Below are positions 1 to 64,000 of a stretch of DNA of 64,000 nucleotides, one piece after another. The notes beneath the pieces were generated by a model. The model searched no databases. It was not told the origin of the DNA and saw only the letters and a program-made list of their open reading frames with translations. The stretch spans positions 124,001 to 188,000 of IMG/VR virus record IMGVR_UViG_3300040801_002079; one strand, 5' to 3'. Numbering within the stretch: the first letter of the stretch is position 1; each line of letters opens with the position of its first letter. The position numbers were made by a program, and so were the translations under genes.

Positions 1-53
1 ATCGTTATTGGTGGGGCTTGCACCCTAGCAATTTATCATCCGTACATTATTGA

Positions 54-82
54 TTGACACAGATCAATTTATTTGGTAAAGT
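54..82 (+). promoter_or_regulatory. sigma70-like promoter (TTGACA-17 nt-TAAAGT)
   Basis: TTGACA at 54-59 and TAAAGT at 77-82, upstream of the ORF at 112. Confidence 0.55.
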
Positions 83-111
83 ATTAAAACTTTCACTCAA
101 TAGGTAAGACT

Positions 112-726
112 ATGAAAATTTTATTTTTGTCGATATGGCTATCGGCTGCGTATTTTTTATACTCAATTCCTTACGAGGATTATATCATCGAAGAGGATTT
201 GGTTCCCGTGTCTGATGCGGAACTCAATCTTCCTGTTCGTAAAGTTCCACCCAAGGTGGGGCTAGAACCTCTTTTTTCTGAAAGCGAGGTTTTGTGTCTG
301 CAACAAAACATATTTTTTGAAGCCCGCAATCAGGGCTACGAAGCTAAGATCGCAGTCGCATGGGTTACTTTAAACCGAGTTAACCACTCTCGCCATGCAA
401 ATGATATATGCGGGGTAGTGAAACACGCTATCTATAAAAATGGTTTGCCGGTTAAAAATCGATGTGCATTTAGTTGGTTCTGTGATCGAAAGCCAGATCG
501 TCCATCAAATAATAAAATAGAATTACGTGCATGGGACGAAGCCGGATATATTGCGCGAAAATTTTTAATGAATTGTTTAGATGGTAAAACGGAGTTGTGC
601 CCGGAAGACCCCACTCACGGGGCAACATTTTATTTTAACCCAACTTTAGCTGATCCACACTGGAAAAATGTAAAGGTTAAAACTGTGGCTATCGATGATC
701 ACGTTTTTTATCGATATAATGATTAA
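112..726 (+). CDS. Cell wall hydrolase, SleB/CwlJ (Hydrolase_2) family, N-terminal membrane anchor
   Basis: EARNQ catalytic Glu motif, AVAWVTLNRV, ICGVV, FSWFCD, GATFYFNP, IDDHVFYR; hydrophobic N-terminus. Confidence 0.88.
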   Translation: MKILFLSIWLSAAYFLYSIPYEDYIIEEDLVPVSDAELNLPVRKVPPKVGLEPLFSESEVLCLQQNIFFEARNQGYEAKIAVAWVTLNRVNHSRHANDICGVVKHAIYKNGLPVKNRCAFSWFCDRKPDRPSNNKIELRAWDEAGYIARKFLMNCLDGKTELCPEDPTHGATFYFNPTLADPHWKNVKVKTVAIDDHVFYRYND

Positions 727-730
727 AATG

Positions 731-940
731 CTATGAATTGAAATCTTTGACCTTATTGGCTTCAAGTATTTCAAATAACTCAAACACATTCAATGATACC
801 AACGTGCTACCACCAACTCTTTTTACTAAAAAGAAGGGTACAGGTTTAGCGTCAAACAGCATGTATATGTTTGCAGAAGTCCCATCTAAAAGTGGGAATG
901 ATTTGCCAACCAAATCATTTAGATTAATATACTCATCCAT
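731..940 (-). CDS. hypothetical protein
   Basis: 69-aa ATG ORF filling the gap between two + strand genes; no motif. Confidence 0.45.
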   Translation of the reverse strand: MDEYINLNDLVGKSFPLLDGTSANIYMLFDAKPVPFFLVKRVGGSTLVSLNVFELFEILEANKVKDFNS

Positions 941-969
941 TATTGTATTTAGTGTTATTTTGAGGTATA

Positions 970-1482
970 ATGTTTCATATGAACATTTTAAGTGAAAAAT
1001 GGTGCGTTAGATTTTTACATCTGGCGAGAACTGTATCTAGATGGTCTAAGGACCCCTCAACTCAGGTTGGGGCGGTTATTACATCTATGGAAGGTGATCC
1101 TATATCTTTTGGATATAATGGATTCCCAAAGGGTGTGAGAGAATCTGATGAACGCCTAGAGCGTCCACAAAAATATGATTTCTCTGAACATGCCGAAAGG
1201 AATGCAATATACCTTTCACGGAGAGACTTACGGGATATGGTCATGTATGTGACCTGTTTGCCATGCTGCGACTGTGCCAGAGCTATTATACAATCAGGAA
1301 TAAACATTCTAGTAGTAGATGGTGAGTATCAAAAGACGATAAGGGCTGGAAGCTCTATTTTAACGCCAGATTTTAAACGTCAAAAGGAAAATTCAAGAAT
1401 CATGCTGGAAGAAGCAGGGGTTCAGATTATAGAAAAGTTTACAGCTAATGATATTACTAAATGGGAGAATATAAATGGCTAA
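970..1482 (+). CDS. cd: dCMP deaminase (cytidine/deoxycytidylate deaminase family)
   Basis: SKDPSTQVGAVI, GYNGFPKG, HAERNAI, PCCDC zinc ligands. Confidence 0.93.
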   Translation: MFHMNILSEKWCVRFLHLARTVSRWSKDPSTQVGAVITSMEGDPISFGYNGFPKGVRESDERLERPQKYDFSEHAERNAIYLSRRDLRDMVMYVTCLPCCDCARAIIQSGINILVVDGEYQKTIRAGSSILTPDFKRQKENSRIMLEEAGVQIIEKFTANDITKWENING

Positions 1483-1996
1483 AGGTAAGAACAGTAAGAA
1501 AAAGAAAGAAGTGATTGAAGATGTGGAAGAAGTGATCAGTGATGTGGTTGAAGAGATAACGGCTGAAACCAAATTTGTTGATAATTCATTTGCTGAATGC
1601 ATTGCGAGTATTACCAGAATTCCATCTGAACTTTTCGGTGATATTCATGCAAACATTGACCGTGTTGGAGTTGAAGAATGGCATAAGCCATACATTGAGG
1701 TTTTGAAACACCACGGCTATGATATGATATTCTTTGAGTATAATCCGGCTGAACCCATTGGTGGGGACAAGAAGCTTGAAAACATTATGTTTGAGCGTCT
1801 TCCCACCGGTAAGTGCATCATGATGGGGCGTGATTCGGTTCACAACTTTAAGAGTGTTACGGCAATTATTAATGACAAACACTTAGCTAAGGTTGTATTT
1901 GATCCAGCACCCAATGCATCGTTTGTTGAATTGTCACATGTCGGGTTCTTTATTAGAACGTTTATGGAAAGTTCTACTGAAGCCGATGGTTCTTAA
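1475..1996 (+). CDS. hypothetical protein
   Basis: 173-aa ORF overlapping its neighbours in operon fashion; charged N-terminus. Confidence 0.7.
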   Translation: MAKGKNSKKKKEVIEDVEEVISDVVEEITAETKFVDNSFAECIASITRIPSELFGDIHANIDRVGVEEWHKPYIEVLKHHGYDMIFFEYNPAEPIGGDKKLENIMFERLPTGKCIMMGRDSVHNFKSVTAIINDKHLAKVVFDPAPNASFVELSHVGFFIRTFMESSTEADGS

Positions 1997-2372
1997 TCAA
2001 ACATCTTATAACAAAGCATTTAATCTGCGAATCAATGAATGTTTGCAGAGTGTGGCACACTCATATGGGAATATTTTAGATATTCCCCGCAAAGCCGATA
2101 TTATTTTTAATTATGAATTTATTAAAAAGGATTGGCTGGCAGCAGCGAGTGTTGACCCAAATGCTAAAGTTACTCAAAGCATCATATCCTTCAACCCTCT
2201 ATATGTAGAAGAGTATTTTGATGAATTTATAGAAGATATTATTCCCCATGAGTTATCACACATTATTTGTTTTTTAAATAGATTAGATGATGGGCATGGG
2301 AAAAACTGGAAAACATTGTGTCGTGAAATGGGCGGCACCGGGGAAGAATTTCATAGGATCAGATACGCATGA
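1986..2372 (+). CDS. SprT-like zinc metalloprotease domain protein
   Basis: IIPHELSH (HExxH) followed by DDGHGKNWK; start moved to ATG 1986. Confidence 0.8.
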   Translation: MVLNQTSYNKAFNLRINECLQSVAHSYGNILDIPRKADIIFNYEFIKKDWLAAASVDPNAKVTQSIISFNPLYVEEYFDEFIEDIIPHELSHIICFLNRLDDGHGKNWKTLCREMGGTGEEFHRIRYA

Positions 2373-3106
2373 TTTATGCTATTGGTGACATTCATGGAAC
2401 ATATGTAAAACTGATACGCCTGTATCAGAAGATTATGCTTCATATGAAATACAACGGGGTGAAACGAGCCACGATCATCTTTTTGGGTGATTATGTTGAT
2501 CGCGGTCCACACCCACATAAAGTATTTGATTTCCTTATGAATTTGAAAGATACTGATGAAATTAAGCACATCTTTTTAAAGGGAAATCACGAGGATATGA
2601 TGATTCATGCTTATGATGGAGCAGACTATAAAGTATGGGTTGCTAATGGTGGGAGAGATACATTAAATGCTTTTGACATTGGCTATCCTGAAGACTTTGT
2701 TGGCAATGAAGAAGTAAAGCCCTATATTGATTGGTGCCGACAACTTGATGTTATGCATGTTGTGGGTAAATATATTTTTGTTCATGGCGGATATGACCCA
2801 AAGCGTCCACCAAACGATCAAAAAGATGAAGTTTTAATGTGGAAAAGAAGCACTCCTTACATGGATGGGAGAGAGTATGAAACGTGCGATTACACTATAG
2901 TGCATGGACATACTCCACATAAGGAACCCAAGATGTATAAAAATGAAATCAATGTTGATACATTTGCATATTATGATGGGCCTCTTACAGCAGTTGCTAT
3001 ACCGGAAGATATTACCCAGTATAATGCTGATGACATTTATGGTATGACAGATGATTGTTTCAATAAGGTAACCAATAATACTATTGAGTTCTTGACGGCT
3101 CAATAG
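2369..3106 (+). CDS. Calcineurin-like metallophosphoesterase (Ser/Thr protein phosphatase, NinI/PphA-like)
   Basis: IGDIHG, GDYVDRG, KGNHE, FVHGG, VHGHTP motifs. Confidence 0.92.
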   Translation: MIYAIGDIHGTYVKLIRLYQKIMLHMKYNGVKRATIIFLGDYVDRGPHPHKVFDFLMNLKDTDEIKHIFLKGNHEDMMIHAYDGADYKVWVANGGRDTLNAFDIGYPEDFVGNEEVKPYIDWCRQLDVMHVVGKYIFVHGGYDPKRPPNDQKDEVLMWKRSTPYMDGREYETCDYTIVHGHTPHKEPKMYKNEINVDTFAYYDGPLTAVAIPEDITQYNADDIYGMTDDCFNKVTNNTIEFLTAQ

Positions 3107-3155
3107 GGATTATGATATAGTTCAATCTCATTTAACGCAAACAGGAGAAAATTAA

Positions 3156-4520
3156 ATGAATGAAGTAAGCACAGGTTTTAATATTTGGCTGGTTCTCGTT
3201 CCCCTCATTTTGGTTGGTGGCGTAGTAATCTGGCTAGGATTATCGAAATGGCTGCGTGTCGCCGTCAAACCCAATGAAGTACATATTGTTCAATCATCAA
3301 ACAAACGTGTTTCGTATGGCGGTGATGGTTCCGCTAAAAACGTTTATTGGCGCTGGCCCGAGTGGGTCCCCATTTTGGGTGTTGAAGTAATTGAGTTACC
3401 TCTTTCCGTATTTGATCTTGATCTTCCTAATTATGAAGCATACGATCAGGACAAAGTACCCTTTATGGTTGATGTAAAGGCGTTCTTCCGCATTATGGAT
3501 TCCCGCATTGCATCAGAGCGAGTAGAAAACATGCATGAACTTAATGAACAGTTGCTTGCGATTGTTCAGGGTACTATTCGTAAGGTTCTTGCCATGCATG
3601 ATGTTGAAAAGATCATGGTTGATCGTGCAACTTTTGGCGAACTCTTTACAGAAGAGACCACTGAGAGTCTTGCAGCATGGGGTGTTGAAAATGTCAAGAA
3701 CATTGAACTCATGGATGTTCGTGACGCTAAAGGCTCTGAAACCATCTCTAACATCATGGCAAAGCGTGAATCTTTTATTGAGAAAGAATCTCGCATTGAA
3801 GTAGCCGAAAACCGTAAAGCAGCCGCCCAGAAAGAAATTGAAGCACAGCGTGAAGTTGATATTTCCGAACAGGAAGCTGAACAAAAGGTTGGTGAGCGCA
3901 CTGCCGAAAAAACCAAGATGGTTGGTATTGCTGAAGAAATGGCTCAGCAGGAAATTAAAGAGCAAGCCCGTGTTACTGCCGAGAAAGATATGGCGGTTAA
4001 AAAGGTTAACGATGTCAGAACTGCTGAAATTAATAGAGAGGTTCGTGTGGTTCAGGCAGACGAAGCCAAGCAGGTTGACATTGTTGAATCCGAAGGTAAG
4101 AAGCAAGAAGCTATCATCGTTGCTGAAGGTATGAAGGAATCTGAATTCTTACGAGCAATGGGTATTGAAAAGGTTGGTAACGCGGAGGCTGAGGCCATTA
4201 AAGCTAAGGGTCTTGCAGAAGTTGCGCCCGATATCCGTCTTGCCGAAGAGATTGGTGAAAATGAAGGATATCAGGAATACCTTGTTAAAATTCGTGTTCA
4301 GGATAAAGAACAAGCGGTTGGTGAAGAAGCTGCAAGAGCACTCCAAACTGGTGATCTTAAAATTATCGCCAATGCTGGAGATGTTAATGGCGGCATGAAT
4401 AGCCTGCTTGATATCTTTTCTTCAAAGGGTGGAACTAACCTTGGTGCAGCGTTAGAGGGTCTTGCTCAAACTGAAGTCGGTGGGGCACTTCTCAATAAGG
4501 TGACTGGAACCAAGGATTGA
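3156..4520 (+). CDS. SPFH/Band-7 flotillin-like membrane protein
   Basis: N-terminal TM helix, SPFH domain, long EA/AE-rich coiled coil, flotillin-like C-terminus. Confidence 0.88.
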   Translation: MNEVSTGFNIWLVLVPLILVGGVVIWLGLSKWLRVAVKPNEVHIVQSSNKRVSYGGDGSAKNVYWRWPEWVPILGVEVIELPLSVFDLDLPNYEAYDQDKVPFMVDVKAFFRIMDSRIASERVENMHELNEQLLAIVQGTIRKVLAMHDVEKIMVDRATFGELFTEETTESLAAWGVENVKNIELMDVRDAKGSETISNIMAKRESFIEKESRIEVAENRKAAAQKEIEAQREVDISEQEAEQKVGERTAEKTKMVGIAEEMAQQEIKEQARVTAEKDMAVKKVNDVRTAEINREVRVVQADEAKQVDIVESEGKKQEAIIVAEGMKESEFLRAMGIEKVGNAEAEAIKAKGLAEVAPDIRLAEEIGENEGYQEYLVKIRVQDKEQAVGEEAARALQTGDLKIIANAGDVNGGMNSLLDIFSSKGGTNLGAALEGLAQTEVGGALLNKVTGTKD

Positions 4521-4542
4521 TTTAATCCCACCAGTATGATAT

Positions 4543-4576
4543 AAAAGAACCCTCGCTTATGCGGGGGTTTCTTTTT
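4543..4576 (+). terminator. Rho-independent terminator
   Basis: AAGAACCCTCGC-TTAT-GCGGGGGTTTCTT followed by a T run after the flotillin gene. Confidence 0.8.
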
Positions 4577-4586
4577 GGAGAAGAAT

Positions 4587-5369
4587 ATGAAATGGGTAAT
4601 ACAGGATAATTTATACAATGAAGATGGGTACGTTAGATTTATTGAAGCATTGGACAATCAAAAACAGGATTACGAGGTTGTAAAGGTTGTCCCATTCGCT
4701 CATGAATTAATTCCAGATATAGACTTAAACTATAGGCCCATCTTGGTCATGGGGTCAGACTCTCTTATTGCTGCTGCACAGAAGAAGAACTGGTACCCCG
4801 GTGCTTTCACCAATCCCGTTACATTCCACCAGAGTATGTGGAACAGAAAACTTGGGATTAACATGCTCAATTATGATGCGCAGATTGTAAAGTTCGGGGA
4901 TGTTCGTGCCCCTAATGATAGCGAAGAGTTTTTTATTAGACCAGCATTGGATTTTAAAATTTTTGCTGGAACGGTAATAGATGCTGATAGTTTTGAAAAA
5001 TGGCAAGAAAAGGCTGTTGCCTATGGGGACACATTAAATGCGGATACAGAAGTCGTAATCGCTTCACCGAAAGTAATTTATGAGGAATATAGATTCTTTG
5101 TTGTGAATTTCAAAATTGTTACTGCATCCCGTTATAAGATAGGCAATAGAGTTAAACCGGACACCGAGGTTCCATCAGAGGCGGTTCAGTTTGTTACCGA
5201 TATGACTAACTATTGGAACCCAGATATTGCATACGTCATTGATGTTGCCAAGACTCCAAAGGGGTTTAAAGTGATTGAATATAACTGCATTAATGCGTCA
5301 GGATTTTATGCATGTGACTGTGAAAAAATTGTTTCTGCATTGTACGAGCAAGTTCGCTGGTTGAAATAA
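4587..5369 (+). CDS. ATP-grasp domain protein (DUF4343/R2K-like)
   Basis: FFIRPALDFKIFAG, EYRFFVV, AYVIDV, VIEYNCINASGFY. Confidence 0.82.
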   Translation: MKWVIQDNLYNEDGYVRFIEALDNQKQDYEVVKVVPFAHELIPDIDLNYRPILVMGSDSLIAAAQKKNWYPGAFTNPVTFHQSMWNRKLGINMLNYDAQIVKFGDVRAPNDSEEFFIRPALDFKIFAGTVIDADSFEKWQEKAVAYGDTLNADTEVVIASPKVIYEEYRFFVVNFKIVTASRYKIGNRVKPDTEVPSEAVQFVTDMTNYWNPDIAYVIDVAKTPKGFKVIEYNCINASGFYACDCEKIVSALYEQVRWLK

Positions 5370-5372
5370 ATA
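5366..5372 (+). promoter_or_regulatory. T4-type late promoter ATAAATA
   Basis: motif 5 nt before the MKLNEI gene; same motif at more than 20 intergenic sites. Confidence 0.65.
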
Positions 5373-5377
5373 CTGGT

Positions 5378-5872
5378 ATGAAACTTAATGAAATTGCGTC
5401 CAGTCGAGCATTAAAAACAAAAAAAGGTAGCCTCATTAAACGCTCCAAGTTTGGAGTTGGGAAACTTATTGGTGGGTACCTCTATCTACATAGAAATTAC
5501 ATCAATGATTTGCCTCCGGAGTTAAAACAAAAAATTATTGCAGCCGAAGAATATCTTGATGGGTTCGAATATAATACAGTTAAGGTTGGGTTAAAAAATG
5601 ATGTTGTAACATTTATAAATTCATCAGATTTTGATGAATCCCCGGAACCCACTGTAGGCAAATATGTTTCAATAAATTCATCGGGTGATACTAAAACCGG
5701 TTCCAGTAATGCAATCTGGCATCATAAATGGCTATGGGTCAAGGATGATTATCAGGGATTTGATGTGGAGGATTCATTTGAGCGATCCAAGAAATATCTG
5801 GAAATGGACATAGATTTCTCTAGAATAGGTAATAAAACATTTTGGGAGGACAACTATGCCAACAAACTATAA
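5378..5872 (+). CDS. Putative head-packaged protein; resembles the C-terminal domain of DNA-phosphorothioation-associated putative methyltransferases
   Basis: Late promoter at 5366; MKLNEI N-terminus; GK..LYLH, DFDESPEP, IWHHKWLWVKDDY pattern recalled from that family. Confidence 0.5.
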   Translation: MKLNEIASSRALKTKKGSLIKRSKFGVGKLIGGYLYLHRNYINDLPPELKQKIIAAEEYLDGFEYNTVKVGLKNDVVTFINSSDFDESPEPTVGKYVSINSSGDTKTGSSNAIWHHKWLWVKDDYQGFDVEDSFERSKKYLEMDIDFSRIGNKTFWEDNYANKL

Positions 5873-6575
5873 CCCATATACCCCACAGGCAGTCTCTGAG
5901 TGGCATCAAGAGCTTTCTAAACATGTCGGATGGCATGTACGTCATGTCGTAGATTATTTCCTAGACAGGGGCTTCACAGAGATTAAGATGATTGATGTTG
6001 GATGCTGCACTGGAAGGCTGGTTGAGCTAATGAATGAGCGTATAACCATTTCTGATGCAATCCTCATTGATGCCATATCCGAATTAACAGATCATGCAAA
6101 ATCAATATTCGGGGACAAATACAAATATGAAACCACTGTTCTTGGAAACAAAATAGGAGTAACGGACATTACTTTGCCTCAGCCAACAAACGGCGCTGTA
6201 AACTTAGGGGGAGCAACTGCACGAAAACAGGCAAACGATGTTCGCCCCAATGTCCCCATAAATACATTTGACGCACTATGGAAAGAGAAGTACATGGGGT
6301 TTGAACCCAACCTAATCAAAATAGATGCTGAAGGTTTGGATATAGATGTTATAGAAGGTATGAGGGAATTCTTAACATCTCTGGATACCAAGCCCCTCAT
6401 TGTTTATGAGATAGCGGGCATAAATATGTCTGAAGACGAAGTTGATGAGGTATATGATAGGCTTTCATTTTTAACCGAAATGGGATATGAGCCAATCTGG
6501 GAAGATTCCCTAGCTCCGAAGAAATGTTGTGACTTAGTAATAGGTATTAAAGATGAAATTGAAACAATTATATGA
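5856..6575 (+). CDS. FkbM-family SAM-dependent methyltransferase
   Basis: MIDVGCCTG SAM-binding motif I; LIKIDAEGLD motif typical of FkbM. Confidence 0.82.
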   Translation: MPTNYNPYTPQAVSEWHQELSKHVGWHVRHVVDYFLDRGFTEIKMIDVGCCTGRLVELMNERITISDAILIDAISELTDHAKSIFGDKYKYETTVLGNKIGVTDITLPQPTNGAVNLGGATARKQANDVRPNVPINTFDALWKEKYMGFEPNLIKIDAEGLDIDVIEGMREFLTSLDTKPLIVYEIAGINMSEDEVDEVYDRLSFLTEMGYEPIWEDSLAPKKCCDLVIGIKDEIETII

Positions 6576-6957
6576 AGCGGATTTAAATTGGGCTACACGG
6601 GATAATGCTCAGCGTCCCGGAAACTTTGATGATAAAAATTATGTACTATTAATGGTTAACATTAAAGACACTTTTGACAATGGACACTCTGGTTTCAAAT
6701 TAGATGTTGAAGATGAAAAAGGTGGACCCAATGCAATTGGTGATAGGTTGACCAAAGCTAAGGCACATTTTGAACAAGGGAAGCCCATGGACTATCCCGA
6801 AGTTGCATACAATCTATCAACAAAAACAGTAGATTATACCAATGGTAGACATCGTGCGGTTGCAGCATATCAAATGGGTAAATGGTTTATTCCTATGTTC
6901 GTATCAAAAGATGGGCTTCACAAATTCAAAGAGGTTGTAAGAACCCTTCCAATCTGA
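6553..6957 (+). CDS. ParB/Srx-like domain protein, putative head-associated
   Basis: TNGRHRAVAA motif; MKLKQLYE N-terminus. Confidence 0.55.
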   Translation: MKLKQLYEADLNWATRDNAQRPGNFDDKNYVLLMVNIKDTFDNGHSGFKLDVEDEKGGPNAIGDRLTKAKAHFEQGKPMDYPEVAYNLSTKTVDYTNGRHRAVAAYQMGKWFIPMFVSKDGLHKFKEVVRTLPI

Positions 6958-6969
6958 TATAATCACATC

Positions 6970-7428
6970 ATGTGGTTACCAGATTTTAGCAATTTATTCT
7001 ATGGAACATCAAATGTCAAGAATGGCAGAATCGGCACTCATTTCAATATTGGGTGGCTTTCGCATCGCCATGAGTTTCCCACCGGAAGCATTGATGATGA
7101 AATCTTAAATAAATTAAGAGCATATCCCATTGTTAATAGATGTAGAGGATTTCATCCCTGTGATTTTTGTGAAGAAAATGTGTTTGGTAATGGTGAAATT
7201 CATGTGATAAGTAACGGTGGGGTTGAATTTAGATCACCCCAAATGCTCATTCATTATATTGAATTCCATAGTTATTTGCCACCTCAACCATTTCTAGACG
7301 CAGTTATTGGGTTGCCTGTAAGCAGAAATGATGTTATTCAGTATATCTTACACCATCACGAACCAACCCTCCAATTCTATGAAGAATGGGAGAAGGGGTT
7401 ACAGACATATCTTAATAAATTTGGATAG
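6970..7428 (+). CDS. conserved hypothetical protein with CxGxHxCxxC putative zinc site
   Basis: CRGFHPCDFC...GNGEIHV...PQMLIHYIEFHSYLPP motif. Confidence 0.65.
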   Translation: MWLPDFSNLFYGTSNVKNGRIGTHFNIGWLSHRHEFPTGSIDDEILNKLRAYPIVNRCRGFHPCDFCEENVFGNGEIHVISNGGVEFRSPQMLIHYIEFHSYLPPQPFLDAVIGLPVSRNDVIQYILHHHEPTLQFYEEWEKGLQTYLNKFG

Positions 7429-7432
7429 ATAT

Positions 7433-10400
7433 TTACCCTGAAACTGTCGGTGTTACGGTTATTGTCGGTGTAACCGTAGCTGTAACAGTTGGTGTAACCG
7501 TTAATGTCGGTGTAACCGTAGCTGTAACAGTTGGTGTAACTGTATTTGTTGGCGTAATCGTTGGTGTAACCGTAGTAGTCGGAGTTACTGTTGGGGTTAA
7601 TGAAATAGTAGCTGTAACAGTTGGTGTAACGGTTGGTGTAGGAGTAGGAGTAGCTTCGATGCCCTTCCATTTTAAAACCAGAGAGTCAATAACTTGCTCA
7701 ACTGTGAAATCATTTAATCCACCCTGAATAAAAATAACTTCACCTATATCAGCATTGAGTCCATCAACCATTGTCATATCATTACAAAATATCCATGATT
7801 CATCCACAACAAATGAATCAACATCCAGTGTTCCAGTGTCAACAATTTCACTGTTATAATATGCCTTAACAGACGTACCATCCTTGAATATTCCACGAAT
7901 AACAATTTCACCCGCTTCGGGATTATTTCCTACACCTTGTGTTAATGTTAATTCCGTTCCTCCATCTGGATAGAACGTAGCTATCGGTCCATCATCAACA
8001 GTGGAATTATAGAGTCTAATTCTTGCTGAACTTGTGTCGGTACTAGAAAAGAATGTGTCGGTGGAACTGTTAGCTATATTGGCAGTTACCCAGAACATCC
8101 CAACATTTGAAAAATCACTTATAGCGTTCCCCTGTGTTCCAACATTTACCGCGCCCGTCACACGGGCAACACTGAGGCCGTTAAATGCATTTTCTCTATA
8201 TGTTATATTGGCTGCATTCCTCCATGAGGGCATTGTGCCGGAATTATTAACCCATGCAGAAACTGATTGACCATCAGTTGGGTTAGTTATAATTTCCCCC
8301 TCCGATGATCCCGTTGATAACCACTGTCCATCACTTGCGTCAAGCCATGTTATAACGGAAACATCCGTATCATCAATCCACCAATTTGGTTTATCATATA
8401 AGTCATGATATGTGAAGCCATTGCCGCTATTGTAGAAGAATGAAATGTCTCCATCAGCTAATAAAACATCACCGTGCACGGCTTGTCCTATATTGCCTTG
8501 GAATTTATATCCAGTATTGGAGCCATAAAGTCCCATATTGGTGTACATCCATTGATTGTCACCAGTATTAGACGTTGGATTAGATGGGGTGTTGGTTACA
8601 GTATGCCACTCAAACGGAGACCCGTTTACAGAAATTCCCATTCTGCCAAGAGTTGAATCCCATTGGACGCAAATTAAATATCGCTGAAGTCTCTGATATT
8701 CTTCACTGAATAGTAAAATTTCATCGTCAATTAAATCTGAATTATTTCTACAAACAAACGCTATTTCGTTTCGGTGTGTACCAAAACTATCAGATATTGA
8801 TATGCCGGAATCATAAGGGTTATAGGGATTATTAACTTCACTCACGTACCTAATCCCTCGTCCTCTGAGCATCAAGAACCACCCATCTCCTTGCCCATCT
8901 TCGCCTGCTGGTCCCTTTTCTGAGCCAACACTTATAAGCGTTTTATCAGAAACATCTTCCATTGGCTCACACCATATCCAGTGGAACCAATCATTATCAA
9001 AATTAAATGATTCTGCTCTTGTTGAACCACTATTCCATCCAGATGTTGAATTATTTGAAAGCACATTATATTCCCTTCCAGTTATCATATCTTCATCTCT
9101 AACGGTGGAAATATCCCATGGAGTTGACATATCAAATTCATAAAAAGCGTCATAGGCATGTGTCATAAAGAGCTTTGTACCATCTGAGCTAATATCAATT
9201 CCATATATCTGCGATGAATCACCTTGCAGGTAATTAAAGTTATGACTGTTAGTTAATGTTGCGCTGGTTATATCCCAAGCCGTACTCAGTGTATATTGTT
9301 CAAGCTCTGCAAAATCTGCTGTTCTATTGCGGCACATTACATACATTTCAGTGCCATCGGGCTTAAATTTTAATCCTACTGGAGAGTCGGAGGTTGACGT
9401 TGTTGCAAGTGGAGTTCCACCAGATACACTTGATGTTATATCCCATGGTGTTCCTAATGTGTATTCAGAGATAGCATCTGTGCCAATAGATGTGCCGAAG
9501 AACTTTGTTCCATCGGGGCTAATATAAATACCATGCATCTCACTATTAACTACAAGCTCCCCCGCAATGGGTGCAGCATTTATATCCCAAGGTGTTGAGC
9601 ATGTTAACTGATAAATCTTAAATGTGCTGGGATTTCTCTCTTCTACCGATACATAGAGACTGGTGCCATCGGGACTGAATATAGCAGCATTTGTAGCGGC
9701 CCAGCGTGATATATCTTCAACATCAGGATGATAAAGATTGCGTCTATTCCCATCACATGTTGCTGTTGTTACATCCCATGGCGTTGACAGTGTAAATGTG
9801 AACAAATCGCTGCCGAATTCGGTAAGGATATATAATTTGGTTCCGTCTGAAGATATATCCATATCCTGTGGAACCCCATCCCAGAAATTAATTTCAAATC
9901 TACCTTCTAGTGTTGCTGTGCTCAAATCTTTAGGTGTTGACATTAGATATTGTGTAATCCAATTACCCTCTTCACCTAAAATATACAATCTGGTATTATC
10001 ATCGCTTATATGAAGCGCTCTTGCTCCGCTGTGTAGGCTTTCATCTACTGATAGTTCAATACTATCATAAGTCATGGTACTAATGTCCCATGGAGTTGAA
10101 AGGCTAAATGAATGCAATGCAAAGTAATCTGCTGGCACTAAATATCGATCAGCTATAGCAAAATATTTAGTTCCATCGGATGAAAAAGCTCCCCCATACT
10201 CTGCCCAATCAACGCCCAACGTCGATAAATCAAGGTAGTAATAACTTGTAGGGTCTAATGTTGTTATATCCCAAGCAGTGGATAGAGTATATGATGCTAC
10301 GCCACCATTGCCGTGCTCATACATAATCAAACCATCTGAGGAAAATTCAATACCATCTTCTTCACCTACATAATAATTAGTATCACTTGTTTTATAATCG

Positions 10401-12055
10401 GTGTACGCTGAATTTATATCCCATGGTGTTCTTAACTCTATCTGATAAACATTGTCTTCCCATGATCCATAAAAATAAAAATATCTACCATCTATGCTAA
10501 AAGTTGATGCTAGGGTGCCACCATCTATCCAAGAAAAGAATTTAGCATTTGATACATGTGCCCCCTCTATTGACCATGGTTTGTTAATTGTTTGCTCACA
10601 TATTCCACTATTCCCGAAATCTGTCACGAATAACCGTGTCCCATCATCTACAAAGTGTATACCAGTAGGATTTTGCCACGGTTCCGTTACGTGCATTCTT
10701 TCCACAATATTGGTGAGGTTCATCGGATCAAACCCTTCGTCTCTTATATTCGTGGTTCTATCTCCGGTTGTTTCATCCCAATATGCCGTTTTTATAAATG
10801 CCCCGGAACTCTCGTCTGCTGTGTTTTCGTTTGTTATAACAGGCTTTTCTCTGGAAGCATCTTGATTAAACTCGAACCATGTGATAACACTTGGGTATAT
10901 TGGAGGAGCGGGTGACGGCGTAGGGGTTGGTGCCAGATAAACATATTCGATGATCAGTTTTTCAGATATTCCAACCTTAACATGTGAATGTTTGGGCGTA
11001 CTACACTCACCATCACCGTCAAATCCAGCCGTATTAACATATCCATATAATTTAACGAATCCAGTGCTTGCAGATGTTGGGACCAAATCAGCTAGATGTA
11101 TAATGGTTTCATTCGCATTTTTATCATATTCAGATCGAATAATCTTATACTGCTTATCACTATCTGTCCCAGTATCTTCAATTTCAATATAACGATTAGG
11201 AAGCATACCGGTTCTTAATTGAATACTTCCGTGATTAGAACCTTCTGTTGTATTCGTAAACGAAGTTTGGGTCGTACTATGTAAATTTATTGTTGTAAAG
11301 TTGCCATCGAAGTTATAACTTTCGATTAAATATGCTCCGTTATTCTTGTTACCAATTTTATATTCGACAATGGCGTTATCCAATCCAACCGCTATTGGTT
11401 TACTCTCAGATATAACAATTGTTGTAATATTTGATATGGAATCGTATGTTGCAGATAGTACAGTGTACATATCGTCATCAACATCCGCATTATATAGTTT
11501 AAACCTGCCCTCATTGATCAACTCTTGTGTATAATTTCCCTTAACAAGAATTTGTGTCTCTGTGGTAGTGTGTACATCAAGGGTTCTTACGGGAACAACC
11601 AAAAATAATTTCTGAAAAGCTAGCTGTGGACGAATATCGCCCCTAACCACAATTGAATCATATGTTGGTATGGAATCAATTTGTGCGCGAACATCATATG
11701 TGTTATTACCTGAAATGCGAACGGTGTCAGTTACGTTTTCTATTTCATTGATGGGCAATACGTTTACAAGATCGGAGTTATCAAAAATTACACCATAACC
11801 ACCAAGACACTCAAACAAATCACAGCAGTCAACCGAGTCGAATCCACATTCGCCATCCCATGTATATCCATAACCCACTGTTTGACACAAGGGATTATTT
11901 TTATAGTCGATGTTAAAAAATATATTTTCCTCGAACTTTACATCCAAATCTTCTCGAAAATTATAGTTCTCAATAATTTCTAGAATTTTCGTATGGTACG
12001 GTTTAACGTCAAGAAAATATTTTTTAAACGAGTCGGTTGGTCTTGAGTTAGTCAT
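7433..12055 (-). CDS. Large virion fibre/adhesin: N-terminal virion module, STPWDI beta-propeller repeats, LamG-like domains, C-terminal TPTV tail
   Basis: 1540 aa; about 10 xSTPWDIxxA repeats; two VITW-starting LamG-like segments; late promoter at 12061-12067 on -. Confidence 0.8.
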   Translation of the reverse strand: MTNSRPTDSFKKYFLDVKPYHTKILEIIENYNFREDLDVKFEENIFFNIDYKNNPLCQTVGYGYTWDGECGFDSVDCCDLFECLGGYGVIFDNSDLVNVLPINEIENVTDTVRISGNNTYDVRAQIDSIPTYDSIVVRGDIRPQLAFQKLFLVVPVRTLDVHTTTETQILVKGNYTQELINEGRFKLYNADVDDDMYTVLSATYDSISNITTIVISESKPIAVGLDNAIVEYKIGNKNNGAYLIESYNFDGNFTTINLHSTTQTSFTNTTEGSNHGSIQLRTGMLPNRYIEIEDTGTDSDKQYKIIRSEYDKNANETIIHLADLVPTSASTGFVKLYGYVNTAGFDGDGECSTPKHSHVKVGISEKLIIEYVYLAPTPTPSPAPPIYPSVITWFEFNQDASREKPVITNENTADESSGAFIKTAYWDETTGDRTTNIRDEGFDPMNLTNIVERMHVTEPWQNPTGIHFVDDGTRLFVTDFGNSGICEQTINKPWSIEGAHVSNAKFFSWIDGGTLASTFSIDGRYFYFYGSWEDNVYQIELRTPWDINSAYTDYKTSDTNYYVGEEDGIEFSSDGLIMYEHGNGGVASYTLSTAWDITTLDPTSYYYLDLSTLGVDWAEYGGAFSSDGTKYFAIADRYLVPADYFALHSFSLSTPWDISTMTYDSIELSVDESLHSGARALHISDDNTRLYILGEEGNWITQYLMSTPKDLSTATLEGRFEINFWDGVPQDMDISSDGTKLYILTEFGSDLFTFTLSTPWDVTTATCDGNRRNLYHPDVEDISRWAATNAAIFSPDGTSLYVSVEERNPSTFKIYQLTCSTPWDINAAPIAGELVVNSEMHGIYISPDGTKFFGTSIGTDAISEYTLGTPWDITSSVSGGTPLATTSTSDSPVGLKFKPDGTEMYVMCRNRTADFAELEQYTLSTAWDITSATLTNSHNFNYLQGDSSQIYGIDISSDGTKLFMTHAYDAFYEFDMSTPWDISTVRDEDMITGREYNVLSNNSTSGWNSGSTRAESFNFDNDWFHWIWCEPMEDVSDKTLISVGSEKGPAGEDGQGDGWFLMLRGRGIRYVSEVNNPYNPYDSGISISDSFGTHRNEIAFVCRNNSDLIDDEILLFSEEYQRLQRYLICVQWDSTLGRMGISVNGSPFEWHTVTNTPSNPTSNTGDNQWMYTNMGLYGSNTGYKFQGNIGQAVHGDVLLADGDISFFYNSGNGFTYHDLYDKPNWWIDDTDVSVITWLDASDGQWLSTGSSEGEIITNPTDGQSVSAWVNNSGTMPSWRNAANITYRENAFNGLSVARVTGAVNVGTQGNAISDFSNVGMFWVTANIANSSTDTFFSSTDTSSARIRLYNSTVDDGPIATFYPDGGTELTLTQGVGNNPEAGEIVIRGIFKDGTSVKAYYNSEIVDTGTLDVDSFVVDESWIFCNDMTMVDGLNADIGEVIFIQGGLNDFTVEQVIDSLVLKWKGIEATPTPTPTVTPTVTATISLTPTVTPTTTVTPTITPTNTVTPTVTATVTPTLTVTPTVTATVTPTITVTPTVSG

Positions 12056-12121
12056 AAATGTATTTATCTTATTATTATCTACTTGAAATCGCCTATTTTG
12101 TTTGATATAATCCTATTTATT

Positions 12122-12751
12122 ATGAGATTTGTAAAGTATCCAAAAACAAACTATCTGCCATGGTCACGCTCTATTGGTGAGGGAGACCGTGTACTTAAAC
12201 ATATGGATATATTTGAAAATCAGCGAGTTATTGTAACTGAAAAAATGGATGGTGAAAATACCACCATGTATCACTCTAAGATTCATGCTCGTTCTCTGGA
12301 TTCCGTTAATCACCCCTCTAGAAACTGGGTGAAAAATTATTGGGCATCTATTCAATATAATATCCCACATGATATTCGAATTTGCGGAGAAAACTGCTTC
12401 GCAAAACATTCTATTCATTATACCAAATTGCCATCATATTTTCTAGGATTTAATGCTTGGAAAGAAAACACATGTCTAGAATGGGATGAAACTATGGAAT
12501 TATTTTCAACCATAGGTATATCTCCCGTCAAAGTTTTATACGATGACATATATGATGAAAACTTAATTCGAACTATTCCAATAAATGAATCTAAGTGTGA
12601 AGGCTATGTTATGCGCCTAGCGCGATCATTCACTATGGATGAGTTTCCGCGTGTTGTCGGAAAGTATGTAAGAGAAAATCATGTACAGACCGATGAGCAT
12701 TGGATGAAAGGTCCAATGATACCCAATATTCTTAAGGAAATAACACTATGA
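12122..12751 (+). CDS. rnl: RNA ligase (Rnl2-like nucleotidyltransferase)
   Basis: KYPKT, TEKMDGENT motif I, ICGEN, EGYVMR, KYVRENH. Confidence 0.88.
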   Translation: MRFVKYPKTNYLPWSRSIGEGDRVLKHMDIFENQRVIVTEKMDGENTTMYHSKIHARSLDSVNHPSRNWVKNYWASIQYNIPHDIRICGENCFAKHSIHYTKLPSYFLGFNAWKENTCLEWDETMELFSTIGISPVKVLYDDIYDENLIRTIPINESKCEGYVMRLARSFTMDEFPRVVGKYVRENHVQTDEHWMKGPMIPNILKEITL

Positions 12752-12993
12752 TTGTACCAGAAGATACCCTTTTAATGGACGGATATGACGATTGTCTAGA
12801 AGGAATTTGTATTCGCTTTGGTCAAGACCCCATTGCAATATATGATTATGATAAAGTCATTAATAAATTAATGGAAGATGGCCTATCAGAGGTTGACGCA
12901 ACGGAATGGTTCGAATATAATATGATTGGTGCGTGGGTAGGAGAAAAGACTCCCGCATTTATCGTGAAAGATGTAGAGTTTGAATACGAATAA
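12748..12993 (+). CDS. conserved phage hypothetical protein
   Basis: DGYDDCLEG...AIYDYDKVI...EWFEYNMIGAWVG pattern common in aquatic phages. Confidence 0.7.
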   Translation: MIVPEDTLLMDGYDDCLEGICIRFGQDPIAIYDYDKVINKLMEDGLSEVDATEWFEYNMIGAWVGEKTPAFIVKDVEFEYE

Positions 12994-13029
12994 ATTTTTA
13001 ATATAAATATACAATAGGAACATTATAAT

Positions 13030-13245
13030 ATGAATGGCAAAACCGCAAAACTTATCCGGAAAGTTGCATTAACTGCGCCCTACGGCAATAAAGGATTTGA
13101 TGAAGAAGAAACAAAATATGTTATGAGGGAAAGCACAATTATGTTGGCACCCGGAGTTAGACTCACAGAAAAGTTGCTCAAGAAATTCTACAAGCAGGGC
13201 AAATTCACCACAGAAGATTTAAGACAGGGCCTTCTTTCAGAATAA
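13030..13245 (+). CDS. hypothetical protein
   Basis: TATAAATA at 13002 and AGGA SD upstream. Confidence 0.65.
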   Translation: MNGKTAKLIRKVALTAPYGNKGFDEEETKYVMRESTIMLAPGVRLTEKLLKKFYKQGKFTTEDLRQGLLSE

Positions 13246-13571
13246 TGAACGATTTTATAATCTTTGATGAAATTATATCAACCGAGCCTAGCGTCAACTG
13301 GCTTGACTATCTGGGTCAATCGAATGTAAATTTGGTTAATTTACATGCATCCATATATGCCCTTCTCTTGGTTCACAGTGATGATGAGTCATTAAGTGGA
13401 GATGAGCAAAAAACACTGGATGAGGCCCGTGATATTCTGGATCAACATATATCACATGACAATCTTTTTGACATTATGGGTGACGAAGTTGGGTCATATG
13501 ATTATGATCCACAATCAGTTTTAAAGTACGCAGTAAGAATTATTGACTTTTATAAAGGAGATTCAACCTAA
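13245..13571 (+). CDS. hypothetical protein
   Basis: TAATG translational coupling to the upstream gene. Confidence 0.65.
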   Translation: MNDFIIFDEIISTEPSVNWLDYLGQSNVNLVNLHASIYALLLVHSDDESLSGDEQKTLDEARDILDQHISHDNLFDIMGDEVGSYDYDPQSVLKYAVRIIDFYKGDST

Positions 13572-13572
13572 A

Positions 13573-13746
13573 ATGCGTAATGAAATGCAAAAGTTGTTAC
13601 AGTTAACACAAGCACTTGAAAAGGCAACTGATCCCGATGAGAGGGATAGATTGGAAGAAGAAATTTTTAATTTGGAAATGGAAATGGAAGACTATGATGA
13701 TAACCAATATAGGACAAACCATCATCAAAAATTTTCTGACTTTTGA
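13573..13746 (+). CDS. small acidic coiled-coil hypothetical protein
   Basis: AAGGAG SD at about 13555; ATG 13573. Confidence 0.6.
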   Translation: MRNEMQKLLQLTQALEKATDPDERDRLEEEIFNLEMEMEDYDDNQYRTNHHQKFSDF

Positions 13747-13754
13747 ATAAATAC

Positions 13755-13836
13755 GGAAAAATGGGAGTGTCTGGTTATATTGGAGTCTCGCTGGGGAGCG
13801 AGTTTTGTTGGGGACCAGACACTCCCTTATTTTTTA
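13755..13836 (+). ncRNA. Candidate structured small RNA or attenuator behind a late promoter
   Basis: ATAAATA 13747-13753; perfect 13-bp stem 13763-13775/13814-13826 enclosing hairpin CTCGCT-GGGG-AGCGAG; T run follows. Confidence 0.45.
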
Positions 13837-13846
13837 GGGCAGACCA

Positions 13847-14053
13847 ATGATTGATAAAGATGAAGTTGCTATTTTAACCAACAATATTACCAATAGTATT
13901 AAAGACATCTTAGAGAATAAAAAAATTAGTTATATGTCAGATACCCCTGAATTTGTGGAGGGATTGTTGGTCGGACTAGAGATAGCTGGGATTTATGGGA
14001 ATGATATTCAAAAAGTTTATTCTGATTTTGTTTCTCGCAATAATAGCGAGTAG
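13847..14053 (+). CDS. hypothetical protein
   Basis: 68-aa ATG ORF. Confidence 0.55.
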   Translation: MIDKDEVAILTNNITNSIKDILENKKISYMSDTPEFVEGLLVGLEIAGIYGNDIQKVYSDFVSRNNSE

Positions 14054-14261
14054 TTGCACTATAAATGATCCTAAGCCGTTTTTTCCAGAAAATGCGATAA
14101 CGTGTGTGCACAAATATGAAAAAGAAATAAAATTCACTTACTTGCCCGAAAATATCAGCAGATTTATCATCAATGACATGACTATGTTCCATATTGCAAC
14201 CATCGATGATAGAAATGTATTTTTAAACATCTACGAAATAGAAAATTACAACTGTGATTGA
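14001..14261 (+). CDS. putative lipoprotein
   Basis: KK + hydrophobic stretch + lipobox IASSC. Confidence 0.6.
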   Translation: MIFKKFILILFLAIIASSCTINDPKPFFPENAITCVHKYEKEIKFTYLPENISRFIINDMTMFHIATIDDRNVFLNIYEIENYNCD

Positions 14262-14559
14262 CTTAAGCAAAATGAGCCTGCCACGTAAAGTCTTGGTTTA
14301 CATGAGACTCCCTCATTCTTATTACCTAAATATGATTACAGCTATTATTGCTATGATACTGTCCGGTATATTTTTACATCGAAGTGTGACGTATCTAATT
14401 AGCGGTGATATGTGGATTGGGATAATAGAGTTTTTTATTGGTTGTATGATTATCATATTTGGAATAATATGTATTTCAAGATTTATGAGAAAATACCATG
14501 ATTACTTATATGGAATCATAACCAAAGGAAAATCCAATTTGGAGATAAAATTTAAATGA
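14254..14559 (+). CDS. membrane protein (2 TM helices)
   Basis: two long hydrophobic segments. Confidence 0.65.
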   Translation: MIDLSKMSLPRKVLVYMRLPHSYYLNMITAIIAMILSGIFLHRSVTYLISGDMWIGIIEFFIGCMIIIFGIICISRFMRKYHDYLYGIITKGKSNLEIKFK

Positions 14560-14876
14560 ATATGAGAATCAGGACAAAATGGGGTCAAATTATTATAGAC
14601 CCTGAAAGAATTTTTGAAATGCGAGTAGTTGTTAATCCATGGGACAATGTTTACAAAGTAGAGTTTGTCATGGACGGCACATATGAGGTTATACCAGCAG
14701 ATGTGGCAAATGCCAATGAGCTTAACGCTCTTATGCGCAGGGTGACCAATGAACTTCACTTTGTAAAACAATACAAGTTCAAAGATACTACTGGACATTT
14801 GCAGATTAATGAAGCAAGAAGGCGGTCAGCCTTTAAGGAGAGGAAAGAGTATGAAGCGAATAATAATGTACAGTAA
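14556..14876 (+). CDS. hypothetical protein
   Basis: ATGA overlap with the upstream gene. Confidence 0.6.
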   Translation: MNMRIRTKWGQIIIDPERIFEMRVVVNPWDNVYKVEFVMDGTYEVIPADVANANELNALMRRVTNELHFVKQYKFKDTTGHLQINEARRRSAFKERKEYEANNNVQ

Positions 14877-15117
14877 ACCAACATGCAGTTTTTGCACTAA
14901 AGCTAAAAAATTGCTTGATGAGAAAATGGTCCCATATGAGGAAAGAGTGGTTGGGAATGGATATTCGGCAGATCAGGTGAGAGAACATTGTCGAAAATTG
15001 GACCCCAATGCCGTAGTAACAACTGTTCCTCAAATTATTTTACAAATTGATACATCTGAGCAGTACATAGGGGGATATACAGAGTTGGCAGTTAAGGTTC
15101 ATTCTGGAACCTTGTAG
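14851..15117 (+). CDS. nrdC: Glutaredoxin
   Basis: MYSKPTCSFC CxxC, TTVPQI, YIGGYTEL. Confidence 0.9.
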   Translation: MKRIIMYSKPTCSFCTKAKKLLDEKMVPYEERVVGNGYSADQVREHCRKLDPNAVVTTVPQIILQIDTSEQYIGGYTELAVKVHSGTL

Positions 15118-15125
15118 GAGGAAGT

Positions 15126-15443
15126 ATGGATGGTGTTTTAATAGTATTGGCTCTACTTCTGGGCGTTATTATTTCCGCGTGTGCAATAGCATACAAAGAA
15201 AGAAAATTTGAGCCACCGGTCACTGATGAACAAGATAATGTTGTTGTTAACGGCGTTGTTTTGGGTAAGTATTACGGAGACCCTGAAACCAAAACATGCG
15301 TAGAAGTTATAGCGGTTGAAGATGATATGGTCGCCTTTCGACATATGAGCGAAGAAATTCACAGTATGCCAAAAAGCGCATTTTTAGAAAAATATTATAA
15401 GTATCCCAACGGATGTGAGTTCCCGGAAATTGATAGATACTAA
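15126..15443 (+). CDS. membrane-anchored hypothetical protein
   Basis: N-terminal TM helix; GGAGG SD. Confidence 0.65.
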   Translation: MDGVLIVLALLLGVIISACAIAYKERKFEPPVTDEQDNVVVNGVVLGKYYGDPETKTCVEVIAVEDDMVAFRHMSEEIHSMPKSAFLEKYYKYPNGCEFPEIDRY

Positions 15444-15717
15444 AGTAGTACACTGTCAGAGCGAACCATATGATATTTATATTGGTAGACCCAGTATATG
15501 GGGTAATCCGTTCAAAATAAATGATGGGATGACCCGCAAAGAAGCTATAAATGCCTATAGGGATTGGATTCTATATTCCCCAGATGCTGAAGAGCAGCGA
15601 TCTAAATTACACACATTAAAAGGAAAAACACTTGGATGTTGGTGTAAGCCAAAATCATGTCATGGGGATGTTTTGGTTGAATTAGCCGACAATAACGTGC
15701 TAGACTTGCTATCATGA
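15430..15717 (+). CDS. DUF4326 family protein
   Basis: YIGRPSIWGNPF...LKGKTLGCWCKPKSCHGDVL signature. Confidence 0.85.
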   Translation: MIDTKVVHCQSEPYDIYIGRPSIWGNPFKINDGMTRKEAINAYRDWILYSPDAEEQRSKLHTLKGKTLGCWCKPKSCHGDVLVELADNNVLDLLS

Positions 15718-16160
15718 AATACATTAAACAGGACATAACAAAGGTTGAGCGTGGCATCATTGTTCATGGAGTGAATTGTTTAGGTGTTATGGGCAGTGGT
15801 GTCGCGCTAGCTATTCGAAACGCCTTTCCAGTTGTATATGAAAAGTTTAAAGATGCCCCCACTGGAAAAGACATGTTGGGCACCACCCATATGATTACTG
15901 TAAAAGATGATCTTTATGTTGCGAATTGCTACACCCAAGTGAACTATGGTTCAGATAACAGGCGTTACGCAGACTTAGATGCTGTTCGTAAATGTTTAAC
16001 GGATTGCTATGATTTTGCCGATTTAATGCAACTCCCATTATGTTCAGCTAAAATAGCTAGCCTTCGCGGTGGTCTGGATTGGGATACAGAAGTTGAACCT
16101 ATTTTTTTGGAACTAAATAAAGAGTATACGAACGTAGACGTTGCAATTTACTATATATAG
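15714..16160 (+). CDS. Macro domain protein (Poa1p/Appr-1-p processing type)
   Basis: QDITK, IVHGVNCLGVMGSGVA, IASLRGGLDW; ends in TAG. Confidence 0.9.
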   Translation: MKYIKQDITKVERGIIVHGVNCLGVMGSGVALAIRNAFPVVYEKFKDAPTGKDMLGTTHMITVKDDLYVANCYTQVNYGSDNRRYADLDAVRKCLTDCYDFADLMQLPLCSAKIASLRGGLDWDTEVEPIFLELNKEYTNVDVAIYYI

Positions 16161-16169
16161 GAGTATACT

Positions 16170-16355
16170 ATGCTTATTGATGGAACAAACGCTAGTACAG
16201 CAAAATACAATGTAATCGTTAATGGAAGAGTGGTTCGACACAAGGTTCCAAAAATGGTTGCTGAAAACTACATTATAAACTTAGATGAAAATTCACAGAA
16301 AGAGGCCAAAATGGTCCCCGTAACTGATGAAGGAAAAGAAATCTTATTAGGATAG
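16170..16355 (+). CDS. hypothetical protein
   Basis: GGAG SD; same frame as the macro gene; ends in TAG. Confidence 0.65.
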   Translation: MLIDGTNASTAKYNVIVNGRVVRHKVPKMVAENYIINLDENSQKEAKMVPVTDEGKEILLG

Positions 16356-16358
16356 GAA

Positions 16359-16565
16359 ATGGACTTAGAGAAAAAGGAACAGCTAGAAAAGCTGCATGAC
16401 GGAATTGAAGAATTTTTAACATTTATTGAAGAACACGAGGATATTGAAGAGGAAGATGGCGAGTATGAGTTTTTAGCCGATGAATCTGGTGTATCCAATA
16501 CTGAATGGGATAATTTTATTGAATCCCTTAATGTTGTTAGTGAACATATTGAAAAATTAAAATAG
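16359..16565 (+). CDS. small acidic hypothetical protein
   Basis: very Glu/Asp-rich; same frame; ends in TAG. Confidence 0.65.
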   Translation: MDLEKKEQLEKLHDGIEEFLTFIEEHEDIEEEDGEYEFLADESGVSNTEWDNFIESLNVVSEHIEKLK

Positions 16566-16931
16566 ATGTATACTGCATACGTATTAACAGAAAAATCTAG
16601 AAAGACCCTGTTCTTTCTTTTTCCACCAAAATATCCTGAGGTTATTGGTCACCATATAACCGAAACCTTCGGGGTTTCCAAAGATGCTGAAGCTCCGGAA
16701 ATGCCAACGCTTGTTGAGGTTGTTGGCTACATCGACAATGGTGATGGAGTTGAGGGATTCTTGGTGGAAATAGACGGGTCTAGTGATCGCCCATCTGGTG
16801 GTAAATATCACATTACATGGTCAATTGATCGTGATAAGGGATATAAGCCTGTTAATACTAATGATTATACAAATGATGCAAAACCGGTTAAGCCTGTACG
16901 ATTGCAGGTTGAACCCAAAGTGCTCCGGTAG
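16566..16931 (+). CDS. 2H phosphoesterase (cyclic phosphodiesterase-like)
   Basis: two HxT motifs, GHHITE and KYHITW, about 50 aa apart; its stop TAG lies inside the tRNA gene. Confidence 0.65.
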   Translation: MYTAYVLTEKSRKTLFFLFPPKYPEVIGHHITETFGVSKDAEAPEMPTLVEVVGYIDNGDGVEGFLVEIDGSSDRPSGGKYHITWSIDRDKGYKPVNTNDYTNDAKPVKPVRLQVEPKVLR

Positions 16932-16999
16932 CTCAGTTTGGTTAGAGCAAGAGCTTCTAAAACTCATGGTCGTGGGTTCGAATCCCGCCCGGAGCGCCA
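16922..16999 (+). tRNA. tRNA with CUA anticodon in canonical register (putative amber suppressor), encoded CCA
   Basis: 7-bp acceptor GCTCCGG/CCGGAGC, D arm GCTC/GAGC, loop TT-CTA-AA (16955-16961), T arm GTGGG-TTCGAAT-CCCGC, G73, CCA; anticodon stem has two mismatches. Confidence 0.8.
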
Positions 17000-17011
17000 A
17001 GAATTAAAGTT

Positions 17012-17320
17012 ATGTTGACAGAAGGCAAATACAGAAGTAACATAAAAACTGCGGTGTCTAATGTTAGACCTAACCGTCCACCACCAGCACCTAAGGGAAC
17101 TAATACAGTGAAAAAGTCCAGAATAGACATAGATGTAAGCCCTGAAGTCTTTGTTGAAATTTACGAAGCTGTAAGCGATGAAGATACAAAAGCATTTGAT
17201 ATAAATCTCTTTGTTGACGGTAAGTTAGCAGGGAGAATGACAGACATAAGTGCGGAAGATGGGGGCACTTTTTCAACATTAAACGCAAATGCAAGGAGAA
17301 ATATAAAAGATGAGCAATAA
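17012..17320 (+). CDS. hypothetical protein
   Basis: 102-aa ORF after the tRNA. Confidence 0.55.
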   Translation: MLTEGKYRSNIKTAVSNVRPNRPPPAPKGTNTVKKSRIDIDVSPEVFVEIYEAVSDEDTKAFDINLFVDGKLAGRMTDISAEDGGTFSTLNANARRNIKDEQ

Positions 17321-17555
17321 TGAATTAGAAAGAGTTGAAAGATTGCAAAAAGTGGACATTAGTCCGGGTGATATACTGATTGTTTACGTAGATTATGGTA
17401 AACTTCCATCAGATAAAAGAGAGGCGTATGCTGAAAATATCTTAACATATTACAAAAAGGCGTTACATCGAAGTGCGCTTAAAGATGTTAATATAATATT
17501 AGCGCCTAACACTTTTGATCATGCCGTTCTTCACGTAGTGGAAGAGCATATATAA
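17310..17555 (+). CDS. hypothetical protein
   Basis: 81-aa ORF overlapping the upstream gene. Confidence 0.6.
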   Translation: MSNNELERVERLQKVDISPGDILIVYVDYGKLPSDKREAYAENILTYYKKALHRSALKDVNIILAPNTFDHAVLHVVEEHI

Positions 17556-17913
17556 ATAATTTTATAGCCAAAGGAAGATAAAATTATGAATCAGTTTAGG
17601 GGGAGAGTTCCAAATTATGTTGATGCCGGTGAACTTCCTGAATTTGAGTTCGAAACCGAAGAAGAATTACTATCACACTATTGGCTCAAACATTGGACAG
17701 AAATGAGTGATTTTAAAGAATTTCGTTACTCTCCTACTGGACGCAAAAGGGATTATGCTTATTATTTAATGGCAATAATTAAAACACCTCTGTTTAAAAA
17801 GAATGAACATTGGGTTATGGGATTTATAAAGTCATTAGATGGATTATCATTTAAAGAGTGGAAGGAATAGCAAGGTATAAATAATTTTATAACCAAAGGA
17901 GGATAAAATCATG
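17551..17913 (+). repeat. Duplicated 38-nt late promoter + SD + ATG cassette (17551-17588 and 17876-17913)
   Basis: TATAAATAATTTTATA[G/A]CCAAAGGA[A/G]GATAAAAT[T/C]ATG, 35/38 identical. Confidence 0.9.
17586..17870 (+). CDS. hypothetical protein (late-expressed)
   Basis: late promoter and SD directly upstream. Confidence 0.7.
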   Translation: MNQFRGRVPNYVDAGELPEFEFETEEELLSHYWLKHWTEMSDFKEFRYSPTGRKRDYAYYLMAIIKTPLFKKNEHWVMGFIKSLDGLSFKEWKE

Positions 17914-18007
17914 ACATAGATTTACATACGTGGATCACCATAAGTTAGTACCAAATTTAATATCGAATTTAGTACCAAATTTAATACTTAACTTATGGAG
18001 ATTTAAA

Positions 18008-18472
18008 ATGGAAACATTAGTAAAACAAGACGTAAACTTGACAAACGAAATCACATCGTTCTTTGATTCCAAGGAACATTACTTAGAATTCATCGCTGCA
18101 TGGAAAAAAAGCATAGCTGATGGATATCATGAAAGACAGAAGTATACACACCGCATTTATGTTGATGGGTCCCACAAAGAAGTGGAGCTTAAGCATCCAT
18201 CAAAGTTAACATGCGTTCATCACTTAATCTATAATGCGTTACGCAAAAAAGATTTACATAAATCTTTTGCACCGTTAACCAGCGAAGGTAAAATAAATGC
18301 CAACGCTTATCGTGATCCATATTATGCATTTAGACGAGCATGTGATGTTCTAGACCGCAATGTAACATCTCGTTGGGGTAGAACCGATTGGATCAAGGAG
18401 CCTTTTGGTGATACAGTAACAGATGAGATGTTAATTAAGTTGAATGCAGCGTTAAAATGTGTTAAGCTGTAA
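18008..18472 (+). CDS. hypothetical protein
   Basis: GGAG SD at about 17997, ATG 18008. Confidence 0.7.
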   Translation: METLVKQDVNLTNEITSFFDSKEHYLEFIAAWKKSIADGYHERQKYTHRIYVDGSHKEVELKHPSKLTCVHHLIYNALRKKDLHKSFAPLTSEGKINANAYRDPYYAFRRACDVLDRNVTSRWGRTDWIKEPFGDTVTDEMLIKLNAALKCVKL

Positions 18473-18479
18473 CTGAAGT

Positions 18480-18549
18480 AACAGGGTGGGTAGTTCTCCT
18501 CGGGGTTTTTGTTTATTTTTCCCCCTTTCATAGCTACCCACCCTGTTTT
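18480..18549 (+). terminator. Long-stem hairpin (terminator or processing site)
   Basis: AACAGGGTGGGTAG/CTACCCACCCTGTT 14-bp perfect stem around a 40-nt loop, then TT and a late promoter. Confidence 0.55.
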
Positions 18550-18574
18550 ATAAATATATCAATAAGGAAGAATT

Positions 18575-19078
18575 ATGACTAGCAAGTATAAACTATATTT
18601 GGATATGGACGGTGTTGTGAGTGATATGGACGCTATGATGGCAGATATCACTAATGGTGCGTCTGAGCAGCCAGATTACCCTAGGGGAAAATTCTGGGGT
18701 GCAGTGTCGCGTTACAATAAAGAGGTTGCTCCATTCTTTGAGTCACTTCCTAAAACGAAAGATGCTGATAAACTCGTACAGTTTGCGACTGATAATTTTG
18801 ATGATGTTGCCTTTTTAACAGCATCGGGAACAACTCCCAAGGATGGGCCTGAGCAAAAGCGTAGATGGGTTGAAAAGCATTACCCCGGTATGAGGGTCAT
18901 TGTGGTAACCAAAAGCGCTGAGAAGGCCGTGTATGCCAATCCTCGGTCAATTCTAGTGGATGATAGGGATAAGTCTATTAATCCATGGAGAAAAGCTGGT
19001 GGAGTTGGTATACTCCACACCTCAGTGAACGACACAATTAATCAACTAAGCTCTTTTATGCCTGACCACCGTCAGTAA
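18575..19078 (+). CDS. HAD-family 5'(3')-deoxyribonucleotidase (NT5C-like)
   Basis: LYLDMDGV motif I, FLTAS, ILVDDR motif IV. Confidence 0.88.
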   Translation: MTSKYKLYLDMDGVVSDMDAMMADITNGASEQPDYPRGKFWGAVSRYNKEVAPFFESLPKTKDADKLVQFATDNFDDVAFLTASGTTPKDGPEQKRRWVEKHYPGMRVIVVTKSAEKAVYANPRSILVDDRDKSINPWRKAGGVGILHTSVNDTINQLSSFMPDHRQ

Positions 19079-20546
19079 TATTAAGTGAATATGTAGTTGT
19101 TAATGTGTTTCTAGCTGTTGTTGCTGCACCGGCTGAATATTGAACATTACTAAAGTGCCAGTCACCTCCAGTGTTAATTCCAGCAAGCCCACTCCATGCA
19201 ATAAGGACCTCATCATATTTCGCAGTGGAAAACGGGGTCGTGACTCCGTTACAGAAGTTTGGACCACTGCCGCTTAAGGGCCTCCATCCGGCAATATCAA
19301 GTCCTGTCATAGCGAAACACCCACTAAACATTTCATCAAAATACTGAACGTCATCAACATCCCAGCCCGACACATCGGGGGCGGGGGTCATCACGCTACA
19401 ATTTTCAAACATGCTATCCATGTCGGTTGCGCTTCCAGTATTCCAGTTACTAGTATCTGGTGGTGTAAGCATGGCATTACAGTCTTGGAACATACTCCAG
19501 AAAACACCAACATTACTTACGTCCCAATTACTAGTATCAGGAGCAGAGGTCATATTAAGACAACCATAAAACATTCCTTCCATATTTGTAACATTTCCAA
19601 CATTCCAGTCGGTTGTGTTCGGGGGATTTATTAAAGACGTACAATCTTCGAACATATAATCCATGGAATCAACCAAATCAAATGTATTATTAACCCCAGC
19701 GTCAGTGGCTGTTATAGACGATAAGTTTGAACACAAGCGGAAGCCATTATTGCAATATAATAAACCTATGTCTCCCCAATTTTTTATTCCCACTAATTTG
19801 TCACGATCTGCTTGGGGCATAGTATCTGTTGTTATCCAACTAAATGTTCCCGTGATTGAAACATCATATGTCCCGGCTGTTGCATACGTGTGAATTCTTA
19901 ATGGATCGGAGCCGCTCGTGATTGTATCACTATTTCCATCACCCCAATCTACATCATAACTATAGGTGCCCGTATTTCCGGATGGTAATTGTATAGTATC
20001 CCCATCACTCGCAATTGTCCATGTCGTAACAAAAGCGGCACTAACAGGCGATGGTGTTGGAGTTACCGTAGGAGTAACAGTCGGGGTAACGGCTGATGTA
20101 ACCGTGACTGTGGGTGTTGGGGTTGGTAAGTTACTATTTGTTGCAGCAAGAGCTACCCATTCCGTGGCTGAATACTTAGTAAGTTGCATACTGTTCCATT
20201 GGGTCGGTGTTGAGACAGCAAGTGTTGACCCATTAATTGTATCAGTTGCGGGAGTCACAAACACCTCACCATTACCTAATTGCAACATAATACAGAAGAA
20301 GCCTTCGGGTAATCCATCAGGTAGTGTAACCGAAACATCATCATTACTAGTAAAGGCAACGGTCTTTCCATGGTCCGATGCCTGTATTGTATAAGTTAAA
20401 CCCGCTTGAATGTTAAAAATAGGCTTATAAAAGAAGTCCCTAGCTGTTAATGAAAAGAATTTAAAGGTGCTAGCATTATCAACGCCCACTAGCTCCTCTG
20501 TTCCATCCAATGCTGTTTTTTCTGTTAAGTCATTAATTCTTGCCAT
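19056..20546 (-). CDS. Virion fibre/adhesin with PKD-like domain and BspA/DUF285 repeats
   Basis: TPTV linker, VDWGDG...HTYATAGTYDVSITG, repeated W(N/D)VxNVxxMxxMFxxC units. Confidence 0.8.
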   Translation of the reverse strand: MARINDLTEKTALDGTEELVGVDNASTFKFFSLTARDFFYKPIFNIQAGLTYTIQASDHGKTVAFTSNDDVSVTLPDGLPEGFFCIMLQLGNGEVFVTPATDTINGSTLAVSTPTQWNSMQLTKYSATEWVALAATNSNLPTPTPTVTVTSAVTPTVTPTVTPTPSPVSAAFVTTWTIASDGDTIQLPSGNTGTYSYDVDWGDGNSDTITSGSDPLRIHTYATAGTYDVSITGTFSWITTDTMPQADRDKLVGIKNWGDIGLLYCNNGFRLCSNLSSITATDAGVNNTFDLVDSMDYMFEDCTSLINPPNTTDWNVGNVTNMEGMFYGCLNMTSAPDTSNWDVSNVGVFWSMFQDCNAMLTPPDTSNWNTGSATDMDSMFENCSVMTPAPDVSGWDVDDVQYFDEMFSGCFAMTGLDIAGWRPLSGSGPNFCNGVTTPFSTAKYDEVLIAWSGLAGINTGGDWHFSNVQYSAGAATTARNTLTTTYSLNITDGGQA

Positions 20547-20573
20547 TATATAATTCCTATATCTTATCTCTAT

Positions 20574-21170
20574 TTATGGTCCTGATAGTTGTTGTCCATC
20601 ATGTCCATCAATCGTGTTACCATCCTGTCCTTCTAGATATGTTCCATCGGCTACCGAAGGTGTAACCGTTGGGGTAACGGTGCTTGTAGGTGTAACCGTT
20701 GGGGTAACGGTGCTTGTAGGTGTAACCGTTGGGGTAACGGTGCTTGTAGGTGTAGCCGTTTGTGTCGGAGTAACGGTACTTGTTGGGGTAACAGTCGGGG
20801 TAACAGTTGAAGTGGGTGTTAGTGTTGGAGTTACAGTTGGAGTTACAGTTGGAGTCGGTAATATGTTAAAGAAATCTGCCTCTCTGAATATTAAATTTAA
20901 TGTCCCAGAAGTGGGTTCCGAAAACTCAATTAATATGGTATTATTATCAACAATTTGAACAGATTGTGGTATAATTTCAGAATTACGGTTATCCAGAATC
21001 TGGAAATAAAGTTTGGTGGTTCTTCTCCAGTGCTTTACATACCATGTATCAGAAGCTTTACGCACACGAACCCTCAAGCTTTTAAGGTTTGAGTCGGATA
21101 TTTCATTGGTTGTATACCAGTTACCGTTTTCTAAGTCAATATAAAGTGGCTTGTATCTTGTTTTAAGCAT
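20574..21170 (-). CDS. Virion structural protein with TPTV repeat tail
   Basis: late promoter 21196-21202 on -; C-terminal TPTSTVTPTV repeats. Confidence 0.7.
   Translation of the reverse strand: MLKTRYKPLYIDLENGNWYTTNEISDSNLKSLRVRVRKASDTWYVKHWRRTTKLYFQILDNRNSEIIPQSVQIVDNNTILIEFSEPTSGTLNLIFREADFFNILPTPTVTPTVTPTLTPTSTVTPTVTPTSTVTPTQTATPTSTVTPTVTPTSTVTPTVTPTSTVTPTVTPSVADGTYLEGQDGNTIDGHDGQQLSGP
20659..20748. repeat. Perfect 30-nt tandem repeat x3 (encodes TPTSTVTPTV-type units)
   Basis: GGTGTAACCGTTGGGGTAACGGTGCTTGTA three times plus a partial fourth. Confidence 0.95.
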
Positions 21171-21195
21171 ATTGGGTCCAATTTTCTACAATATA

Positions 21196-21214
21196 TATTT
21201 ATCCGTCATAAATA
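21196..21214. promoter_or_regulatory. Back-to-back divergent T4-type late promoters
   Basis: TATTTAT 21196-21202 (- strand ATAAATA) and ATAAATA 21208-21214. Confidence 0.7.
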
Positions 21215-21244
21215 TAATATATAAATTAAATATTGGATTCCCTT

Positions 21245-21661
21245 ATGAAAAAGACATTAAAAGACAAATTGATTGATGAGGCTATGGATTTCTATAGGAT
21301 TGATAGCCTGCTTGATGATGAAGATTTCGACATGGGAGAAGATGAAGATATGGATTTCGACTTCGATGATGAAGATTTCGATGATGAAATGGGGGAAGAA
21401 AATCCAGACAAGGCTGGTATGATAAGACCAGTTAAGGGTGCATATTTGGTTTATAAAAGAGTTACTCCCAATAATAACTATGAGGAGTTATGGGTTTATA
21501 ATTTAGGTAACGTTAAATCTCAGACTCGGATCAGAAACTCTATACTGGCTGGCACGGACATTGATCCTGTCGATCTAAGATCACCCGATAATGAGCAATC
21601 AGCTACTACATGGTCGAAGGGTAATGTGCAATATCTTCATATCGATGGATTGCCCAATTAA
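21245..21661 (+). CDS. Putative head/virion protein with acidic N-terminal region
   Basis: late promoter; DEDFD-rich tract; AGMIRPVKGAYLVYKR...YEELWVYN. Confidence 0.65.
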   Translation: MKKTLKDKLIDEAMDFYRIDSLLDDEDFDMGEDEDMDFDFDDEDFDDEMGEENPDKAGMIRPVKGAYLVYKRVTPNNNYEELWVYNLGNVKSQTRIRNSILAGTDIDPVDLRSPDNEQSATTWSKGNVQYLHIDGLPN

Positions 21662-21719
21662 CCGTTGACATTTTTCAAATTAGGTTATACACTTCTATAG
21701 TTATTCTATAGGAGGAAGC

Positions 21720-22286
21720 ATGTCACTAATAACAATAAGCGGATCGCAAGGTCAAGGCAAAACCACAGTTTTATCATCCCTTGCTGAATTAGGCTATAAC
21801 GTAATTCCACATAAAACATCCCGTCTGATCTTAGATGATTGGGGCTACACTTTAAACGAGGTTAACAAAGATTTAAACTTGAAAAAGAAGTTTCAGGATG
21901 AAATTCTTGTTCGCCACGTAGAAAATAATAGAATCGCATTAGAGTCCGATGAAGTGTTTCTGTCTGAGCGATCTTTCGCTGACATATTCACGTACACTAT
22001 ATTCACTCTTGGAGCATTCAATGAGTATAGTGAGTGGCTGGACGGGTATTATCAAAAATGTAAGCAGGGTCAGGCAATGTATGACGCGGTTATTTCTTTA
22101 AGTGGAAGAACCACTGATATTGACAATGATGGTGTTAGATCAGTCAATCAACACTTCACTGAATCCATTGATATTGTATTACAGTTTTATCTTGAGCAGT
22201 TTACTGGTCCTGATTTGGTTAGAGTTAGCACACCAGATCATGCTGAAAGAGTAACAGAGATATGTAATTACATTGATTCCATTTAA
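21720..22286 (+). CDS. AAA_28/NadR-Ttd14-like P-loop nucleotide kinase
   Basis: ITISGSQGQGKTT Walker A, SERSFAD; TTGACA at about 21665. Confidence 0.75.
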   Translation: MSLITISGSQGQGKTTVLSSLAELGYNVIPHKTSRLILDDWGYTLNEVNKDLNLKKKFQDEILVRHVENNRIALESDEVFLSERSFADIFTYTIFTLGAFNEYSEWLDGYYQKCKQGQAMYDAVISLSGRTTDIDNDGVRSVNQHFTESIDIVLQFYLEQFTGPDLVRVSTPDHAERVTEICNYIDSI

Positions 22287-22307
22287 TTATTTTATATAAA
22301 TATACTT

Positions 22308-22559
22308 GTGAACACTGTAAAACCAAGAAAGAAACAAAGGCGCAAAGCCATAAGAGAGGCAGCGCCTGCTGATGCAAAGGAAGTTGATAACTTAAAGCGA
22401 GAACTTGCTGCGCAGCGTAAGGCTATCAACACTTTGGAGCGGTCAAATAAGTACTTGCGTGACAGGCTTTCTAATGTTGAATACAGGGTGAGCGTAGCAG
22501 ATCGCATTCTAACCAATCTTCAGAATGCGGTTAACAAGTTCTCAAGGATAATCAGATAA
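22308..22559 (+). CDS. coiled-coil hypothetical protein
   Basis: GTG start after late promoter 22295-22302. Confidence 0.55.
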   Translation: MNTVKPRKKQRRKAIREAAPADAKEVDNLKRELAAQRKAINTLERSNKYLRDRLSNVEYRVSVADRILTNLQNAVNKFSRIIR

Positions 22560-23014
22560 TGCAAATCAATGTCAGGGAAAAGAAAATAGAAGATGGTCGC
22601 TTTGGGTTCTTTGGCCCAACGTCCGTACTCTTTACACCCTTTACAAAAATCATATGTGGGGTGTTATTGGTTGGTTTACTGGGAAGTTTGGGTGTAACTA
22701 CTTGGAAGGTTTTTGAAACAAAAAATCTGAAAATTGAATTACTTGAAGTAAAGAATGATAATACGCACCTGAATAATGAACTGGATATCTGTAAATTTGA
22801 ATTGGACGATACAAATATTAGAATTGCAGAAATACAAGCGGCTTCAGAAAAGGATATGCAGATCATAAGGGAAGTTAATGAAGAACTCAGTAAACTTACC
22901 GTTGAACAGAAAAAAGAAATTAATAGACTGAAATCATTACCCGCACCAGAGGGGTGTGATGGAGCCACGGAATGGTTACGGGATAATCTGGACATATTTA
23001 CGAGGCAGCAATGA
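22559..23014 (+). CDS. Putative i-spanin (Rz-like)
   Basis: single TM helix, periplasmic coiled coil, C-terminal Cys; adjacent to a lipoprotein. Confidence 0.7.
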   Translation: MQINVREKKIEDGRFGFFGPTSVLFTPFTKIICGVLLVGLLGSLGVTTWKVFETKNLKIELLEVKNDNTHLNNELDICKFELDDTNIRIAEIQAASEKDMQIIREVNEELSKLTVEQKKEINRLKSLPAPEGCDGATEWLRDNLDIFTRQQ

Positions 23015-23472
23015 AAAATCTAATAGTGTTAAGCATAAGTGCAATCATACTAATGGGCTGTGGTCATCAGCAAGTTAAAACTGTATATCAGGATAAGTAT
23101 ATCCCCATACCTATTGTTCCAGCACCACCCGAGGTTGCAAAACCTGAATATTATTCAGAAACACTAACCGATGAGCAAAAAGAAGACATTGGTGAGTTGG
23201 CTAAAGCTTACGTTATAGACTCTAAGCAAGCAAAGGCTTATGCTGATAACCTTGAACGAGTGTATGAAACATACGGTGATATGGCAACAAGCTCAGAAAA
23301 CCGATTAAAAGCATTAGAAAGTCTGGGAGCTACTGTTGATAGAAGTTTAATGGAGCAGGCATCTGCCGAGATTAATACTGAACTAAAATCACTATCTTTG
23401 CAAATTGAAACGAACAGCGAAGAGGTTGATTCGGACATAGAAGAACTCAGGCAGATGAAAAAGCCTGAATAG
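23011..23472 (+). CDS. Putative o-spanin (Rz1-like lipoprotein)
   Basis: signal peptide with lipobox LMGC, Pro-rich IPIPIVPAPP segment. Confidence 0.72.
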   Translation: MKNLIVLSISAIILMGCGHQQVKTVYQDKYIPIPIVPAPPEVAKPEYYSETLTDEQKEDIGELAKAYVIDSKQAKAYADNLERVYETYGDMATSSENRLKALESLGATVDRSLMEQASAEINTELKSLSLQIETNSEEVDSDIEELRQMKKPE

Positions 23473-23496
23473 TTCCCTTTATTCATAAATACCCTT

Positions 23497-23817
23497 ATGA
23501 AATTAAAAACTTTATTCGAAGCCAAAAAATCAGAAGATAAGGTGGTATTTAAGGAAACTGATCCGCAGTTGCCGTTTCCTAATGATACCATCACGGCTAT
23601 TAAAAAGAGAATTAATGTTTTTGCTAAGGACTTGACAACCGACTGGGATAGTGCAGTTGAAATGTTAGATGCTGTCCTTATGGAATTGAAAGTTCCAAAG
23701 CCTCAAGCTTATTTAAAAGAGCGGTGGAGACAATACCAAGAGTTAATTGAATTTACAGTAGAAAATTTATATGACTCTAGGGGCTTTGGTGGCAACTGGA
23801 ATAGAGTTGTAAAATAA
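23497..23817 (+). CDS. Putative head-internal protein
   Basis: late promoter 23485-23491; MKLKTLFEA N-terminus. Confidence 0.65.
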   Translation: MKLKTLFEAKKSEDKVVFKETDPQLPFPNDTITAIKKRINVFAKDLTTDWDSAVEMLDAVLMELKVPKPQAYLKERWRQYQELIEFTVENLYDSRGFGGNWNRVVK

Positions 23818-23831
23818 CTTCGGAGAATGTA

Positions 23832-25283
23832 ATGAGTATAGACTATTTAAAAGAAATGTTAGACCTAAACCCATCTAAAGTGGAATCGGATATACCGACA
23901 CCCCACTCAGATTCACTTGACAACAAATTGAGCATTGTTAAGTACTCAGAGGCCAAGCAAATCTTAGAGCATCCTGAAGTTTATCCTGTGCTCAAAGAAA
24001 TGAAAGCTTTTGATCTTTTAAATGAACACGATGTTGATACTTATCACACACTAGCAATATGGGTATCAGAAGCTTTAGAGGTTTTCGCAACCGAGAACTT
24101 CGGAACAGCGCAGGCAATTGATTTTAATGAGAAGTTCATTCTTCGTTCCGTAACTGAAGGACTGAATGATTTTTCTAGTGAGTTCTTGACGGAATTTACA
24201 AAGAAGCGCTTTATGGATACGGATGATGGAGAGGTGGAAAAATCACTAGATGTGCCTTCACAGTCAACGTCATGGCTTGATAAGCTTGCTGCGAAGTTTG
24301 GAATCTCTGAATTTGGTATAAAAGACTTTCTTTACCTCTATCTCTTAAATAGGATGGGTCAAGGTAAAGAAGATACAAAGTTTATGAAGCCCCCTGTAAC
24401 GGAGGCTATGGCTCTTTTCCTAAATGAAAAGGCTCCACCGGGAATGGAAGGCTGGATCAACAGTGTTAAAGCTAAGTTCCAAAAAGAATATGGGGATGAT
24501 TGGGAAGAGGTTTTATACTCAACTGCATGGAAGAAATATAAAGCTAATAAAAAGAAAGTAAACGAAGGCTTTATGGACAAGGAAATTCCTCATGAAGAAA
24601 TGATGCGATCAATGGAGCAGGCTGGTTGGGAAGAAAATGGTGGAACGGCTTTATGGTCTCACCCCGATCACCCCGATTTCTGGGTTGATGGAAATACCGG
24701 ATATATCTATGTTTATCCAACAAGACCCTTATCTGGCCCGTTTACAGCGGAAGATGATTTTCTTGAAACATTCGACAATATGGGAGACTTTCTCAATTGG
24801 GTAAACAGTGGGGAGGCAGATGAACGTGCTGCTAAATATAAGAGAATGGCAACCGATGCTGGTTGGAGAGGATATGTTGAAGAGGATGACATGAGCAAAG
24901 TAAATGAAGATGTAGATGATATGTATGGTGGAGCTACGAAACAGGAACACTTCCCTCGCCCAGAGGACAAAAAGGCTCCGAAGGCATCATCTAAAGTAAA
25001 ATCTGACGTTAGCCAACGTATTAAAGAGCTTGATAAATTGATTCGGGATTATAAGGAAAAAACACACTTCTTTGGTGAGGTTAAGCCCGCCATATTTAAT
25101 GCTAAAGAAGCATTAGAAGAGATTCAGGGCAAAATTAATGATGGATCGATGGATGCATACAAAGAAGCACAGATTCATTTCCAGAAACTAATGAGTCCGA
25201 TCACTAACTTATTCCCACCAAGCTTGGTTAAGTTTCTAGCATACGGGAATGATGGAGAAGAAAATAAACCTAAAGATGTTTAA
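23832..25283 (+). CDS. Putative head-internal/core protein, acidic, with ChaB-like YSTAWKKY segment
   Basis: 483 aa; repeated LNE/VNE/VTE sites resembling prohead protease cuts. Confidence 0.6.
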   Translation: MSIDYLKEMLDLNPSKVESDIPTPHSDSLDNKLSIVKYSEAKQILEHPEVYPVLKEMKAFDLLNEHDVDTYHTLAIWVSEALEVFATENFGTAQAIDFNEKFILRSVTEGLNDFSSEFLTEFTKKRFMDTDDGEVEKSLDVPSQSTSWLDKLAAKFGISEFGIKDFLYLYLLNRMGQGKEDTKFMKPPVTEAMALFLNEKAPPGMEGWINSVKAKFQKEYGDDWEEVLYSTAWKKYKANKKKVNEGFMDKEIPHEEMMRSMEQAGWEENGGTALWSHPDHPDFWVDGNTGYIYVYPTRPLSGPFTAEDDFLETFDNMGDFLNWVNSGEADERAAKYKRMATDAGWRGYVEEDDMSKVNEDVDDMYGGATKQEHFPRPEDKKAPKASSKVKSDVSQRIKELDKLIRDYKEKTHFFGEVKPAIFNAKEALEEIQGKINDGSMDAYKEAQIHFQKLMSPITNLFPPSLVKFLAYGNDGEENKPKDV

Positions 25284-25975
25284 TCCTTTTTATGGATTGC
25301 ATCTCTTATGTTTTTATTAACCTGATCTCTTCGGGCCATCTTTTGCTTTCTTTCTTCAATTTCAGTTAGGATGGCATGTAGATTTTTTTCCGCTTTACTT
25401 GCAGTCGGAGCAGGTTGAGTTAATGGGAGAGGGGTTGGCTTAGGTGTTACAGCCTCTTCAGTCTTCTTCTCTACCACTACTTCATCAACCACACTATCAG
25501 CTTCTAGATTCCTGCCGATAAGCTCTTCTGCAAAGTCTATTGGATCAAAAGCAGTTGATTCTTTAACTTCTTTAGCGGATGGTGACGGCTTGGGTGTTGA
25601 CTCTGATTTCTTGGTCTCAGGCTTATCTTTCTTTTCTTCTTCAGGCTCTTCCATTGGACGCATTTTAGCATTGTCTTTAACCTGAACCTTGAAGTCCTTT
25701 TCATCAATAAACTTAATGTCACCAGAATCAACTTCAAATCTGGCATTTTCTTTGTATACAAATATAGAATAAGAGACCTTGGCTTTCTTTAAAGTATCCT
25801 TGAGCTTTGTTGGTATAGTGAAGGTATAGTCAATGTCCTCACCTTTTATCTTCTTTAGCTTAATACCTATTTGAAAATCAGTCTTGTTAAGCATAAGCTC
25901 AGCATCGAATTTCCCTATATCAATTGAGGGTTCGATAGATATCTCATATGGTACACCAATTGCTATTTTTTCCAT
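25280..25975 (-). CDS. hypothetical protein (probably virion-associated)
   Basis: 231 aa at the end of a minus-strand structural operon. Confidence 0.65.
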   Translation of the reverse strand: MEKIAIGVPYEISIEPSIDIGKFDAELMLNKTDFQIGIKLKKIKGEDIDYTFTIPTKLKDTLKKAKVSYSIFVYKENARFEVDSGDIKFIDEKDFKVQVKDNAKMRPMEEPEEEKKDKPETKKSESTPKPSPSAKEVKESTAFDPIDFAEELIGRNLEADSVVDEVVVEKKTEEAVTPKPTPLPLTQPAPTASKAEKNLHAILTEIEERKQKMARRDQVNKNIRDAIHKKD

Positions 25976-26451
25976 TTCGCTGTAAACCTATTATTTTTGA
26001 CCTTATTCCATGCCGTTTTAAACTTGATTCTTAATGTATTTATCTGTCCAACTCGTTTTATTATCTGATCCTTCTTAAACGAATCAACAATGAATGTTCT
26101 AGTAACACGCTTCTTACGGAACTTAACTACGAACGTAAGCTTATATTTCTGCTCTTCCGGTAAATCATCGTCCCATCCAGATGGATACGATGCTCCACCA
26201 CCTCCACCTCCACCTATTCCCGGTGATGGGCTTGGGCTGGGCGTAACCGAGGGAGACGGTGTAATCGTTGGAGTAACAGTGGGGGTTAACCCACTGGTGG
26301 GCGTTGGAGTGGGCGTTACAGATGTTGCCGTGGGAGTAGGGGTGACACCCAATGGTTCAATGTATAAATGAAATGGACCAAATATTAAAAGATTACACGC
26401 TGGGCCACCTAACCCCTTGGTTATAATACTTCCAACGCCTATGTTCATCAT
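25963..26451 (-). CDS. Virion protein with TPT linker and Gly tract
   Basis: VTPTPTATSVTPTPTPT...GGGGGGG; basic C-terminus. Confidence 0.65.
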   Translation of the reverse strand: MMNIGVGSIITKGLGGPACNLLIFGPFHLYIEPLGVTPTPTATSVTPTPTPTSGLTPTVTPTITPSPSVTPSPSPSPGIGGGGGGGASYPSGWDDDLPEEQKYKLTFVVKFRKKRVTRTFIVDSFKKDQIIKRVGQINTLRIKFKTAWNKVKNNRFTAKWKK

Positions 26452-27815
26452 TATTGTGGTACTCTTTCTGCAACTTCATCTGTGCTTGGCGTTCCAGTGC
26501 TATCCAATAATGCAAATGTTAGTATTGGAGTTACATCATCATCATCATATATAGTAAGAGTATTATTGTCTTTATCAATTACGCTTCTATTCTCTTCATA
26601 TTTCTGTAGAAGTGCAAGCACTTGTGCTATACTGGTTAATGAAGCTAGGGTGGAATCCTTCTCTGCTGTTGTCCAAACAGGGGATAGACCCTTTCTAATA
26701 ACAGTTACCGCACCACCAGATTCATCTGTTATATGTCCAGTTCCTCTAACCACTATTGTTCCAGCAGTGCATGTACTATCAATGATTAGATGACCTGATA
26801 ATAAATCCACGCTGCATAAATTATTTGCATCACTATAGTTCTTTATCCTAATTCCGCCCGTGTAGGGTCTTAATTGCAATTCGAGGTTCGGATGATTATT
26901 ACAATCAATGATGGGTGAACTGGTTCCGGGAATAAGTGAAAAACAGTCCAAGAATGAATAGAACGAATTACTGAAGCCACTGGATGGGAGTGTTATGGTT
27001 CCCAATAGGCCACACTTGGATGCATCCCCTTCGAAATTGGAGAAATCTTCTATAATCCCTTCTTCCAATGAAAAGTTTCCGGAAGCATATCCAGCCATGT
27101 ATAAACGTCTGAATGTACATTCATGGACATCTTGACCAGAAAATATCAACCCAGTTGTTGTCGGGTCTCTACCAAGAAAATCAGAATGTGACCAGTCACT
27201 CGTTGGAGCCGTATTTGCCTGAAAATATCCATTTAGATGAACCCTTCTTGGCAATCCCCTATTAATCATTATAGCATATGCATCAGTTAAATTATCAACC
27301 GGATATGATGTCGTACCGCGTGGATACTGTGATCCGGGTCCACCAACCACATTATCAGTCCATATTCTACCGTCAATAAATGATTGATCTTCAATTTCTT
27401 TTGAATATGTTAAACCGGCTGAGTTTGCAGATCGTACAGAGACTTGGTTAACATTTGTTACGTCAGCAATGTTTGTGTTGCCGCCGACTAGGTTAACAGC
27501 ATATTGTCCATTCTCAAATGTAATGGTATACCCATTAATGATTTCGATAACTCGTGCAAGCGTAACGCCACCAACTGTAACAGGTTGGTTATGTGAGTGG
27601 GTGTCTAAAAACGACATACCCTCAATGCTTGCTTCCAGAGCCTTTAACTCTAATCGAAACAGGTTAACGTCCAATTCACGAATTTCAGTGGGGGTAGATT
27701 GTACCAATAGAAGATAGCTTCGGGGAACATGAATTATCTTGTTTCCCCAATCGATGTATATTCCTGATGCAATATACCCACTTTCTACATATCCACTATC
27801 AACATAATCTGCCAT
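26451..27815 (-). CDS. Virion structural protein with beta-helix-like central region
   Basis: 454 aa in a late operon; Gly/Ser/Cys-rich beta-type repeats. Confidence 0.65.
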   Translation of the reverse strand: MADYVDSGYVESGYIASGIYIDWGNKIIHVPRSYLLLVQSTPTEIRELDVNLFRLELKALEASIEGMSFLDTHSHNQPVTVGGVTLARVIEIINGYTITFENGQYAVNLVGGNTNIADVTNVNQVSVRSANSAGLTYSKEIEDQSFIDGRIWTDNVVGGPGSQYPRGTTSYPVDNLTDAYAIMINRGLPRRVHLNGYFQANTAPTSDWSHSDFLGRDPTTTGLIFSGQDVHECTFRRLYMAGYASGNFSLEEGIIEDFSNFEGDASKCGLLGTITLPSSGFSNSFYSFLDCFSLIPGTSSPIIDCNNHPNLELQLRPYTGGIRIKNYSDANNLCSVDLLSGHLIIDSTCTAGTIVVRGTGHITDESGGAVTVIRKGLSPVWTTAEKDSTLASLTSIAQVLALLQKYEENRSVIDKDNNTLTIYDDDDVTPILTFALLDSTGTPSTDEVAERVPQ

Positions 27816-27818
27816 CGT

Positions 27819-28523
27819 TTACGTCCAGAAATCTGGTGCCCTCTGTTTTGTCGGTAGACCCGTGCTCTGGTAGTGTATATCAACAAAATGAATAAAGGGG
27901 TCAGGCACACCTCCCCCTGAAACCGTTATATCATTTGAGTCAAGATAGAAGCGGCATAATATAAGACCATCTGGCTCTAGAATATCTGTATCCAATTCAT
28001 CAGATGCTCCACCTGAAACCGACAGTGTGGTTTCTGCGATCATATGCTGGTACGGCGTTGTACTTACATTTTGGGCAACAGTCTTGGTTATAGTGGTGGG
28101 AAATGCGGCTTGATTGTGACCTTTAGAATAGGTTGTTTCCCATGCAAACGTTAGACTGCCTCCGGTAACAAGAGCGTTATCGTGTGAATGATGCACATGA
28201 ATGAATAAATCCGAACCCATGAGATAATCATGTGGCATATGAAAACGACAAAGCATTTCGTCGCCCTCTGCAAACTGAAACTCTGTTATTCCGCCCCGAT
28301 AGGCTGCAAACGTTGGCTGGTTTAAAGAGTTTGGATCAATAAACCCCGTTGCTAACATATCATGCCACCCCCATGTTGGGGTAGTCGTATCAAGTTTTAT
28401 ACCAACCGTTCTACTCGAAGGGAACACCTTACCATCGGGAATATCCCTCAATTCGATAAAGTTGTTATCCATTTCGGTGTGTGTTAAAGGAGACCCTTTG
28501 GAAGCTCTTGTAATAATAGCCAT
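27819..28523 (-). CDS. Tail-fibre-like virion protein
   Basis: RASKGSPLTHTEMDNNF N-terminal motif typical of phage fibre proteins; late promoter at 28594. Confidence 0.7.
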   Translation of the reverse strand: MAIITRASKGSPLTHTEMDNNFIELRDIPDGKVFPSSRTVGIKLDTTTPTWGWHDMLATGFIDPNSLNQPTFAAYRGGITEFQFAEGDEMLCRFHMPHDYLMGSDLFIHVHHSHDNALVTGGSLTFAWETTYSKGHNQAAFPTTITKTVAQNVSTTPYQHMIAETTLSVSGGASDELDTDILEPDGLILCRFYLDSNDITVSGGGVPDPFIHFVDIHYQSTGLPTKQRAPDFWT

Positions 28524-28615
28524 TAATAGAATCTCCTGTTATTTTGATTTTTCATATTATAAGTCATAAAGTCGGTATTATAGCATATAGTTGTATTTAT
28601 ACCAGCCCCGAACAA

Positions 28616-29083
28616 TTAAGAGTTGGTTTTTTCTAATAATGCATTAAGCTGATTTATTTTCTTTTCTTGGTCTCGTACCGTCCCTTCTAATTTTTGAATA
28701 AGTTGAATGTATTCATCTTTGGCTTTATTATTGTCAGTAATAGCCTTAAGGACGATGTTTTTCTGTATTAATAAATTCTTTTCGGCATTTTCTAATTGCC
28801 TCTGAACAACATCGACTTTCTCAAGAAGCTTATTTCGCTCTTGTTGCATAATGTCAGCAGCGTGGTTCATACTGCTTGCTAACTTTTTAAGGAATTCGAT
28901 TTTATGTTTATCATCCCATTTATGGAATTCTTCACCAAAATTGATCATTCTGGCTCTGGGAGCAGTAATTCCTTCAAAGTCTAACTCTTTTAGTCCTTCA
29001 ACTTCTATCCCAAGATATTCTTGAGTATGGGGGCTTTCTTCCCCTGCATCCATGATGTCATCAATATCGTCTCTGTTTGTCAT
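28616..29083 (-). CDS. coiled-coil hypothetical protein
   Basis: late promoter at 29108-29115; heptad-rich C-terminal half. Confidence 0.65.
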   Translation of the reverse strand: MTNRDDIDDIMDAGEESPHTQEYLGIEVEGLKELDFEGITAPRARMINFGEEFHKWDDKHKIEFLKKLASSMNHAADIMQQERNKLLEKVDVVQRQLENAEKNLLIQKNIVLKAITDNNKAKDEYIQLIQKLEGTVRDQEKKINQLNALLEKTNS

Positions 29084-29114
29084 GATTATTCCTCTTGAGT
29101 GTACCTATATTTAT

Positions 29115-29146
29115 AAAAAAAATCCCCGCTGTCAAGCGGGGATTTT
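29115..29146 (-). terminator. Rho-independent terminator
   Basis: AAAATCCCCGCT-GTCA-AGCGGGGATTTT, T run on the - strand. Confidence 0.85.
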
Positions 29147-29180
29147 CATTAACGCTAAATTTTAAGAAAGTAGCTTTCCG

Positions 29181-31124
29181 TCAAGCATCTGAGGTCCTGA
29201 TCGCGGCGATTGTACCACCGGTACTCGTTAGCGTTGATGGTGCCTCAAACGTCTTAATAGGCGTTGATCCACCATCTCTAACTCGTACAAACAATGCTCT
29301 ATCACCTAGACCATTATTATAAATGGTTGTGAACGTTGCTGTCGTAGTAGCATCAGCAATTTCATCAATATAAGCAATAAAGATGTTATTGCCGGTTGTA
29401 GCGTCTGCATCATCAGACCCCTGATATGCGCCACTTAGCGTGTAAACAGAACCAGTGTATGAGGTATATGCCTGTGGAGCATATACGCCATTATCGTCCT
29501 GAACACGAACAATACCACTAGCTGGAGTATCAACAGGAATCGAAGAGGTGGTTGTAATGGTAGTTGAAACGTTATCAGTTAATGTACCATTAATCGTATC
29601 CTGATCTTTCTGTAGAATACCCGCTGCACGAGGTCCAACCAATACTCTATCCTCAGCCTCAACCAAACCAGTTACCGTGAAGGTTACATTGTTTGGAGGA
29701 ATCTGCGCTGTACCCGATAGGTCTTCTAGAGAATCCGATGCTCGTAGATCATCTGGGTCAACACCAATACCGTATGCACCAATCAACGAACCCGTATATG
29801 ATCCGAGGAAGGTTTTTGGAACGGTACGTGCTGTTGGAGCACCATTTACATCTGCTGTTGCACTAGAGGTTAATCCTCTAACTGGCAAATCATCAACAGG
29901 GGCAGAGCCAGTTTGTAACTGAATGTACATGTTGCCCGTTGTACCATCATCATCCAATGCTAATAGCAATCCGCTACCGCCGTTATTAGCATTGTTTAGA
30001 ATGGTCGTATCAACTGCTGCTGTAACTGCACCAGTTCCATCAGCCACAGTGATAACATCGTTATCAGCAATAGTGATTGTTGGGTCTTCAAGAGCAACAA
30101 TCATGTTAGTTGAGCCATTGTCGTACATCACACGACCCGCAGCACCATTGGTTCCAATTGTTACATAATCGCCAGCAGAGAATGTTCCACCCGATAATGT
30201 GTCATATGTAATATCGGTTCCCCATACTACAACCTCATCTTCTTGGAATGGACCGCTAGCTTCATTGTCATAAGCAAACGAGTGTGTAATTCCCAAGAAT
30301 AGCTCACCGTTAATACCATGAATGGTTTTGGCTGTGCCATTACCAGTAAGGTCTTTGATGAATTCCCACATACCTTTAAGGCCGTCACCCGATGTATCAG
30401 CGCCATATGTCCAACGAGAGTAGTATTCTCTAGCACCACTACCGTTATTAAGATCAATGGTCTGGAATCCTTCGGTGTTTGTTACGTGCGTATATGCAGT
30501 AACTGTACCCTGTGAAGTGTCATTTTGTGCGTCAGGTGTTGTACCGATAGCCGCAACGGACTCACCCTGTCCCAAGGTTACGTTGAAGAAGTCGTATGAA
30601 TCGCCCCAGTGACGAGCTTGTACACGAATTCTTTTACCATTAATATCTGCACCATTCACACGAGATTTAATCAAAACCCTCATAAGAATACCAGCAGCAG
30701 TGTTACCATTGTAACCACCCGATGACTGATCGCCCCAGAAAGGAGCAGATGGTGTAGTAGTAAACTGATAAAGCTCATTATCCTGAATGATCATAAGCTG
30801 TGTGTTCGCGTTATTTACAGCACCAAGTACCTGTAGTCCAGAATAAACGGTGTCACCATCATCCTGAGTAATAGAACCAGCATAGAGATGTTCTGCTGCC
30901 GTATCATCGATGTTGTACGTACCTAGCAACGTGATAATGTTATCCGTTGAACGCTCAGATGGTGTATCCGAGGTAATGTCAATTAGGTCATTACCCGATG
31001 CACTCGCGTCATCAGCTAGGTCTTGTAAGAATCGGTGAAGTTCCAATACAGTGTAGTTTGCTGTTGTTCCTGTATATCTAATGTCCCCATTTACGGCAAC
31101 ACTGAAATCGTCTGCAATAGCCAT
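29181..31124 (-). CDS. Abundant virion structural protein (decoration/fibre-like)
   Basis: 647 aa Gly/Thr/Asp-rich, with its own late promoter (31193) and terminator. Confidence 0.7.
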   Translation of the reverse strand: MAIADDFSVAVNGDIRYTGTTANYTVLELHRFLQDLADDASASGNDLIDITSDTPSERSTDNIITLLGTYNIDDTAAEHLYAGSITQDDGDTVYSGLQVLGAVNNANTQLMIIQDNELYQFTTTPSAPFWGDQSSGGYNGNTAAGILMRVLIKSRVNGADINGKRIRVQARHWGDSYDFFNVTLGQGESVAAIGTTPDAQNDTSQGTVTAYTHVTNTEGFQTIDLNNGSGAREYYSRWTYGADTSGDGLKGMWEFIKDLTGNGTAKTIHGINGELFLGITHSFAYDNEASGPFQEDEVVVWGTDITYDTLSGGTFSAGDYVTIGTNGAAGRVMYDNGSTNMIVALEDPTITIADNDVITVADGTGAVTAAVDTTILNNANNGGSGLLLALDDDGTTGNMYIQLQTGSAPVDDLPVRGLTSSATADVNGAPTARTVPKTFLGSYTGSLIGAYGIGVDPDDLRASDSLEDLSGTAQIPPNNVTFTVTGLVEAEDRVLVGPRAAGILQKDQDTINGTLTDNVSTTITTTSSIPVDTPASGIVRVQDDNGVYAPQAYTSYTGSVYTLSGAYQGSDDADATTGNNIFIAYIDEIADATTTATFTTIYNNGLGDRALFVRVRDGGSTPIKTFEAPSTLTSTGGTIAAIRTSDA

Positions 31125-31315
31125 TGTATGTATTTCTCCTTAAGTTTAACGTTAAAATGGTATTTCTTGAATACCTAAAAATTATTCAAATATATTTATA
31201 CGAATGGCGCTGTTGTTATAAAAAAATGCTTTACTTTTGATTTTTTACATGTTATAGTAATCATGCTAAATACAAATGTAAGACTAAAACCATTAGGACA
31301 TAGGAGGTATGACTA

Positions 31316-32476
31316 ATGCATAATTACGACTATATCGTATATATCGGGCGATTCCAGCCCTTCCATAATGGTCATCTGACCACGCTTATGAAAGCTCTGC
31401 GCTTGGGCCAAAAGGTTATCATGGTGCTAGGCTCTTCAAATTCCCCTCGAACCTATAAAAATCCTTGGACTTCTACTGAACGAGAAGTAATGATTCGCAG
31501 TTGCCTTAGTGCAACCGAGAACGAAGCATTAGAATTTGCTCATATAGAAGACCATCTTTATTCCAATGAGAAATGGTTACTTGATGTTCGTACCGAGGTG
31601 CGCAAGATCATTACCACCACTCGCACACAGATTGTTTTAAATGAAGATGATTATAATGATCCAAATTATAAACACTCTGTTGCCCTCATTGGGTATAACA
31701 AAGATGAATCCAGCTTTTATACTAAAGAGTTTCCGGATTGGCCCTTAATTGAAACGGGACCACATATTAAGGAAAGTACCGGGAAAGGGAAGCCAGTCGG
31801 ATCAACCATGATTCGCTTCTTAATGTTTACTGGCGATTTGGGATATGTTGAAAGCAACGTTCCTCCCGCCATCTATGCATTTCTTGAAAATTTTACCACC
31901 ACTGAGGACTTTCAGTATCTTCAGGACAGCTTCGACCACTACTACAACGAAGAAAAGCAGTACAAGGATTTACCATATTGGATGAATTTCTTCACCGCTG
32001 ATGCCGTAGTGGTACAGTCGAACCATGTCTTGCTTGGTAAGCGCAAACATCACCCCGGTAAAGGTCTTTGGGCTTTACCCGGAGGTCATGTTAGCGTAAA
32101 TGAAACTTCATATGAAGCCGCTTTGCGTGAACTTACCGAGGAAACTAGAATTAAAGTTCCAAAGGGTAAAATTATCGGTAGTATGGTAATGAATCGTCGC
32201 TTTGATCACCCCGCACGGTCTCTCAGATGTCGTGTAACGGGAAATCATGGTAGGACCGTAACCGATGCCTTCTTCTTTAAGCTTGACGGAGTAGCGTCAA
32301 GCGGAGAAGCAATACATTCACTCCCTAAAGTAAAGGGTGATGATGATTTAGAGGAAGCCCGCTGGTTCCCGCTAGATGAGGTTCGAAACATGCGCTCCGA
32401 GCTTTTTGAAGATCATTTGGACATTATTGAATATTTTGTAGATAGAGCACCCAAGGAGTCTACTTCTTCTTGGTAA
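31316..32476 (+). CDS. nadM: Bifunctional NMN adenylyltransferase / Nudix ADP-ribose pyrophosphatase (NadM-Nudix, NatV-like)
   Basis: IGRFQPFHNGH HxGH motif; Nudix box GGHVSVNETSYEAALRELTEET. Confidence 0.95.
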   Translation: MHNYDYIVYIGRFQPFHNGHLTTLMKALRLGQKVIMVLGSSNSPRTYKNPWTSTEREVMIRSCLSATENEALEFAHIEDHLYSNEKWLLDVRTEVRKIITTTRTQIVLNEDDYNDPNYKHSVALIGYNKDESSFYTKEFPDWPLIETGPHIKESTGKGKPVGSTMIRFLMFTGDLGYVESNVPPAIYAFLENFTTTEDFQYLQDSFDHYYNEEKQYKDLPYWMNFFTADAVVVQSNHVLLGKRKHHPGKGLWALPGGHVSVNETSYEAALRELTEETRIKVPKGKIIGSMVMNRRFDHPARSLRCRVTGNHGRTVTDAFFFKLDGVASSGEAIHSLPKVKGDDDLEEARWFPLDEVRNMRSELFEDHLDIIEYFVDRAPKESTSSW

Positions 32477-32505
32477 ATTAAACTAACCCATGTTACATAG
32501 GAGGT

Positions 32506-33957
32506 ATGAACATGAACACAACTTTTCTAAAATCAATTCTTAACGTACACGGTGCGAAGACCGATGGATACAAGTTTGATCATCACAAGCAGACTGTTCC
32601 CGGTATGACCAACGCCTTTTCTTACATCGAATCCCGAGGAACTAACTTGGATTGGGATAACCCCCGAACCCTGTTCTTTGGATTACAGATGTATCTTAAA
32701 GAGTATATGACTCAGCCTGTTACTCATGAAGATATCGATGCCATCATTCCCCTAGTGGAAAAATATGGTGTTGAATTCAACGAGAAGGGATGGAGACATA
32801 TTGTTGATGCCCATGGAGGCATTCTTCCATTGAAAATTCGGGCAGTTAAAGAGGGTACAGTGATGCCATTAAGTAATGTAATGGTGTCAGTTGAAGCCAC
32901 TGATCCCGAGTGCTACTGGTTAGCACCTTTCGTAGAAACTGCTTTGCTCCGTGCAGTGTGGTATCCAACCACGGTTGCATCCAATTCATTCCGCGCCAAG
33001 GAAATCATCAAAGGATTCTTGGATGAGACTGCTGATAACGGTGATCTTGAACTTCCGTTCAAGTTGCATGACTTCGGTGCAAGGGGTGTATCTTCCGCTG
33101 AAAGTGCACAGATTGGAGGTGCAGCACATCTTGTCAACTTCATGGGTTCTGATACCTTTGAGGGTGCGCTTGCAGCCATGTTGTATTACGACACTGATAT
33201 GCCAGCCGGTACGATTCCTGCTGCCGAACACTTCACCATTACCTCTTGGGGTCCAGAAGGTGAAACCAGTGCGTACCGAAATATGCTTCGGACTTTCGGT
33301 GGTCCTGATAAAATGCTTGCAGTGGTGTCTGATTCTTACGACATGTATAATGCTGCCGAGCATATTTGGGGTGAAGAGCTTCGTGATGACGTTATCAACA
33401 TGGGTGGAACCTTAGTGGTTCGTCCTGATTCTGGTGACCCACTGGTTGTTCCCGTTGATGTCATTGAAATTTTAATGGAGAAGTTTGGTTACACTATCAA
33501 CAAGAAGGGATACAAGGTTCTTCCTGATTGCATTCGAGTTATTCAGGGTGACGGTATCACCGTTGATAACATCAAAGCCATTCTTACTCGCATGAAGTCT
33601 CGTAAGCTTAGCGCATCTAATATTGCATTCGGAATGGGCGCTGGTCTGCTTCAGCAGGTTGACCGTGATACCTACAAGTTTGCAATGAAGTGTTCTGCAA
33701 AGGAAATCAATGGTCGATGGGAAGATGTTTGGAAAGACCCTAAGACTGATTCCGGTAAGAAGTCCAAGCGTGGTCGTGTCACGCTGGTACAGGATCGCAA
33801 TACAAAAGAGTTTAGAACCATTAGACTTGATGGGCCAACTTCTGTTAAGGAAACGGAACTAAATGTAATGCGAACTGTATATAATAACGGTGTTGTTGAG
33901 TCCGAGTTTCAGACGTTTGACGAAATTCGTGAACTTTCAAATTCGTACTTGAAATAA
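32506..33957 (+). CDS. nadV: Nicotinamide phosphoribosyltransferase
   Basis: TDGYKFDH, LHDFGARGVS, PAAEH, VVSDSYD, VVRPDSGDP, VIQGDG, FGMGAGLLQ; SD spacing favours ATG 32512. Confidence 0.96.
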   Translation: MNMNTTFLKSILNVHGAKTDGYKFDHHKQTVPGMTNAFSYIESRGTNLDWDNPRTLFFGLQMYLKEYMTQPVTHEDIDAIIPLVEKYGVEFNEKGWRHIVDAHGGILPLKIRAVKEGTVMPLSNVMVSVEATDPECYWLAPFVETALLRAVWYPTTVASNSFRAKEIIKGFLDETADNGDLELPFKLHDFGARGVSSAESAQIGGAAHLVNFMGSDTFEGALAAMLYYDTDMPAGTIPAAEHFTITSWGPEGETSAYRNMLRTFGGPDKMLAVVSDSYDMYNAAEHIWGEELRDDVINMGGTLVVRPDSGDPLVVPVDVIEILMEKFGYTINKKGYKVLPDCIRVIQGDGITVDNIKAILTRMKSRKLSASNIAFGMGAGLLQQVDRDTYKFAMKCSAKEINGRWEDVWKDPKTDSGKKSKRGRVTLVQDRNTKEFRTIRLDGPTSVKETELNVMRTVYNNGVVESEFQTFDEIRELSNSYLK

Positions 33958-33986
33958 CACAAAGTTGTATATATAATAAATATAAT

Positions 33987-34059
33987 ATGGAGACGGATGC
34001 CTTCGGGGTCCGTCCTCCATTAATTTTAATATTGCTTAAATTAGGAGGATATTATTATG
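33987..34059 (+). promoter_or_regulatory. Structured hsp20 5' UTR with ROSE-like thermometer element
   Basis: hairpin ATGGAG-ACGGATGCC-TTCG-GGGTCCGTC-CTCCAT (33987-34020), then TTGCT (34032-34036) able to pair with SD AGGA (34043-34046) with a bulged G. Confidence 0.6.
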
Positions 34060-34551
34060 AACGCAAAATTAAAAACTTTAACACCTGTTACACCCAAAGT
34101 TAGTGCATTACAATCACTTTTCCCAGATATGAACAAATCCGGTAGGAATTTGTGGATGTTTGATGATTTCTTGGAAGGGCTGTTTGATGACTTTAATTCG
34201 TATCAAACCGAAATTACATTTCCAAAATATAATGTGAAATTCCATAAGGATACAGGAGATGGAATTATTGAAATTGCATTGGCTGGCTACGACAAGAGTG
34301 ATATCAACGTTGAATTAACTCCGGAAAATAAACTTCGGGTTTCGAACGTTAAAACGGAAAACAACGTTGATCGGGAAGATGATTGGGTCTACACGAAAAA
34401 TGGAATCGCCTCTAGGGATTTCAGTATTTCATGGAAGCTAAGTCCCTATCAAGAGGTTGGTGATGTGGAATTCGTCAATGGTATTTTGACCATTAAGATT
34501 AATAACACTGAGCCGCCTAAGCCGGAAACGAAGTACCTTAAAATTAAGTAA
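34057..34551 (+). CDS. hsp20: Small heat shock protein Hsp20 (IbpA-like)
   Basis: FPKYNV, IEIALAGY, GIASRDF, NGILTI. Confidence 0.92.
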   Translation: MNAKLKTLTPVTPKVSALQSLFPDMNKSGRNLWMFDDFLEGLFDDFNSYQTEITFPKYNVKFHKDTGDGIIEIALAGYDKSDINVELTPENKLRVSNVKTENNVDREDDWVYTKNGIASRDFSISWKLSPYQEVGDVEFVNGILTIKINNTEPPKPETKYLKIK

Positions 34552-34574
34552 GCTTATTTACTAAGCACTTAAGT

Positions 34575-34600
34575 AAAGAGGGGACTTCGGTCCCCTCTTT
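34575..34600 (+). terminator. Rho-independent terminator (UUCG loop)
   Basis: AAAGAGGGGAC-TTCG-GTCCCCTCTTT. Confidence 0.88.
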
Positions 34601-34659
34601 CATTTGCAATGTTATAAATTTGCTGGTATAATAAATAATTCATAACAACAGGTAAAAAA

Positions 34660-35154
34660 ATGAAGATTAGAGAATTAAAAGAGAGCGCAGACTATCCGGA
34701 AATTATAGTTATGATAGGGCTTCCCGGTGTAGGGAAGAGTACCGTAATAAAGCGGGATTACCCAAACCATACAATCGTATCTTCGGATGATATTATTGAG
34801 AAATATGCTGCCGAAGAAGGAAAGACCTACGATCAGGTTTTTCAGAAATATATTGGGCAAGCTTCAGGCGAAATGAAATCAGTATTTCGCAGAGCAGTCC
34901 AGAATAATGAGAACATTGTCTGGGATCAGACAAATCTTTCCAAGAAGAAAAGGAGAGGTATACTGAGTCAGGTTCCTCGGCATTATAGAAAAGTTGCCGT
35001 GGTATTTGATGTCTCTGATAAAGTTCGTTATGAGCGAATGGCGCAGAGAGAAGGTAAGAGTATTCCTGCTCATGTAATACAGAGTATGGAAAAAGCGTAT
35101 CAGGCCCCAACCAAAGATGAGGGGTTTGATGAAATTAGAGTAATAAAGGAGTAA
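34660..35154 (+). CDS. AAA_33 P-loop kinase (polynucleotide-kinase-like module)
   Basis: MIGLPGVGKST, SSDDII, VWDQTN, lid R..R; MKIRELKE N-terminus. Confidence 0.8.
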   Translation: MKIRELKESADYPEIIVMIGLPGVGKSTVIKRDYPNHTIVSSDDIIEKYAAEEGKTYDQVFQKYIGQASGEMKSVFRRAVQNNENIVWDQTNLSKKKRRGILSQVPRHYRKVAVVFDVSDKVRYERMAQREGKSIPAHVIQSMEKAYQAPTKDEGFDEIRVIKE

Positions 35155-35160
35155 ATAAAA

Positions 35161-35769
35161 ATGGAAAACATGGTAAAGACTTCATTCACCGGACTGAATC
35201 GACTTCCTCAGATTCTAGCATTGAATAAGAGTGGTGAAGCAATGAGATGGATAGACTACGAAAAGTGTGCATATTACTATGCAAAAGATCGCGTACTGTG
35301 GAGTTTAGGACAGTATGAGGTTATTTTGCGCGGTGGTAGGAATGCGCTCACAGGTCAGCCGTCGATACTTACCATGGATTCCATTGTAGCTATTGACAGT
35401 GATCGTAGTCCAACAAAGTCTCGCAATTACACCTCTCCAGCATTGGAGAACAGACTTCTTTTCCGTAGAGATAAGAACATCTGTGCGTATTGTGGACACC
35501 GCTATGGTAGCAACCAGTTAACTCGTGATCACGTTACTCCACGTTCTCGTGGTGGTAAGAACACTTGGGATAACGTTGTTACCGCTTGTAAGGGATGCAA
35601 CCAGTGGAAAGCAGACAGTATGCTTAATGAACTTGATTTAAAGTTGATTTATGTTCCATACACCCCTACATACAATGAGCACTTGATTCTCAAGAATCGC
35701 AAGATACTTGCAGACCAAATGGAATTTCTTATGAAAGGTGTTGGTAAGAACAGCAGACTGTTGTCTTAA
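35161..35769 (+). CDS. HNH endonuclease (McrA-like/HNH_5)
   Basis: CAYCG...TRDHVTPRSRGG...NVVTACKGCN. Confidence 0.9.
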   Translation: MENMVKTSFTGLNRLPQILALNKSGEAMRWIDYEKCAYYYAKDRVLWSLGQYEVILRGGRNALTGQPSILTMDSIVAIDSDRSPTKSRNYTSPALENRLLFRRDKNICAYCGHRYGSNQLTRDHVTPRSRGGKNTWDNVVTACKGCNQWKADSMLNELDLKLIYVPYTPTYNEHLILKNRKILADQMEFLMKGVGKNSRLLS

Positions 35770-35843
35770 CCCTTTACAAGACTACATTTTGTGGTATAAT
35801 ACAAAGGAAGCCTAGAGCTTCCTTTGTTTTTTTGGAGAACAAT

Positions 35844-36416
35844 ATGGATTTACATGAATTTAATAAAAATGCAATAAAAACAGAGTCTTTAGTCGATACT
35901 GTAATTACAGATAGAGCTATTTTAATGGAATCTTTGGTTGCCTTTGAGCAGGTATCAGAATTATTGGATGCATTAAAAAAGAGTGCTTTTTATAATAAAC
36001 CAATAGATGTTGAGAAGCTTATGGGTTCAGCCGATTCAATCAATAAAATTGGATATGTACTCTCAAATGAAGACATATGGGAAATAGGGGCGACAAAAAA
36101 TGACGATATTAACCCTCGTTTATTCCATGCCATAATTGGAATTTTAACTGAAGCGGGTGAACTTGCAACAATATTGATAAATCACTTGCAGGGCGAAGAA
36201 TTGGATACAGTCAACATGCTAGAAGAATTTGGCGACATTGCATGGTATCAAGCAATCGCATATGATGAATTGAATGTTGATCCATACCATCCACTGGTAG
36301 CAGTGATTAACAAACTAAGGGCTAGATACCCAAACAAGTTTACTTCAGATGATGCTATAAATCGTGATGTAGACAGTGAGCGGGCTATACTTGAGGATTC
36401 CTTAAAGGGTGAATAA
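35844..36416 (+). CDS. MazG-like nucleotide pyrophosphohydrolase
   Basis: GILTEAGEL...EEFGDIAWY...KLRARYPNKF. Confidence 0.85.
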   Translation: MDLHEFNKNAIKTESLVDTVITDRAILMESLVAFEQVSELLDALKKSAFYNKPIDVEKLMGSADSINKIGYVLSNEDIWEIGATKNDDINPRLFHAIIGILTEAGELATILINHLQGEELDTVNMLEEFGDIAWYQAIAYDELNVDPYHPLVAVINKLRARYPNKFTSDDAINRDVDSERAILEDSLKGE

Positions 36417-37044
36417 AATGAGACCAGTATGTTTAGTAGATTTAGATGACACATTGGGTGATTTAAAAAATCCAATGATGAAAGCTCTTAATCGATCAAC
36501 CGGAAAGGACATTCATTGGTCGGAGTGGTACACATACAATGTTCCAACATTATATGATATATCCGATGATGCATTTATGGACATATTGATTAATGAGCAT
36601 GTTATTGAGAATTTAGAGATACATCAATCAAGTTATAAATTTCTGAATGATTTGCACTTATTGGGGTATTATACAGTATTGATAACCGCAAGAGGGTGGC
36701 ACCCAAGAGGAAAAGAAATAACCGAAGAATGGGTCAGTGATTATAATTTGGATATTGATGAACTTATCGTGGTTGAACATGATCAAAGTAAAACGGATGT
36801 AATTTCCGGGTTTAATAATATTGTATTTTCGATTGATGATAGAATAAAACATTGTCGAGAATACATGAGAACTGGGCGCATTCAACATGTTTTGGTATAT
36901 GATGCCCCATGGAATACACATATGACGAAACACAACCCATTCGTGGGCGGGGATGATTATCATCAAAGAATTTTTGATCTACATGAAATTATAGAGCACG
37001 TTGAATGGTGCGATAATAAAAGGAGAGTTTCAAATGTTTGCTAA
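36409..37044 (+). CDS. HAD-family 5'-nucleotidase (NT5C-like), second copy
   Basis: LVDLDDTL, LITARG, SIDDR, DAPWN. Confidence 0.82.
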   Translation: MNKMRPVCLVDLDDTLGDLKNPMMKALNRSTGKDIHWSEWYTYNVPTLYDISDDAFMDILINEHVIENLEIHQSSYKFLNDLHLLGYYTVLITARGWHPRGKEITEEWVSDYNLDIDELIVVEHDQSKTDVISGFNNIVFSIDDRIKHCREYMRTGRIQHVLVYDAPWNTHMTKHNPFVGGDDYHQRIFDLHEIIEHVEWCDNKRRVSNVC

Positions 37045-37327
37045 GTTTGCAGATAAAACAAAAGTTGAAAAGTTATTGGAAAAAGATGCTACATTGGTAG
37101 ATATGAGGTCTCCCGTTGCGTTTAGGAACGGATCAATTGAGGGATCAGTTAACCTGCCCCTCAAGAATTTTTTAAATCGTCTTCCCGGACTTGACAAGAA
37201 TAAGGGATTGATCTTATTCAGTGACGCAAAGAACCACCCCGATGTGACTTCAGCAATTAATTATGCTGCGCAGCTTGGGTTTTCCAATATTTTTGTTTCT
37301 GAATATAATACGTTAAAGGACAAATAA
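37034..37327 (+). CDS. Rhodanese-like domain protein (active-site Cys absent)
   Basis: LVDMRSPVAFRNGSIEGSVNLPL; LILFS at the position of the usual IVVYC. Confidence 0.72.
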   Translation: MFAKFADKTKVEKLLEKDATLVDMRSPVAFRNGSIEGSVNLPLKNFLNRLPGLDKNKGLILFSDAKNHPDVTSAINYAAQLGFSNIFVSEYNTLKDK

Positions 37328-37911
37328 TGACTCTAGGTGAACCTGATCAGTGCATTTGTGGTAGAACCGTTTCAGGGTTCAGTACGTGCCCTGTTCACGG
37401 TGATAAATGGTTTGGGACGGGTACCCCAAATGAAAACAATGATAATAAGCCATTTCCAGCGTTATACTATTTAATCCCCGAAGGGGACTATTGTTATAGA
37501 CGGACAGGTAGAGTTGTTATAGATAACCGTGTATGGGATGATGATGAATACAAATATGTTTCATACTATTTTAAGCCTGAAACAAAACTCTGCTCATTCT
37601 GGAAATCCATAGGTGATGGGAATGCTCTTTGCACTTACATGAATGAAATAAGCTATCAGAGTGAATGCAATAATCTGGTATGGGATCAAGTAAAGGAATG
37701 TGGGGTTCGTGTGGCAGACTACAGTTTAGACGAACTTGAGCACATGAGGGACAATGATCCAGATTGGTACAAGGCCACAAAACGCCAAAAGAAATTTCCA
37801 CAATTTATGGAAAGTCTTGTTACTATCCTAATGGACTCAGAAACAAATGAACTGACTTATGATGGAATTACTTACACCCTAAGTCAGCACATTTATGATA
37901 GTGGCAATTAA
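37327..37911 (+). CDS. Cys-rich hypothetical protein
   Basis: CICG...CPVH, YYLIPEGDYCY, LVWDQVKECG. Confidence 0.6.
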   Translation: MTLGEPDQCICGRTVSGFSTCPVHGDKWFGTGTPNENNDNKPFPALYYLIPEGDYCYRRTGRVVIDNRVWDDDEYKYVSYYFKPETKLCSFWKSIGDGNALCTYMNEISYQSECNNLVWDQVKECGVRVADYSLDELEHMRDNDPDWYKATKRQKKFPQFMESLVTILMDSETNELTYDGITYTLSQHIYDSGN

Positions 37912-38660
37912 GCTGTTACTCCCGCTTCTTCCAGTGCACAAATCCAAGATTTAACAAAGGCGCTTCTAACAATGTCATCGGGCCTGAACGTAACTTGGTC
38001 AAACCCTTCCATACGTTCAACAACATTTAGAAACTCTCTCATACCAGACTGATCATTCTTTTTACGATAAAGATCGGTCTGAATCTGATCACCAATTATG
38101 ATTAACTTGGAATTTGCACCAACTCTGGTTATGACTGAGTTAATTTCATAGAAAGTCATATTTTGAACTTCGTCAATTATTATAACAGCGTCATCCCATG
38201 TTAGACCTCTTACAAATGATGTAGGAACAAACTTGACAATTTTTTGTTTCTTCATTTTTTCGTATGCGGTTGGTCTGCCGAATAGGTCAGAGAATATGTC
38301 ATTATATGGGGTCTCGTAGACCTCCATTTTTTCAGCGTCATCACCGGGGAGGAATCCTATGTCCCTAGAGGCTACTGCGCTTCGGACAATTATCATGTTG
38401 TCCTGTTTTGATTTCTTTGATAGGACATCTGTTAATCCCAGATAAATTGCTGCGTAGGTTTTTCCTGTTCCTGCTGAGCCGTTTGCTAAAATGTTATTAC
38501 CGTAAAAGTAAGATTCAAACATTTGGTGTTGAGGGGTGTTTATTGGTTTTATTGATTTTAAATCATTTATTGTTAGGCGTTTTGATTCTTTGAAATCTTG
38601 AAGTGCCTGTACGTCATTTTCTATAACTTTCATAGTGCATCGCTTTGACTTTCTACTCAT
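37908..38660 (-). CDS. phoH: PhoH family ATPase
   Basis: GSAGTGKT, GFLPG, RGLTW, IIDEVQN, IGDQIQTD, DIVRS. Confidence 0.95.
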   Translation of the reverse strand: MSRKSKRCTMKVIENDVQALQDFKESKRLTINDLKSIKPINTPQHQMFESYFYGNNILANGSAGTGKTYAAIYLGLTDVLSKKSKQDNMIIVRSAVASRDIGFLPGDDAEKMEVYETPYNDIFSDLFGRPTAYEKMKKQKIVKFVPTSFVRGLTWDDAVIIIDEVQNMTFYEINSVITRVGANSKLIIIGDQIQTDLYRKKNDQSGMREFLNVVERMEGFDQVTFRPDDIVRSAFVKSWICALEEAGVTA

Positions 38661-38754
38661 GTTTAAGTATTTCCTTTAGTAGTTGGTTTAAAAATAAAAG
38701 TGCTTAAAGTGTTACTTTGGACTAAACATGTTTCGATATCCTACCTCCTTTAGA

Positions 38755-38872
38755 TAAAAAAATGGGATGAGTCATGTACGGCATCATTCTAAACTAAATA
38801 TGTTGTAAATGATTTTGTAATGTTGACTACATCCCATCGGTTGTTTTTGTTCATATCTTATGATATATTTAT
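38755..38872 (-). promoter_or_regulatory. phoH leader: late promoter plus long-range stem ending in a U run
   Basis: ATAAATA (-) 38866-38872; 38762-38774 pairs with 38824-38837; T run on - at 38755-38762. Confidence 0.45.
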
Positions 38873-38898
38873 AGTTAACTTTGGAGTAATTTTAAAAA

Positions 38899-39102
38899 AT
38901 GACACAAGTATATGTTTATAATGGAAAAGAAGTTTTTTTAACGGGAAGAACTGCTAAAAAGAGTAGCAGAAGAGGCGACAAAGTATTGCATGAGATTCTT
39001 CCTAAGAGGTATATGAACAAAGAAATTGACTCATTTATTGAATCCGATTGGGTGTTTTTAAAGGACCTCTATGCTATAGTCGAAAATTCAGAAGATAAAT
39101 AA
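38899..39102 (+). CDS. hypothetical protein
   Basis: VYVYNGKEVFLTGRTAKK pattern; GGAG SD. Confidence 0.6.
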   Translation: MTQVYVYNGKEVFLTGRTAKKSSRRGDKVLHEILPKRYMNKEIDSFIESDWVFLKDLYAIVENSEDK

Positions 39103-39122
39103 GCTTAAACGAGGTTAATATA

Positions 39123-39455
39123 ATGAAAACAATAAACGAAAGAGCCGATATTATATCAAACACTTTTCAGAATAAAGCACTTAGCTTTCTTAAAGGAATG
39201 GAAGAACGAATGGGGAATGATTTGATTTATTCTCTAGCTCTTGAAGCTGGAAATGTTTTTCTCTGCGTTGCTGCACACCCATCAATGACACCAAAACGCT
39301 GGGACACAGAGCGGGAACGTATTCTGTTCTTAATTGATGAAGAGGAATATGGAATGGATCAAGATGAACTTATTGAGGTTCTCTCTGAGCGCCTAGAAGA
39401 TCATATGTATTATGTCACTGCGGGACCCGAAGAAAATGAAACTGAGACATCTTAA
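39123..39455 (+). CDS. hypothetical protein
   Basis: late promoter 39095-39101, GAGG SD. Confidence 0.65.
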   Translation: MKTINERADIISNTFQNKALSFLKGMEERMGNDLIYSLALEAGNVFLCVAAHPSMTPKRWDTERERILFLIDEEEYGMDQDELIEVLSERLEDHMYYVTAGPEENETETS

Positions 39456-40029
39456 GCCCGTACCACAAACCGACTATGATCCGCGTGATCCAATTGGAAC
39501 AGTGTATACATTTAGACATCCCGATGGTATGCGTGGCACCGTAACTGTATTAGAAAAAATTGAAGATGAAGCCTCAGGGGTATTTGTCGGAGTGAAGTTT
39601 TCCGAGGAAACCAATGATGCCATAATGAATTTTATTGAATCTCAGGATATCCCAAATCCTGTAACAAAAGATAAACTACATTGTACTGTTATGTACACAT
39701 ATAGTGATGCCCCTGATTTAATTGAAGAAAGTAGACCCCCTCTTATCCCCGCATGGAATGCTACACCGGATAAATTTGAAATATTTGAAACACAGGATGA
39801 TAATAATTGCTTGGTTTTAAGAATAAAATGTGATGAACTAACCGAAAGGCATGAGAAAATCATAGCGGATTACGGAGTTGTTTATACGCACGAGGAATAC
39901 AAGCCACATATAACATTATCATATGATTGTGGAGATTTCGATATTTCAACGTTGGACAAAGATGCGTTACCTGATGAAATCCTTATAACAGAGGAGTATG
40001 CATCATCGATTGATCCAGACTGGGTATAG
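39436..40029 (+). CDS. acb1: Anti-CBASS nuclease Acb1 / T4 gp57B-like 2H phosphoesterase with N-terminal extension
   Basis: VGVKFSEET...IPNPV...KLHCTVMY...YKPHITLSY...EEY...DPDW follows T4 gp57B along its length. Confidence 0.85.
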   Translation: MKLRHLKPVPQTDYDPRDPIGTVYTFRHPDGMRGTVTVLEKIEDEASGVFVGVKFSEETNDAIMNFIESQDIPNPVTKDKLHCTVMYTYSDAPDLIEESRPPLIPAWNATPDKFEIFETQDDNNCLVLRIKCDELTERHEKIIADYGVVYTHEEYKPHITLSYDCGDFDISTLDKDALPDEILITEEYASSIDPDWV

Positions 40030-40031
40030 TG

Positions 40032-40038
40032 ATAAATA
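40032..40038 (+). promoter_or_regulatory. T4-type late promoter driving the tmRNA
   Basis: ATAAATA just after the acb1 stop and before the acceptor piece. Confidence 0.7.
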
Positions 40039-40043
40039 AGTAT

Positions 40044-40328
40044 AACATTGTACGATCCATTTAAGGATTTATTGTGGACGGCGGTTCGATTCCGCCCATT
40101 TCCACCAAAAGCATACCTAATGGGTATATTTTATGATGGGAATGCACTGGTTTCGACATGGTAAGTTGGTAAATGAGGACAATGCGGCAACCGTGAAAGT
40201 CGTTAGGGTAAAACCAAAGAAGCAAAAAACTAAATGCAAACGATAGCATATATGATCAGGCCCTTGCCGCTTGATCGTGGGTTTAGCCAACCTTGAACCA
40301 GAACGGGTTAGGGGGGAGTAATCCCCCC
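40044..40328 (+). ncRNA. ssrA: Circularly permuted (two-piece) tmRNA; tag ANDSIYDQALAA
   Basis: acceptor piece with T arm and CATTTCC-A-CCA ends at 40107; coding piece starts GGGAATG at 40138 (G3:U70, A73); tag frame 40236-40274; terminator 40311-40328; late promoter 40032-40038. Confidence 0.9.
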
Positions 40329-40351
40329 GAATTTTATCAAAAGGGACTTCT

Positions 40352-41107
40352 ATGAATCACGCAAAAAATGATGAGACTTACAACGATAACAATAATAACA
40401 ATGAACAGCCTCTTTTTCCATTTTTACCTAACAGGGAACAAATAAGGTCCTTTAAAAGAACCATCCCAGTAGCGGTCTATGACTTCTACATTACTGATGA
40501 AATAAAAGAACCAGATGTGTACATGGAGTTAATTCAAACTCTTAAAAGTGCTGATCCTCAGGATACAATTTTCATCTATTTAAATACTCCGGGCGGGAGC
40601 CTCTATACTACCATTCAGATAATGTCGGCAATCACTAGCTCACAGGCAAAGGTCATAACATGCCTTGAAGGGCAGGCATGTTCTGCTGGAACATTCATTT
40701 TCTTAGCGGGAGACACTAAAATAGTTAATCCCCACTGTACGTTCATGGTTCATAATTATAGCCAAGGAGCAAGTGGTAAGGGTAACGAAATTGTATCCCA
40801 TGTTAATTACATGGATCGATATTTTAAAAGACTAGCTGAAGATGTATACACTGAGTTTTTAACCAAAACTGAGTTGGAATCCGTTATTAAGGGTGATGAC
40901 ATGTGGATGGATTCACACGAACTGGTGAAAAGATTAGATGCCAACAACCATGACTACATCTACACGGGCCAAGATTTGGATGAAATATTAGGCAGAGACC
41001 CTGATGAGATTTCAGATGAAATGGAAGATGCTTCTAAGCCCAAACAAAGGGCAAAAAAGAAAGTAACTAAGAAAAAAGCTTCGAGGAAAAAAACCGCGTC
41101 TGATTAA
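40352..41107 (+). CDS. clpP: ClpP-like serine protease with Lys-rich C-terminal tail
   Basis: YLNTPGGS, ACSAG (Ser), FMVHN (His), DMWMDSHE. Confidence 0.9.
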   Translation: MNHAKNDETYNDNNNNNEQPLFPFLPNREQIRSFKRTIPVAVYDFYITDEIKEPDVYMELIQTLKSADPQDTIFIYLNTPGGSLYTTIQIMSAITSSQAKVITCLEGQACSAGTFIFLAGDTKIVNPHCTFMVHNYSQGASGKGNEIVSHVNYMDRYFKRLAEDVYTEFLTKTELESVIKGDDMWMDSHELVKRLDANNHDYIYTGQDLDEILGRDPDEISDEMEDASKPKQRAKKKVTKKKASRKKTASD

Positions 41108-41145
41108 TATTGACCCACCCATCTTCAATGTGATATAATTTCAAA

Positions 41146-42156
41146 ATGAATTATGAGTGCATTGAAGATGTAGTCAGAGAGCATGTTGCATTTAAAAATG
41201 TGTCAGCATCTGGCTGGAACCAAGCATATTGTGAATATTGTGGCGATGGCGGGAGAACCAAGGGTCCCCGTGGTAATTGGCTATTTGATGGTGATATGCT
41301 ATTCTTCAATTGCTATAATTGTGGAACCAAAGCAAATTTTGATCCTCACAGGGAGATACCATTTAGTAAGCACATGCATGGTGTCTTCAAGGCTCACGGA
41401 ATCCCATTAAAGTTCTGTTATGCGTTAATCCCCAAAGATGCTAATGCCGAAACTAGGGAAGTTAAGCCTCAAAAACTTAAATTTGATTCATTTGAATTAC
41501 CGGATCATTTTTATAAACTATCAAGTGCAGCAATGGATGACAAAAAAGCAATCATTGCTCGTGAACATTTAATAAACAAACGTAAAATTGATCCGGACGA
41601 TTTCCCGTTTTATCTATCAAGCGGAGTTACACAATCATCTAGCCCTAAAGATATAAGTTTGGCTAAGACATTTCAGCAAAGACTTATAATTCCATCATAT
41701 GTCAATGATACATTAATTGGGTATGAGGGAATGGCCCTATATCCAAATAAAAACAAATATATAACAATTGGTTCTAATTTGGTACACGGCTATTCTAATA
41801 TTTTCAGGGAAGAGGGGCATGTGCCACTGTTTGTAACTGAAGGATTTTTTGATTCATATCATGTAAATGGAGTCGCATTGTGTACAAACTCCTTAAGTAA
41901 TAAGCATATAGAGCTTCTGGAAAAGACATCTAGGCCCAAGGTTGTTATACCGGATAGGAAGAATACACATAACGCTTTAGCTGAAGAGGCACTTAATCTT
42001 GGATGGGGCGTGTCGCTACCCGAAATAAAGCCATATAAGGATATTTCAGAGGCAATTGAGCACTATGGTGTATTTTTCGTATTAAATTCGGTTATGAAAT
42101 CCATAAAATACGGGGATAGTGGAAAAATTTATTTAAAAATATATAATGTTGCATAA
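41146..42156 (+). CDS. DNA primase (T4 gp61-like)
   Basis: zinc ribbon CEYC...CYNC; TOPRIM FVTEGFFDS, VVIPDR, KDISE; TTGACC-17-TATAAT promoter upstream. Confidence 0.85.
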   Translation: MNYECIEDVVREHVAFKNVSASGWNQAYCEYCGDGGRTKGPRGNWLFDGDMLFFNCYNCGTKANFDPHREIPFSKHMHGVFKAHGIPLKFCYALIPKDANAETREVKPQKLKFDSFELPDHFYKLSSAAMDDKKAIIAREHLINKRKIDPDDFPFYLSSGVTQSSSPKDISLAKTFQQRLIIPSYVNDTLIGYEGMALYPNKNKYITIGSNLVHGYSNIFREEGHVPLFVTEGFFDSYHVNGVALCTNSLSNKHIELLEKTSRPKVVIPDRKNTHNALAEEALNLGWGVSLPEIKPYKDISEAIEHYGVFFVLNSVMKSIKYGDSGKIYLKIYNVA

Positions 42157-42181
42157 ATAAGTTTGTAAATCTCATTTTTTT

Positions 42182-42373
42182 ATGGAGTATAATATGGATC
42201 ACATGGAAGTTGTTGACACCCAAGAAAAAGCAATCGAAGCTGCTGCTAGAGAGCTTTTTAAACTGACCATTTTAGCCGAAGAAGAGCGTATCTCTAAAAT
42301 TGAGATTAATAACAGCGCTGATTTTTCATTTAGACGCGAATATTTTCAAAAGGCTATACAAAATTTGTTATAA
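42182..42373 (+). CDS. hypothetical protein
   Basis: late promoter 42153-42159. Confidence 0.55.
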   Translation: MEYNMDHMEVVDTQEKAIEAAARELFKLTILAEEERISKIEINNSADFSFRREYFQKAIQNLL

Positions 42374-42568
42374 ATGCACTCGAAGGCGTACAAGTTTTCA
42401 AAAAAATCTTCTGTTGACTTTATAGTTGAGTTCCGCACATCGGATAATCCCCATAATTTTTTTCGCAAATACAACATTGTTTATAATAATGATGGGTCAG
42501 TATACGATTTGGACTTGAAACAATCATTCAAATGCATATATAATTGGGCTGAAGCTATAGCTGTATAA
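42374..42568 (+). CDS. hypothetical protein
   Basis: ATG abuts the upstream stop. Confidence 0.55.
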   Translation: MHSKAYKFSKKSSVDFIVEFRTSDNPHNFFRKYNIVYNNDGSVYDLDLKQSFKCIYNWAEAIAV

Positions 42569-42580
42569 TTGTGAGGAACA

Positions 42581-42913
42581 ATGAAAAAAGAAAACGCATT
42601 AGAAAGTGTATCTATCGACAAGCCCTATATAAATGGGTTGATTGAAATATATGGGGTTATCGGCGCAATTCATGCAATGAGAGAAAGGTTTACCGGGGAT
42701 ATGAATGAAAAAATACCCGATAGATTTTTAAGAATAATGGTATGGCAATTAACACACTCCATTGAGGGGCTTGAGGAAGAGGCTAATATGACCTTTGAAA
42801 GTATTGCAGATATTGCTCACTTTGGTCAAGTCACTGAAATCTATACGTTGCGCACAATGTGCAACCATATTTTGGGTGGAGCCGACAATCTAAAAGAATA
42901 TGTGAAATCTTAG
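42581..42913 (+). CDS. hypothetical protein
   Basis: GAGG SD; 110 aa. Confidence 0.6.
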   Translation: MKKENALESVSIDKPYINGLIEIYGVIGAIHAMRERFTGDMNEKIPDRFLRIMVWQLTHSIEGLEEEANMTFESIADIAHFGQVTEIYTLRTMCNHILGGADNLKEYVKS

Positions 42914-42957
42914 TTTAAAGTTCTAATAAATACCTAAAACAAAGGTCACATATTTAA

Positions 42958-44547
42958 ATGAAATTAGAATTTAGACAGGGCTTAGTCCAAATACAATCTA
43001 CACCACCATTTATAACTACATCGGGCGGCAGTGTAAGTCTAAATTCGTCTGTAACCGATAATATTGTAACATTTGCACACGGTGAAGATAATTACCTTTT
43101 TATAGAATCTAATGATCTTCCCGGTGCATGGACGGGTCCATTCGGGGCTGGAACAACGTGGCTCTATTGGAATCTGGATATAGAGACTGGAGTAAGAACC
43201 TTCGGAAGTACCACTCTTGACCCAACTGGATATGGAGATGATATGCCATCCAGTCCAGTAATGGGTGAAATGTTCTTTTCAACATTAGAAAATAAAATGA
43301 AGGAATGGAATGGTTATAAATGGGTAACCGTTCTGCGTGTACTTGCAGGGGAAATAACTGGGGGAACATTAACGCCATATAGCGAAGGATCACAAATCTC
43401 AGATGATTTTCAAGCATATGCAGGATATTTGCTTTTTGATGAAAATGGAAATCCATTTAAAGAATCTGATCCATTTAATCGTGGTCATTTTGTACATACT
43501 GAGACAAGGCTTAAAGCACAAAATACACCACTCAATCAATACGAGCAAAGAAATACCGAATATTCATATACATCGGATACATCAATACCTGAGGGTTATT
43601 GTGTAGCACTGATAGAAGACAAAACTCTAACCGTTGCATCATATAGAAAGCCTGAAAGACCATGTATTGGAATATCATTAATGGACTTATATGCTGGTGA
43701 TATGGGCAGGTATGTGACGGAGGGGGTGCTGACCTTTGAGGGCTGGAATTTTGATTCCGTACCTAATACCCCTGTTTGGGTTGGACCAAATGGAGAAGTT
43801 ACCACCACTGTACCAACCGAAACTTCAATTCAGAGGTTAGGGTTTGTGGTTTCAAAAAACAGTATACTATTGGATATAAGAGAGCCGGTTTTACTAGACC
43901 CATCTTATAAGGACTGCTTTGTTCCATCACCAACTCCAACTCCAACTCCAACTGTTACACCAACCATTACTGCAACCGTTACACCCACGGCGACAGTTAC
44001 ACCAACTGTTACAGCTACGGCATCTGTTACACCAACTGTTACCCCAACTACTACAGTTGATCCAACAGTAACACCAACTGTTACAGCCGCTATTACACCA
44101 ACACCAACAGTAACACCAACAGTTACCCCAACTATGACGGTAACGCCTGAAGTTAGCCCATCACCAACAACAACTCCTGCTCCATCTGCTGAGGCCACAC
44201 CAACCCCAACTGTTACTTCAGGATTAACTCCAACTGTTACTCCAACTTCTACAGTTACACCAACAATTACTTCAACTGCGGAAGTAACACCAACCCCAAC
44301 AGCTACGACTGGTCTAACACCAACAGTTACACCAGAGGTTACACCAACGAATACGGTAACACCTCCCGTTACACCAACAGTTACTCCATCTTTATCTGTT
44401 GGGGCATCCCCCACACCTACTCCAACGGTTACACCAACGAACACGGCAACAACTACACCTACCCCAACAGTTACGCCGACAATGACAGTAACCCCAACTC
44501 CTTCCCCATTAAGCGGATTGAAGACACTCTTTATTGACTGGACATAA
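42958..44547 (+). CDS. Virion fibre/decoration protein with about 190-aa TPTV mucin-like stalk
   Basis: late promoter 42926-42932; C-terminal third is nearly pure T/P/V/A/S. Confidence 0.8.
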   Translation: MKLEFRQGLVQIQSTPPFITTSGGSVSLNSSVTDNIVTFAHGEDNYLFIESNDLPGAWTGPFGAGTTWLYWNLDIETGVRTFGSTTLDPTGYGDDMPSSPVMGEMFFSTLENKMKEWNGYKWVTVLRVLAGEITGGTLTPYSEGSQISDDFQAYAGYLLFDENGNPFKESDPFNRGHFVHTETRLKAQNTPLNQYEQRNTEYSYTSDTSIPEGYCVALIEDKTLTVASYRKPERPCIGISLMDLYAGDMGRYVTEGVLTFEGWNFDSVPNTPVWVGPNGEVTTTVPTETSIQRLGFVVSKNSILLDIREPVLLDPSYKDCFVPSPTPTPTPTVTPTITATVTPTATVTPTVTATASVTPTVTPTTTVDPTVTPTVTAAITPTPTVTPTVTPTMTVTPEVSPSPTTTPAPSAEATPTPTVTSGLTPTVTPTSTVTPTITSTAEVTPTPTATTGLTPTVTPEVTPTNTVTPPVTPTVTPSLSVGASPTPTPTVTPTNTATTTPTPTVTPTMTVTPTPSPLSGLKTLFIDWT

Positions 44548-44550
44548 GAC

Positions 44551-45933
44551 ATGGAAATTACTAGCAATATTAAAAACAAAATAGAAGAAATTTATAAAGA
44601 TTCTAATTATAATGTTAGAACCGTTAGCTTAGGACGCAAAAAGGTTGGAGATGAAAAAACGGATGAAATTGCCATTGTCATTCGAGTAGAAAAGAAAAAA
44701 CCTTTAAGTGAATTGAGCGCAGACGAAATTGTTCCAAAAACAATAACTATAGATGGACAAGATTTTAAGACTGATGTTATCGAAGACCCTAGTGAAATTA
44801 CAGCAATAGCCTGCTTTACTTCAACTGATCCTGACGTTTTAAAGTTGCAGGGTGACCCAGCGCTTCTTACTCCTCTTAAGGGTGGACAAGAACTTACACA
44901 ATTCCCAACAGGGTGGACAGACTTTGGTGGCGGAAGCTATGGATTCACTGTGGGAACATTGGGATTCATCGGAGTAGATGACATTGATGGAAAAATTGTC
45001 GGTGTGACCAATAATCATGTAGTAATTGGGAACGGAGATATAAATGGAGACAGGGATATACCGACAGAGGTTGCATCCCCATATAATATTATTGAACCTA
45101 TAGAATGGGTGGTTGATAGCTCATCGTATGCTCCCGGAGCATTACTACGTGATGAAAGTGCCCCCGGAACATTTGTAGATGGCGCACCAAATATCAAGAG
45201 ATATATTCCATTTGATGTAGATGGAACAAACTATGTGGATGTTGCGCTTCTGATTATGGACCCAACGAAGGTTGACAACACATCATATCAAATACACCAA
45301 CCAACAGGGGAGACAGCATATACGGATTATTTGCCATTTGCAAGCACCGCAGAGATCGATAGTTTACTAGCTACTCCCAGAACAATATACAGTACAGGAA
45401 GAACTACGGGACCAAAGGGGTGGGGAGTAAGTGCTTCATGTACATTAGAAATAACAGCATTAGCTGAAACCATTAGTGTTAGTGGGTTATCCGATACAAA
45501 CTTAACCTTTTCAGATGTTGTGCGATTTGAGTTTACTGATGGCAGTAATTATCCAATCGATAGTGGAGATTCTGGATCAGCCGTTGTTGCAGATTTTGAT
45601 GGAACTAGAAAAATAGTAGGGTTAGCATTTGCAGGAAGCCTAACAGCAGGATTCTTCTGTAGAATTGATCGAATAGCTGATGCTATAAAAATACGCCAGT
45701 GGGATGAGCACTATGTTTACGATGATACTGTTCCAGCAGGGGCCACACTTAAAGCTGCACCCATTGAGGATTCATCAGCGGATAGTGTAACTGTTACTCC
45801 TGAATGTAAATATCTATTCCAAGCTGGAACATCAATGACAGATACATATGATGATCTATTAGCTATAACTCCACTAGCGTGTTCAGTTACGCCAACTGTT
45901 ACACCCGAAGTAACACCAACCCCATCTGGTTAG
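44551..45933 (+). CDS. Trypsin-like (S1) serine protease with N-terminal prodomain and TPTV tail
   Basis: GTLG, TNNHV (His), VDVALL (Asp), GDSGS (Ser), VGLAFAG. Confidence 0.85.
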   Translation: MEITSNIKNKIEEIYKDSNYNVRTVSLGRKKVGDEKTDEIAIVIRVEKKKPLSELSADEIVPKTITIDGQDFKTDVIEDPSEITAIACFTSTDPDVLKLQGDPALLTPLKGGQELTQFPTGWTDFGGGSYGFTVGTLGFIGVDDIDGKIVGVTNNHVVIGNGDINGDRDIPTEVASPYNIIEPIEWVVDSSSYAPGALLRDESAPGTFVDGAPNIKRYIPFDVDGTNYVDVALLIMDPTKVDNTSYQIHQPTGETAYTDYLPFASTAEIDSLLATPRTIYSTGRTTGPKGWGVSASCTLEITALAETISVSGLSDTNLTFSDVVRFEFTDGSNYPIDSGDSGSAVVADFDGTRKIVGLAFAGSLTAGFFCRIDRIADAIKIRQWDEHYVYDDTVPAGATLKAAPIEDSSADSVTVTPECKYLFQAGTSMTDTYDDLLAITPLACSVTPTVTPEVTPTPSG

Positions 45934-45975
45934 GTGTTGACATAACTAAAAATATTTTTTATAAATAATAGCATA

Positions 45976-46419
45976 ATGAAAAAAATAAGTAAAAAATATC
46001 CCTTAATTGTTGAATCACACCCCGATGATTATAATGGATACGAGTTCATAACTCTAATTCGCTATAATGATATCAACCATTTGACCATTGTTGATAATAC
46101 GGATAAGAAATTCATTAACTGCTATGTGCTGGACCTGTGTAAAACGGTTAATCTAGAAGAAGAAAGAATAATAGATGTTACTCAAGAATGGTACAACACA
46201 TCTAAAGATGCATATCCAATATCAATAGAGTTCTCCAAGCTTGGAATGACAGATGATGTGTCTAAGATTTTAAGAAGCTTCTCCATCGATTTTGTTACAC
46301 GAGTTATCGGACCTCTTCCACATTTCAGTATGAAAGGTGTAACTAAAGTTAGAAAGAGAAAGCGTAAAGATGTGCCTGAGGGAATTCGTATTGTACAAAA
46401 GAAGCTTAAAGATTATTAA
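45976..46419 (+). CDS. conserved jumbo-phage hypothetical protein
   Basis: TATAAATA 45960; basic C-terminus. Confidence 0.65.
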   Translation: MKKISKKYPLIVESHPDDYNGYEFITLIRYNDINHLTIVDNTDKKFINCYVLDLCKTVNLEEERIIDVTQEWYNTSKDAYPISIEFSKLGMTDDVSKILRSFSIDFVTRVIGPLPHFSMKGVTKVRKRKRKDVPEGIRIVQKKLKDY

Positions 46420-46780
46420 GCTTTGATAAAAGTCTGAAGGATTCTTTTACATCCTGATTATTAAACGTCTGAGCAACCCGCTTGGATGCTTCCAGAACTT
46501 CATTTCCCTCTTCCGAAAGCTCTCCTGTTTCATCAACCAAATTATGGTACTCAAGCATCTCCTTACCTCGTGTAGTTAATTCTAAGGCGTTTTCGGTTGA
46601 TCTTAGGGCACCAAGCTTCAATAATGTGTTTCTGGCAACAGAGAGGTTCTCGGAGGCCACAGTGTTCTCATATGCAACCTCTGGTGTGGGAGATACCTGA
46701 ACTATGACCAACACCGCTTTCTGTGTATCATTTAATATAGCAGTGTTAGGATTAATTAATTCTTTAAGTAGTGTTTTCAT
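46406..46780 (-). CDS. Putative head-associated protein
   Basis: MKTLLKEL N-terminus; winged-helix-like LTTRGKEML segment. Confidence 0.55.
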   Translation of the reverse strand: MKTLLKELINPNTAILNDTQKAVLVIVQVSPTPEVAYENTVASENLSVARNTLLKLGALRSTENALELTTRGKEMLEYHNLVDETGELSEEGNEVLEASKRVAQTFNNQDVKESFRLLSKLNNL

Positions 46781-47339
46781 TCTGTTGCCCAATCAAGTGT
46801 AACTGTAGAACAATAAGTAATGAGTAAGGTATCGTATGAGACTTACGCATATCACTATTTATCCGCTTAGTGTATAATTCTGGGCGAATAGCTTCCGGGT
46901 TCTCTAAATATTTTTCCAGCAGGCCAATCTTTCCGGGCCTAATTAATGCTAGAATGTCTGATAATTGCTGAACACTTCGGGGCTTCACTTTCTCCACAAT
47001 GTCAAAATGTTTACCAATATGGAATAACCCGCTAACAATTTTTTCACTTTCAAGTAGTGTCCAATCCGGCTCTTGCTTCAAAAGTGCCCGCATTTGAGCC
47101 TTACTCTTAAACTCTTTCAAGAGATTAAGATGTAGTAAATCAATCTTCAAGAAACCAACATCCTCAGCCTCTTTATAGGGTATGGCAGATAATTTAGTTT
47201 CGGGGTCTACAGGAATTTGCTGAAAATAAACACCAGCAGGGTGTTTTCTCAGTTTACCATCTTCGTTCATTGAGGCATAAACTAAATCAAAAACATCACT
47301 GGGATTAAAATCCGGGCGTAGATCGATATCAATGTCCAT
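46764..47339 (-). CDS. DNA polymerase III alpha (DnaE)-like fragment, C-terminal palm half
   Basis: begins MDIDIDL (catalytic DxD), KHPAGVYF, GFLKIDLL, ALIRPG, KSHTIPY. Confidence 0.85.
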   Translation of the reverse strand: MDIDIDLRPDFNPSDVFDLVYASMNEDGKLRKHPAGVYFQQIPVDPETKLSAIPYKEAEDVGFLKIDLLHLNLLKEFKSKAQMRALLKQEPDWTLLESEKIVSGLFHIGKHFDIVEKVKPRSVQQLSDILALIRPGKIGLLEKYLENPEAIRPELYTKRINSDMRKSHTIPYSLLIVLQLHLIGQQNENTT

Positions 47340-48069
47340 AATTCATTTCTATTTCTCGTTTTGTAACTATTAAATCTTCAACGCTTTCACAAAAGTTTAT
47401 CTTACTTTCATAATGTAGCATATTATACTCTTCCTGTAAAGCGAAGTTGTATTGCTGATCCTTCATGTCAAGTAAGTAAATAATAGTGTCATTGATGTTA
47501 AAGTTTTTTAACCTCATAGTCAATTCGAAAAATGGAAATTTAGAAATATCTATATCTGTTATAGGATTAAGAGATGATATCAATCCTCTCAATTGATTCA
47601 TATTCATGTCTTCGATATAAAAATCATCATCTAATCTGCTTAGCGTGATCGCTATAATGTCCAAAGCCTCTTGATATTTTTCTTCCAGATTTGGAGAAAA
47701 TCTAAAACTTATTCTTTCATTGTAATACTCGACAAGCTTTTGATGTAAGAATTGTTTTCCTGATTCAACATCCTTTAAAGACATATTAGATGAATAGTCT
47801 ATTAATATAAGACCACGTTCTTCTTCTAATTTATTAAGCTTTTCCTTATATTCTGAAATATTCTCAACAGAAAATCTATCAAGATTGCGCAAAGACTCTC
47901 TCCAATTGACCCATTGATTGCGAGATTGTGATGTAAGAGGGACATCCTGTAGTTGTGTCCAGTCACTTTCCAATAGGAGTCTGTTGCGTCTAGCAATAAG
48001 GCTGACCCATTTTATTTCTTCTTGATTTTTTGACTGCGAATATTTTAAATTCTTTATCTTTTTTATCAT
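47329..48069 (-). CDS. Phage tail assembly chaperone (Phage_tail_APC-like N-terminus)
   Basis: RNRLLLESDWTQLQDVP...WVNWRESLRNL. Confidence 0.75.
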   Translation of the reverse strand: MIKKIKNLKYSQSKNQEEIKWVSLIARRNRLLLESDWTQLQDVPLTSQSRNQWVNWRESLRNLDRFSVENISEYKEKLNKLEEERGLILIDYSSNMSLKDVESGKQFLHQKLVEYYNERISFRFSPNLEEKYQEALDIIAITLSRLDDDFYIEDMNMNQLRGLISSLNPITDIDISKFPFFELTMRLKNFNINDTIIYLLDMKDQQYNFALQEEYNMLHYESKINFCESVEDLIVTKREIEMNYGH

Positions 48070-48082
48070 GTCAAGGTCTACA

Positions 48083-50383
48083 TTATGCTGGCTTAAAGAA
48101 GAAATATACCGTGGCCCGTGTTAGGGTTGCATCGTATGTTGTCCAAACCGCAGGGAATGAAAGATTTGATGATCCGTAACTAGTCACTATACTCTGATTT
48201 ATATAGTTAGTGTTCTCAGCTTCATTATAATAAACCCTATAAAATGTTCGCAAATAATTGACCACATATCCATCAGGAACATTTATATCAAATCCAGTTA
48301 CATCTCCGTCATTGCCATCAATATCACTCGTTATAGATAAAGAGAACTTTTCACCGTCAACGAAGGTCGTGGTCCTACTTCCAAACGAACTGGTTCCTCC
48401 GGTTTGTCTAATATCTGCACTTAACGTAAATGATCTTTCTGGAGTCGGCGTTGGGGAAGGGCCATCTGGTGGTGGGGTTCCATCTATGTTCCAACAGAAT
48501 TGATTTAAATAATTACATATGTTTTTGCCTTCCATCCATCTAGTAGCAAAATCACCTGAAAATGAATCATTATGTATTATCTGAACCGCGCCATCTGGTA
48601 ACAACGCCGCACTATCGAATGTTACATCATTCATACTGAAGGTTCTAGTTCCCAAATTACAATTTCCGCTTCCATCAGAAACTCCTATATTTGTATACCC
48701 CATTGGTTGAGTTGAAGACTCACCAATCATTGCTAATAACTGATTTCCTGTAATTCCCACGGGTTCAAATATAAAGAGCCATTTTCTTCCGGGTCCACCA
48801 ATTTCTTGTAGATATAACCCAGCTTTACATATAGCATATTCCGATGTAGTTCTAGACATAGAACCAAAATTATCATTATAATTATTATATCCAACTACTC
48901 TTGTCGCGTTAGAGAAAATTTGCCCAGCCGGAACGGTGTCGCCTTCGGCTGGTGTTATAACGGAGCAACTTCCTGTAACAGGAGCATCATCTACTCCATC
49001 ATGATCCCAGCTTGAGTACCAATATGTCAATGTTCCGGGCGATGAAGGGAATGGCCCCTCAGTCCCCGGATTTGTTAAGTTTGTTCCACCCGCAGCACAT
49101 CCACCAACATATCCAACCGAACTAATATCAGATGATCCGGGTATCCACCATTGTCGGGTATTGCCAACACTATCAGTGAGAATAACTCTACCGTGGAATC
49201 TTACGGTCATGCTATAATTATTTTCAGTATTAAATTCCGCGCTATCAAATTTCAAACGAATATATGGTATTTCTCCGGGGGATATATTTGTACGCAATGA
49301 TCCAGTTCCGTCTCCACCGAAATAACTCTTTAAGACTGTGCTGAGGGGATATGCCGACCCCTGATAGTACGTGCCTCCACTTCCAACCTCAACTAAGCCA
49401 GAGGGATCACTTGTGGGAGATTGAATAGTGGCGAATACATTTTGGAAATCAACAGTGTAAGGTGGGACCCCACCACTAATGTTTTGTAATGAAAAATATG
49501 TACTCTGATCATATGCACTTTTTGCAACATTACCCTCAGTATCGATGTGTGATGTGTTCGTTCCGCCTCCGGGTCCGGGAGTTCCGGGATCACATGGTGC
49601 GGGAGATACATAGAGTCGCGTATCGACTCCTAATGGCTCTACTGGCTCGGGAGTATCGGTTGGAGTCGGTGATACCGGAGGTGAGGGGGGAGGCGTTCCT
49701 GCGGGGCTGCTAGTTGGTGTGACTGTAATTCCCACTGGAGGGGTTGGGGTTGGAGTAACCTCTGGTAAATCTGGGGGAGTAACCTGTTGCCCCAGATTGT
49801 TATTGCCGCGTATTCCTATAATTAAATAGTTTACGTAAGATTCAATAGTAGTGGTATCTCCTAACACCTTATAGTGCATGGTTACTCTTGCTTCAGAGTC
49901 AGTACCACAAGTCATTCCAGAAAATCCGGAATTATATGCTGCGGGTGCTACTGACCATATACATTCAGAGTATTCAAACTCTCGGCCCGTTACAGGGCTA
50001 ATGGGTTTAGGCAATTGCTGACCATGATATACTGTTCCCCAGTTTGCTGCAACATCATCGTAACTTGATATTGGAATCCAATATGTTCCATCCCAAAAAT
50101 ATAGCACACCAGATGTTGAGTTATACCAAAACTGTCCATGGGTTGGGTTAACAAGCAAATTCTCATGACTTTGCGATGTGTCGGGTGTTCCGGGAACAGA
50201 TGGGTTTTCAGGGCAAGCAAAATTTTCTAGCAAGTGTAATAGATTTTCATTAAGATATTCACCATATTCTAGATTTATTCTTCCAAACATAGCAACATCA
50301 ACAGAGGTTCTATTAACATCACCCTGTTTAACTTCTATTGGACTAGCACTAACTTGTGTAAAATCTATTTTATATGTTGACAT
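48083..50383 (-). CDS. Virion fibre protein, paralog 4 of tandem array
   Basis: shared FGR..LEYGE.LNENLLHLLENFACPE module, PT linker, unique C-terminus. Confidence 0.8.
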   Translation of the reverse strand: MSTYKIDFTQVSASPIEVKQGDVNRTSVDVAMFGRINLEYGEYLNENLLHLLENFACPENPSVPGTPDTSQSHENLLVNPTHGQFWYNSTSGVLYFWDGTYWIPISSYDDVAANWGTVYHGQQLPKPISPVTGREFEYSECIWSVAPAAYNSGFSGMTCGTDSEARVTMHYKVLGDTTTIESYVNYLIIGIRGNNNLGQQVTPPDLPEVTPTPTPPVGITVTPTSSPAGTPPPSPPVSPTPTDTPEPVEPLGVDTRLYVSPAPCDPGTPGPGGGTNTSHIDTEGNVAKSAYDQSTYFSLQNISGGVPPYTVDFQNVFATIQSPTSDPSGLVEVGSGGTYYQGSAYPLSTVLKSYFGGDGTGSLRTNISPGEIPYIRLKFDSAEFNTENNYSMTVRFHGRVILTDSVGNTRQWWIPGSSDISSVGYVGGCAAGGTNLTNPGTEGPFPSSPGTLTYWYSSWDHDGVDDAPVTGSCSVITPAEGDTVPAGQIFSNATRVVGYNNYNDNFGSMSRTTSEYAICKAGLYLQEIGGPGRKWLFIFEPVGITGNQLLAMIGESSTQPMGYTNIGVSDGSGNCNLGTRTFSMNDVTFDSAALLPDGAVQIIHNDSFSGDFATRWMEGKNICNYLNQFCWNIDGTPPPDGPSPTPTPERSFTLSADIRQTGGTSSFGSRTTTFVDGEKFSLSITSDIDGNDGDVTGFDINVPDGYVVNYLRTFYRVYYNEAENTNYINQSIVTSYGSSNLSFPAVWTTYDATLTRATVYFFFKPA

Positions 50384-50413
50384 CTATTATTCCCAATTAT
50401 CTGTATTTATCCA

Positions 50414-51784
50414 TTAAAGACAATCCGGACATTCATCACAATGTTCATAATGTCCATAGCTAATAGGAAGCTCCCAGTCAGTCGGCGTTCGATTATTTGA
50501 ACCCCCAACAGGTGTTGGCTCTCTTGGTATATACCAATTAACACTATTGCCTTCAGCATCTATTAGAATAACCCACCCTGACAATGTGTAGTTTATTCGA
50601 TATGTGTAAGTTGGATCGAAATTATCAGGGTTATCAAACTTAGGAGTAAACTTAACATATGGTAGAGATGTTGTATTTAGATTTGTGCGCAACCACGATG
50701 TATCCGACCCCACTCCTCCATAATATCTTATATCCATTGTCATTGGGGGCAGCGCATATTGTCGAGTCTGACTTTCCCCTGTTAAACTATACCACCCTGT
50801 TATCGGGCTAACGACTATCCATCTAAAGATTACTTGATACGGTCCATTGCCTCCTGATAAATCCTGTAAGGACACATAATATGGTTGCTCAACTTGATTT
50901 ATTTGTATTGATGGGCCACATGTGTTGTATAGTCTTATTCCGGTTCCTCCGGGTCCGGGCGCTCCGGGGTCTCCGGGAGATGGTGCAGTATATAATCTGG
51001 TATTAATGCCCAGAGGTTGAGGAGACGGAGTTGGTGTAACTTCGGCTGTAACTGTTGGGGTTACTGTGCTTGTTGGAGTTACAGTTGGTGTAAAATCAGG
51101 GGTGCTCGTCACGGTAGGAGTAACTGTTGGGGTTAATCCATATGTTGGGGTTGGGGTTGGAGTTATACCAGATGGAAGCGGTGGTGGAACTAAGCTTCCT
51201 TTGTTTTGATTCCCCTTTATTCCTATGATTAAGTAATTCGCTGTTCCGGGAAGTAGATCGGGTGGGGTGCCGTATTCCATTGTAACAATGGCATTGTTGT
51301 CTGTTGCGCAATTTACAACACTAAACCCCGTATCATATGTCGCAGGAGCCACACACCATATACATTCGTTATATTCAAACTCTTGACCACTTGTTGGGCT
51401 TACAGGTTTAGGTATCTGCTCTCCATGAAATATTGATCCCCAATTGGCAGCTACATCATCCATACTGCTAATTGGGGTCCACGCAGATTCTGTATAAACA
51501 TATAATGTGCCTTTTGTTGTGTTATACCAGAATTGTCCATTTATTGAATTATCAAATATATTATCAAATGATAAATTGGTGTCTGGGTTTCCGGGATTTA
51601 AAGGGTCTTCGGGGCAGGCAAAGTTTTCCAATAGATGAACAAGGTTTTCCTGAAGAGCGTCACCGTATTTTAATCGAATATATCCAAATAATGATATATC
51701 CGTAGATGTAGTATCAACAGATTGCTCATTAACCTTTATTGGAGCTAGGTTGATGTTTGTATATTGAACGGTATAAGTGGTCAT
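50414..51784 (-). CDS. Virion fibre protein, paralog 3
   Basis: same N-module; PT linker; Cys-rich end HCDECPDCL. Confidence 0.8.
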   Translation of the reverse strand: MTTYTVQYTNINLAPIKVNEQSVDTTSTDISLFGYIRLKYGDALQENLVHLLENFACPEDPLNPGNPDTNLSFDNIFDNSINGQFWYNTTKGTLYVYTESAWTPISSMDDVAANWGSIFHGEQIPKPVSPTSGQEFEYNECIWCVAPATYDTGFSVVNCATDNNAIVTMEYGTPPDLLPGTANYLIIGIKGNQNKGSLVPPPLPSGITPTPTPTYGLTPTVTPTVTSTPDFTPTVTPTSTVTPTVTAEVTPTPSPQPLGINTRLYTAPSPGDPGAPGPGGTGIRLYNTCGPSIQINQVEQPYYVSLQDLSGGNGPYQVIFRWIVVSPITGWYSLTGESQTRQYALPPMTMDIRYYGGVGSDTSWLRTNLNTTSLPYVKFTPKFDNPDNFDPTYTYRINYTLSGWVILIDAEGNSVNWYIPREPTPVGGSNNRTPTDWELPISYGHYEHCDECPDCL

Positions 51785-51802
51785 TCGATCCTCACCTTAT
51801 AC

Positions 51803-53353
51803 CTAGTCGTAACCAAGTATTCTTAACTCTGTCAGACATGAACCCGGACATATACTGCAATCATAATAGTGATTCCAAGTGCTATTAAATTTATATGTCG
51901 ATCCGGGGTTAACTCGTTGATTCGATCCTCCGGTTTGAGTTGCATCCTCGGTTAACCACCATGTAATAGATGTACCAACCGAATCTGTCGCTCTAATATA
52001 TCCCCATACTTCAGTCCAGAATCCAAGATAGCTTGCTTTATCTAAATCGTACCAAAGATCATCATTACCTGTATAGGTGTCAACCCTAGTATAACATGCC
52101 TCTCCGGGATCAACATTAATTCTAATTTCATTAACCCCGCTTGATTGTCGCGTTCCGCCACCATAATAAACTCTCAGTTCAGGCTCGACTGGAAGTGGAT
52201 ATGGATTAGGATCGGTAGGCCACATCATGTATCCAGTAGTATTATCAGTTCCAGCAGAATAGATATTACTCATATCAACAGTGTAAGGTGGAACGCCGCC
52301 AGATAACCCAACTAGATATACACTAACTGTTCTCTCAAGAGCATAAGAAAAATATAAATGTCTAAACGCTGCAACCGTTGCTGGGTCCTGATCGGGCCAC
52401 ACAAGATCGCCACACGAGTTTTTATGGTAAGTTGGTGAGCCACTACTAACGTCATTTGTGTATCCCGGTGAAGGGTACACATATAATCTAGCATCTCTGC
52501 CAAACGGCTCAACACTATTGGGTGGGGTTGATGCGGGTGTGCTCGTTGGCGTTGGCGCAAGAGGTGACGGTGATGGTGTAACAGAATTTGTGGGGGTAAC
52601 TGTTGGGGTTGCGCCAAATGTTGGTGTAGGGGTAGCAGTCGGTGCTGGTGTTTGGGTCGGGGTTATAACTGGGGGATTAATGTTATTAATTCCTCTGTTA
52701 ACATTTCCACGTATGCCAATAATCATGTAATTGGCAATACCGTTTATCAGCGTTGAGTCTCCCGTAACCCTGTATTGCATTGTGACCCGCGCATCATCAT
52801 CATCCGTTGAGCATACCATGAAGTCAATTTCATCATCATAATGATATGGACCCACCATCCAAGAACATTCTTCATATGTAAAGGTTGCACCCGTGCTTGA
52901 CACTGGAAGGGGAATCTGTTCCCCGTGTGCAATGGTTCCATAGTTTGCGGCTATTTCAGAAAATAAACTGAGGGGTACCCAAGTGCCAACATCATTAATC
53001 ATTTTATAAACAAAAAGATGCCCTTCGGTTGATGATGTAAGACCACTGCTTGCAGGAAATCCGGAATTGTACCAAAGCTGTCCTTCAATTGCATTTTCTA
53101 ATGTGTGTCGAATAGCTCCCTCTGTTTCAAGGGTTTCAGATTCAGAGCTAATAAAGGGGTTACCCGCATTCTGAGGGTCTTCGGGACAAGCAAAGTTTTC
53201 CAATAAATGAAGAAGGTTTTCATTCATTAATTCTCCATATTCCAATCTCTCCCTGCCAAATAAAGCAATAGCCAAGTCTTGGTTTATGGTTTTTTCATCC
53301 ACATTAGTGGATGGTTTACTTTTATCTGTTCTGTTAATTACATAAGTAACCAT
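51803..53353 (-). CDS. Virion fibre protein, paralog 2
   Basis: same N-module; PT linker; end DCSICPGSC. Confidence 0.8.
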   Translation of the reverse strand: MVTYVINRTDKSKPSTNVDEKTINQDLAIALFGRERLEYGELMNENLLHLLENFACPEDPQNAGNPFISSESETLETEGAIRHTLENAIEGQLWYNSGFPASSGLTSSTEGHLFVYKMINDVGTWVPLSLFSEIAANYGTIAHGEQIPLPVSSTGATFTYEECSWMVGPYHYDDEIDFMVCSTDDDDARVTMQYRVTGDSTLINGIANYMIIGIRGNVNRGINNINPPVITPTQTPAPTATPTPTFGATPTVTPTNSVTPSPSPLAPTPTSTPASTPPNSVEPFGRDARLYVYPSPGYTNDVSSGSPTYHKNSCGDLVWPDQDPATVAAFRHLYFSYALERTVSVYLVGLSGGVPPYTVDMSNIYSAGTDNTTGYMMWPTDPNPYPLPVEPELRVYYGGGTRQSSGVNEIRINVDPGEACYTRVDTYTGNDDLWYDLDKASYLGFWTEVWGYIRATDSVGTSITWWLTEDATQTGGSNQRVNPGSTYKFNSTWNHYYDCSICPGSCLTELRILGYD

Positions 53354-53526
53354 TATACTTCCTCATAACTGTCAATCTTTGAATGTATCATGTCGGATTT
53401 AAATTCGCCGTCTGATATCTCAAAGACTTCAATTCCCGAATCTGCTGAATTTTGCGCCGATACCCGCTTTTGTGCAGTTCCTATAATAACTTGTTCTCCA
53501 TCGATTTCTTTAACCAATAAAAACAT
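53353..53526 (-). CDS. 57-aa small protein missed by the ORF track ([16 protein letters not shown]...)
   Basis: ATG at 53526 overlaps the upstream stop; its TAA overlaps the downstream ATG (TAATG). Confidence 0.65.
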   Translation of the reverse strand: MFLLVKEIDGEQVIIGTAQKRVSAQNSADSGIEVFEISDGEFKSDMIHSKIDSYEEV

Positions 53527-54893
53527 TATAGTATTTCCCCGCTCCCCTCGACTGTTAATGCAAGCCTAATATCATCAGAGTCGCCTTTTGGTCCAGTTAT
53601 TGTTACAACTATAACCTGAGTCCATTCACTTCCTGATGTTGGTGGACCTAAACACCACGATTTAGTTGTGCCCAGATTACCCGATGTTGGCCCGGATGCT
53701 ACAGGATATGGAAATTCTTGGGTGGCGGTAAATGTATAATCTGATCCATCTTCTCCATCTCTAAATCCATTAACTACCCACTCACCATAAACTCCACATG
53801 ATGCTGCAACGACAGTTCCGTTGGAGTTTATGCTTATACATGCGGTTGAAGCCGTCTTAAGACAAGCATAAAAGCCGCCCTTAACATCGCCAGTTGGATC
53901 AACTGATAGAGATGGTGTAACCTCTGGTGTAACAGTTGGATCAGGCGTATTTGATGGTGTAACTGGAGGCGTTGGCAATGGAGTCTCCGTGGGGTCAGGC
54001 GTACTTGACTGCGTTGGTCCGGGAGTTCCTGCGGGCGTATTTGATGGAGTAACTGGGGGCGTTGGCTCTGGAGTATTTGTTGGTGTAGCAGTAACTCCGG
54101 GTGCGGGTGTATTTGATGGCGTAACAGTATTGGTCGGTGTAACTGTTGGTGTATTTGTTGGGGTTGGCTGTGGAGAGCTTCCGGGAGTCACCGTTGGGGT
54201 TGCGGTAACAACCGGTGTTCCAGTTTGAGTTGGCGTTGGTGTAGGAGTTGCCGCCTCTGGTAAACTTGGAACAGGGCCGATTGCTCCCAGATTTGCATTA
54301 TCCCTTATGCCAACAATCTGATAATTAACTAACCCAGTAGTTAAATCGGAACCAACGGGACGATACTGCATATTAACTGTTGCCTGATCATCAGTAGAAC
54401 AAACCATGTAGTTAATATCATCAGGGTAATTAAACGGGGAAACTATCCACGAACATTCTTCATATTGAAATACATATCCTGTTGTGGGACATACGGGCTG
54501 TGGCAATTGCTCACCGTGTGCAATCACTCCATAGTTGCCAGCAACATCACACCCTGTACCAAGTGCCGTCCATTCTGTTCCATTATATCGATAAGGTCTT
54601 TTATCCGTTGTGTTATACCAAATCTGTCCCTCAATAGGGTTTTCAAGAAGTGCGCCAAATGCATTGGCTAAATCTGGATTTCCGGGATTACCAGCATCTT
54701 CGGGACAGGCAAAGTGTTCTAATAAATGTAAAACATTTTCATTAAATATTTCACCATAATCTCGTTTTGTTTTACCAACGAACGCGATGTCGGCTTTATT
54801 TGTAATCAATTCACCCTTGGAAACAAAGATTGCATCTTTGCTGGCATCGGTAAAGTTTATTGTATAAAGATTTTGTGAGCAGTTAGTTGCCAT
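53526..54893 (-). CDS. Virion fibre protein, paralog 1
   Basis: same N-module; long PT linker; tandem late promoters 54923-54936. Confidence 0.8.
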
Positions 54894-54950
54894 AGTTTAT
54901 CCCAAATATAATATTTCCCTAGTATTTATTATTTATGCGATTCAGGATAA

Positions 54951-55619
54951 CTATAAATCTAACTGAGACAAGTAATTTTTGACCTCATTAATTGATCCTT
55001 TATTAACATCAAGTATTAATTGCCACTTATCTAAGTTTATAACAGACTCTATTAATTTCTGCTCTTCATAGTTGGTTTCATTCCTAACATATTCGTGAAA
55101 TTTTTTACTCAATAATAATGCCCAAGGGGATAAGTTTCTAGACTGTATCAGTTTTATCAAATCCTGTGGCTTCAAATGAGAATAAACCTCAGATATTTTA
55201 CACCCAAATGCAGAAGATAACCTCTCCATTGTTGTCAATGTTATGCGCAGATGAACCTTAGCGTCATTCTCTTTATCAAACTGGTTTATAAAGTATGAGT
55301 AGATATCATCATTGTACCAATGCTGTGGGAGTATTGAATCCTTTGCCATTAGTTCAATATACAACGACACATCCGGAATTCCCATTTTTAGTGCGTAGTC
55401 TGTAAATGTATAAAATACCTTATAATACTTTGACCCTATGAAGATTTCTTGAGAAGGATTAGGGAGGTTGCGCTTCTTAAACCATGTTTGGTAGTTTTTA
55501 TATGCCATCTTTCCACGAGGTGTCTTGAGTTCCCCAATACGAGTCTCCTCATCACACTTATGCTTGGTGTAATTTTCTTCTTTAATAAACTTAGTTTTAC
55601 AATATTCACATTCAAACAT
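54951..55619 (-). CDS. hypothetical protein with N-terminal zinc finger
   Basis: FECEYCKTKF...HKC; in the clamp-loader operon. Confidence 0.65.
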   Translation of the reverse strand: MFECEYCKTKFIKEENYTKHKCDEETRIGELKTPRGKMAYKNYQTWFKKRNLPNPSQEIFIGSKYYKVFYTFTDYALKMGIPDVSLYIELMAKDSILPQHWYNDDIYSYFINQFDKENDAKVHLRITLTTMERLSSAFGCKISEVYSHLKPQDLIKLIQSRNLSPWALLLSKKFHEYVRNETNYEEQKLIESVINLDKWQLILDVNKGSINEVKNYLSQLDL

Positions 55620-56067
55620 TTTTATATTCTTTCTTAATGGCTTCGATTTGATCCCACTCGCCTAATTCATCAATTATAGCTAACATGCTTTCCAGATTCA
55701 TCAACTCACTGTCTGCTTTAGCCTCGGCTGTTCCTATTTTATAATACTTTTTCAAAAGATCAACCGTTATTGGCCTCTTGGTTGGTTTAGATTTTTGTTT
55801 TTTCCATTTATAAAATTCAGGTTTATTATTCCCCGAAGAGCACAATAGGTTATAACAAAGTTCTGGATATCGATGAAGTTTAAATATATTTTGGTTTGCG
55901 GATGCTGCAAGCATCAATAGTTTTTCTTTGTCGTTCGTAAACGCCATCCACCTTAAGATAATATAAGGTGAAATTGTTTTTCTCTCTGCATCAGTTAGGG
56001 ACTGTATATAATTATAGTCCCCAACATCGACATGTTTTAAGACTTCAAATATGTCAATCTTGCTCAT
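55612..56067 (-). CDS. Clamp loader small subunit (T4 gp62-like)
   Basis: SPYIILRWM...FYKWKK...LLKKYYKIG pattern; near the RFC ATPase. Confidence 0.7.
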   Translation of the reverse strand: MSKIDIFEVLKHVDVGDYNYIQSLTDAERKTISPYIILRWMAFTNDKEKLLMLAASANQNIFKLHRYPELCYNLLCSSGNNKPEFYKWKKQKSKPTKRPITVDLLKKYYKIGTAEAKADSELMNLESMLAIIDELGEWDQIEAIKKEYKNV

Positions 56068-56371
56068 TAACTGTTAGCCGTTTATTGCAGAACTTACACA
56101 GAACATAGTCTCCACGATTTACTAAAAACTCCCGTGGATGTACACATTCTTTTGCAAGAAGATCACGTAATGCAATAAGTTCGTCAAGATGGACCTGTCG
56201 CTCCATTGTCAATTCGAGAATCTTTTCTTCTATCGGTTGAATATTCTCTTCAATCATGGTGGTCATCTTTTTATGCTTTCGTTTCCATGCAATACGTTCA
56301 TTCTTTGTAGCATGGTTTACAATTTTGGTAAATAATTCTTTGTCCGTCACGGCAATCTCCTTATATGTCAC
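56054..56371 (-). CDS. hypothetical protein
   Basis: coiled coil plus C-terminal ECVH...CKFC. Confidence 0.6.
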   Translation of the reverse strand: MTYKEIAVTDKELFTKIVNHATKNERIAWKRKHKKMTTMIEENIQPIEEKILELTMERQVHLDELIALRDLLAKECVHPREFLVNRGDYVLCKFCNKRLTVNEQD

Positions 56372-57308
56372 AAATTTTAGCTAGACACGCTGATAAGTTA
56401 AGTTCAGGTATGGCGCTGGTATCATGTATGGCAGCATAATGCGCCAATGTTATTACAGCCTTTCGCATATTCGATTCGTTGTTTGAGCATTTTTCAATTT
56501 CTTTCAGATTGTTATTTAAAAACCGATATACATTACCAATATCATCAGGTGAAAGTTCTTGGTAAATTAAATCGCGTATTGAAATCCAATCATTTTCATC
56601 AATTAACATTAGTATCTTAACAAACACTTCAATATTTTCAACCGATGGTGGATGTAAAACTTTACCATCATATGCTTGCTCAATACTCGTAATAAATTTT
56701 CGTAGGTCAGGAAATGCCAATTCCAAATGTGAATCCAAAATGGCAATCAGTTCACCAGAATCTACACTACTTAAATCCATACCCTGTGTATTGAGTATTT
56801 CTAGCACAATTCGTTTCATCTCTTGTTTACTCATACTTGTAAACATATATTCCGTACAGCGTGAACGAATCTCGGGGATAATTTTATGAGGCTTATTGCA
56901 TGTAAGAATGAACCGTGCATTCATATCCTCATCTTCCATCATTGATTTTAACGCTTCCTGTGCTTGTACGGTTAGCGCATCGGCCTCATCCAAAAAGACT
57001 AACCTGAACTTGCTCATGCTCATGGTGCTTATAAACGGTTTAACTTTATGTCGTATATCGTCAACCGAATTATCATCGCTTGCATTAAGAACAAGAACAT
57101 CAATTTCAGGGATGCCGATTTCATTCTGAAGAATATAGCGAAGCGTTGTTTTGCCCGTACCGCGATGTCCTGCTAACAGAAGGTCAGGGAAATCTTTTTG
57201 ATCTATATATTTCCTGAAATTTCGCTCAGTTGCTTCATCTTGAAATACGTATTCATCAATGGACTTTGGGCGATAAAGTTTATACCACCCTGTAGTTATT
57301 TTGCTCAT
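56361..57308 (-). CDS. Clamp loader ATPase subunit (T4 gp44/RFC-like)
   Basis: WYKLYRPKS, GHRGTGKTT, LNASDD, LDEAD, SRC. Confidence 0.93.
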   Translation of the reverse strand: MSKITTGWYKLYRPKSIDEYVFQDEATERNFRKYIDQKDFPDLLLAGHRGTGKTTLRYILQNEIGIPEIDVLVLNASDDNSVDDIRHKVKPFISTMSMSKFRLVFLDEADALTVQAQEALKSMMEDEDMNARFILTCNKPHKIIPEIRSRCTEYMFTSMSKQEMKRIVLEILNTQGMDLSSVDSGELIAILDSHLELAFPDLRKFITSIEQAYDGKVLHPPSVENIEVFVKILMLIDENDWISIRDLIYQELSPDDIGNVYRFLNNNLKEIEKCSNNESNMRKAVITLAHYAAIHDTSAIPELNLSACLAKICDI

Positions 57309-57361
57309 ATGAACTCCTATAATTCTAATATTTTATAAGAGTCTATTAGATATGTCAAGAA

Positions 57362-58393
57362 CTATGATCGGTTTATTTTTCCAAGATTTTCTCGAACAGA
57401 AGACCGCTTTATCTCATTTTCAATGCGAGTAACAGTATCAGCCAATGATTCGATTGCATCCGTGTTCTGTGAGTTCATTATAAGCTTTTTAAGATCATTT
57501 AAATCATCAGAACTAATGGATGGTTCAGAGGAAGATTGCGTCTCTTCAGGGACTTCTTCAGGGACTTCTTCAGGGACTTCTTCAGTATCCCCCATATGAC
57601 TCACCGCATTATCAATACTATCCACTGTGTGCACTCCTGCATCATCTATAACGTGCTTTGCTTCTTCAACAATATCATCTATAGCCTTAGCAGCCGTTGC
57701 ATTGGCCTTTTCTTCCTCTCGCTTTCTCAGGGCTATATTCGCAGCCAGTGTTAAACTAACCGCCAATGGATCGAAAACACCAATTATTATAAGAACAAAC
57801 CAGAATGTAGCTTTATCGGGATTCTCACCCAACACCTCTGCTACATATATAATAGGTCCAATTTTCGCCTCTGTTGTTAACACATTGCCCTTTAGCTCTA
57901 AAAGCTTAGCATCCGTGTCTTCCAGTTTCTGGATAATGTCCTGCTTTTCTTCCTCATATGTGCGGATAAGTTCCATTCGCTTAGTGATATAATCATCACC
58001 GGTTCTAGCAATGTCAGAGTTTATTCCATCTAATCTTTCTTGATATGATTGTCGCTGCTGCTCATAGATTACAATTTGTTCTTGTTGCTGCTTTAAACCG
58101 ATAGAGTCTGTCTGGTATGCGGCAGTTAGGAATCCAAAAATGCCCAACGATGTAACAACCATAAGAGTGAATACAGCAATAAATAAGTAAGTCTTAAGCA
58201 GTCTAGGTGTAGATGACCAATATCTATAGAGATAAGAGGCAGCAACAAGTTTTCCTACCTCAAGTGCACCACCCATGATTATAACAGGTATAAAAGAGGC
58301 TGAGAATATTTGCGCCAAACCGTAGACACTAAAAAACGCGGCAGACGATGCTACCGCGAATGCGCTTAGTATTAATAGTAAAATAAAACCCAT
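57362..58393 (-). CDS. Conserved T4-like-phage membrane protein (3 N-terminal TM, coiled coil, TM)
   Basis: AAFFSVYGL...LEVGKLV...GIFGFLT...IGPIIY...VFDPLAV; internal EEVP x3 repeat at about 57543-57585. Confidence 0.7.
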   Translation of the reverse strand: MGFILLLILSAFAVASSAAFFSVYGLAQIFSASFIPVIIMGGALEVGKLVAASYLYRYWSSTPRLLKTYLFIAVFTLMVVTSLGIFGFLTAAYQTDSIGLKQQQEQIVIYEQQRQSYQERLDGINSDIARTGDDYITKRMELIRTYEEEKQDIIQKLEDTDAKLLELKGNVLTTEAKIGPIIYVAEVLGENPDKATFWFVLIIIGVFDPLAVSLTLAANIALRKREEEKANATAAKAIDDIVEEAKHVIDDAGVHTVDSIDNAVSHMGDTEEVPEEVPEEVPEETQSSSEPSISSDDLNDLKKLIMNSQNTDAIESLADTVTRIENEIKRSSVRENLGKINRS

Positions 58394-58411
58394 GAGGGTA
58401 TTTATCTATTT

Positions 58412-58747
58412 TTAGGATGCTACTGGATTTTCCTCAGTAACACATACAACCTTTTCAAAGTCAGTAAACCAAAACTTTTCGGCATCATGAGCATCAGTCA
58501 GCGTCATAGCATTAGTCCAACCAAGAGCTTCGATAAGAATATACTCACCCTCTTGAATTAAACTCGTGTCCACATCTGGACCCAGCTTTAAAACCTTACC
58601 CCAACGGTCTTGATTAACCTGATTACTTCTATCTTCAATCAGGTGAATCCCGCCAGCAGACTTACTATGAAAAGCACTGTTTTCAATATCTTCTACAAAC
58701 TGAAATAAAATTTTTGTGTTAATCGGCTTTATTGTTTCTAAACTCAT
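58412..58747 (-). CDS. GroES-like co-chaperonin
   Basis: IKPINTKIL, SAGGIHL mobile loop, GKVLKLGP, GEYILI. Confidence 0.8.
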   Translation of the reverse strand: MSLETIKPINTKILFQFVEDIENSAFHSKSAGGIHLIEDRSNQVNQDRWGKVLKLGPDVDTSLIQEGEYILIEALGWTNAMTLTDAHDAEKFWFTDFEKVVCVTEENPVAS

Positions 58748-58748
58748 G

Positions 58749-59024
58749 TTATCCTCTTTTTTTAATTATTTTGCGTTTTTGATTTTTCATTGCTTCAGGC
58801 TTTTCTTCAGGCTCAGGTTTCGCCGCTTTAGTTTCAACCGGCTTATCCGTCTTGTCAAGCATTTTCTGAACTGCCCTCTTAGAGCCGCGCTTCCGTTTAG
58901 AGTACACAAAGTCTTCTCTATTTTTCACATCAGCGGAAACAGGCTTGTCGCCTATTTTTCTTTTAAGTTCCAGTAAATCAAAATCAACTACTTCGCCTTT
59001 TATACTTGTAGCTTTTCGTGCCAT
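58749..59024 (-). CDS. basic hypothetical protein
   Basis: GEVVDFDLLELK motif; late promoter at 59054. Confidence 0.6.
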   Translation of the reverse strand: MARKATSIKGEVVDFDLLELKRKIGDKPVSADVKNREDFVYSKRKRGSKRAVQKMLDKTDKPVETKAAKPEPEEKPEAMKNQKRKIIKKRG

Positions 59025-59056
59025 CGTTATAAACTCCCAATATCTCTTTTATATAT

Positions 59057-59653
59057 TTATGCTCTAAAAAAATCTGCGATATCAAGCTCATAGTAGATGC
59101 TATCAACATCATGAACTCCTATCAAATAAAGTACATATGAACAGCACGAGCTTCCCCTGCCTGTCCCCCATATTATTCCATTTTCCATAAAGGTGTCAAC
59201 AATGTACATAAGAGATTTTAATAAATCTGATAGCCCCCGTTCTTCCCATAGCTTCAGTTCCATGTTAACGCGGTCAACTCGCTCCATTATCTCAGTTTCG
59301 GTAAATGTATTACTGCGTAACTCGGATTCTAAACTATTGAATACAACATTATTTATCGATAACTCTTTGTATTCATTAGGGATATTCCAGTTAAACATTT
59401 CATCACTGAAATTAAGACTGGTTTTATTTTTTATCCTTTTCCCATCTTCCGTTAAATCATTAAAACGTTTAACAGAAAAATCTTCGGGATCAATGATAAA
59501 GCTATCAATCCAGTCATCCTCACCTGATAATATCTTATCAGCAAGCCCCTTTACGGTATATGATGAATCACCATCAAACCATAATATTCTTTTATCAAGA
59601 ATAGTGTATGGGTTAGATAAAGCTTGATTCGTAGTTTCCATCACTTGTGTCAA
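59057..59653 (-). CDS. DNA polymerase III alpha (DnaE)-like fragment, N-terminal palm half
   Basis: RVNMEL...WGTGRGSSCCSYVLYLIGVHDVDSIYYEL..DFFR matches the DnaE GRGS region. Confidence 0.85.
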   Translation of the reverse strand: MTQVMETTNQALSNPYTILDKRILWFDGDSSYTVKGLADKILSGEDDWIDSFIIDPEDFSVKRFNDLTEDGKRIKNKTSLNFSDEMFNWNIPNEYKELSINNVVFNSLESELRSNTFTETEIMERVDRVNMELKLWEERGLSDLLKSLMYIVDTFMENGIIWGTGRGSSCCSYVLYLIGVHDVDSIYYELDIADFFRA

Positions 59654-60059
59654 TCTCTCCCATCTTATGCACCGTACCTGTATCTATAACCTTTCGTCCA
59701 TTACCAGAATCTACCACTTTTGGATCGCTGGTCTTCTGTGTATGTACATGACGTTTCCTCTGGATTGGTTTATCAGGCAGCTTCACTGTTTCATCCATGT
59801 CCAAATTTGTTAAAGGACCCTCGGGTCTAGGCTTCTTCTGTGCTACCGGTTGCTGATTAGGATTAGCTCGTGGTTGTTGTTGGGCTGGTGCGGCAGGAGC
59901 AGGTTGTCTTTCAACAACCGTGTCTTCCAATTGATCAATTTTATTTTTAATTTTTTCCCATTGTTCGGCATTTGGACTCCATCCCTCGGGTTGGAAATCC
60001 AGCACACCATCTAACCAATTTTTAAACTCATTAACCGAAACTGTTGTTTTTTCACTCAT
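59613..60059 (-). CDS. hypothetical protein
   Basis: EFKNWLDGV...WSPNAEQWEKI, Pro/Gln-rich linker. Confidence 0.65.
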   Translation of the reverse strand: MSEKTTVSVNEFKNWLDGVLDFQPEGWSPNAEQWEKIKNKIDQLEDTVVERQPAPAAPAQQQPRANPNQQPVAQKKPRPEGPLTNLDMDETVKLPDKPIQRKRHVHTQKTSDPKVVDSGNGRKVIDTGTVHKMGEIDTSDGNYESSFI

Positions 60060-60096
60060 AATAATAAATCTCCATAGCGTGACAATTTTATTTATA

Positions 60097-60585
60097 CTAA
60101 ATTAAATCGCCTATAACCATGTCCTTTAAATACTTATTATAGCTATCTGTGGGAGCAATGCAAGCCCACATATCACATCCTAGTGGATGACACAGCATCG
60201 TATTCTTAATAAGTGATGGCGTTTGCACGTTAGTATACGGATCATAGTTTATAACTCGCACAACATTTGGAACCAATTTTTCGGTTTTATGGTTATACAC
60301 AAATGCGGAAAACGTATGTTTTGTTAAATCTGAAAATTCAACCACATCAAGTTCTGATGTTTCAGGTGAGTATATTAATATATTCCAATCTGCTGGGGCC
60401 TCAATTGAATATCCATGTATGGATATGCGCAGAGTTTTAGCGCCTTCAAGTTCTTCATTGAGAACCAATTCTCTAAGAGTGAAGTCCATTATCTCAAGGT
60501 CTAATGCCCAGAAGTGACTGACCGGAAATGGTATATCAATATTATCAAGTATGATGGGGTCGTTATGCTCGTCAAGTAGAATCAT
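60097..60585 (-). CDS. conserved hypothetical protein downstream of UvsW
   Basis: 162 aa, overlaps the helicase stop. Confidence 0.65.
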   Translation of the reverse strand: MILLDEHNDPIILDNIDIPFPVSHFWALDLEIMDFTLRELVLNEELEGAKTLRISIHGYSIEAPADWNILIYSPETSELDVVEFSDLTKHTFSAFVYNHKTEKLVPNVVRVINYDPYTNVQTPSLIKNTMLCHPLGCDMWACIAPTDSYNKYLKDMVIGDLI

Positions 60586-62092
60586 CTGAAATGCCTTTAT
60601 ATTTTATTATATGTTTATGGTCTATAGTATGCCCTTCTTCTTTATAAAATGCAATACGTTCTCGTATATGTTTTTCCGAATAATATAAGTTGGAATAAAT
60701 GTCATAAACATTTACCACATCCTTATCATCTGCCTTCCTCAATCCACGCCCAAGTGTTTGAATAACTCGAACAAAACTCTTTCCAGCATCGACCATAAAA
60801 ATATTGAAAATTCTTTTAATATTTAATCCAACTGCTGCCAAACCATATGTTGTAATCATGATCACATCATCTCTTTCGGCAAACATGTTGAATTGTTCTT
60901 TTCTAACTTTTGTATTTTTGTCACCGTATATAAAAACAGAACCCGGAATCATTTCTTCCAACAGGGTTCCTTGTTTCTTAGTGTTAACTAAGATCACAGA
61001 GTTCCCGGATTGTTCAGTTTTTGCTTTAACAAATTCAGAAATAAACAAATTTCTCTCATAATTTTTGGATAAGTATCCTCGCTCATTAGCAAATTCAGGA
61101 TACAATGCTTTCTTATATTCAGAAAATGTTAGAGGCTTAGGGAATTTTTTACTAGGTTTAAAATTCTCCAAATATATATCATAATCCGGACGCAAATCTT
61201 CATCCAGTCCAAGTACGGTTAACACCATCGTGGATAACCATCCTTGATCAATTAATTCCTTAGCGGGAATCTCATAAAGTATTTGCCCCAATGAGCAACG
61301 CAAAGTGCGAAGATCACATGGATGTGGAGGAAATGTTCCGGTCATGCCCGTCTTCACATAACAATTGCTTCCATATTCATTTAGAATTTTATTAGCTTGT
61401 GATATGAAATTTTTACCACCATGACATTCATCCATTATTATATGCTTATACTTGCGAACAAAGTCTTCTTGATTCATTAGAGTTTGCCATGTACTGACAA
61501 CCACAGGATGATCTATATCTTTTTTAGAATCTCCCCAGAGACCAACATCTTTACTGAATTCATTAAACTCAAGAACAGTCTGGTAAATCAAATCTGTCGT
61601 GGGAACAATTATCAATGTTTCAAGTCCACAATGTGTATAGTACAGATCATGCAGAACCCAACAGCATACCGTCTTACCGGCACCTGTTCCACCTTTAATC
61701 ATTCCACCATTGTTCTGAGTTAATGCGTTTATTGCATTTACCTGATGATCGCCCAGTGTCCATCCAAAATCAGCAAGATAATGTTTATCAATTTTAGGCA
61801 CATTGAGTGAGATTTTATCTCTGGTATCTATAATTGATATTTCATATCCGAAATCCTTTATTATGGGAATAATATCAGGTAAGAGGTTGATGCAGACTTT
61901 ACCATTTTTCGTAAAGAATCGGTGATAACCATCCCATATCTTAGCTTTATATTTCGGGTTAAAAAAGTAGTTAGGTGTTTGCAGTTTAAAAGCGTCACAT
62001 ATAGCAGCATATTCACCGGGACCTAGCCCGATGACAACTGCGTCTACTTCATTTAATAATTTTATCTTTGCTTCTTTTTTTATTGTCTGCAT
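60572..62092 (-). CDS. uvsW: UvsW-like SF2 DNA helicase
   Basis: GTGAGKT, STWQTL, DECH, TGT, GLNIKRI, QTLGRGLR. Confidence 0.92.
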   Translation of the reverse strand: MQTIKKEAKIKLLNEVDAVVIGLGPGEYAAICDAFKLQTPNYFFNPKYKAKIWDGYHRFFTKNGKVCINLLPDIIPIIKDFGYEISIIDTRDKISLNVPKIDKHYLADFGWTLGDHQVNAINALTQNNGGMIKGGTGAGKTVCCWVLHDLYYTHCGLETLIIVPTTDLIYQTVLEFNEFSKDVGLWGDSKKDIDHPVVVSTWQTLMNQEDFVRKYKHIIMDECHGGKNFISQANKILNEYGSNCYVKTGMTGTFPPHPCDLRTLRCSLGQILYEIPAKELIDQGWLSTMVLTVLGLDEDLRPDYDIYLENFKPSKKFPKPLTFSEYKKALYPEFANERGYLSKNYERNLFISEFVKAKTEQSGNSVILVNTKKQGTLLEEMIPGSVFIYGDKNTKVRKEQFNMFAERDDVIMITTYGLAAVGLNIKRIFNIFMVDAGKSFVRVIQTLGRGLRKADDKDVVNVYDIYSNLYYSEKHIRERIAFYKEEGHTIDHKHIIKYKGISDDST

Positions 62093-62093
62093 A

Positions 62094-62573
62094 TTATATG
62101 CTCATGATAATATCTTGAGCTTCGAGTTCTATCATTTTCAAATAATTGTTTAATGTGTAGGAACGCTGACGGAATTGCTTACCAACAACATCAGCCCTCT
62201 CTCTCAATTCCGATATCTCTAATCGTAAGCGCCTTAACTCTATGTATTTCTTATTGCCCGATATTAGACGCTTTATCGCTGTTTCCGAATGATTGTAACC
62301 AGACTGCTGCTTAATAGACGTATAGATTTCTTCTTCTCGTTCATCCAGTTTAATATCGAAATATGTTAACAGTGTGTCCAGATCAACGCGGATTTGATCA
62401 TAGTATGCGGCCCATGAGTCCTGCTCAATTAATGCATTTGCAATGTTCTTTCCATCTATCTTTAAAGTATCTTCCCATCCCTTTAGCTTATTTTCGTATT
62501 TAATCAAAAAGTCACCCAAGGCTTTGTAATCAATGTCGCCATTATCATGGGTTATCATGTTAACAGTACTCAT
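62094..62573 (-). CDS. uvsY: UvsY-like recombination mediator
   Basis: helical 159 aa, position between UvsX and UvsW, QFRQRSYTLNN. Confidence 0.7.
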   Translation of the reverse strand: MSTVNMITHDNGDIDYKALGDFLIKYENKLKGWEDTLKIDGKNIANALIEQDSWAAYYDQIRVDLDTLLTYFDIKLDEREEEIYTSIKQQSGYNHSETAIKRLISGNKKYIELRRLRLEISELRERADVVGKQFRQRSYTLNNYLKMIELEAQDIIMSI

Positions 62574-63163
62574 GATTTCCCCTCTGGTCTTAATAACATG
62601 AGTTGCTTTATCTGATCTTCATCTAAATCCATGTCAGTTAAATCAAAACCCTCATATTCAATTTTCTTAGGCTGATTCTCCTTTGGCGTAGATTTAGGGG
62701 TTGGGATTTTAACCCCATCTTTAAAGCATTCAAAATATTTCTTTAGAAATGCATCATCTGCAACCATTAGGTCCATCTCTTCTTGACTAGAAGAAAGAAC
62801 AAGATCACTATATTCTTTAACAAATTTTACCAAGCCATCAAAATCAGCGTCATCAACCAGCATTAACGGTAGAATTACCCTCATGTGTGTGACATAATTG
62901 TTTACATTGCTTGCGTCAATGTAAACAACGTCTTCGTTTTCTCCACGCATGATGGTGCCTTCCCTATACTTTGCTGCACCAATTAAGTCTATAAGTGCGT
63001 TATTGTTCCTATGGAAGTCAACGTTAATCCACTCTGCCGTCATCTCATCATGACACATATCCTTGAAAACTTCATCGAACACAACCGAATAGTCCGATAA
63101 TATATTAACGGTTTCATCGATTGCGTGTTGATTGCGTTTAGCAATTTTGGCAGCTAATGACAT
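62570..63163 (-). CDS. hypothetical protein
   Basis: ATG 63163 directly after the UvsX stop. Confidence 0.65.
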   Translation of the reverse strand: MSLAAKIAKRNQHAIDETVNILSDYSVVFDEVFKDMCHDEMTAEWINVDFHRNNNALIDLIGAAKYREGTIMRGENEDVVYIDASNVNNYVTHMRVILPLMLVDDADFDGLVKFVKEYSDLVLSSSQEEMDLMVADDAFLKKYFECFKDGVKIPTPKSTPKENQPKKIEYEGFDLTDMDLDEDQIKQLMLLRPEGKS

Positions 63164-63164
63164 A

Positions 63165-64000
63165 TTAATCGGATTTATCCAAGTCTTCGGTTGGGATTTC
63201 ATATTCCAGAACATCGTCTATTGCCTTAACTTCTTTAAAGATAGCATCCTTATACTCATCAAGATTTTTTCTCTGAAATTTATTTTCACCGAATGTATAC
63301 CACGCTCCACTTCTCGTAACAACGCCTAGTGCTTCCGCAGCTTCAAGTATACCAGAATACCAATCCATTCCCGTTTCATACGGAACTTCAATGATACACT
63401 TTTGAAACGGCTTAGTAAGCCTAGTTTTTGCCCCAAACGCTTCCAGAATAATACCTTCGAATTTGTTTGTCATATTATCCTTTAGCAGACGGTTCGTTAG
63501 CATTACAATCTGCGTATATGCGAATTTCAACGAGTGGGTTATTTTTTCAGGCTCACGCTTATTCGTATAAGAATCCTGATTCTGATATGTTTGCTTGGTT
63601 GCCACAACCCCCATGCGATGCTTTCTAATGCGATGCATGATTATTGACTGGAAACTCTTAAGCTGCTTAGCCTGTTGTCCCATATCAGCGGGGTTTTCTC
63701 CCTTTTTCCCTTTCTCAGCTTGTGTATCGGTTTTTAATTCATCAAGAGAATCGATGCATATGAGGTATGGAATCTGTTCACTCTTTGGTGCCTTTTCATA
63801 TTCATTAAAGAATGTAGCCAAAACTTTAGTTGCTGTGGCAATAGAATCAACGCCGTTATACGAGTAGTATGGATTGTCAACATCCACGCCAATCTTGCGC
63901 ATATATTCATTATCCAGTGCATGTTCGGAATCAATAATGAAAACGCCATAACCTTTTTTCAAAACTTCCCTAGCGGCATTTCCAATTAGGAAACTTTTTC
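63165..64000 (-). CDS. uvsX: UvsX/RecA-like recombinase (5' truncated by window edge)
   Basis: (G)KSFLIGN P-loop at the edge, IDSEHAL, IDSLDEL, GADMG-like PADMGQQAK, GAWYTF. Confidence 0.92.
   Translation of the reverse strand, partial: KSFLIGNAAREVLKKGYGVFIIDSEHALDNEYMRKIGVDVDNPYYSYNGVDSIATATKVLATFFNEYEKAPKSEQIPYLICIDSLDELKTDTQAEKGKKGENPADMGQQAKQLKSFQSIIMHRIRKHRMGVVATKQTYQNQDSYTNKREPEKITHSLKFAYTQIVMLTNRLLKDNMTNKFEGIILEAFGAKTRLTKPFQKCIIEVPYETGMDWYSGILEAAEALGVVTRSGAWYTFGENKFQRKNLDEYKDAIFKEVKAIDDVLEYEIPTEDLDKSD

Follow-up and report, generated by a model that had tools for sequence, protein, structure and literature searches.

Leader genes in the window

The window analysed here is a stretch of 64,000 nucleotides (positions 124,001 to 188,000 of the IMG/VR virus record IMGVR_UViG_3300040801_002079). 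It is part of the complete 316,801-bp genome of a jumbo myophage with T4-type head genes and a portal protein nearest to those of XacN1, Xoo-sp13, RAS14 and Rak2-type phages. Genes and their starts were called with a home-made ORF caller, giving 452 predicted proteins for the whole genome. An earlier note had interpreted six similar N-termini in this window, summarised as MK(L/I)xx(L/I)xE, as a capsid-targeting signal on diverse cargo. We found all six, although only those at 6553, 23497 and 34660 fit the motif; residue 8 of the one at 5378 is not Glu, and those at 21245 and 46780 are spaced differently. The genes, and the boxes preceding some of them, are as follows (window coordinates; a slash marks putative cleavage after Glu):

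5366..5372, + strand, ATAAATA late-promoter-like box, 5 nt upstream of the ATG at 5378
5378..5872, + strand, TIGR04096-like protein of 164 aa, MKLNE/IASS, short form of the tag only
6553..6957, + strand, ParB/Srx-fold protein of 134 aa, leader MKLKQLYE/A (codons 6553-6576), core motif
21208-21214, + strand, ATAAATA, 30 nt upstream of 21245
21245..21661, + strand, acidic protein of 138 aa, N-terminus MKKTLKDKLIDE/A, conserved C-terminal domain
23485..23491, + strand, ATAAATA late-promoter-like box, 5 nt upstream of the ATG at 23497
23497..23817, + strand, orphan protein of 106 aa, leader MKLKTLFE/A, core motif
34631..34637, + strand, ATAAATA box, 22 nt upstream of the kinase gene at 34660
34660..35154, + strand, AAA_33/polynucleotide-kinase-like P-loop kinase of 164 aa (PF13671, 82 bits), core motif
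46406..46780, - strand, protein of 124 aa at the end of the tail/baseplate operon, N-terminus MKTLLKE/L

The AF2 model of the protein encoded at 6553 had a pLDDT of 85.8, with values below 50 for residues 1-8. Its best Foldseek matches were Osa, ParB, Noc, KorB and sulfiredoxin, all with weak E-values (6e-3 to 0.5), and it contains an NGRHR motif. Nine metagenomic homologues retain MK-L-x-x-L/I...E, with indels in the leader only. In the kinase encoded at 34660, MKIRELKE/S is followed by a 6-residue linker, strand beta-1 and the P-loop. Among its 34 metagenomic homologues with at least 52% identity, which mostly have the P-loop 16–23 residues from the start, 32 carry a form of the tag (18 MK[LIM]xx[LI]xE, 5 with Glu at position 9, and 9 with a short MK[LI]xE); homologues at 47% identity or less, and the Xoo-sp13 orthologue, begin at beta-1 without a leader. 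The previous assignment of these two proteins as ParB-like and P-loop kinase was correct, and the tag is conserved in both.

The orphan protein at 23497 gave no lead in Pfam, PHROG, NCBIfam or the Atlas. Its alignment with homologues in Xoo-sp13, XacN1, CM1 and RAS14 begins only at residue 16, and the XacN1 homologue, ORF219, has the N-terminus (V)KFLQSLIE/A. The main text and supplement of the gel-band-based XacN1 proteome do not mention ORF219 as a virion protein.

The three remaining proteins are more distant from the motif. The protein at 5378, to which a phosphorothioation-associated domain had been ascribed, is the weak one of the six: its similarity to the 'DNA phosphorothioation-associated putative methyltransferase' family (TIGR04096) is confined to the C-terminal domain and scores 31.7 bits, where the cut-off is 150 (phrog_16075 also matched). 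With only the short tag, it is a weak candidate for tagged cargo. Thirteen homologues from the kinase and ParB-like families have a short MK[LI]xE[LI] form instead of the full leader, and the 5-residue MKLxE form of some homologues may be too short for targeting. The N-termini at 21245 (MKKTLKDKLIDEA) and 46780(-) (MKTLLKEL) each correspond to the second start of their ORF. In the former protein, which may carry a longer leader, a very acidic stretch separates the N-terminus from the conserved C-terminal domain, and the Xoo-sp13 homologue, starting with MKTLKALREE/M, has only the C-terminal ~90 residues in common. Orthologues of the latter start with (V)KFLKE/L in Xoo-sp13 and MNLMKDLME/A in the relative G004. 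Both are weak to moderate candidates.

Enrichment and conservation of the leader

When all six frames of the 316.8-kb genome were scanned, MK[LIVM]xx[LIVMF]xE matched eight times, seven of them at gene starts. As a null expectation we used 600 column shuffles of the N-termini, which keep positional composition. MK[LI]xx[LIV]xE was observed at seven predicted starts (0.41 expected) and MK[LI]x{2,4}[LI]xE at 12 of the 452 (0.81 expected), counts that none of the 600 shuffles reached, and MKLKxLxE[AS] was found in four unrelated proteins against 0 expected. By comparison, just 2–3 of ~2,050 internal Met residues showed the leader pattern. The suspected enrichment is thus borne out in the whole genome. 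The list of six was far from complete, and most of the leader set falls outside the window, where the following genes encode predicted cargo (genome coordinates):

101299, GNAT
101730, p121
108825, p140
109247, p111
212274, - strand, CCA-adding enzyme
230041, protein-kinase-like protein
246706, - strand, head-module p122
265694, p154

The consensus is M-K-[L/I/M]-x-[D/E/Q]-[L/I]-x-E, where residue 8 or 9 is the Glu. All-against-all BLASTP showed that the bearers have just their first 9 residues in common; they belong to different families (ParB/Srx-fold, protein-kinase-like, AAA_33 P-loop kinase, CCA-adding enzyme, GNAT and several orphans), and in AF2 models the leader is a low-confidence or disordered segment ahead of well-folded bodies. 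The leader Leu/Ile codons vary by gene (CTC, CTT, TTG, TTA, ATT and GTA at Leu3/Leu6) and comparison of the DNA upstream of the leader genes revealed no similarity; therefore, selection acts on the peptide.

Nine orthologues of the protein-kinase-like protein, at 28–53% identity, retain M1, K2 and E8, and the linker behind these residues is poorly conserved. An orthologue of the CCA-adding enzyme at 61% identity begins with MKIKTLIE/S, and those of G004 and Xoo-sp13 are devoid of the ~30-residue N-terminal extension. A degenerate DNA pattern gave 25 matches in five related contigs, versus 1 for a reversed-pattern control. Related metagenomic phages have versions of the tag of their own: six starts in G004 read MKIQx[IL](I)xE, and another relative, G003, has seven or eight tagged starts. 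The cultured relative Xoo-sp13 has the exact consensus on only one protein, and the system thus varies within the clade.

Late-promoter-like boxes and translation starts

Several of the six window genes had been described as lying right behind ATAAATA late promoters. This holds for 5378 and 23497, at 5 nt, and more loosely for 34660 (22 nt) and 21245 (30 nt), but not for the other two: ATAAATA is absent from the 60 nt upstream of 6553 and of 46780, the nearest copy to the latter being 76 nt upstream. The gene at 6553 is the third of the unit behind the 5366 box, after 5378 and an FkbM methyltransferase gene at 5856, and precedes 6970 (DUF7919), which has its own TATAAT box. In the whole genome, ATAAATA occurs within 60 nt of 8 of the 15 leader genes and of 74 of the 437 other genes (p = 0.002). 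The other leader genes are located downstream in ATAAATA units or in the head module, with the exception of a loose match, MKIYSLPE, at 68230(-). The start at 23497 has no Shine-Dalgarno sequence, and its mRNA is probably leaderless and late.

A putative capsid-targeting propeptide

The phage encodes a gp55-like late sigma factor, a gp23-like capsid protein and a prohead protease of the T4 gp21 type (PF03420, 80 bits). The protease starts with MKQQLLIE/T (METLIE or MELLIE in relatives), matching the 'LIE-9' noted in T4 gp21 (PMC9026906). Of the three small proteins encoded between portal and protease, one begins with the leader tag itself (MKLNDILLE/V) and two with a looser [LI]xE (MNLKFLKSLNE/D and MKRTFIEFLTE/K). 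The scaffold starts with MEILQNLLE/N, the capsid protein contains LLAE46/T, and one protein adjoining the capsid gene starts with MELLKELLGE.

On balance, the leader is probably a capsid-targeting propeptide of the T4 kind, with cleavage after Glu. The tagged proteins would be produced late and recruited by the leader to the scaffolding core of the prohead. The leader would then be cut off after the Glu of [L/I]-x-E by the gp21-type (S77) prohead protease, and the mature proteins would remain in the head and reach the host along with the DNA. From an enriched, conserved and disordered leader in a genome with such a protease and sigma factor, we infer targeting, cleavage position, virion retention and ejection of the tagged proteins, assuming that the protease in this clade cleaves with the specificity known from T4. 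Within the window, the proteins at 6553, 23497 and 34660 are strong cargo predictions and those at 5378, 21245 and 46780(-) possible ones. For several bearers, namely the CCA enzyme, the P-loop kinase and the methyltransferase-linked ParB/Srx protein, a late role inside the cell that requires no packaging is plausible.

A conserved tag might also serve something other than capsid loading, such as recognition by a different factor of phage or host (a chaperonin, an N-end degradation or regulatory protease, recruitment to a membrane or assembly site); or it could be a pro-sequence that blocks enzyme activity before cleavage by the head protease, with no retention in the virion. This is unlikely but deserves consideration, as the data reveal a conserved, portable and unstructured tag on late proteins without giving its destination, and GroES-like and other assembly factors are among the proteins of the phage (cf. 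the Xoo-sp13 annotation). However, the tag ends in [L/I]-x-E as in T4 leaders, it is also found on the protease, the scaffold and small head-module proteins, and the only characterised precedent in a phage with such a protease is capsid targeting.

It is considerably less probable that the leader reflects a constraint on translation initiation, with second codons rich in A and a preferred sequence at the 5' end of the coding region in late, often leaderless mRNAs. Many bearers do lie 5 nt behind ATAAATA without a Shine-Dalgarno sequence, and MK and MKL starts are generally common in this genome (78 and 32 of 452, respectively). Nevertheless, the Leu3 and Leu6 codons differ between genes, even orthologues at 28% identity all keep Glu8, the genes at 108825, 109247 and 101730 have normal AGGAG sites, the excess of 12 starts over 0.8 was obtained against composition-keeping shuffles, and leaderless late genes without the tag exist (e.g., MTNSRP, MGFILL). 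Least credible is a chance likeness of common MKL... N-termini or a recent duplication of a 5' gene cassette: the off-motif N-termini at 5378, 21245 and 46780 could be chance, and a loose [LI]xE at residues 7–12 occurs in 47 proteins versus ~34 expected, but chance is very unlikely for the core set given the shuffles, neither upstream DNA nor codon choice is similar, and orthologues in other phages conserve the tag.

Comparison with known systems

In T4, the prohead protease gp21 removes the capsid-targeting sequences of IPI, IPII and IPIII and the Alt propeptide (PMC3012670, PMC9026906). T4 itself served as positive control: the N-terminal pair test used here recovered MKTYQEFIAE twice (IPII/IPIII), MELITELFDE and two related leaders; scanning T4 with the consensus of our phage gave 0 matches. 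Both phages have short leaders with an MK (or ME) start, hydrophobics at i/i+3 and an [L/I]-x-E end, on otherwise unrelated, fast-evolving bearers. Both also have a gp21-family protease with L-I-E in its own N-terminus and late-promoter-like boxes before the genes, and MELLKELLGE is close to the MELITELFDE of a 682-aa T4 gene, which we take to be alt. Unlike MKTYQEFIAE, with Glu at position 10, the leader here is MK[LI]x[DEQ][LI]xE with Glu at 8–9; the set comprises at least 12 proteins versus ~4–6 in T4 and includes recognisable enzymes (protein-kinase-like, AAA_33 kinase, CCA-adding enzyme, GNAT and ParB/Srx). Many leader genes look leaderless, whereas T4 has no leaderless late transcripts, and function is here a prediction from sequence.

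The cleavage motif of phiKZ-like phages is reported as S/A/G-x-E. In giant phages, numerous proteins are packed into the head and shortened by a protease related to gp21, which cuts on the C-terminal side of Glu (PMC9026906, PMC5694885, PMC10052503). Propeptide-directed head loading of ejection or inner-body proteins with Glu-specific trimming in phiKZ (gp175), SPN3US (gp245) and 201phi2-1 resembles what we propose; however, those phages belong to another clade and have long propeptides with no common short leader, whereas a clear PF03420 protease is present here.

Loading in phage P1 depends on Dar proteins that act in a set order, and is not known to involve a shared cleavable 8-residue leader. 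The head-associated proteins of its DarA/DarB/Hdf system, which defend against restriction, are linked both to the building of the head and to the ejection of DNA (PMC9024508, PMC12810830). The cargo proposed here may be likened to these head-loaded proteins.

The phage and its head genes

The window spans bases 124,001-188,000 of a single contig, an IMG/VR virus record of 316,801 bp (39.4% G+C) that bears direct terminal repeats and is classed as complete. We obtained a set of 452 genes with our own open reading frame and codon-bias script, so individual start codons are somewhat uncertain. By portal sequence, the closest annotated phages (~49% identity) were Xanthomonas phages Xoo-sp13 and XacN1 and Stenotrophomonas phages CM1 and RAS14, followed by RsoM2USA, PA5oct, Atu_ph07 and jumbo phages of the Rak2 type. 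When 20 kb of the window was compared with GenBank phages by megablast, no match emerged, distant blastn produced only short matches to Vibrio and Xanthomonas phages, and a search of IMG/VR for related loci, with a ParB-like protein (window 6553) and a 106-aa protein (window 23497) as queries, found none. The contig carries T4-type head genes, including a gp24-like paralogue of the capsid protein, and a homologue of the T4 late sigma factor:

Genome 244596-245213 (-), prohead protease, PF03420/Peptidase S77 (80.4 bits against a cut-off of 27; phrog_207, 2.9e-57)
Genome 204466-205893 (-), gp23-like major capsid protein
Genome 247729-249414 (-), portal
Genome 252664 (+), homologue of the T4 late sigma factor gp55

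A short N-terminal leader on unrelated proteins

The six N-termini quoted in the earlier note are all present in the window. The motif proposed for them, MK(L/I)xx(L/I)xE, fits those at window 6553 (MKLKQLYEA), 23497 (MKLKTLFEA) and 34660 (MKIRELKES) but not those at 5378, 21245 and 46780 (-); the list was partly wrong, and it was also incomplete, with most members lying outside the window. A six-frame scan of the whole genome for MK[LIVM]xx[LIVMF]xE returned 8 sites, 7 of them at gene starts. Genome-wide, the form MKLKxLxE[A/S] opens four unrelated proteins, and eight further members were admitted by allowing the Glu at positions 8-10.

Genes opening with the leader
Genome 101299, MKLKHLFES, MKLKxLxE[A/S] form; GNAT acetyltransferase (family match)
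Window 6553, MKLKQLYEA, MKLKxLxE[A/S] form
Window 23497, MKLKTLFEA, MKLKxLxE[A/S] form
Genome 230041, MKLKDLQEA, MKLKxLxE[A/S] form
Genome 101730, MKLKELITE, TTG start, Glu at 8-10
Genome 108825, MKLDQILNE, Glu at 8-10
Genome 109247, MKLDQVLNE, Glu at 8-10
Genome 246706 (-), MKLNDILLE, Glu at 8-10
Genome 265694, MKIEDILNE, Glu at 8-10
Genome 212274 (-), MKLSILLE, Glu at 8-10; CCA-adding tRNA nucleotidyltransferase (PF01743, 119 bits)
Window 34660, MKIRELKE, Glu at 8-10
Genome 68230 (-), MKIYSLPE, looser match

Against a null model of column-by-column shuffled N-termini, the tag counts were 12, 7 and 4 for expectations of 0.81, 0.41 and 0.00, values that none of 600 shuffles reached, and the pattern occurred at only 2-3 of about 2,050 internal methionines of the same genome. 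This enrichment and this rarity together indicate that the motif is real. A loose criterion accepting any [LI]xE ending at residues 7-12 was discarded as mostly noise (47 proteins, ~34 expected). The same N-terminal pair test applied to T4 as a positive control recovered MKTYQEFIAE twice (IPII and IPIII), MELITELFDE and two related leaders, while T4 has no match to the consensus of the present phage.

In all-against-all BLASTP the tag bearers were similar only over residues 1-9, and their Pfam and PHROG families differ; the leader is therefore common to otherwise unrelated proteins. The P-loop kinase call made for window 34660 was borne out (PF13671, 82.1 bits against a cut-off of 27; Walker A GLPGVGKS): this is an AAA_33, polynucleotide-kinase-like P-loop kinase, whose matches to TIGR04075 Pnkp are partial. 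Just upstream, window 31316-33957 holds genes resembling an NadR-like NMN adenylyltransferase/Nudix protein and a nicotinamide phosphoribosyltransferase, called from N-terminal sequences and synteny with XacN1 ORF216, which would form a module for NAD salvage like those of other large phages. The protein at genome 230041 is predicted to be a minimal protein-kinase-like protein, with a bilobal fold, a Gly-rich loop and an HxxN catalytic loop: its AF2 model (pLDDT 85) had 25 Foldseek matches at E <=1e-3, all kinases (PINK1, EGFR, MK2, HopBF1, APH) with TM scores of only ~0.3, its conserved motifs are GxGxFS, DLHxxNIM.RR and SDPF, and it weakly matches phrog_15752, a T7 gp0.7-like kinase.

The 134-aa protein at window 6553 had no Pfam match. 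The top Foldseek matches of its AF2 model (pLDDT 85.8) were all ParB/Srx (Osa 4ovb, ParB 6sdk, Noc, KorB and Srx), if weak (E 6e-3 to 0.5, TM 0.4-0.5), and NGRHR, which resembles the GxxR/'GRHR'-type nucleotide-binding motif of ParB N-terminal domains, is invariant in 10 homologues; the protein is a putative ParB/Srx-fold member. The phosphorothioation-associated domain attributed to window 5378 did not survive as a family assignment: its match to TIGR04096, a DNA phosphorothioation-associated putative methyltransferase, scores 31.7 bits against a cut-off of 150 and falls short of full length, covering profile positions 322-463 of 478, that is, the C-terminal domain only. The remaining tag bearers had no family match in Pfam or PHROG, and a protein atlas search with the 106-aa protein of window 23497 provided no functional lead.

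Window 5378-7428 appears to be one late unit containing a putative DNA-modification module split into separate genes, namely the TIGR04096-like C-terminal domain at its head (5378), an FkbM-family methyltransferase (5856), the ParB/Srx protein (6553) and a DUF7919 gene (6970), the last of them preceded by a TATAAT box of its own. An R2K-clade ATP-grasp gene (window 4587-5369) lies directly upstream of this unit.

The leader is conserved as a peptide and lies outside the cargo fold

The codons for Leu and Ile at leader positions 3 and 6 vary by gene (CTC, CTT, TTG, TTA, CTG, ATT, GTA) and the DNA upstream of the leader genes is unrelated between them, so the tag is conserved at the amino-acid level and an origin as a duplicated DNA cassette can be ruled out. 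In the AF2 models, confident folds begin only after residues 1-8 of the ParB/Srx protein (pLDDT <50) and after the low-confidence residues 1-10 of the kinase-like protein, as predicted for an add-on outside the cargo fold.

Orthologues retain the tag even where the neighbouring sequence has diverged. Among nine orthologues of the kinase-like protein (28-53% identity), M1, K2 and E8 are invariant and a poorly conserved linker follows; examples are MKLIDLFED in RAS14 (WAX21561) and MKINNLLEI and MKIQTILED in two large IMG/VR contigs. The tag form is present in 32 of the 34 AAA_33 homologues with >=52% identity (18 MK[LIM]xx[LI]xE, 5 with Glu at position 9, and 9 of the short form MK[LI]xE), most of which have the P-loop 16-23 residues from the start, whereas homologues with <=47% identity and the Xoo-sp13 orthologue start directly at strand beta-1. 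In a close relative, the CCA enzyme (61% identity) opens with MKIKTLIES, and the orthologues in Xoo-sp13 and in G004, a related metagenomic phage contig, are without the entire ~30-residue N-terminal extension. Indels fall only within the leader in the ParB/Srx family and are confined to leader or linker in the kinase-like and CCA families. The 106-aa family can be aligned from residue 16 only, and its XacN1 member, ORF219, starts with (V)KFLQSLIEA. A consensus of M-K-[L/I/M]-x-[D/E/Q]-[L/I]-x-E emerges over three homologue families. The shorter form MK[LI]xE[LI], found in 13 homologues, is also that of window 5378, and orthologues of 21245 and 46780 retain an N-terminal [LI]xE.

Five related IMG/VR contigs, with capsid proteins at 61-67% identity, gave 25 matches to a degenerate DNA pattern for the tag and 1 to the reversed-pattern control; the exact pattern had no match in Xoo-sp13. 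Across 80 capsid-flanking loci, 10 ORF starts but none of 6,068 internal methionines matched the tag pattern. G004 (350 kb) has six MKIQx[IL](I)xE starts, the related contig G003 seven or eight tagged starts, and Xoo-sp13 a single tagged protein (MKIQSILNE|D, where the bar marks the presumed cut after Glu at position 9), encoded right beside the protease gene. Each lineage thus has its own version of the tag, as would be expected of a signal that co-evolves with its receptor.

Links to head assembly and possible late expression

All core leaders end in L/I-x-E at residue 8 or 9, and A, S or G follows the Glu in 6 of 11. They would accordingly end in a protease cleavage consensus, if the specificity of the phage's protease is that of T4; we take [L/I]-x-E, the form read from T4's own leaders, to be the one cleaved by gp21. 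The phage's protease itself begins with MKQQLLIE|T (METLIE and MELLIE in orthologues). Three small proteins are encoded between portal and protease, an interval that in T4 holds gp67 and gp68: one carries the tag itself (MKLNDILLE|V) and the other two have looser [LI]xE starts (MNLKFLKSLNE|D and MKRTFIEFLTE|K). A scaffold-like protein starts with MEILQNLLE|N and has many LxE sites, and the capsid protein contains LLAE46|T, presumably, as judged without alignment, the counterpart of the T4 maturation site. A predicted complex between the protease and the first 30 residues of the 106-aa protein scored 0.00, which speaks neither for nor against an interaction. For T4 gp21, an 'LIE-9' site has been noted (PMC9026906); MKQQLLIE echoes it.

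Directly downstream of the major capsid gene, genome 203927-204379 (-) (locus L009:16927-17379) encodes a 150-aa protein with no family match that starts with MELLKELLGE|S, very close to the MELITELFDE of a 682-aa T4 gene product, which we take to be alt, the packaged ADP-ribosyltransferase. Outside the window, four small proteins at genome 221277 (-), 221540 (-), 221948 (-) and 229494 (-) (loci L011 and L021) have twin-arginine-like starts (MKRRTLLKGL, MKRRSLLKGF, MKRRNFLKLV and MFRMKRREFV...); in the 82-aa product at 229494, a 37-residue stretch matches major capsid protein residues 65-101 at 51% identity.

Of 15 leader genes, 8 have an ATAAATA box in the 60 nt before the start, compared with 74 of 437 other genes (Fisher p = 0.002); genome-wide the box is not over-represented (156 copies, ~140 by our own estimate). 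The leader genes lacking a near box are downstream in ATAAATA-headed units or in the head module, the gene at 68230 (-) being outside this check. For example, 6553 lies behind 5378 and 109247 behind 108825, and 101299 and 101730 have a small membrane ORF ahead of them as well as an ATAAATA box. The gp55 homologue and the boxes before structural genes suggest that the leader genes may be expressed late.

In 15 genes genome-wide, ATAAATA stands exactly 5 nt before the ATG and there is no Shine-Dalgarno sequence (in the window, for example, 5366-5380, 23485-23499, 12055-12067 (-) and 58393-58405 (-)). No other spacing <17 nt recurs, and such genes number none in T4 and 0-1 each in G003, G004 and Xoo-sp13. 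This arrangement suggests leaderless late mRNAs. One such box precedes a 1540-aa protein without Pfam match (window 7433-12055 (-)), which may be a large virion or ejection protein. A second near-leaderless class, of six genes genome-wide, has a TATAAT -10 box, often TGnTATAAT, exactly 6 nt before the ATG (for example, window 6953-6972, before the DUF7919 gene, and 41128-41148, before the gene at 41146).

A possible capsid-targeting signal

In T4, internal proteins are brought into the scaffolding core by a leader of ~10 residues, which gp21 removes, and they later leave the head along with the DNA (PMC3012670, PMC9026906). A mechanism of this type, with its cleavage rule borrowed from T4, is the best-supported reading of our data and, in our judgement, probably the right one: the leader would direct tagged proteins into the prohead scaffolding core, the gp21-family protease would then remove it, and the freed cargo would be ejected with the DNA. 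As bearers of such a signal, window 6553 and 23497 are held with high confidence and 34660 with good confidence; for 5378, 21245 and 46780 (-) confidence is low to moderate. The main caveats include the borrowed cleavage rule and the small tag set of Xoo-sp13.

Of the alternatives, the same tag might have a different function, acting for instance as a zymogen pro-sequence or recruiting its bearers elsewhere; we regard this as unlikely overall but worth weighing. A further caveat on capsid targeting is that late cytoplasmic roles are plausible for the kinase and the CCA enzyme as well as for the ParB/Srx-methyltransferase module. Similarity arising from translation-initiation constraints is much less probable, since the leader codons differ between genes and the conservation is at the level of amino acids. 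Chance resemblance within the core set has the slimmest prospects of all, the shuffled N-termini never having reproduced the observed counts.

CTS-type leaders (capsid targeting sequences) are already well known in T4 and its close relatives, so the principle is not new; novelty lies in the consensus, in how large the set is and in its enzyme cargo. We found no description of such a leader in this jumbo-phage clade in the literature; the XacN1 paper and its supplement hold no virion information on ORF219, and the PA5oct paper nothing on propeptides. If the leader works as it does in T4, it provides a sequence rule for finding the proteins that this large, little-known jumbo-phage group brings into the host; these are mostly orphans and would probably serve in counter-defence and take-over. 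The predicted cargo is also unusual, with a CCA-adding enzyme and two kinases, one a protein kinase and the other of the P-loop polynucleotide type. In addition, there would be a second natural tag, distinct from the first, with which foreign proteins could be packed into large capsids.

A wider proposition, which we advance tentatively and consider somewhat doubtful as a whole, is that across the clade (relatives of XacN1, RAS14 and Xoo-sp13, uncultured and cultured) a portable 8-9-residue leader loads a ready-made enzyme kit into the capsid for delivery with the DNA. This kit may comprise the minimal protein kinase, the polynucleotide-kinase-like P-loop kinase, the CCA-adding tRNA nucleotidyltransferase, the GNAT acetyltransferase and a ParB/Srx NTPase or nuclease, along with many orphans. 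Were this true, sequence would directly reveal which proteins these phages inject, and tRNA-repair and host-modifying enzymes would be active ahead of all phage gene expression.

In several tagged proteins the leader is followed directly by a strongly acidic stretch rich in Asp, Glu and Trp (window 21245-21661; genome 108825-109582), exemplified by DDEDFDMGEDEDMDFDFDDEDFDDE and RWYEDEWEDEDGD; these proteins may act as DNA mimics or as internal head proteins that balance charge.

What the first reader, a model, noticed from the sequence alone, without database searches (positions are those of the whole stretch)
7433..54893. Genome-wide reuse of a mucin-like Thr-Pro-Thr-Val linker in about ten virion proteins
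Seen: TPTVTPT tracts in ORFs 7433, 19056, 20574, 25963, 42958 (about 190 aa), 44551, 48083, 50414, 51803 and 53526, encoded by related ACACCAAC/GTTAC codon runs and including perfect tandem copies (20659-20748). Established: such tracts form extended, often O-glycosylated stalks in cellulases and S-layer proteins. Inference: a 'hairy', possibly glycosylated virion whose shared repeat DNA also acts as a recombination joint for swapping tip domains.
Basis: partly seen in the sequence, partly recalled or inferred. Interest (0 to 1): 0.6.

Follow-up and report, generated by a model that had tools for sequence, protein, structure and literature searches.

The report
Thr-Pro stalks in jumbo-phage tail proteins
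A 317-kb XacN1-like jumbo phage from a microbial mat joins or ends about 18 of its proteins, several of them tail or baseplate parts, with the same floppy threonine-proline stretch, which in related phages marks the point where binding domains are swapped and which may carry sugars.

Summary
All ten named ORFs carry TPTVTPT-type tracts. Genome-wide, 18 of 456 ORFs do, against about 2 in shuffles. The 30-nt tandem repeat at 20658-20760 is confirmed.

The genome is a 316.8-kb jumbo phage with terminal repeats, related to Xanthomonas phages XacN1 and Xoo-sp13. Those phages have the same tracts at many loci, so this is a clade trait.

The carriers are modular: a conserved N-terminal domain, a Thr-Pro tract, then a variable C-terminal domain or nothing. 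Six proteins end in a Thr-Pro tail closed by "SG".

Virion status is supported for some carriers only:
- The four-gene array at 48083-54893 is followed by a tail assembly chaperone gene.
- A 3404-aa carrier outside the window is the ortholog of a protein found in RsoM2USA virions.

The recombination-joint idea is supported in relatives. Two independent contig pairs show the C-domain replaced, with the left breakpoint inside the linker.

Glycosylation is plausible but unproven. A GT8-like glycosyltransferase gene sits next to Thr-Pro proteins in 5 of 5 genomes examined, and XacN1 virions contain Schiff-stained glycoproteins of unknown identity.

Verdict: a new variant of known kinds, of moderate interest.

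The parts
7436..7666 (-). C-terminal Thr-Pro tail (aa 1464-1540) of the 1540-aa ORF 7433-12055; it ends ...TVTPTVSG-stop
10886..10933 (-). Short Thr-Pro linker (aa 375-390, LAPTPTPSPAPPIYPS) just after the N-terminal domain (aa 5-369) that ORF 7433 shares with XacN1, Xoo-sp13, CM1 and RAS14
20037..20144 (-). Thr-Pro linker (aa 135-170) of ORF 19056-20546, between an N-terminal domain and a PKD plus DUF285 (BspA-type repeat) module
20655..20870 (-). Thr-Pro tract (aa 101-172) of ORF 20574-21170, with the near-perfect 30-nt x 3.4 tandem repeat at 20658-20760; a 26-aa acidic peptide follows
26233..26358 (-). Thr-Pro-Ser tract (aa 32-73) of the small ORF 25963-26451, between a hydrophobic N-terminus and a Gly run plus basic C-terminal part
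43912..44514 (+). About 200-aa Thr-Pro region (aa 319-519) of ORF 42958-44547, after the 320-aa 'family A' N-domain; only 10 residues follow it
45883..45930 (+). Short C-terminal Thr-Pro tail (aa 445-460, ...TPTPSG-stop) of ORF 44551-45933, a protease-like protein (phrog_20754; DSGDSGS motif)
48083..54893 (-). Tandem array of four paralogs (48083, 50414, 51803, 53526): N-domain of about 200 aa (phrog_15511), Thr-Pro linker, beta-sandwich C-domain. Syntenic with XacN1 ORF232-237 next to the clamp loader. Linkers lie at 49631-49783 (plus 48425-48478), 51014-51184, 52514-52681 and 53910-54269
47329..48069 (-). Phage tail assembly chaperone (PF16778, 35.8 bits against a cut-off of 26.6), immediately downstream of the array

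Best explanation
The Thr-Pro tracts are conserved, unstructured, extended spacers and tails. They belong to a modular set of host-recognition and structural proteins in an XacN1-like jumbo myophage.

The typical carrier has three parts: a conserved N-terminal domain (inferred to dock on the tail or baseplate), a Thr-Pro stalk, and a variable beta-sandwich or repeat domain (inferred to bind ligand). Stalk length ranges from 26 to 219 aa among homologs of the array. Some carriers stop after the stalk with a conserved ...TPTxSG end.

The tracts change length by slippage of 30- and 42-nt units.

In this clade the stalk is also where homology between otherwise near-identical genes stops. C-terminal domain cassettes are exchanged with one crossover in the linker and the other at the stop codon or the next gene. 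This probably works because the protein repeat alone gives about 70-76% DNA identity over 100-250 nt, not because the DNA is specially conserved.

The tracts are probably also substrates of phage-encoded cytoplasmic glycosyltransferases. That step is inferred, not shown.
For: Shown directly:
- Tracts occur in 18 ORFs against about 2 by chance.
- Every paralog of a carrier is another carrier, and 16 of 40 internal paralog-alignment boundaries lie within 15 aa of a tract, against 6.0 expected (maximum 15 in 2000 trials).
- In all 120 listed homologs of ORF 50414, the N-domain is followed at once by a T/P-rich stretch.
- XacN1 and Xoo-sp13 each have 51 TPTxTPT pattern hits at many loci; RsoM2USA has none.
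- The AlphaFold2 model has confident N- and C-domains and a low-confidence linker.

Cassette swaps in relatives:
- L015 against L017: 94% DNA identity up to aa 256-261, inside the linker; then 503 against 653 unrelated nt; then 99.4% identity from the stop codon on.
- L021 against L022: 86% identity up to about aa 263 (linker spans aa 205-294); an unrelated C-domain; then 91.6% identity for 5 kb.
- 82 homolog pairs have N-domains at least 60% identical but unrelated C-domains.

Tail or virion role:
- Phage_tail_APC gene downstream of the array.
- The N-domain resembles the R2 pyocin fibre foot, AP22 gp53 and LKA1 gp49 (Z 4.7-5.3) and BFVD tail-collar and gp10-like proteins.
- The 3404-aa carrier is the ortholog of XacN1 ORF325 and of the virion-detected RsoM2USA_361, and lies between baseplate wedge and sheath genes.
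- The ORF at genome 9179-10648 shares its N-domain with XacN1 ORF370 and ORF372 in the tail module.

Glycosylation:
- Two GT2 genes, an acyltransferase gene and a weak Capsule_synth-like gene lie beside the capsid gene.
- The ORF at genome 13115-14206 folds as a retaining GT-A enzyme like glycogenin and the Skp1 galactosyltransferase (pLDDT 96, probability 1.0).
- That gene lies near Thr-Pro proteins in 5 of 5 genomes.
- XacN1 virions show at least two glycoprotein bands.
Against: - No virion proteomics or imaging exists for this phage.
- The XacN1 authors saw no tail fibres and did not name the glycoprotein bands.
- Structural matches for the array's domains are weak: Z below 6.5, generic beta-sandwiches.
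- Several window carriers lie among replication and NAD-salvage genes, not in a structural module.
- DNA similarity between linkers in this genome does not exceed the codon-resampled null. The longest exact match is 24 nt against a null mean maximum of 23; the best blastn score is 120 bits against a null of 121. There is therefore no sign of recent exchange or gene conversion among this genome's own linkers.
- The swaps were seen in relatives whose array proteins are about 41-45% identical to ORF 50414 over the aligned N-terminal part, not in this lineage.
- In the nearest relative, divergence in the ORF 48083 ortholog starts about 120 aa before the second linker.
- Gene linkage with glycosyltransferases is circumstantial.
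Confidence: 0.65

Rival explanations
1. The tracts are plain, unmodified Pro-Thr spacers, as in many bacterial multidomain enzymes. The phage glycosyltransferases act on something else, such as DNA, host polysaccharide or other virion proteins.
For: - The disordered linker sits between folded domains.
- Phage GT2 enzymes and PmgQ-like proteins have other known or proposed roles. P1 PmgQ is annotated 'putative morphogenetic function' in one record and 'glycosyltransferase' in another.
- No prolyl hydroxylase, GT1 or clear Maf-type enzyme was found.
- The identity of the XacN1 glycoproteins is unknown.
Against: - The GT8-like gene lies within a few genes of Thr-Pro proteins in 5 of 5 genomes at 35-58% identity.
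- Long tails with nothing attached, conserved with a TPTQSG end in relatives, are hard to explain as mere spacers.
- XacN1 virions do carry glycoproteins.
Confidence: 0.35
2. Most carriers are not virion parts. They act inside or on the infected cell, for example as adhesins, enzymes or envelope-acting factors, and Thr-Pro linkers are simply this clade's preferred spacer.
For: - ORFs 19056, 20574, 25963, 42958 and 44551 sit among non-structural genes.
- ORF 44551 looks like a serine protease.
- ORF 25963 has a hydrophobic N-terminus.
- Family A has no homolog in cultured phages.
Against: - A tail chaperone gene follows the array.
- The giant carrier is the ortholog of a virion-detected protein.
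- XacN1 carriers ORF369, 370 and 372 lie in one gene string with the sheath stabiliser and sheath genes.
- Several N-domains give weak matches to PHROG 'virion structural protein' families.
- None of the printed N-termini looks like a signal peptide; this is by eye only, with no predictor run.
Confidence: 0.15
3. The tracts form an ordered fibre, for example bundled polyproline-II helices in an oligomer, rather than a floppy stalk.
For: - The periodicity is strict at 10- and 14-residue units.
- Tail fibres are normally trimeric.
- AlphaFold2 on a monomer cannot see an oligomeric repeat fold.
Against: - Model confidence is low in the tract.
- Length varies from 26 to 219 aa among homologs, and there are many indels between close relatives.
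- No fibres were seen on XacN1 by negative stain.
Confidence: 0.08
4. The tracts are functionless slippage-generated low-complexity DNA.
For: A near-perfect tandem repeat shows recent slippage.
Against: - The tract sits at the same position in all 120 listed homologs and in cultured relatives with about 50% G+C.
- It always stays in frame.
- A conserved terminal motif closes the tails.
Confidence: 0.02

Closest known systems
Pro-Thr ('PT box') linkers of bacterial cellulases and xylanases (Cellulomonas fimi CenA/Cex) and Thr/Pro-rich cellulosome scaffoldin linkers (from my own knowledge, not checked in a paper here)
   Same: Alternating Thr-Pro low-complexity sequence that is extended and joins a catalytic or anchor domain to a binding domain. 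Those linkers are O-glycosylated in the native host. Here, disorder and position between domains were tested.
   Different: - These proteins have no evident signal peptide, so any glycosylation would have to happen in the cytoplasm.
- Many tracts here are terminal tails, not linkers.
- The tract is reused in 18 proteins of one virus.
Adhesin cassette swapping in phage tail fibres at conserved motifs: collagen-like repeats flanking the host-range region of Streptococcus thermophilus phages, and His-box or glycine-rich motifs in T-even gp37/gp38 (from my own knowledge)
   Same: Low-complexity or short conserved sequence bounds a variable receptor-binding region and coincides with recombination breakpoints. 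A conserved N-terminal anchor pairs with a variable C-terminus, and a chaperone gene lies downstream.
   Different: - The joint here is a Thr-Pro stalk, not a Gly-X-Y or His-box motif.
- The proteins form a tandem array of four to six paralogs.
- No trimeric shaft is recognisable.
Virion glycosylation by phage-encoded glycosyltransferases in mycobacteriophages Che8 and Rita (Freeman et al. 2023, as cited in PMC11256854), and the Schiff-stained glycoproteins of XacN1 (PMC5852040)
   Same: The phage encodes several glycosyltransferases near structural genes, and a close cultured relative has glycoproteins in the virion.
   Different: - As cited, the glycans in Che8 and Rita are attached to the major capsid protein.
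- The capsid protein here has no Thr-Pro tract, and the proposed acceptors are tail-associated stalks.
- No acceptor has been identified in the XacN1 clade.
XacN1 ORF232-237 and phrog_15511 (annotated hypothetical / unknown function)
   Same: They are direct homologs of the window's four-gene array, with the same synteny next to the clamp loader and the same N-domain plus Thr-Pro linker architecture.
   Different: There are four copies here against six in XacN1, with different C-domains. The XacN1 paper does not use the words proline, threonine or linker, and states that no tail fibre homologs were found.

Membership tests
Pro-Thr interdomain linker (PT box type) | Low-complexity alternating Thr/Pro sequence | tested here: met
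   46 tracts, about 1500 aa in all, in 18 ORFs
Pro-Thr interdomain linker (PT box type) | Lies between two independently folded domains | tested here: inconclusive
   Met for ORFs 19056, 25963, 48083, 50414, 51803 and 53526, the short linker of ORF 7433, and two carriers outside the window. Not met for 11 carriers whose last tract is C-terminal or is followed by 31 aa or fewer
Pro-Thr interdomain linker (PT box type) | Unstructured, extended conformation | tested here: met
   AlphaFold2 pLDDT is 44-59 over aa 200-250 of ORF 50414, with no secondary structure. This is a prediction only
Mucin-like O-glycosylated domain | Dense O-glycans on Ser/Thr of the repeats | not testable with these tools
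   Only indirect support: glycosyltransferase genes, their linkage to Thr-Pro proteins, and XacN1 Schiff-stained bands
Phage tail fibre / receptor-binding protein array | Conserved N-terminal attachment domain with variable C-terminal domain | tested here: met
   N-domains are 43-55% identical among the four paralogs. In most homologs only about 43% of the query (the N-domain) aligns, and 82 pairs have similar N-domains but unrelated C-domains
Phage tail fibre / receptor-binding protein array | Tail fibre assembly chaperone gene adjacent | tested here: met
   PF16778 Phage_tail_APC at 47329-48069, above the curated cut-off; also present in relative L019
Phage tail fibre / receptor-binding protein array | Recognisable fibre or spike fold (trimeric shaft, beta-helix, collar) | tested here: inconclusive
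   No Pfam fibre domain. Only weak structural matches of aa 106-189 to R2 pyocin, AP22 and LKA1 fibre tips (Z 4.7-5.3) and to BFVD tail-collar and gp10-like models, plus protein-atlas leads scoring below 0.9
Phage tail fibre / receptor-binding protein array | Presence in the virion | not testable with these tools
   No proteome for this phage. Published XacN1 and RsoM2USA gel-band proteomics do not list the array proteins
Retaining GT-A glycosyltransferase (GT8/GT6-like), for the ORF at genome 13115-14206 | GT-A Rossmann-like fold with a DxD motif | tested here: met
   Model pLDDT 96; Foldseek matches to glycogenin, the Skp1 alpha-galactosyltransferase and ABO transferases at probability 1.0, target TM-score 0.55-0.64. 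D228, L229 and D230 are invariant in 62 homologs. The Pfam GT8 model itself gives no hit
Retaining GT-A glycosyltransferase (GT8/GT6-like), for the ORF at genome 13115-14206 | Transfers sugar to the Thr-Pro tracts | not testable with these tools
   Rests on gene neighbourhood only
XacN1-like jumbo myophage clade | Shared gene content and synteny with XacN1 | tested here: met
   Tail sheath 62% identical, baseplate wedge 59%, giant protein 40% over 3100 aa, with the same order around the clamp loader and the array. No nucleotide-level match in the phage collection for the one 4.8-kb stretch tried (29181-33957)

The most novel reading that the evidence does not exclude
XacN1-like jumbo phages run their own cytoplasmic O-glycosylation system: a GT8-like enzyme, GT2 enzymes, an acyltransferase and possible Maf-like enzymes, plus a GT9 enzyme in XacN1 and relative L024 (not searched for in this genome). 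It would coat the Thr-Pro stalks and the free ...TPTQSG tails of about 18 tail and baseplate proteins with glycans. The virion would then carry a mucin-like brush of thin, glycan-bearing tentacles tipped with exchangeable binding domains instead of rigid fibres. That would explain why XacN1 shows no visible tail fibres yet has a wide host range and Schiff-positive virion proteins.
Probability: 0.3. Interest if true: 0.8.

Novelty: new variant of a known kind. Interest (0 to 1): 0.55.

Why it matters
**Missing fibres.** XacN1-type jumbo phages are candidate biocontrol agents with broad host range, but their host-recognition proteins are unannotated, and the XacN1 paper concluded that tail fibres are absent. 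This analysis offers candidates: a tandem array of tethered binding domains with a chaperone gene, plus a wider family of Thr-Pro-linked modular proteins.

**Host range.** The work shows at DNA level where binding-domain cassettes are exchanged in nature in this clade. That helps in reading host-range evolution from genomes.

**Virion glycosylation.** If the tracts are glycosylated, this would extend phage-encoded virion glycosylation from a few actinophages to Gram-negative jumbo phages, and would identify a compact acceptor sequence.

**If not.** If the tracts are unmodified, the finding is an ordinary though unusually pervasive use of Pro-Thr spacers.

Tried and rejected
- **Excess DNA identity between linkers.** The longest exact match between linkers of different genes is 24 nt, against a null mean maximum of 23.1. 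Best blastn scores equal the codon-resampled null. No excess, so the idea of specially shared repeat DNA or recent gene conversion in this genome is rejected.
- **Stop-codon read-through.** I tested whether read-through joins "SG-stop" ORFs to the next in-frame ORF, using the phage's CUA-anticodon tRNA. Five of the six stops are TAA, and genome-wide stop use is ordinary (TAA 265, TGA 120, TAG 71). Rejected.
- **Pro hydroxylation.** No prolyl 4-hydroxylase (PF13640) was found.
- **Other glycosyltransferase models.** GT1 (PF00534) and GT8 (PF01501) profiles gave no hit. The Maf/MptE-like model (PF01973) gave only sub-threshold hits.
- **PDB searches.** Sequence searches with the glycosyltransferase-like proteins gave nothing useful.
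- **Fold searches with the ORF 50414 model.** Foldseek and VIA-align against the PDB gave only generic beta-sandwich matches for the C-domain.
- **Family A homologs.** tblastn of the family A N-domain against cultured phages found no match. Profile comparison of families A and B shares only a 39-column motif (probability 47%).
- **Literature.** A search for Thr-Pro linkers in phages returned nothing relevant. The Freeman 2023 paper is not held in the library.
- **Reads.** All runs come from one sample, probably the assembly's source. There were no variants, and contigs break at the repeat.
- **Change-point test.** All 18 of 18 breakpoints fell in the linker, but pairs were selected by N-domain and C-domain identity, so the test is partly circular and the pairs are not independent. 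I do not count it as strong evidence.
Full report
**1. What genome this is**

The window is bases 124001-188000 of a 316,801-bp virus record with direct terminal repeats. G+C is 39.4%. The genome has 43 tRNA genes and one tmRNA gene. It was recovered from a microbial-mat metagenome, found in one study only.

A 4.8-kb stretch (29181-33957) found no nucleotide-level relative among cultured phages. Protein-level relatives are clear:
- Xanthomonas phages XacN1 and Xoo-sp13
- Stenotrophomonas phages CM1 and RAS14
- more distantly, Ralstonia phage RsoM2USA and Agrobacterium phage Atu_ph07

Compared with XacN1, the tail sheath is 62% identical, the baseplate wedge 59%, and a 3404-aa giant protein 40% over about 3100 residues. 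This is an uncultured XacN1-like jumbo myophage.

**2. The observation**

| Measure | Observed | Control |
|---|---|---|
| ORFs with a tract, of 456 | 18 | mean 1.9, max 6, in 200 residue shuffles |
| TPTxTPT DNA pattern hits | 76 | 0 for the reversed pattern |
| CCA share of Pro codons in tracts | 64% | 38% elsewhere |
| GTT share of Val codons in tracts | 67% | 49% elsewhere |

With a sliding-window definition there are 46 genuine tracts, about 1500 residues in all.

The tandem repeat is confirmed at 20658-20760: 30-nt unit, 3.4 copies, 98% matches. Weaker 42-nt periodicities occur in ORFs 7433 and 42958.

The eight carriers outside the window are:
- four consecutive genes at genome 5006-10648
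- two at 16576-17979
- a 3404-aa protein at 269586-279800
- a 3257-aa protein at 306946-316719

The antisense ORFs over the tracts (for example 20614-20958 on the + strand and 43905-44579 on the - strand) I take to be by-products of the codon periodicity.

**3. Anatomy: linkers and tails**

*True interdomain linkers.* In ORFs 19056, 48083, 50414, 51803 and 53526, and at aa 375-390 of ORF 7433, the tract lies between domains. In ORF 25963 it lies between a hydrophobic N-terminus and a Gly-rich, basic C-terminal part.

*Tails.* In eleven carriers the last tract is either the C-terminus itself or is followed by 31 residues or fewer.

*A conserved ending.* Six proteins end ...TPT(V/Q/P)SG-stop. 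Only 7 of 456 ORFs end in SG, against 1.8 expected. The same TPTQSG ending recurs in three proteins of relative contig L023, and the variant TPTPSG in homolog P0063. I have no explanation for this ending.

*Short acidic peptides.* Three carriers have a short acidic peptide after the tract (for example LDESGGTILDESGNPILEE). XacN1 ORF325 has the same kind of motif between its own Thr-Pro tracts.

**4. Modularity**

In an all-against-all BLASTP, every paralog of a carrier is another carrier. The shared modules are:

| Module | Carriers |
|---|---|
| Family A, N-domain of about 320 aa | ORF 42958; genome 6872; genome 306946 |
| Family B, N-domain of about 200 aa (phrog_15511) | the four tandem genes 48083-54893 |
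| N-domain of about 95 aa | ORF 20574; genome 5006 |
| N-domain of about 160 aa | genome 16576 and 17203 |
| PKD plus DUF285 module | ORF 19056; genome 6872 |
| Internally repeated region, similar to a stretch annotated 'putative isomerase ybhE' | ORF 7433; genome 306946 |

Of 40 internal alignment boundaries, 16 lie within 15 residues of a tract, against 6.0 expected (maximum 15 in 2000 random placements). Nearly all the exceptions belong to the internal repeat family.

This is what linkers between domains should give. On its own it does not show recombination.

**5. The trait belongs to the clade**

- All 120 listed homologs of ORF 50414 have a T/P-rich stretch directly after the N-domain.
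- Linker length ranges from 26 to 219 residues, median 80.
- XacN1's six paralogs ORF232-237 have the same architecture and lie in the same place next to the clamp loader.
- XacN1 and Xoo-sp13 each have 51 TPTxTPT pattern hits spread over many loci. RsoM2USA has none.
- XacN1 carriers include ORF325, ORF369, ORF370, ORF372 and the 2823-aa ORF384.
- XacN1 has 50% G+C, so the tracts are not a product of this genome's base composition.
- The XacN1 paper does not contain the words proline, threonine or linker.

**6. Are they virion proteins?**

The evidence differs by protein.

*a. The giant carrier (outside the window).* It is the ortholog of XacN1 ORF325 and RsoM2USA_361. The RsoM2USA paper assigns ORF361 to a virion gel band of more than 288 kDa (PMC8504454). 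In this genome the gene lies between the baseplate wedge gene and the sheath stabiliser and sheath genes. It also matches phrog_10938, "virion structural protein", at E 1.5e-57.

*b. The four-gene array in the window.*
- It is followed at once by a gene with a Phage_tail_APC domain (35.8 bits against a cut-off of 26.6). The nearest relative contig has the same arrangement.
- The AlphaFold2 model of ORF 50414 (mean pLDDT 83) has a beta-rich N-domain, a low-confidence linker, and a beta-sandwich C-domain with pLDDT above 90.
- The C-domain gives only generic adhesin, pilin and carbohydrate-binding matches (Z 5-6).
- Residues 106-189 of the N-domain match the tips of the R2 pyocin fibre, AP22 gp53 and LKA1 gp49 (Z 4.7-5.3), and BFVD models named tail collar and gp10 C-terminal.
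- The protein atlas gives weak leads to Mtd_N and T4_gp9_10_N.
- Each hit is weak, but they all point to the tail.

*c. The cluster at genome 5006-10648.* It corresponds to XacN1 ORF369-372, which lie in one string with the sheath stabiliser and sheath genes.

*d. ORFs 19056, 20574, 25963, 42958 and 44551.* There is no direct evidence for these. Their neighbours are NAD-salvage, primase, clamp loader and helicase genes. ORF 44551 looks like a serine protease.

**7. Is the linker a recombination joint?**

*Within this genome the DNA evidence is negative.*
- The longest exact match between tracts of different genes is 24 nt, against a null mean maximum of 23.1.
- The best local alignments (68-76% identity over 120-255 nt) score the same as codon-resampled controls.
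- So the "related codon runs" follow from the protein repeat and codon bias. There is no sign of recent gene conversion.

In pairwise alignments, identity holds through the N-domain and the first part of the linker and then collapses.

Two DNA-level cases from independent samples:

| Pair | Left of breakpoint | Breakpoint | Replaced segment | Right of segment |
|---|---|---|---|---|
| L015 vs L017 | 94% identity | codon 256-261, inside the linker | 503 vs 653 unrelated nt | 99.4% identity from the stop codon |
| L021 vs L022 | 86% identity | about codon 263 (linker spans 205-294) | unrelated C-domain | 91.6% identity for 5 kb |

In the second pair, the incoming C-domain is distantly related to that of the neighbouring paralog.

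The exchanged unit is therefore the distal linker plus the C-domain. One crossover lies in the linker and the other at the gene end.

*Caveats.*
- The array proteins of these relatives are about 41-45% identical to ORF 50414 over the aligned N-terminal part, so they are not close relatives of this phage.
- In the closest relative found, the ORF 48083 ortholog diverges about 120 residues before the second Thr-Pro tract.
- My change-point count (18 of 18 in the linker) is partly circular.

**8. Glycosylation**

*Glycosyltransferase genes in this genome.*
- One cassette lies beside the gp23-like capsid gene. It holds a weak Capsule_synth-like gene, a hexapeptide acyltransferase, a 250-aa GT2, and a 673-aa GT2 fused to a PmgQ-like domain.
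- A second cassette lies at genome 13115-15569. It is homologous to XacN1 ORF373-375.
- The ORF373 homolog has an invariant DLD motif. Its model (pLDDT 96) matches glycogenin, the Skp1 alpha-galactosyltransferase and ABO transferases at probability 1.0.
- Homologs of that enzyme occur fused to GT1, GT2, GT8, TylF methyltransferase and MptE-like domains.

*Linkage to Thr-Pro proteins.*
- The GT8-like gene lies within a few genes of Thr-Pro proteins in this genome, XacN1, and three contigs at 58%, 42% and 40% identity.
- In one of those contigs, the MptE-like, GT2, acyltransferase, GT8-like and GT9 genes form one gene string that runs into large Thr-Pro proteins.

*Experimental evidence from a relative.* The XacN1 authors detected at least two Schiff-stained glycoprotein bands in virions and suggested the phage's own enzymes make them. 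They did not identify the bands (PMC5852040).

*Weighing it.* Virion glycosylation by phage enzymes is known in mycobacteriophages Che8 and Rita (cited in PMC11256854). No prolyl hydroxylase was found here. All of this makes glycosylation of the tracts a reasonable hypothesis. I put it at about one in three. It is not a result.

**9. Mechanism proposed**

Steps directly supported:
- The carriers are modular, with Thr-Pro tracts at module borders or ends.
- The tracts are predicted to be disordered.
- Tract length varies, and there is one recent slippage event.
- The architecture is conserved across the clade.
- Cassette exchange in relatives has a breakpoint in the linker.
- A tail chaperone gene follows the array.

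Steps inferred:
- The N-domains dock on the baseplate or tail.
- The stalks let the C-domains reach out. A 57-120-residue stalk would span roughly 17-36 nm if fully extended at about 0.3 nm per residue (my estimate).
- The thin stalks escape negative stain, which would reconcile "no tail fibres" with XacN1's wide host range.
- The tracts are glycosylated.

**10. Verdict**

| Question | Verdict |
|---|---|
| The observation | confirmed, and wider than reported |
| Stalk idea | supported |
| Virion claim | supported for some carriers |
| Recombination joint | outcome supported in relatives; proposed DNA basis not supported |
| Glycosylation | open |

The closest known things are Pro-Thr linkers of secreted bacterial enzymes, motif-bounded adhesin swapping in tail fibres, and phage-encoded virion glycosylation. 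This is a new variant of those kinds and had not been described for the XacN1 group in the papers I could search.

Noticed in passing
window 16922-16999 (+): A tRNA with anticodon CTA (it would read the amber stop TAG; ARAGORN labels it Pyl). Stop-codon use in the genome is ordinary (TAA 265, TGA 120, TAG 71) and ORF density under code 11 is 91%, so there is no sign of genome-wide recoding. Its role is unknown.
   Followed up: partly
window 40015-40365 (+): A phage-encoded tmRNA gene, with tag peptide ANDSIYDQALAA.
   Followed up: no
window 31316-33957 (+): An NAD salvage pair: a cytidylyltransferase/NMN adenylyltransferase-like protein fused to Nudix (phrog_395), and nicotinamide phosphoribosyltransferase (phrog_448, E 1e-156).
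   Followed up: no
six ORF ends: window 7436 (-) and 45930 (+); genome 5865-6782 (-), 9179-10648 (-), 16576-17199 (+), 269586-279800 (+): Six Thr-Pro tails end with the same ...TPT(V/Q/P)SG-stop. In three cases the next gene starts 3-4 nt after the stop. The TPTQSG ending recurs in three proteins of relative contig L023, and TPTPSG in homolog P0063. It could be a processing, attachment or glycosylation-end signal. Unexplained.
   Followed up: partly
genome 212352-217845 (outside the window; locus L006 7353-12846): A sugar-modification cassette lies back to back with the gp23-like major capsid gene, with tRNA genes interspersed: a weak Capsule_synth-like gene, a hexapeptide acyltransferase, a GT2, and a GT2 fused to a PmgQ-like/GT8-like domain. 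The tRNAs are Thr-GGU at 212291, Val-UAC at 216579 and Pro-GGG at 217878.
   Followed up: partly
genome 207-240 kb (outside the window): The genome has 43 tRNA genes in all, 37 of them between 207 and 240 kb. They include two Pro-UGG, Thr-UGU, Thr-GGU and Val-GAC, which match the commonest codons of the Thr-Pro tracts (CCA, ACA, ACT, GTT).
   Followed up: no
window 57543-57585: A perfect 12-nt x 3.6 tandem repeat (TCTTCAGGGACT) inside ORF 57362-58393, which has a weak Rz-like spanin match.
   Followed up: no
window 20614-20958 (+), 43109-43456 (-), 43905-44579 (-): Long antisense ORFs lie over the Thr-Pro coding repeats. I take them to be artefacts of stop-free codon periodicity, not genes.
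   Followed up: yes
protein P0105 (homolog of ORF 50414) and locus L025 14978-16927: One array homolog carries a Hint / pretoxin-HINT domain at its C-terminus, just below the Pfam cut-off (27.6 against 27.7 bits). A relative contig has an intein-containing thymidylate synthase gene.
   Followed up: no
genome 11191-12087 (+) and 219906-220739 (-): GIY-YIG (SegE-like) homing endonuclease genes lie next to the glycosyltransferase/Thr-Pro cluster and near the capsid region. The first is just below the Pfam cut-off (22.7 against 25 bits).
   Followed up: no

What the first reader, a model, noticed from the sequence alone, without database searches (positions are those of the whole stretch)
15714..17018. 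Four consecutive same-frame ORFs punctuated only by amber codons, ending inside an amber-anticodon tRNA
Seen: macro domain (15714-16160, TAG), 9 nt GAG TAT ACT, ORF 16170-16355 (TAG), 3 nt GAA, ORF 16359-16565 (TAG), 0 nt, 2H phosphoesterase 16566-16931 (TAG). All starts are in one frame with no other stop until TGA at 17016-17018. The fourth TAG lies within the first 10 nt of a tRNA whose anticodon reads CUA. Other TAG-ending genes checked (3106, 15117, 17870, 51803) do not fuse in frame to a neighbour. Inference: suppressor-dependent read-through could yield graded fusions up to about 434 aa joining a macro domain to a 2H cyclic phosphodiesterase, which act sequentially on ADP-ribose-1'',2''-cyclic phosphate. 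This would be a tRNA-gated polyprotein switch. Caveat: two of the TAGs double as TAGGA Shine-Dalgarno starts, which partly explains TAG choice but not the shared frame.
Basis: partly seen in the sequence, partly recalled or inferred. Interest (0 to 1): 0.85.

Follow-up and report, generated by a model that had tools for sequence, protein, structure and literature searches.

The report
Amber-linked gene chain beside suppressor tRNA
In an uncultivated giant phage, four small RNA-repair genes sit in one reading frame separated only by amber stop codons, directly upstream of the phage's own amber-suppressor tRNA; fused proteins are therefore physically likely, but relatives show that the four-gene chain is not a conserved device.

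Summary
Four ORFs (macro domain, 61 aa, acidic 68 aa, 121-aa minimal 2H phosphodiesterase) share one frame. All end in TAG, with spacers of 9, 3 and 0 nt. The fourth TAG is U8-A9-G10 of a tRNA with anticodon CUA.

The window uses the standard code, and a run like this is rare in it (shuffle P about 0.001).

The tRNA belongs to a real, covarying family with an invariant CUA anticodon. It is attached to the 3' end of the 2H gene in all 14 related lineages I recovered.

The full four-TAG in-frame chain recurs in one diverged relative (L037, 62% nt identity, different spacer lengths). It is broken in the nearest relatives of both chain-bearing genomes and absent in 12 of 14 lineages.

Amber stops in this module are nevertheless in frame with the next ORF more often than TAA/TGA stops (15/21 against 6/21). 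The signal is strongest after the acidic ORF (9/9 against 1/5).

Verdict: read-through fusions are a likely physical consequence of this arrangement, and selection may act on single junctions. A conserved "tRNA-gated polyprotein switch" is not supported. I rate it a new variant of phage suppressor-tRNA biology, of moderate interest.

The parts
15714..16160 (+). Macro-domain gene (148 aa). Its start overlaps the upstream DUF4326 stop (ATGA). It ends in TAG at 16158-16160 inside TAGGAG.
   Evidence: ORF. Pfam Macro, weak (E=0.007); phrog_335, E=3.7e-31. PDB macro domains 5m3i and 2fg1, E=5.7e-7 and 1.3e-5.
16161..16169 (+). 9-nt stop-free in-frame spacer GAG TAT ACT. It carries the GGAG ribosome-binding site for the next ORF.
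16170..16355 (+). 61-aa ORF of unknown function, conserved next to the macro gene in relatives. It ends in TAG and is followed by the 3-nt spacer GAA.
   Evidence: homologues at 29-57% identity; no family.
16359..16565 (+). 68-aa strongly acidic ORF of unknown function. It ends in TAG, which abuts the next ATG (TAGATG).
   Evidence: no family.
16566..16931 (+). 121-aa minimal 2H (cyclic) phosphodiesterase-like gene. Invariant residues include H30-x-T32 and H82-I-T84-W-S86. The last 10 nt, stop included, lie inside the tRNA gene.
   Evidence: alignment A1. AF2 model, pLDDT 97.3; best fold matches are 2H enzymes, including a phage PDE (9q2y), CNPase, Trl1 and Acb1. Atlas neighbours carry PF08302 tRNA_lig_CPD and 2H-SAK; 1570 family representatives.
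16922..16999 (+). tRNA gene with anticodon CUA (amber suppressor) and an encoded CCA. Anticodon-stem positions 27-43 and 31-39 are mismatched. U8-A9-G10 forms the TAG stop of the 2H gene.
   Evidence: ARAGORN. Rfam RF00005, 61 bits; in 13 family members CUA is invariant, 15 of 21 pairs show compensatory changes and 94.5% of cells pair.
16932..17018 (+). 28-codon read-through tail across the tRNA gene to TGA at 17016-17018. It overlaps the ATG (17012) of the next gene and a TTGACA-type promoter-like site.
12122..12751 (+). RNA ligase gene (context: same strand, upstream block).
   Evidence: PF09414, E=3.5e-30.
14851..15117 (+). Glutaredoxin gene. It ends in TAG and is out of frame with the next gene. 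It is syntenic with the module in relatives.
15430..15717 (+). DUF4326 gene immediately upstream of the macro gene.
   Evidence: PF14216, E=6.4e-28.

Best explanation
What it is. These are four separately initiated genes of a conserved phage RNA-repair / ADP-ribose-processing module: a macro domain, two small proteins of unknown function, and a minimal 2H cyclic phosphodiesterase. A functional phage amber-suppressor tRNA gene is attached to the module's 3' end.

Shown:
- The tRNA family is real and under selection.
- The tRNA is linked to the 2H gene in every member of this clade that I recovered.
- The four ORFs are separate genes with varied frames in relatives.
- This genome and one other carry all-amber, all-in-frame junctions.

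Inferred:
- When the tRNA is expressed and charged, part of the ribosomes read through each TAG. In this genome they then continue in frame into the next gene. The result is a minority of nested fusion proteins (macro-61, 61-68, 68-2H and longer) beside the four free proteins.
- The four-ORF chain as such is an evolutionarily labile, lineage-specific configuration.
- Selection appears to favour three narrower features. The first is the tRNA-2H linkage. The second is an amber stop on the ORF that abuts the tRNA. The third is frame continuity behind amber stops at single junctions, above all behind the acidic ORF.
For: tRNA function:
- CUA is invariant in 13 members. Compensatory changes occur in 15 of 21 pairs, and no shuffle in 500 reached the observed values.

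Linkage:
- tRNA-CUA follows or overlaps the 2H gene in 14 of 14 lineages of the clade. That clade has 100% support in the tree.

Separate genes:
- Each ORF has its own ATG, and two have a GGAG or AGGA site.
- Relatives keep the gene order macro-61-acidic-2H but in mixed frames and with TAA/TGA stops.

Standard code:
- The window has dense long ORFs under code 11 and no excess of TAG flanked by long open frames.

Recurrence:
- L037 (62% nt identity to the window) has TAG at all four stops with spacers of 24, 3 and 3 nt, all in frame, plus the tRNA.
- Its flanking orthologues changed their stops.

Association of amber with frame:
- Over 14 lineages, amber stops are in frame and unblocked in 15/21 cases, against 6/21 for TAA/TGA (p=0.013).
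- Behind the acidic ORF the figures are 9/9 against 1/5 (p=0.005). The 9 cases span five different architectures: gaps of 0, 3 and 9 nt, and two different inserted ORFs.
- A uniform ORF caller gives 12/20 against 6/34 (p=0.0025).

2H stop:
- It is TAG in 11/14 linked loci against about 12/83 unlinked loci (p=3e-6).
Against: - The full chain occurs in only 2 of 14 lineages.
- It is broken in L097 (TAA at junction 2) and in L107 (82% nt identical to L037; 23-nt spacer and TAA).
- L099, L101, L102 and L109 have no amber-fusable junction within the module (L104 and L110 have one only into an inserted ORF).
- After collapsing sister lineages with identical junction architecture, the amber/frame association is only p=0.09 (J3 alone 0.048). 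Shared ancestry (an ancestral TAG-in-frame state against a derived TAA-out-of-frame state) could produce much of it.
- At the macro|61 junction TAG is common (9/14) but in frame only at the chance rate. It is plausibly explained by the TAGGAG ribosome-binding overlap.
- Outside this block the window shows no such tendency (1/8).
- There are no RNA or protein data. The same-sample metatranscriptome contigs did not cover the locus.
- The amino-acid identity of the tRNA is unknown, and its anticodon stem has two mismatches.
Confidence: 0.5

Rival explanations
1. Selected tRNA-gated polyprotein switch. The all-amber, all-in-frame chain is adaptive. As the co-transcribed suppressor tRNA accumulates, output shifts from four free proteins to graded fusions that couple macro and 2H activities.
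For: - The full chain occurs twice, in WIN and L037, on different branches and with different spacer lengths that remain multiples of three.
- From per-junction frequencies, 0.28 full chains are expected in 14 lineages. Two are seen (P=0.03).
- The shuffle probability within the window is 0.001.
- The tRNA lies in the same apparent transcription unit. No terminator-like site lies between 13.85 and 17.0 kb.
- Macro and 2H enzymes act consecutively on Appr>p in the fungal tRNA-splicing pathway (established knowledge).
Against: - 12 of 14 lineages lack the chain.
- The nearest relatives of both chain-bearing genomes break it by single-base events.
- No macro-2H natural fusion appeared among the 150 best of 1570 family representatives. 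The fusions seen are to other domains.
- The fourth TAG leads only into tRNA sequence.
Confidence: 0.12
2. Pure coincidence with passive consequences. Stops and frames drift neutrally. TAG is favoured locally by the TAGGAG and TAGATG start contexts and by the tRNA's own TAGCTCAG. Fusions may form but are neither selected for nor against.
For: - The chain is labile.
- Junction 1 shows no amber/frame association.
- The collapsed test is not significant (p=0.09).
- tRNA-less relatives show the same direction weakly (11/24 against 52/180, p=0.10).
- The scan looked at many windows and many kinds of pattern.
Against: - Junction 3 is in frame in 9/9 amber cases over five independent architectures. 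Four independent in-frame events have probability about 0.012 by chance.
- In-frame junctions in the clade are mostly amber (15 of 21), although amber is about a quarter of the stops in the flanks.
- Further amber in-frame junctions appear at other positions of the same operon in relatives. Examples are L099 grx-TAG-ORF-TAG-DUF4326, and junctions in L102 and L106.
Confidence: 0.28
3. Stop-codon recoding. TAG is a sense codon here (code-15-like), and the four ORFs are really one gene.
For: - There is a phage tRNA-CUA.
- Recoded phages with suppressor tRNAs are known (bioRxiv 10.1101/2021.08.26.457843).
Against: - Treating TAG as sense adds little coding length, less than treating TGA or TAA as sense does.
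- Large genes are intact under code 11.
- TAG is a normal 17-20% of stops.
- Every TAG in the chain sits exactly at a gene boundary, followed by an ATG.
- The same four proteins are separate genes in different frames in relatives.
- TAG-ending late genes have TAA/TGA back-up stops 1-3 codons later.
Confidence: 0.03
4. The tRNA is not an active suppressor (a decoy, a pseudogene or another role), so no read-through occurs.
For: - There are two mismatches in the anticodon stem. C31.A39 is seen in 8 of 13 members.
- The discriminator base varies (G, A, U).
- The authors of the XacN1 paper found no target for its two homologous tRNAs (PMC5852040).
Against: - There is strong covariation in all four stems, an invariant U33-C34-U35-A36-A37, and an encoded CCA.
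- The family is retained across very diverged phages, including XacN1 and L036.
- These are signatures of a translated-codon reader rather than of a decaying gene.
Confidence: 0.07

Closest known systems
Suppressor tRNA(CUA) genes of standard-code jumbo phages (Xanthomonas phage XacN1, two tandem copies; Ralstonia phage RsoM2USA)
   Same: It is the same tRNA family. XacN1 copy 2 is 85% identical over 72 nt, with the same anticodon arm AAGAGCYTCTAAAACTC. The phage type is the same: a large standard-code genome. XacN1 also has a permuted tmRNA 1 kb away.
   Different: In XacN1 and L036 the neighbouring genes end in TAA/TGA and are out of frame. The XacN1 authors found no read-through target. Here the tRNA is attached to one specific gene module that carries amber in-frame junctions.
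Stop-codon-recoded phages (crAss-like, Lak and others; TAG read as Gln) with their own suppressor tRNAs
   Same: A phage-encoded tRNA-CUA changes how TAG is read during infection. A timing or regulatory role has been proposed.
   Different: In recoded phages TAG lies inside conserved, mostly late genes, and the genome is unreadable under code 11. Here the genome reads normally, and the TAGs are genuine gene ends that happen to join neighbouring ORFs.
Programmed stop-codon read-through in viruses (Q-beta A1 coat extension; MuLV Gag-Pol at UAG)
   Same: A leaky stop joins an upstream protein in frame to downstream coding sequence, giving a minor extended product beside the major short one (established knowledge).
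   Different: Those cases use host near-cognate tRNAs, involve one stop and have a strictly conserved frame. Here a dedicated virus-encoded suppressor sits next to the target, several stops are in series, the downstream ORFs also initiate on their own, and conservation is weak.
Fungal/plant tRNA ligase CPD domain with the Appr>p pathway (Trl1 CPD or Cpd1, then Poa1 macro); 'Swiss Army Knife' RNA-repair 2H domains
   Same: The 121-aa protein has two HxT motifs, a predicted 2H fold, and Atlas neighbours that carry PF08302 and PF22547. A macro gene and an RNA ligase gene lie nearby.
   Different: It is much smaller (121 aa against about 180-250) and falls below Pfam thresholds. No activity has been tested. 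I did not look for a kinase or Tpt1 partner across the whole genome.

Membership tests
tRNA (amber suppressor) | Cloverleaf with four helices supported by covariation | tested here: met
   Rfam RF00005, 61 bits. In 13 homologues 94.5% of cells pair, 15 of 21 pairs show compensatory changes and 0 of 500 shuffles reach the observed values.
tRNA (amber suppressor) | Anticodon CUA in a 7-nt loop with U33 and a purine at 37 | tested here: met
   TCTAA is invariant in all 13 sequences. ARAGORN reports CUA in every lineage.
tRNA (amber suppressor) | Is aminoacylated and suppresses UAG in vivo | not testable with these tools
   The discriminator base varies (G/A/U). The body resembles phage Arg(UCU) and Lys tRNAs but lacks A20 and C35. 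The amino acid it carries is unknown.
Stop-codon recoding (code 15-like phage genes) | In-frame TAG inside genes whose homologues are continuous across that position | tested here: not met
   All four TAGs lie at the boundaries of genes that are separate, in other frames or with TAA/TGA stops, in relatives.
Stop-codon recoding (code 15-like phage genes) | Coding density or gene length collapses under the standard code | tested here: not met
   93 dense ORFs under code 11, with TAG at 20% of stops.
Programmed translational read-through | Leaky stop followed in frame by an open, coding extension | tested here: met
   the extensions are 64, 69 and 121 codons, each being the next gene.
Programmed translational read-through | Stop identity and frame conserved among relatives | tested here: inconclusive
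   The full chain is in 2 of 14 lineages. Junction 3 is in frame in 9/9 amber cases, but the collapsed overall test gives p=0.09.
Programmed translational read-through | Extended product detected | not testable with these tools
   No RNA coverage in the same-sample metatranscriptome contigs. No proteome data.
2H phosphoesterase superfamily | Two H-x-T/S motifs on central strands of a pseudo-symmetric two-lobe fold | tested here: met
   H30, T32, H82, T84 and S86 are invariant in 24 sequences. The model has pLDDT 97 with both motifs on strands. The best fold matches are 2H enzymes, but with weak E-values of 8e-5 to 0.3.
2H phosphoesterase superfamily | Sequence match to a curated family model | tested here: not met
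   No Pfam hit at E<=0.1. No PDB sequence or profile hit. The only family evidence is language-model neighbours carrying PF08302 and PF22547.
Macro domain | Sequence match to macro-domain structures or models | tested here: met
   PDB 5m3i at E=5.7e-7, plus 2fg1, 2afc and 5m31. phrog_335 at 3.7e-31. The Pfam match is below the gathering score (16.7 against 22 bits).

The most novel reading that the evidence does not exclude
The suppressor tRNA and its upstream operon form a self-contained read-through device.

The amber-terminated ORFs of the RNA-repair module are extended into their neighbours only once the phage's own tRNA-CUA has accumulated. This applies at least to the acidic ORF, and in some lineages to the whole chain.

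The amber stop that abuts or lies inside the tRNA gene lets suppressor-dependent ribosomes run into the tRNA precursor. That would give feedback on tRNA maturation. Where the tRNA overlaps the gene, RNase P cleavage would conversely leave the 2H message without a stop codon, making it a substrate for the phage's own tmRNA.
Probability: 0.15. Interest if true: 0.85.

Novelty: new variant of a known kind. Interest (0 to 1): 0.55.

Why it matters
Suppressor tRNAs are annotated in several standard-code jumbo phages. No target has been identified for them: the XacN1 study looked and found none.

This clade offers the first concrete candidates. The tRNA-CUA is invariably attached to one gene module, and that module's amber stops tend to open in frame into the next gene.

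If read-through is real, a virus would be using its own tRNA to make alternative protein forms from ordinary neighbouring genes. That lies between classical programmed read-through and full stop-codon recoding, and it could represent an early stage on the path to recoding.

The idea can be tested directly with a 1.3-kb construct. If read-through is not real, the case is a useful warning that a striking single-genome pattern (P about 0.001) can be evolutionarily ephemeral.

Tried and rejected
- Nucleotide search of the locus against GenBank phages found no match.
- Genome-wide recoding was rejected.
- Sequence and profile searches of the 2H-like protein against the PDB found nothing meaningful. 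Pfam found nothing either. The family assignment rests on motifs, fold and Atlas neighbours.
- I looked for natural macro-2H fusions among 1570 family representatives. The long proteins inspected carry other domains (GNAT-like, ParB-like, polyvalent proteins) and not a macro domain.
- The two small ORFs have no family in Pfam, PHROGs or the Atlas.
- My early conclusion from IMG/VR relatives alone was 'no tRNA, mixed frames, therefore chance'. It was premature, because those loci belong to an outgroup that lacks the adjacent tRNA. The metagenome and protein-database relatives changed the picture.
- My first enthusiasm after finding L037 was then tempered by 12 further tRNA-linked lineages without the full chain.
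- Metatranscriptome runs of the same sample hold none of the locus. The DNA contigs only confirm the letters.
- The base following each TAG is a purine at in-frame and out-of-frame junctions alike, so it does not discriminate.
- I could not assign the tRNA's amino-acid identity from its sequence.
- I could not read the remaining 253 kb of the contig to look for further amber targets.
Full report
**1. The observation**

ORFs 15714-16160 (148 aa), 16170-16355 (61 aa), 16359-16565 (68 aa) and 16566-16931 (121 aa) are in one frame. Each starts with ATG and each ends in TAG. The spacers are GAGTATACT, GAA and nothing. The next in-frame stop is TGA at 17016-17018.

ARAGORN and Rfam find one tRNA in the window, at 16922-16999, with anticodon CUA (61 bits). 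The fourth TAG is positions 8-10 of that tRNA, within the almost universal TAGCTCAG of the D arm. That stop is therefore supplied by the tRNA itself.

Contigs of three DNA runs from one microbial-mat sample agree letter for letter over all four TAGs. They may be the data the window was assembled from. No RNA contig of that sample covers the locus.

**2. Is it more than chance within this genome?**

The window is bases 124001-188000 of a 316.8-kb IMG/VR contig, a jumbo phage.

The standard code fits. My gene list has 93 dense ORFs, including one of 1540 aa. Stops are TAA 58, TAG 19 and TGA 16. There is no excess of TAG flanked by long open frames.

Of 81 same-strand junctions, 17 follow a TAG and 11 are 'fusable', meaning in frame with no intervening stop. 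Four junctions are both: three of them are this run, and the fourth is 23011-23472|23497-23817. Shuffling stops and frames independently gives a run of three with P about 0.001 per window.

So the run is unusual for one genome. It was, however, found by a scan over many windows and many kinds of pattern.

**3. What the genes are**

- The macro gene matches solved macro domains (5m3i at E=5.7e-7) and phrog_335.
- The 121-aa protein has no Pfam or PDB sequence match. In 24 homologues, H30-x-T32 and H82-I-T84-W-S86 are invariant.
- An AlphaFold model of it has pLDDT 97.3, with both motifs on strands. Its best fold matches are 2H enzymes: a phage phosphodiesterase (9q2y), CNPase, the Trl1 CPD region, Acb1 and giant-virus RNA ligase proteins. 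Their E-values are weak.
- Its protein-language-model neighbours carry PF08302 (tRNA ligase CPD) and PF22547 (2H-SAK).
- The family has 1570 representatives, mostly stand-alone proteins of 120-135 aa. Some are embedded in polyvalent proteins. None of those I inspected is fused to a macro domain.
- The 61-aa ORF and the acidic 68-aa ORF have no known family.
- On the same strand upstream lie an RNA ligase (PF09414), a glutaredoxin and a DUF4326 gene. A NAMPT gene lies further on.

Together this is an RNA-repair / NAD-ADP-ribose island.

**4. The tRNA**

The closest GenBank relative is one of two tandem 'tRNA-Sup' genes of Xanthomonas jumbo phage XacN1. It is 85% identical and has the same anticodon arm. 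The next best matches are phage tRNA-Arg(UCU) and tRNA-Lys genes.

I aligned 13 members from this clade, XacN1 and a further contig. U33-C34-U35-A36-A37 is invariant. All four stems covary, with 15 of 21 pairs showing compensatory changes, and no shuffle in 500 reached the observed values. This is a gene under selection to read UAG.

The amino acid it carries cannot be told from the sequence. The discriminator base varies, and the Arg identity elements A20 and C35 are absent.

The XacN1 authors read through all 18 amber stops of that genome in silico and found no target (PMC5852040). RsoM2USA also carries one such tRNA (PMC8504454).

**5. Relatives: first impression**

29 IMG/VR loci encode the 2H protein. 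Apart from the window itself they are at most 64% identical. They have no tRNA nearby. Their 2H gene mostly ends in TAA or TGA. Where the gene order macro-61-acidic-2H is kept, the frames and stops are mixed.

**6. Relatives: the tRNA-linked clade**

The metagenome scan and the protein database gave closer relatives, at 67-82% identity in the 2H protein. With the window these make 14 lineages: WIN, L097, L037, L105, L107, L099, L101, L102, L109, L104, L110, L100, L106 and L108.

In all 14 a tRNA-CUA follows or overlaps the 2H gene. In L100 it comes after one extra ORF that itself ends in the tRNA's TAG.

In a concatenated-protein tree built from ten of the 14 lineages (L107-L110 were fetched later and not included), they form a clade with 100% support, separate from the tRNA-less loci. 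Within it, (WIN, L097) and (L037, L105) are sister pairs.

**7. The chain in the clade**

L037 is 62% identical to the window at the nucleotide level. It has the whole pattern: TAG at all four stops, spacers of 24, 3 and 3 nt, all in frame and stop-free, and the tRNA 4 nt after the last TAG. Its flanking orthologues have changed their stops (grx TAG to TAA, the next gene TAA to TGA, the NT5C-like gene TAA to TAG).

The nearest relatives of both chain-bearing genomes break the chain:
- L097 has TAA at junction 2.
- L107 is 82% nt identical to L037. It has a 23-nt spacer at junction 1 and TAA at junction 2.

L099, L101, L102 and L109 have no amber-fusable junction within the module. L104 and L110 have one only into an inserted small ORF.

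Junction by junction, the counts are as follows.

| Junction | Amber stop, next ORF in frame | TAA/TGA stop, next ORF in frame | Fisher p |
|---|---|---|---|
| J1, macro to 61 | 3 of 9 | 1 of 5 | 1 |
| J2, 61 to acidic | 3 of 3 | 4 of 11 | 0.19 |
| J3, acidic to next ORF | 9 of 9 | 1 of 5 | 0.005 |
| All three | 15 of 21 | 6 of 21 | 0.013 |

- At J1, TAG is common but is in frame only at the chance rate. It usually sits inside TAGGAG.
- At J3, the nine amber cases span five architectures. Gaps of 0, 3 and 9 nt lead into the 2H gene. A 27-nt gap leads into an inserted small membrane ORF in L104 and L110. A 3-nt gap leads into a different inserted ORF in L106.
- After collapsing sister lineages with the same architecture, the overall p is 0.09 and the J3 p is 0.048.
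- From the per-junction frequencies, 0.28 full chains are expected in 14 lineages. Two are seen (P=0.03).

A uniform ORF caller gives amber-fusable junctions in 12/20 cases against 6/34 in the clade loci (p=0.0025). In tRNA-less relatives it gives 11/24 against 52/180 (p=0.10). In the rest of the window it gives 1/8 against 7/23.

Amber in-frame junctions also turn up at other places in the same operon in relatives. In L099 the order is grx-TAG-9 nt-ORF-TAG-0 nt-DUF4326. L102 and L106 have further examples.

The 2H gene ends in TAG in 11 of 14 linked loci, against about 12 of 83 unlinked loci (p=3e-6). In five of the eleven this is the tRNA's own U8-A9-G10.

**8. Reading**

Three things are well supported:
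- The four ORFs are separate genes.
- The tRNA is a functional amber reader fixed to this module.
- In this genome, and in L037, any suppression must carry ribosomes in frame into the next gene.

That fusions form is an inference from these facts and was not observed.

The comparative data argue against a conserved four-protein 'switch', because the chain is gained or lost by single-base events between close relatives. They also argue against pure indifference. Amber stops here open in frame into the next ORF too often, especially behind the acidic ORF, where indels and even gene insertions have kept the frame. Shared ancestry could still explain part of this, and the sample is small.

I therefore commit to the intermediate model, with confidence about 0.5. 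Read-through happens. Selection acts on it at single junctions, either for a product or against out-of-frame run-on into the next start. The full chain is an incidental combination of such junctions.

**9. Comparison with known systems**

It works like programmed read-through (Q-beta A1, MuLV Gag-Pol), but with a virus-encoded dedicated suppressor, serial stops and downstream ORFs that also initiate on their own.

It shares the tRNA with recoded phages but fails their defining tests. No TAG lies inside a conserved gene, and the genome reads normally under code 11.

I found no description of suppressor-tRNA-mediated joining of neighbouring phage genes in the papers searched. That literature search was limited.

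**10. Verdict**

- It is a new variant of phage suppressor-tRNA biology.
- Interest is 0.55.
- The bolder reading, a self-contained read-through device with feedback through the tRNA precursor and the phage tmRNA, is not excluded (probability about 0.15).

Noticed in passing
window 39996-40331 (+); L032:4066-4486: The phage encodes a permuted (two-piece type) tmRNA. Rfam gives RF04321 at 123 bits and RF01850 at 99 bits. The tag peptide is ANDSIYDQALAA. XacN1 has a similar tmRNA about 1 kb from its two tRNA-Sup genes, and the main text of the XacN1 paper does not mention a tmRNA. Suppressor tRNA and tmRNA may be functionally linked, for example through rescue of ribosomes that read through terminal stops.
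   Followed up: partly
A 153-aa ORF ends in TAG, followed by a 24-nt stop-free in-frame spacer and a 106-aa ORF. Neither ORF has an informative family.
   Followed up: partly
window 16922-16931: The tRNA gene overlaps the last 10 nt of the 2H gene. RNase P cleavage at the tRNA 5' end would remove that gene's stop codon and leave a non-stop message. The same overlap (gctccgGTAG or similar) is kept in L097, L099, L104 and L110. In the other lineages the tRNA starts 0-7 nt after the stop.
   Followed up: partly
L104:3328-3501, L110:1442-1606, L106:3278-3493: Three relatives have an extra small ORF inserted between the acidic ORF and the 2H gene. In L104 and L110 it is a predicted membrane peptide, and in L106 it is a different ORF of about 70 aa. 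Each is in frame behind the acidic ORF's TAG. The 27-nt spacer in L104 and L110 also looks like an extended -10 promoter (TGTTATACT).
   Followed up: partly
L099:1747-2631; L102:2130-2690; L106:1769-2428: In relatives that lack amber junctions inside the macro-2H module, amber in-frame junctions occur just upstream. In L099 the order is glutaredoxin-TAG-9 nt-ORF-TAG-0 nt-DUF4326. L102 and L106 each have a single such junction into DUF4326.
   Followed up: no
window 44551-45933 (+), 51803-53353 (-), 54951-55619 (-): Three large TAG-ending genes outside the early block are in frame with the next gene by spacing. Each has a TAA or TGA back-up stop 1-3 codons after the TAG. This is as expected if amber read-through is real and is limited at these genes.
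   Followed up: no
window 16950-16964 and alignment A4 columns 33/41: The anticodon stem of this tRNA family has a non-standard 31-39 pair (mostly C.A) in 8 of 13 members and a weak 27-43 pair. The body is closest to phage tRNA-Arg(UCU) and tRNA-Lys genes but lacks the Arg identity elements A20 and C35.
   Followed up: partly
window 32512-33957 (+); 12122-12751 (+); 3156-4520 (+): The window also encodes a nicotinamide phosphoribosyltransferase (NAMPT; PF04095 at 3e-58), an RNA ligase (PF09414) and an SPFH/Band 7 protein. With the macro, DUF4326 and 2H genes, these point to an NAD/ADP-ribose and RNA-repair gene set.
   Followed up: no
window 17015-17043 (+); L032:3075-3105: A TTGACA-type promoter-like site lies directly after the tRNA (TTGACA-17-TAACAT). 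XacN1 has TTGACA-17-TATACT in the same position after its second tRNA-Sup. This suggests that the tRNA closes one transcription unit and the next begins there.
   Followed up: no
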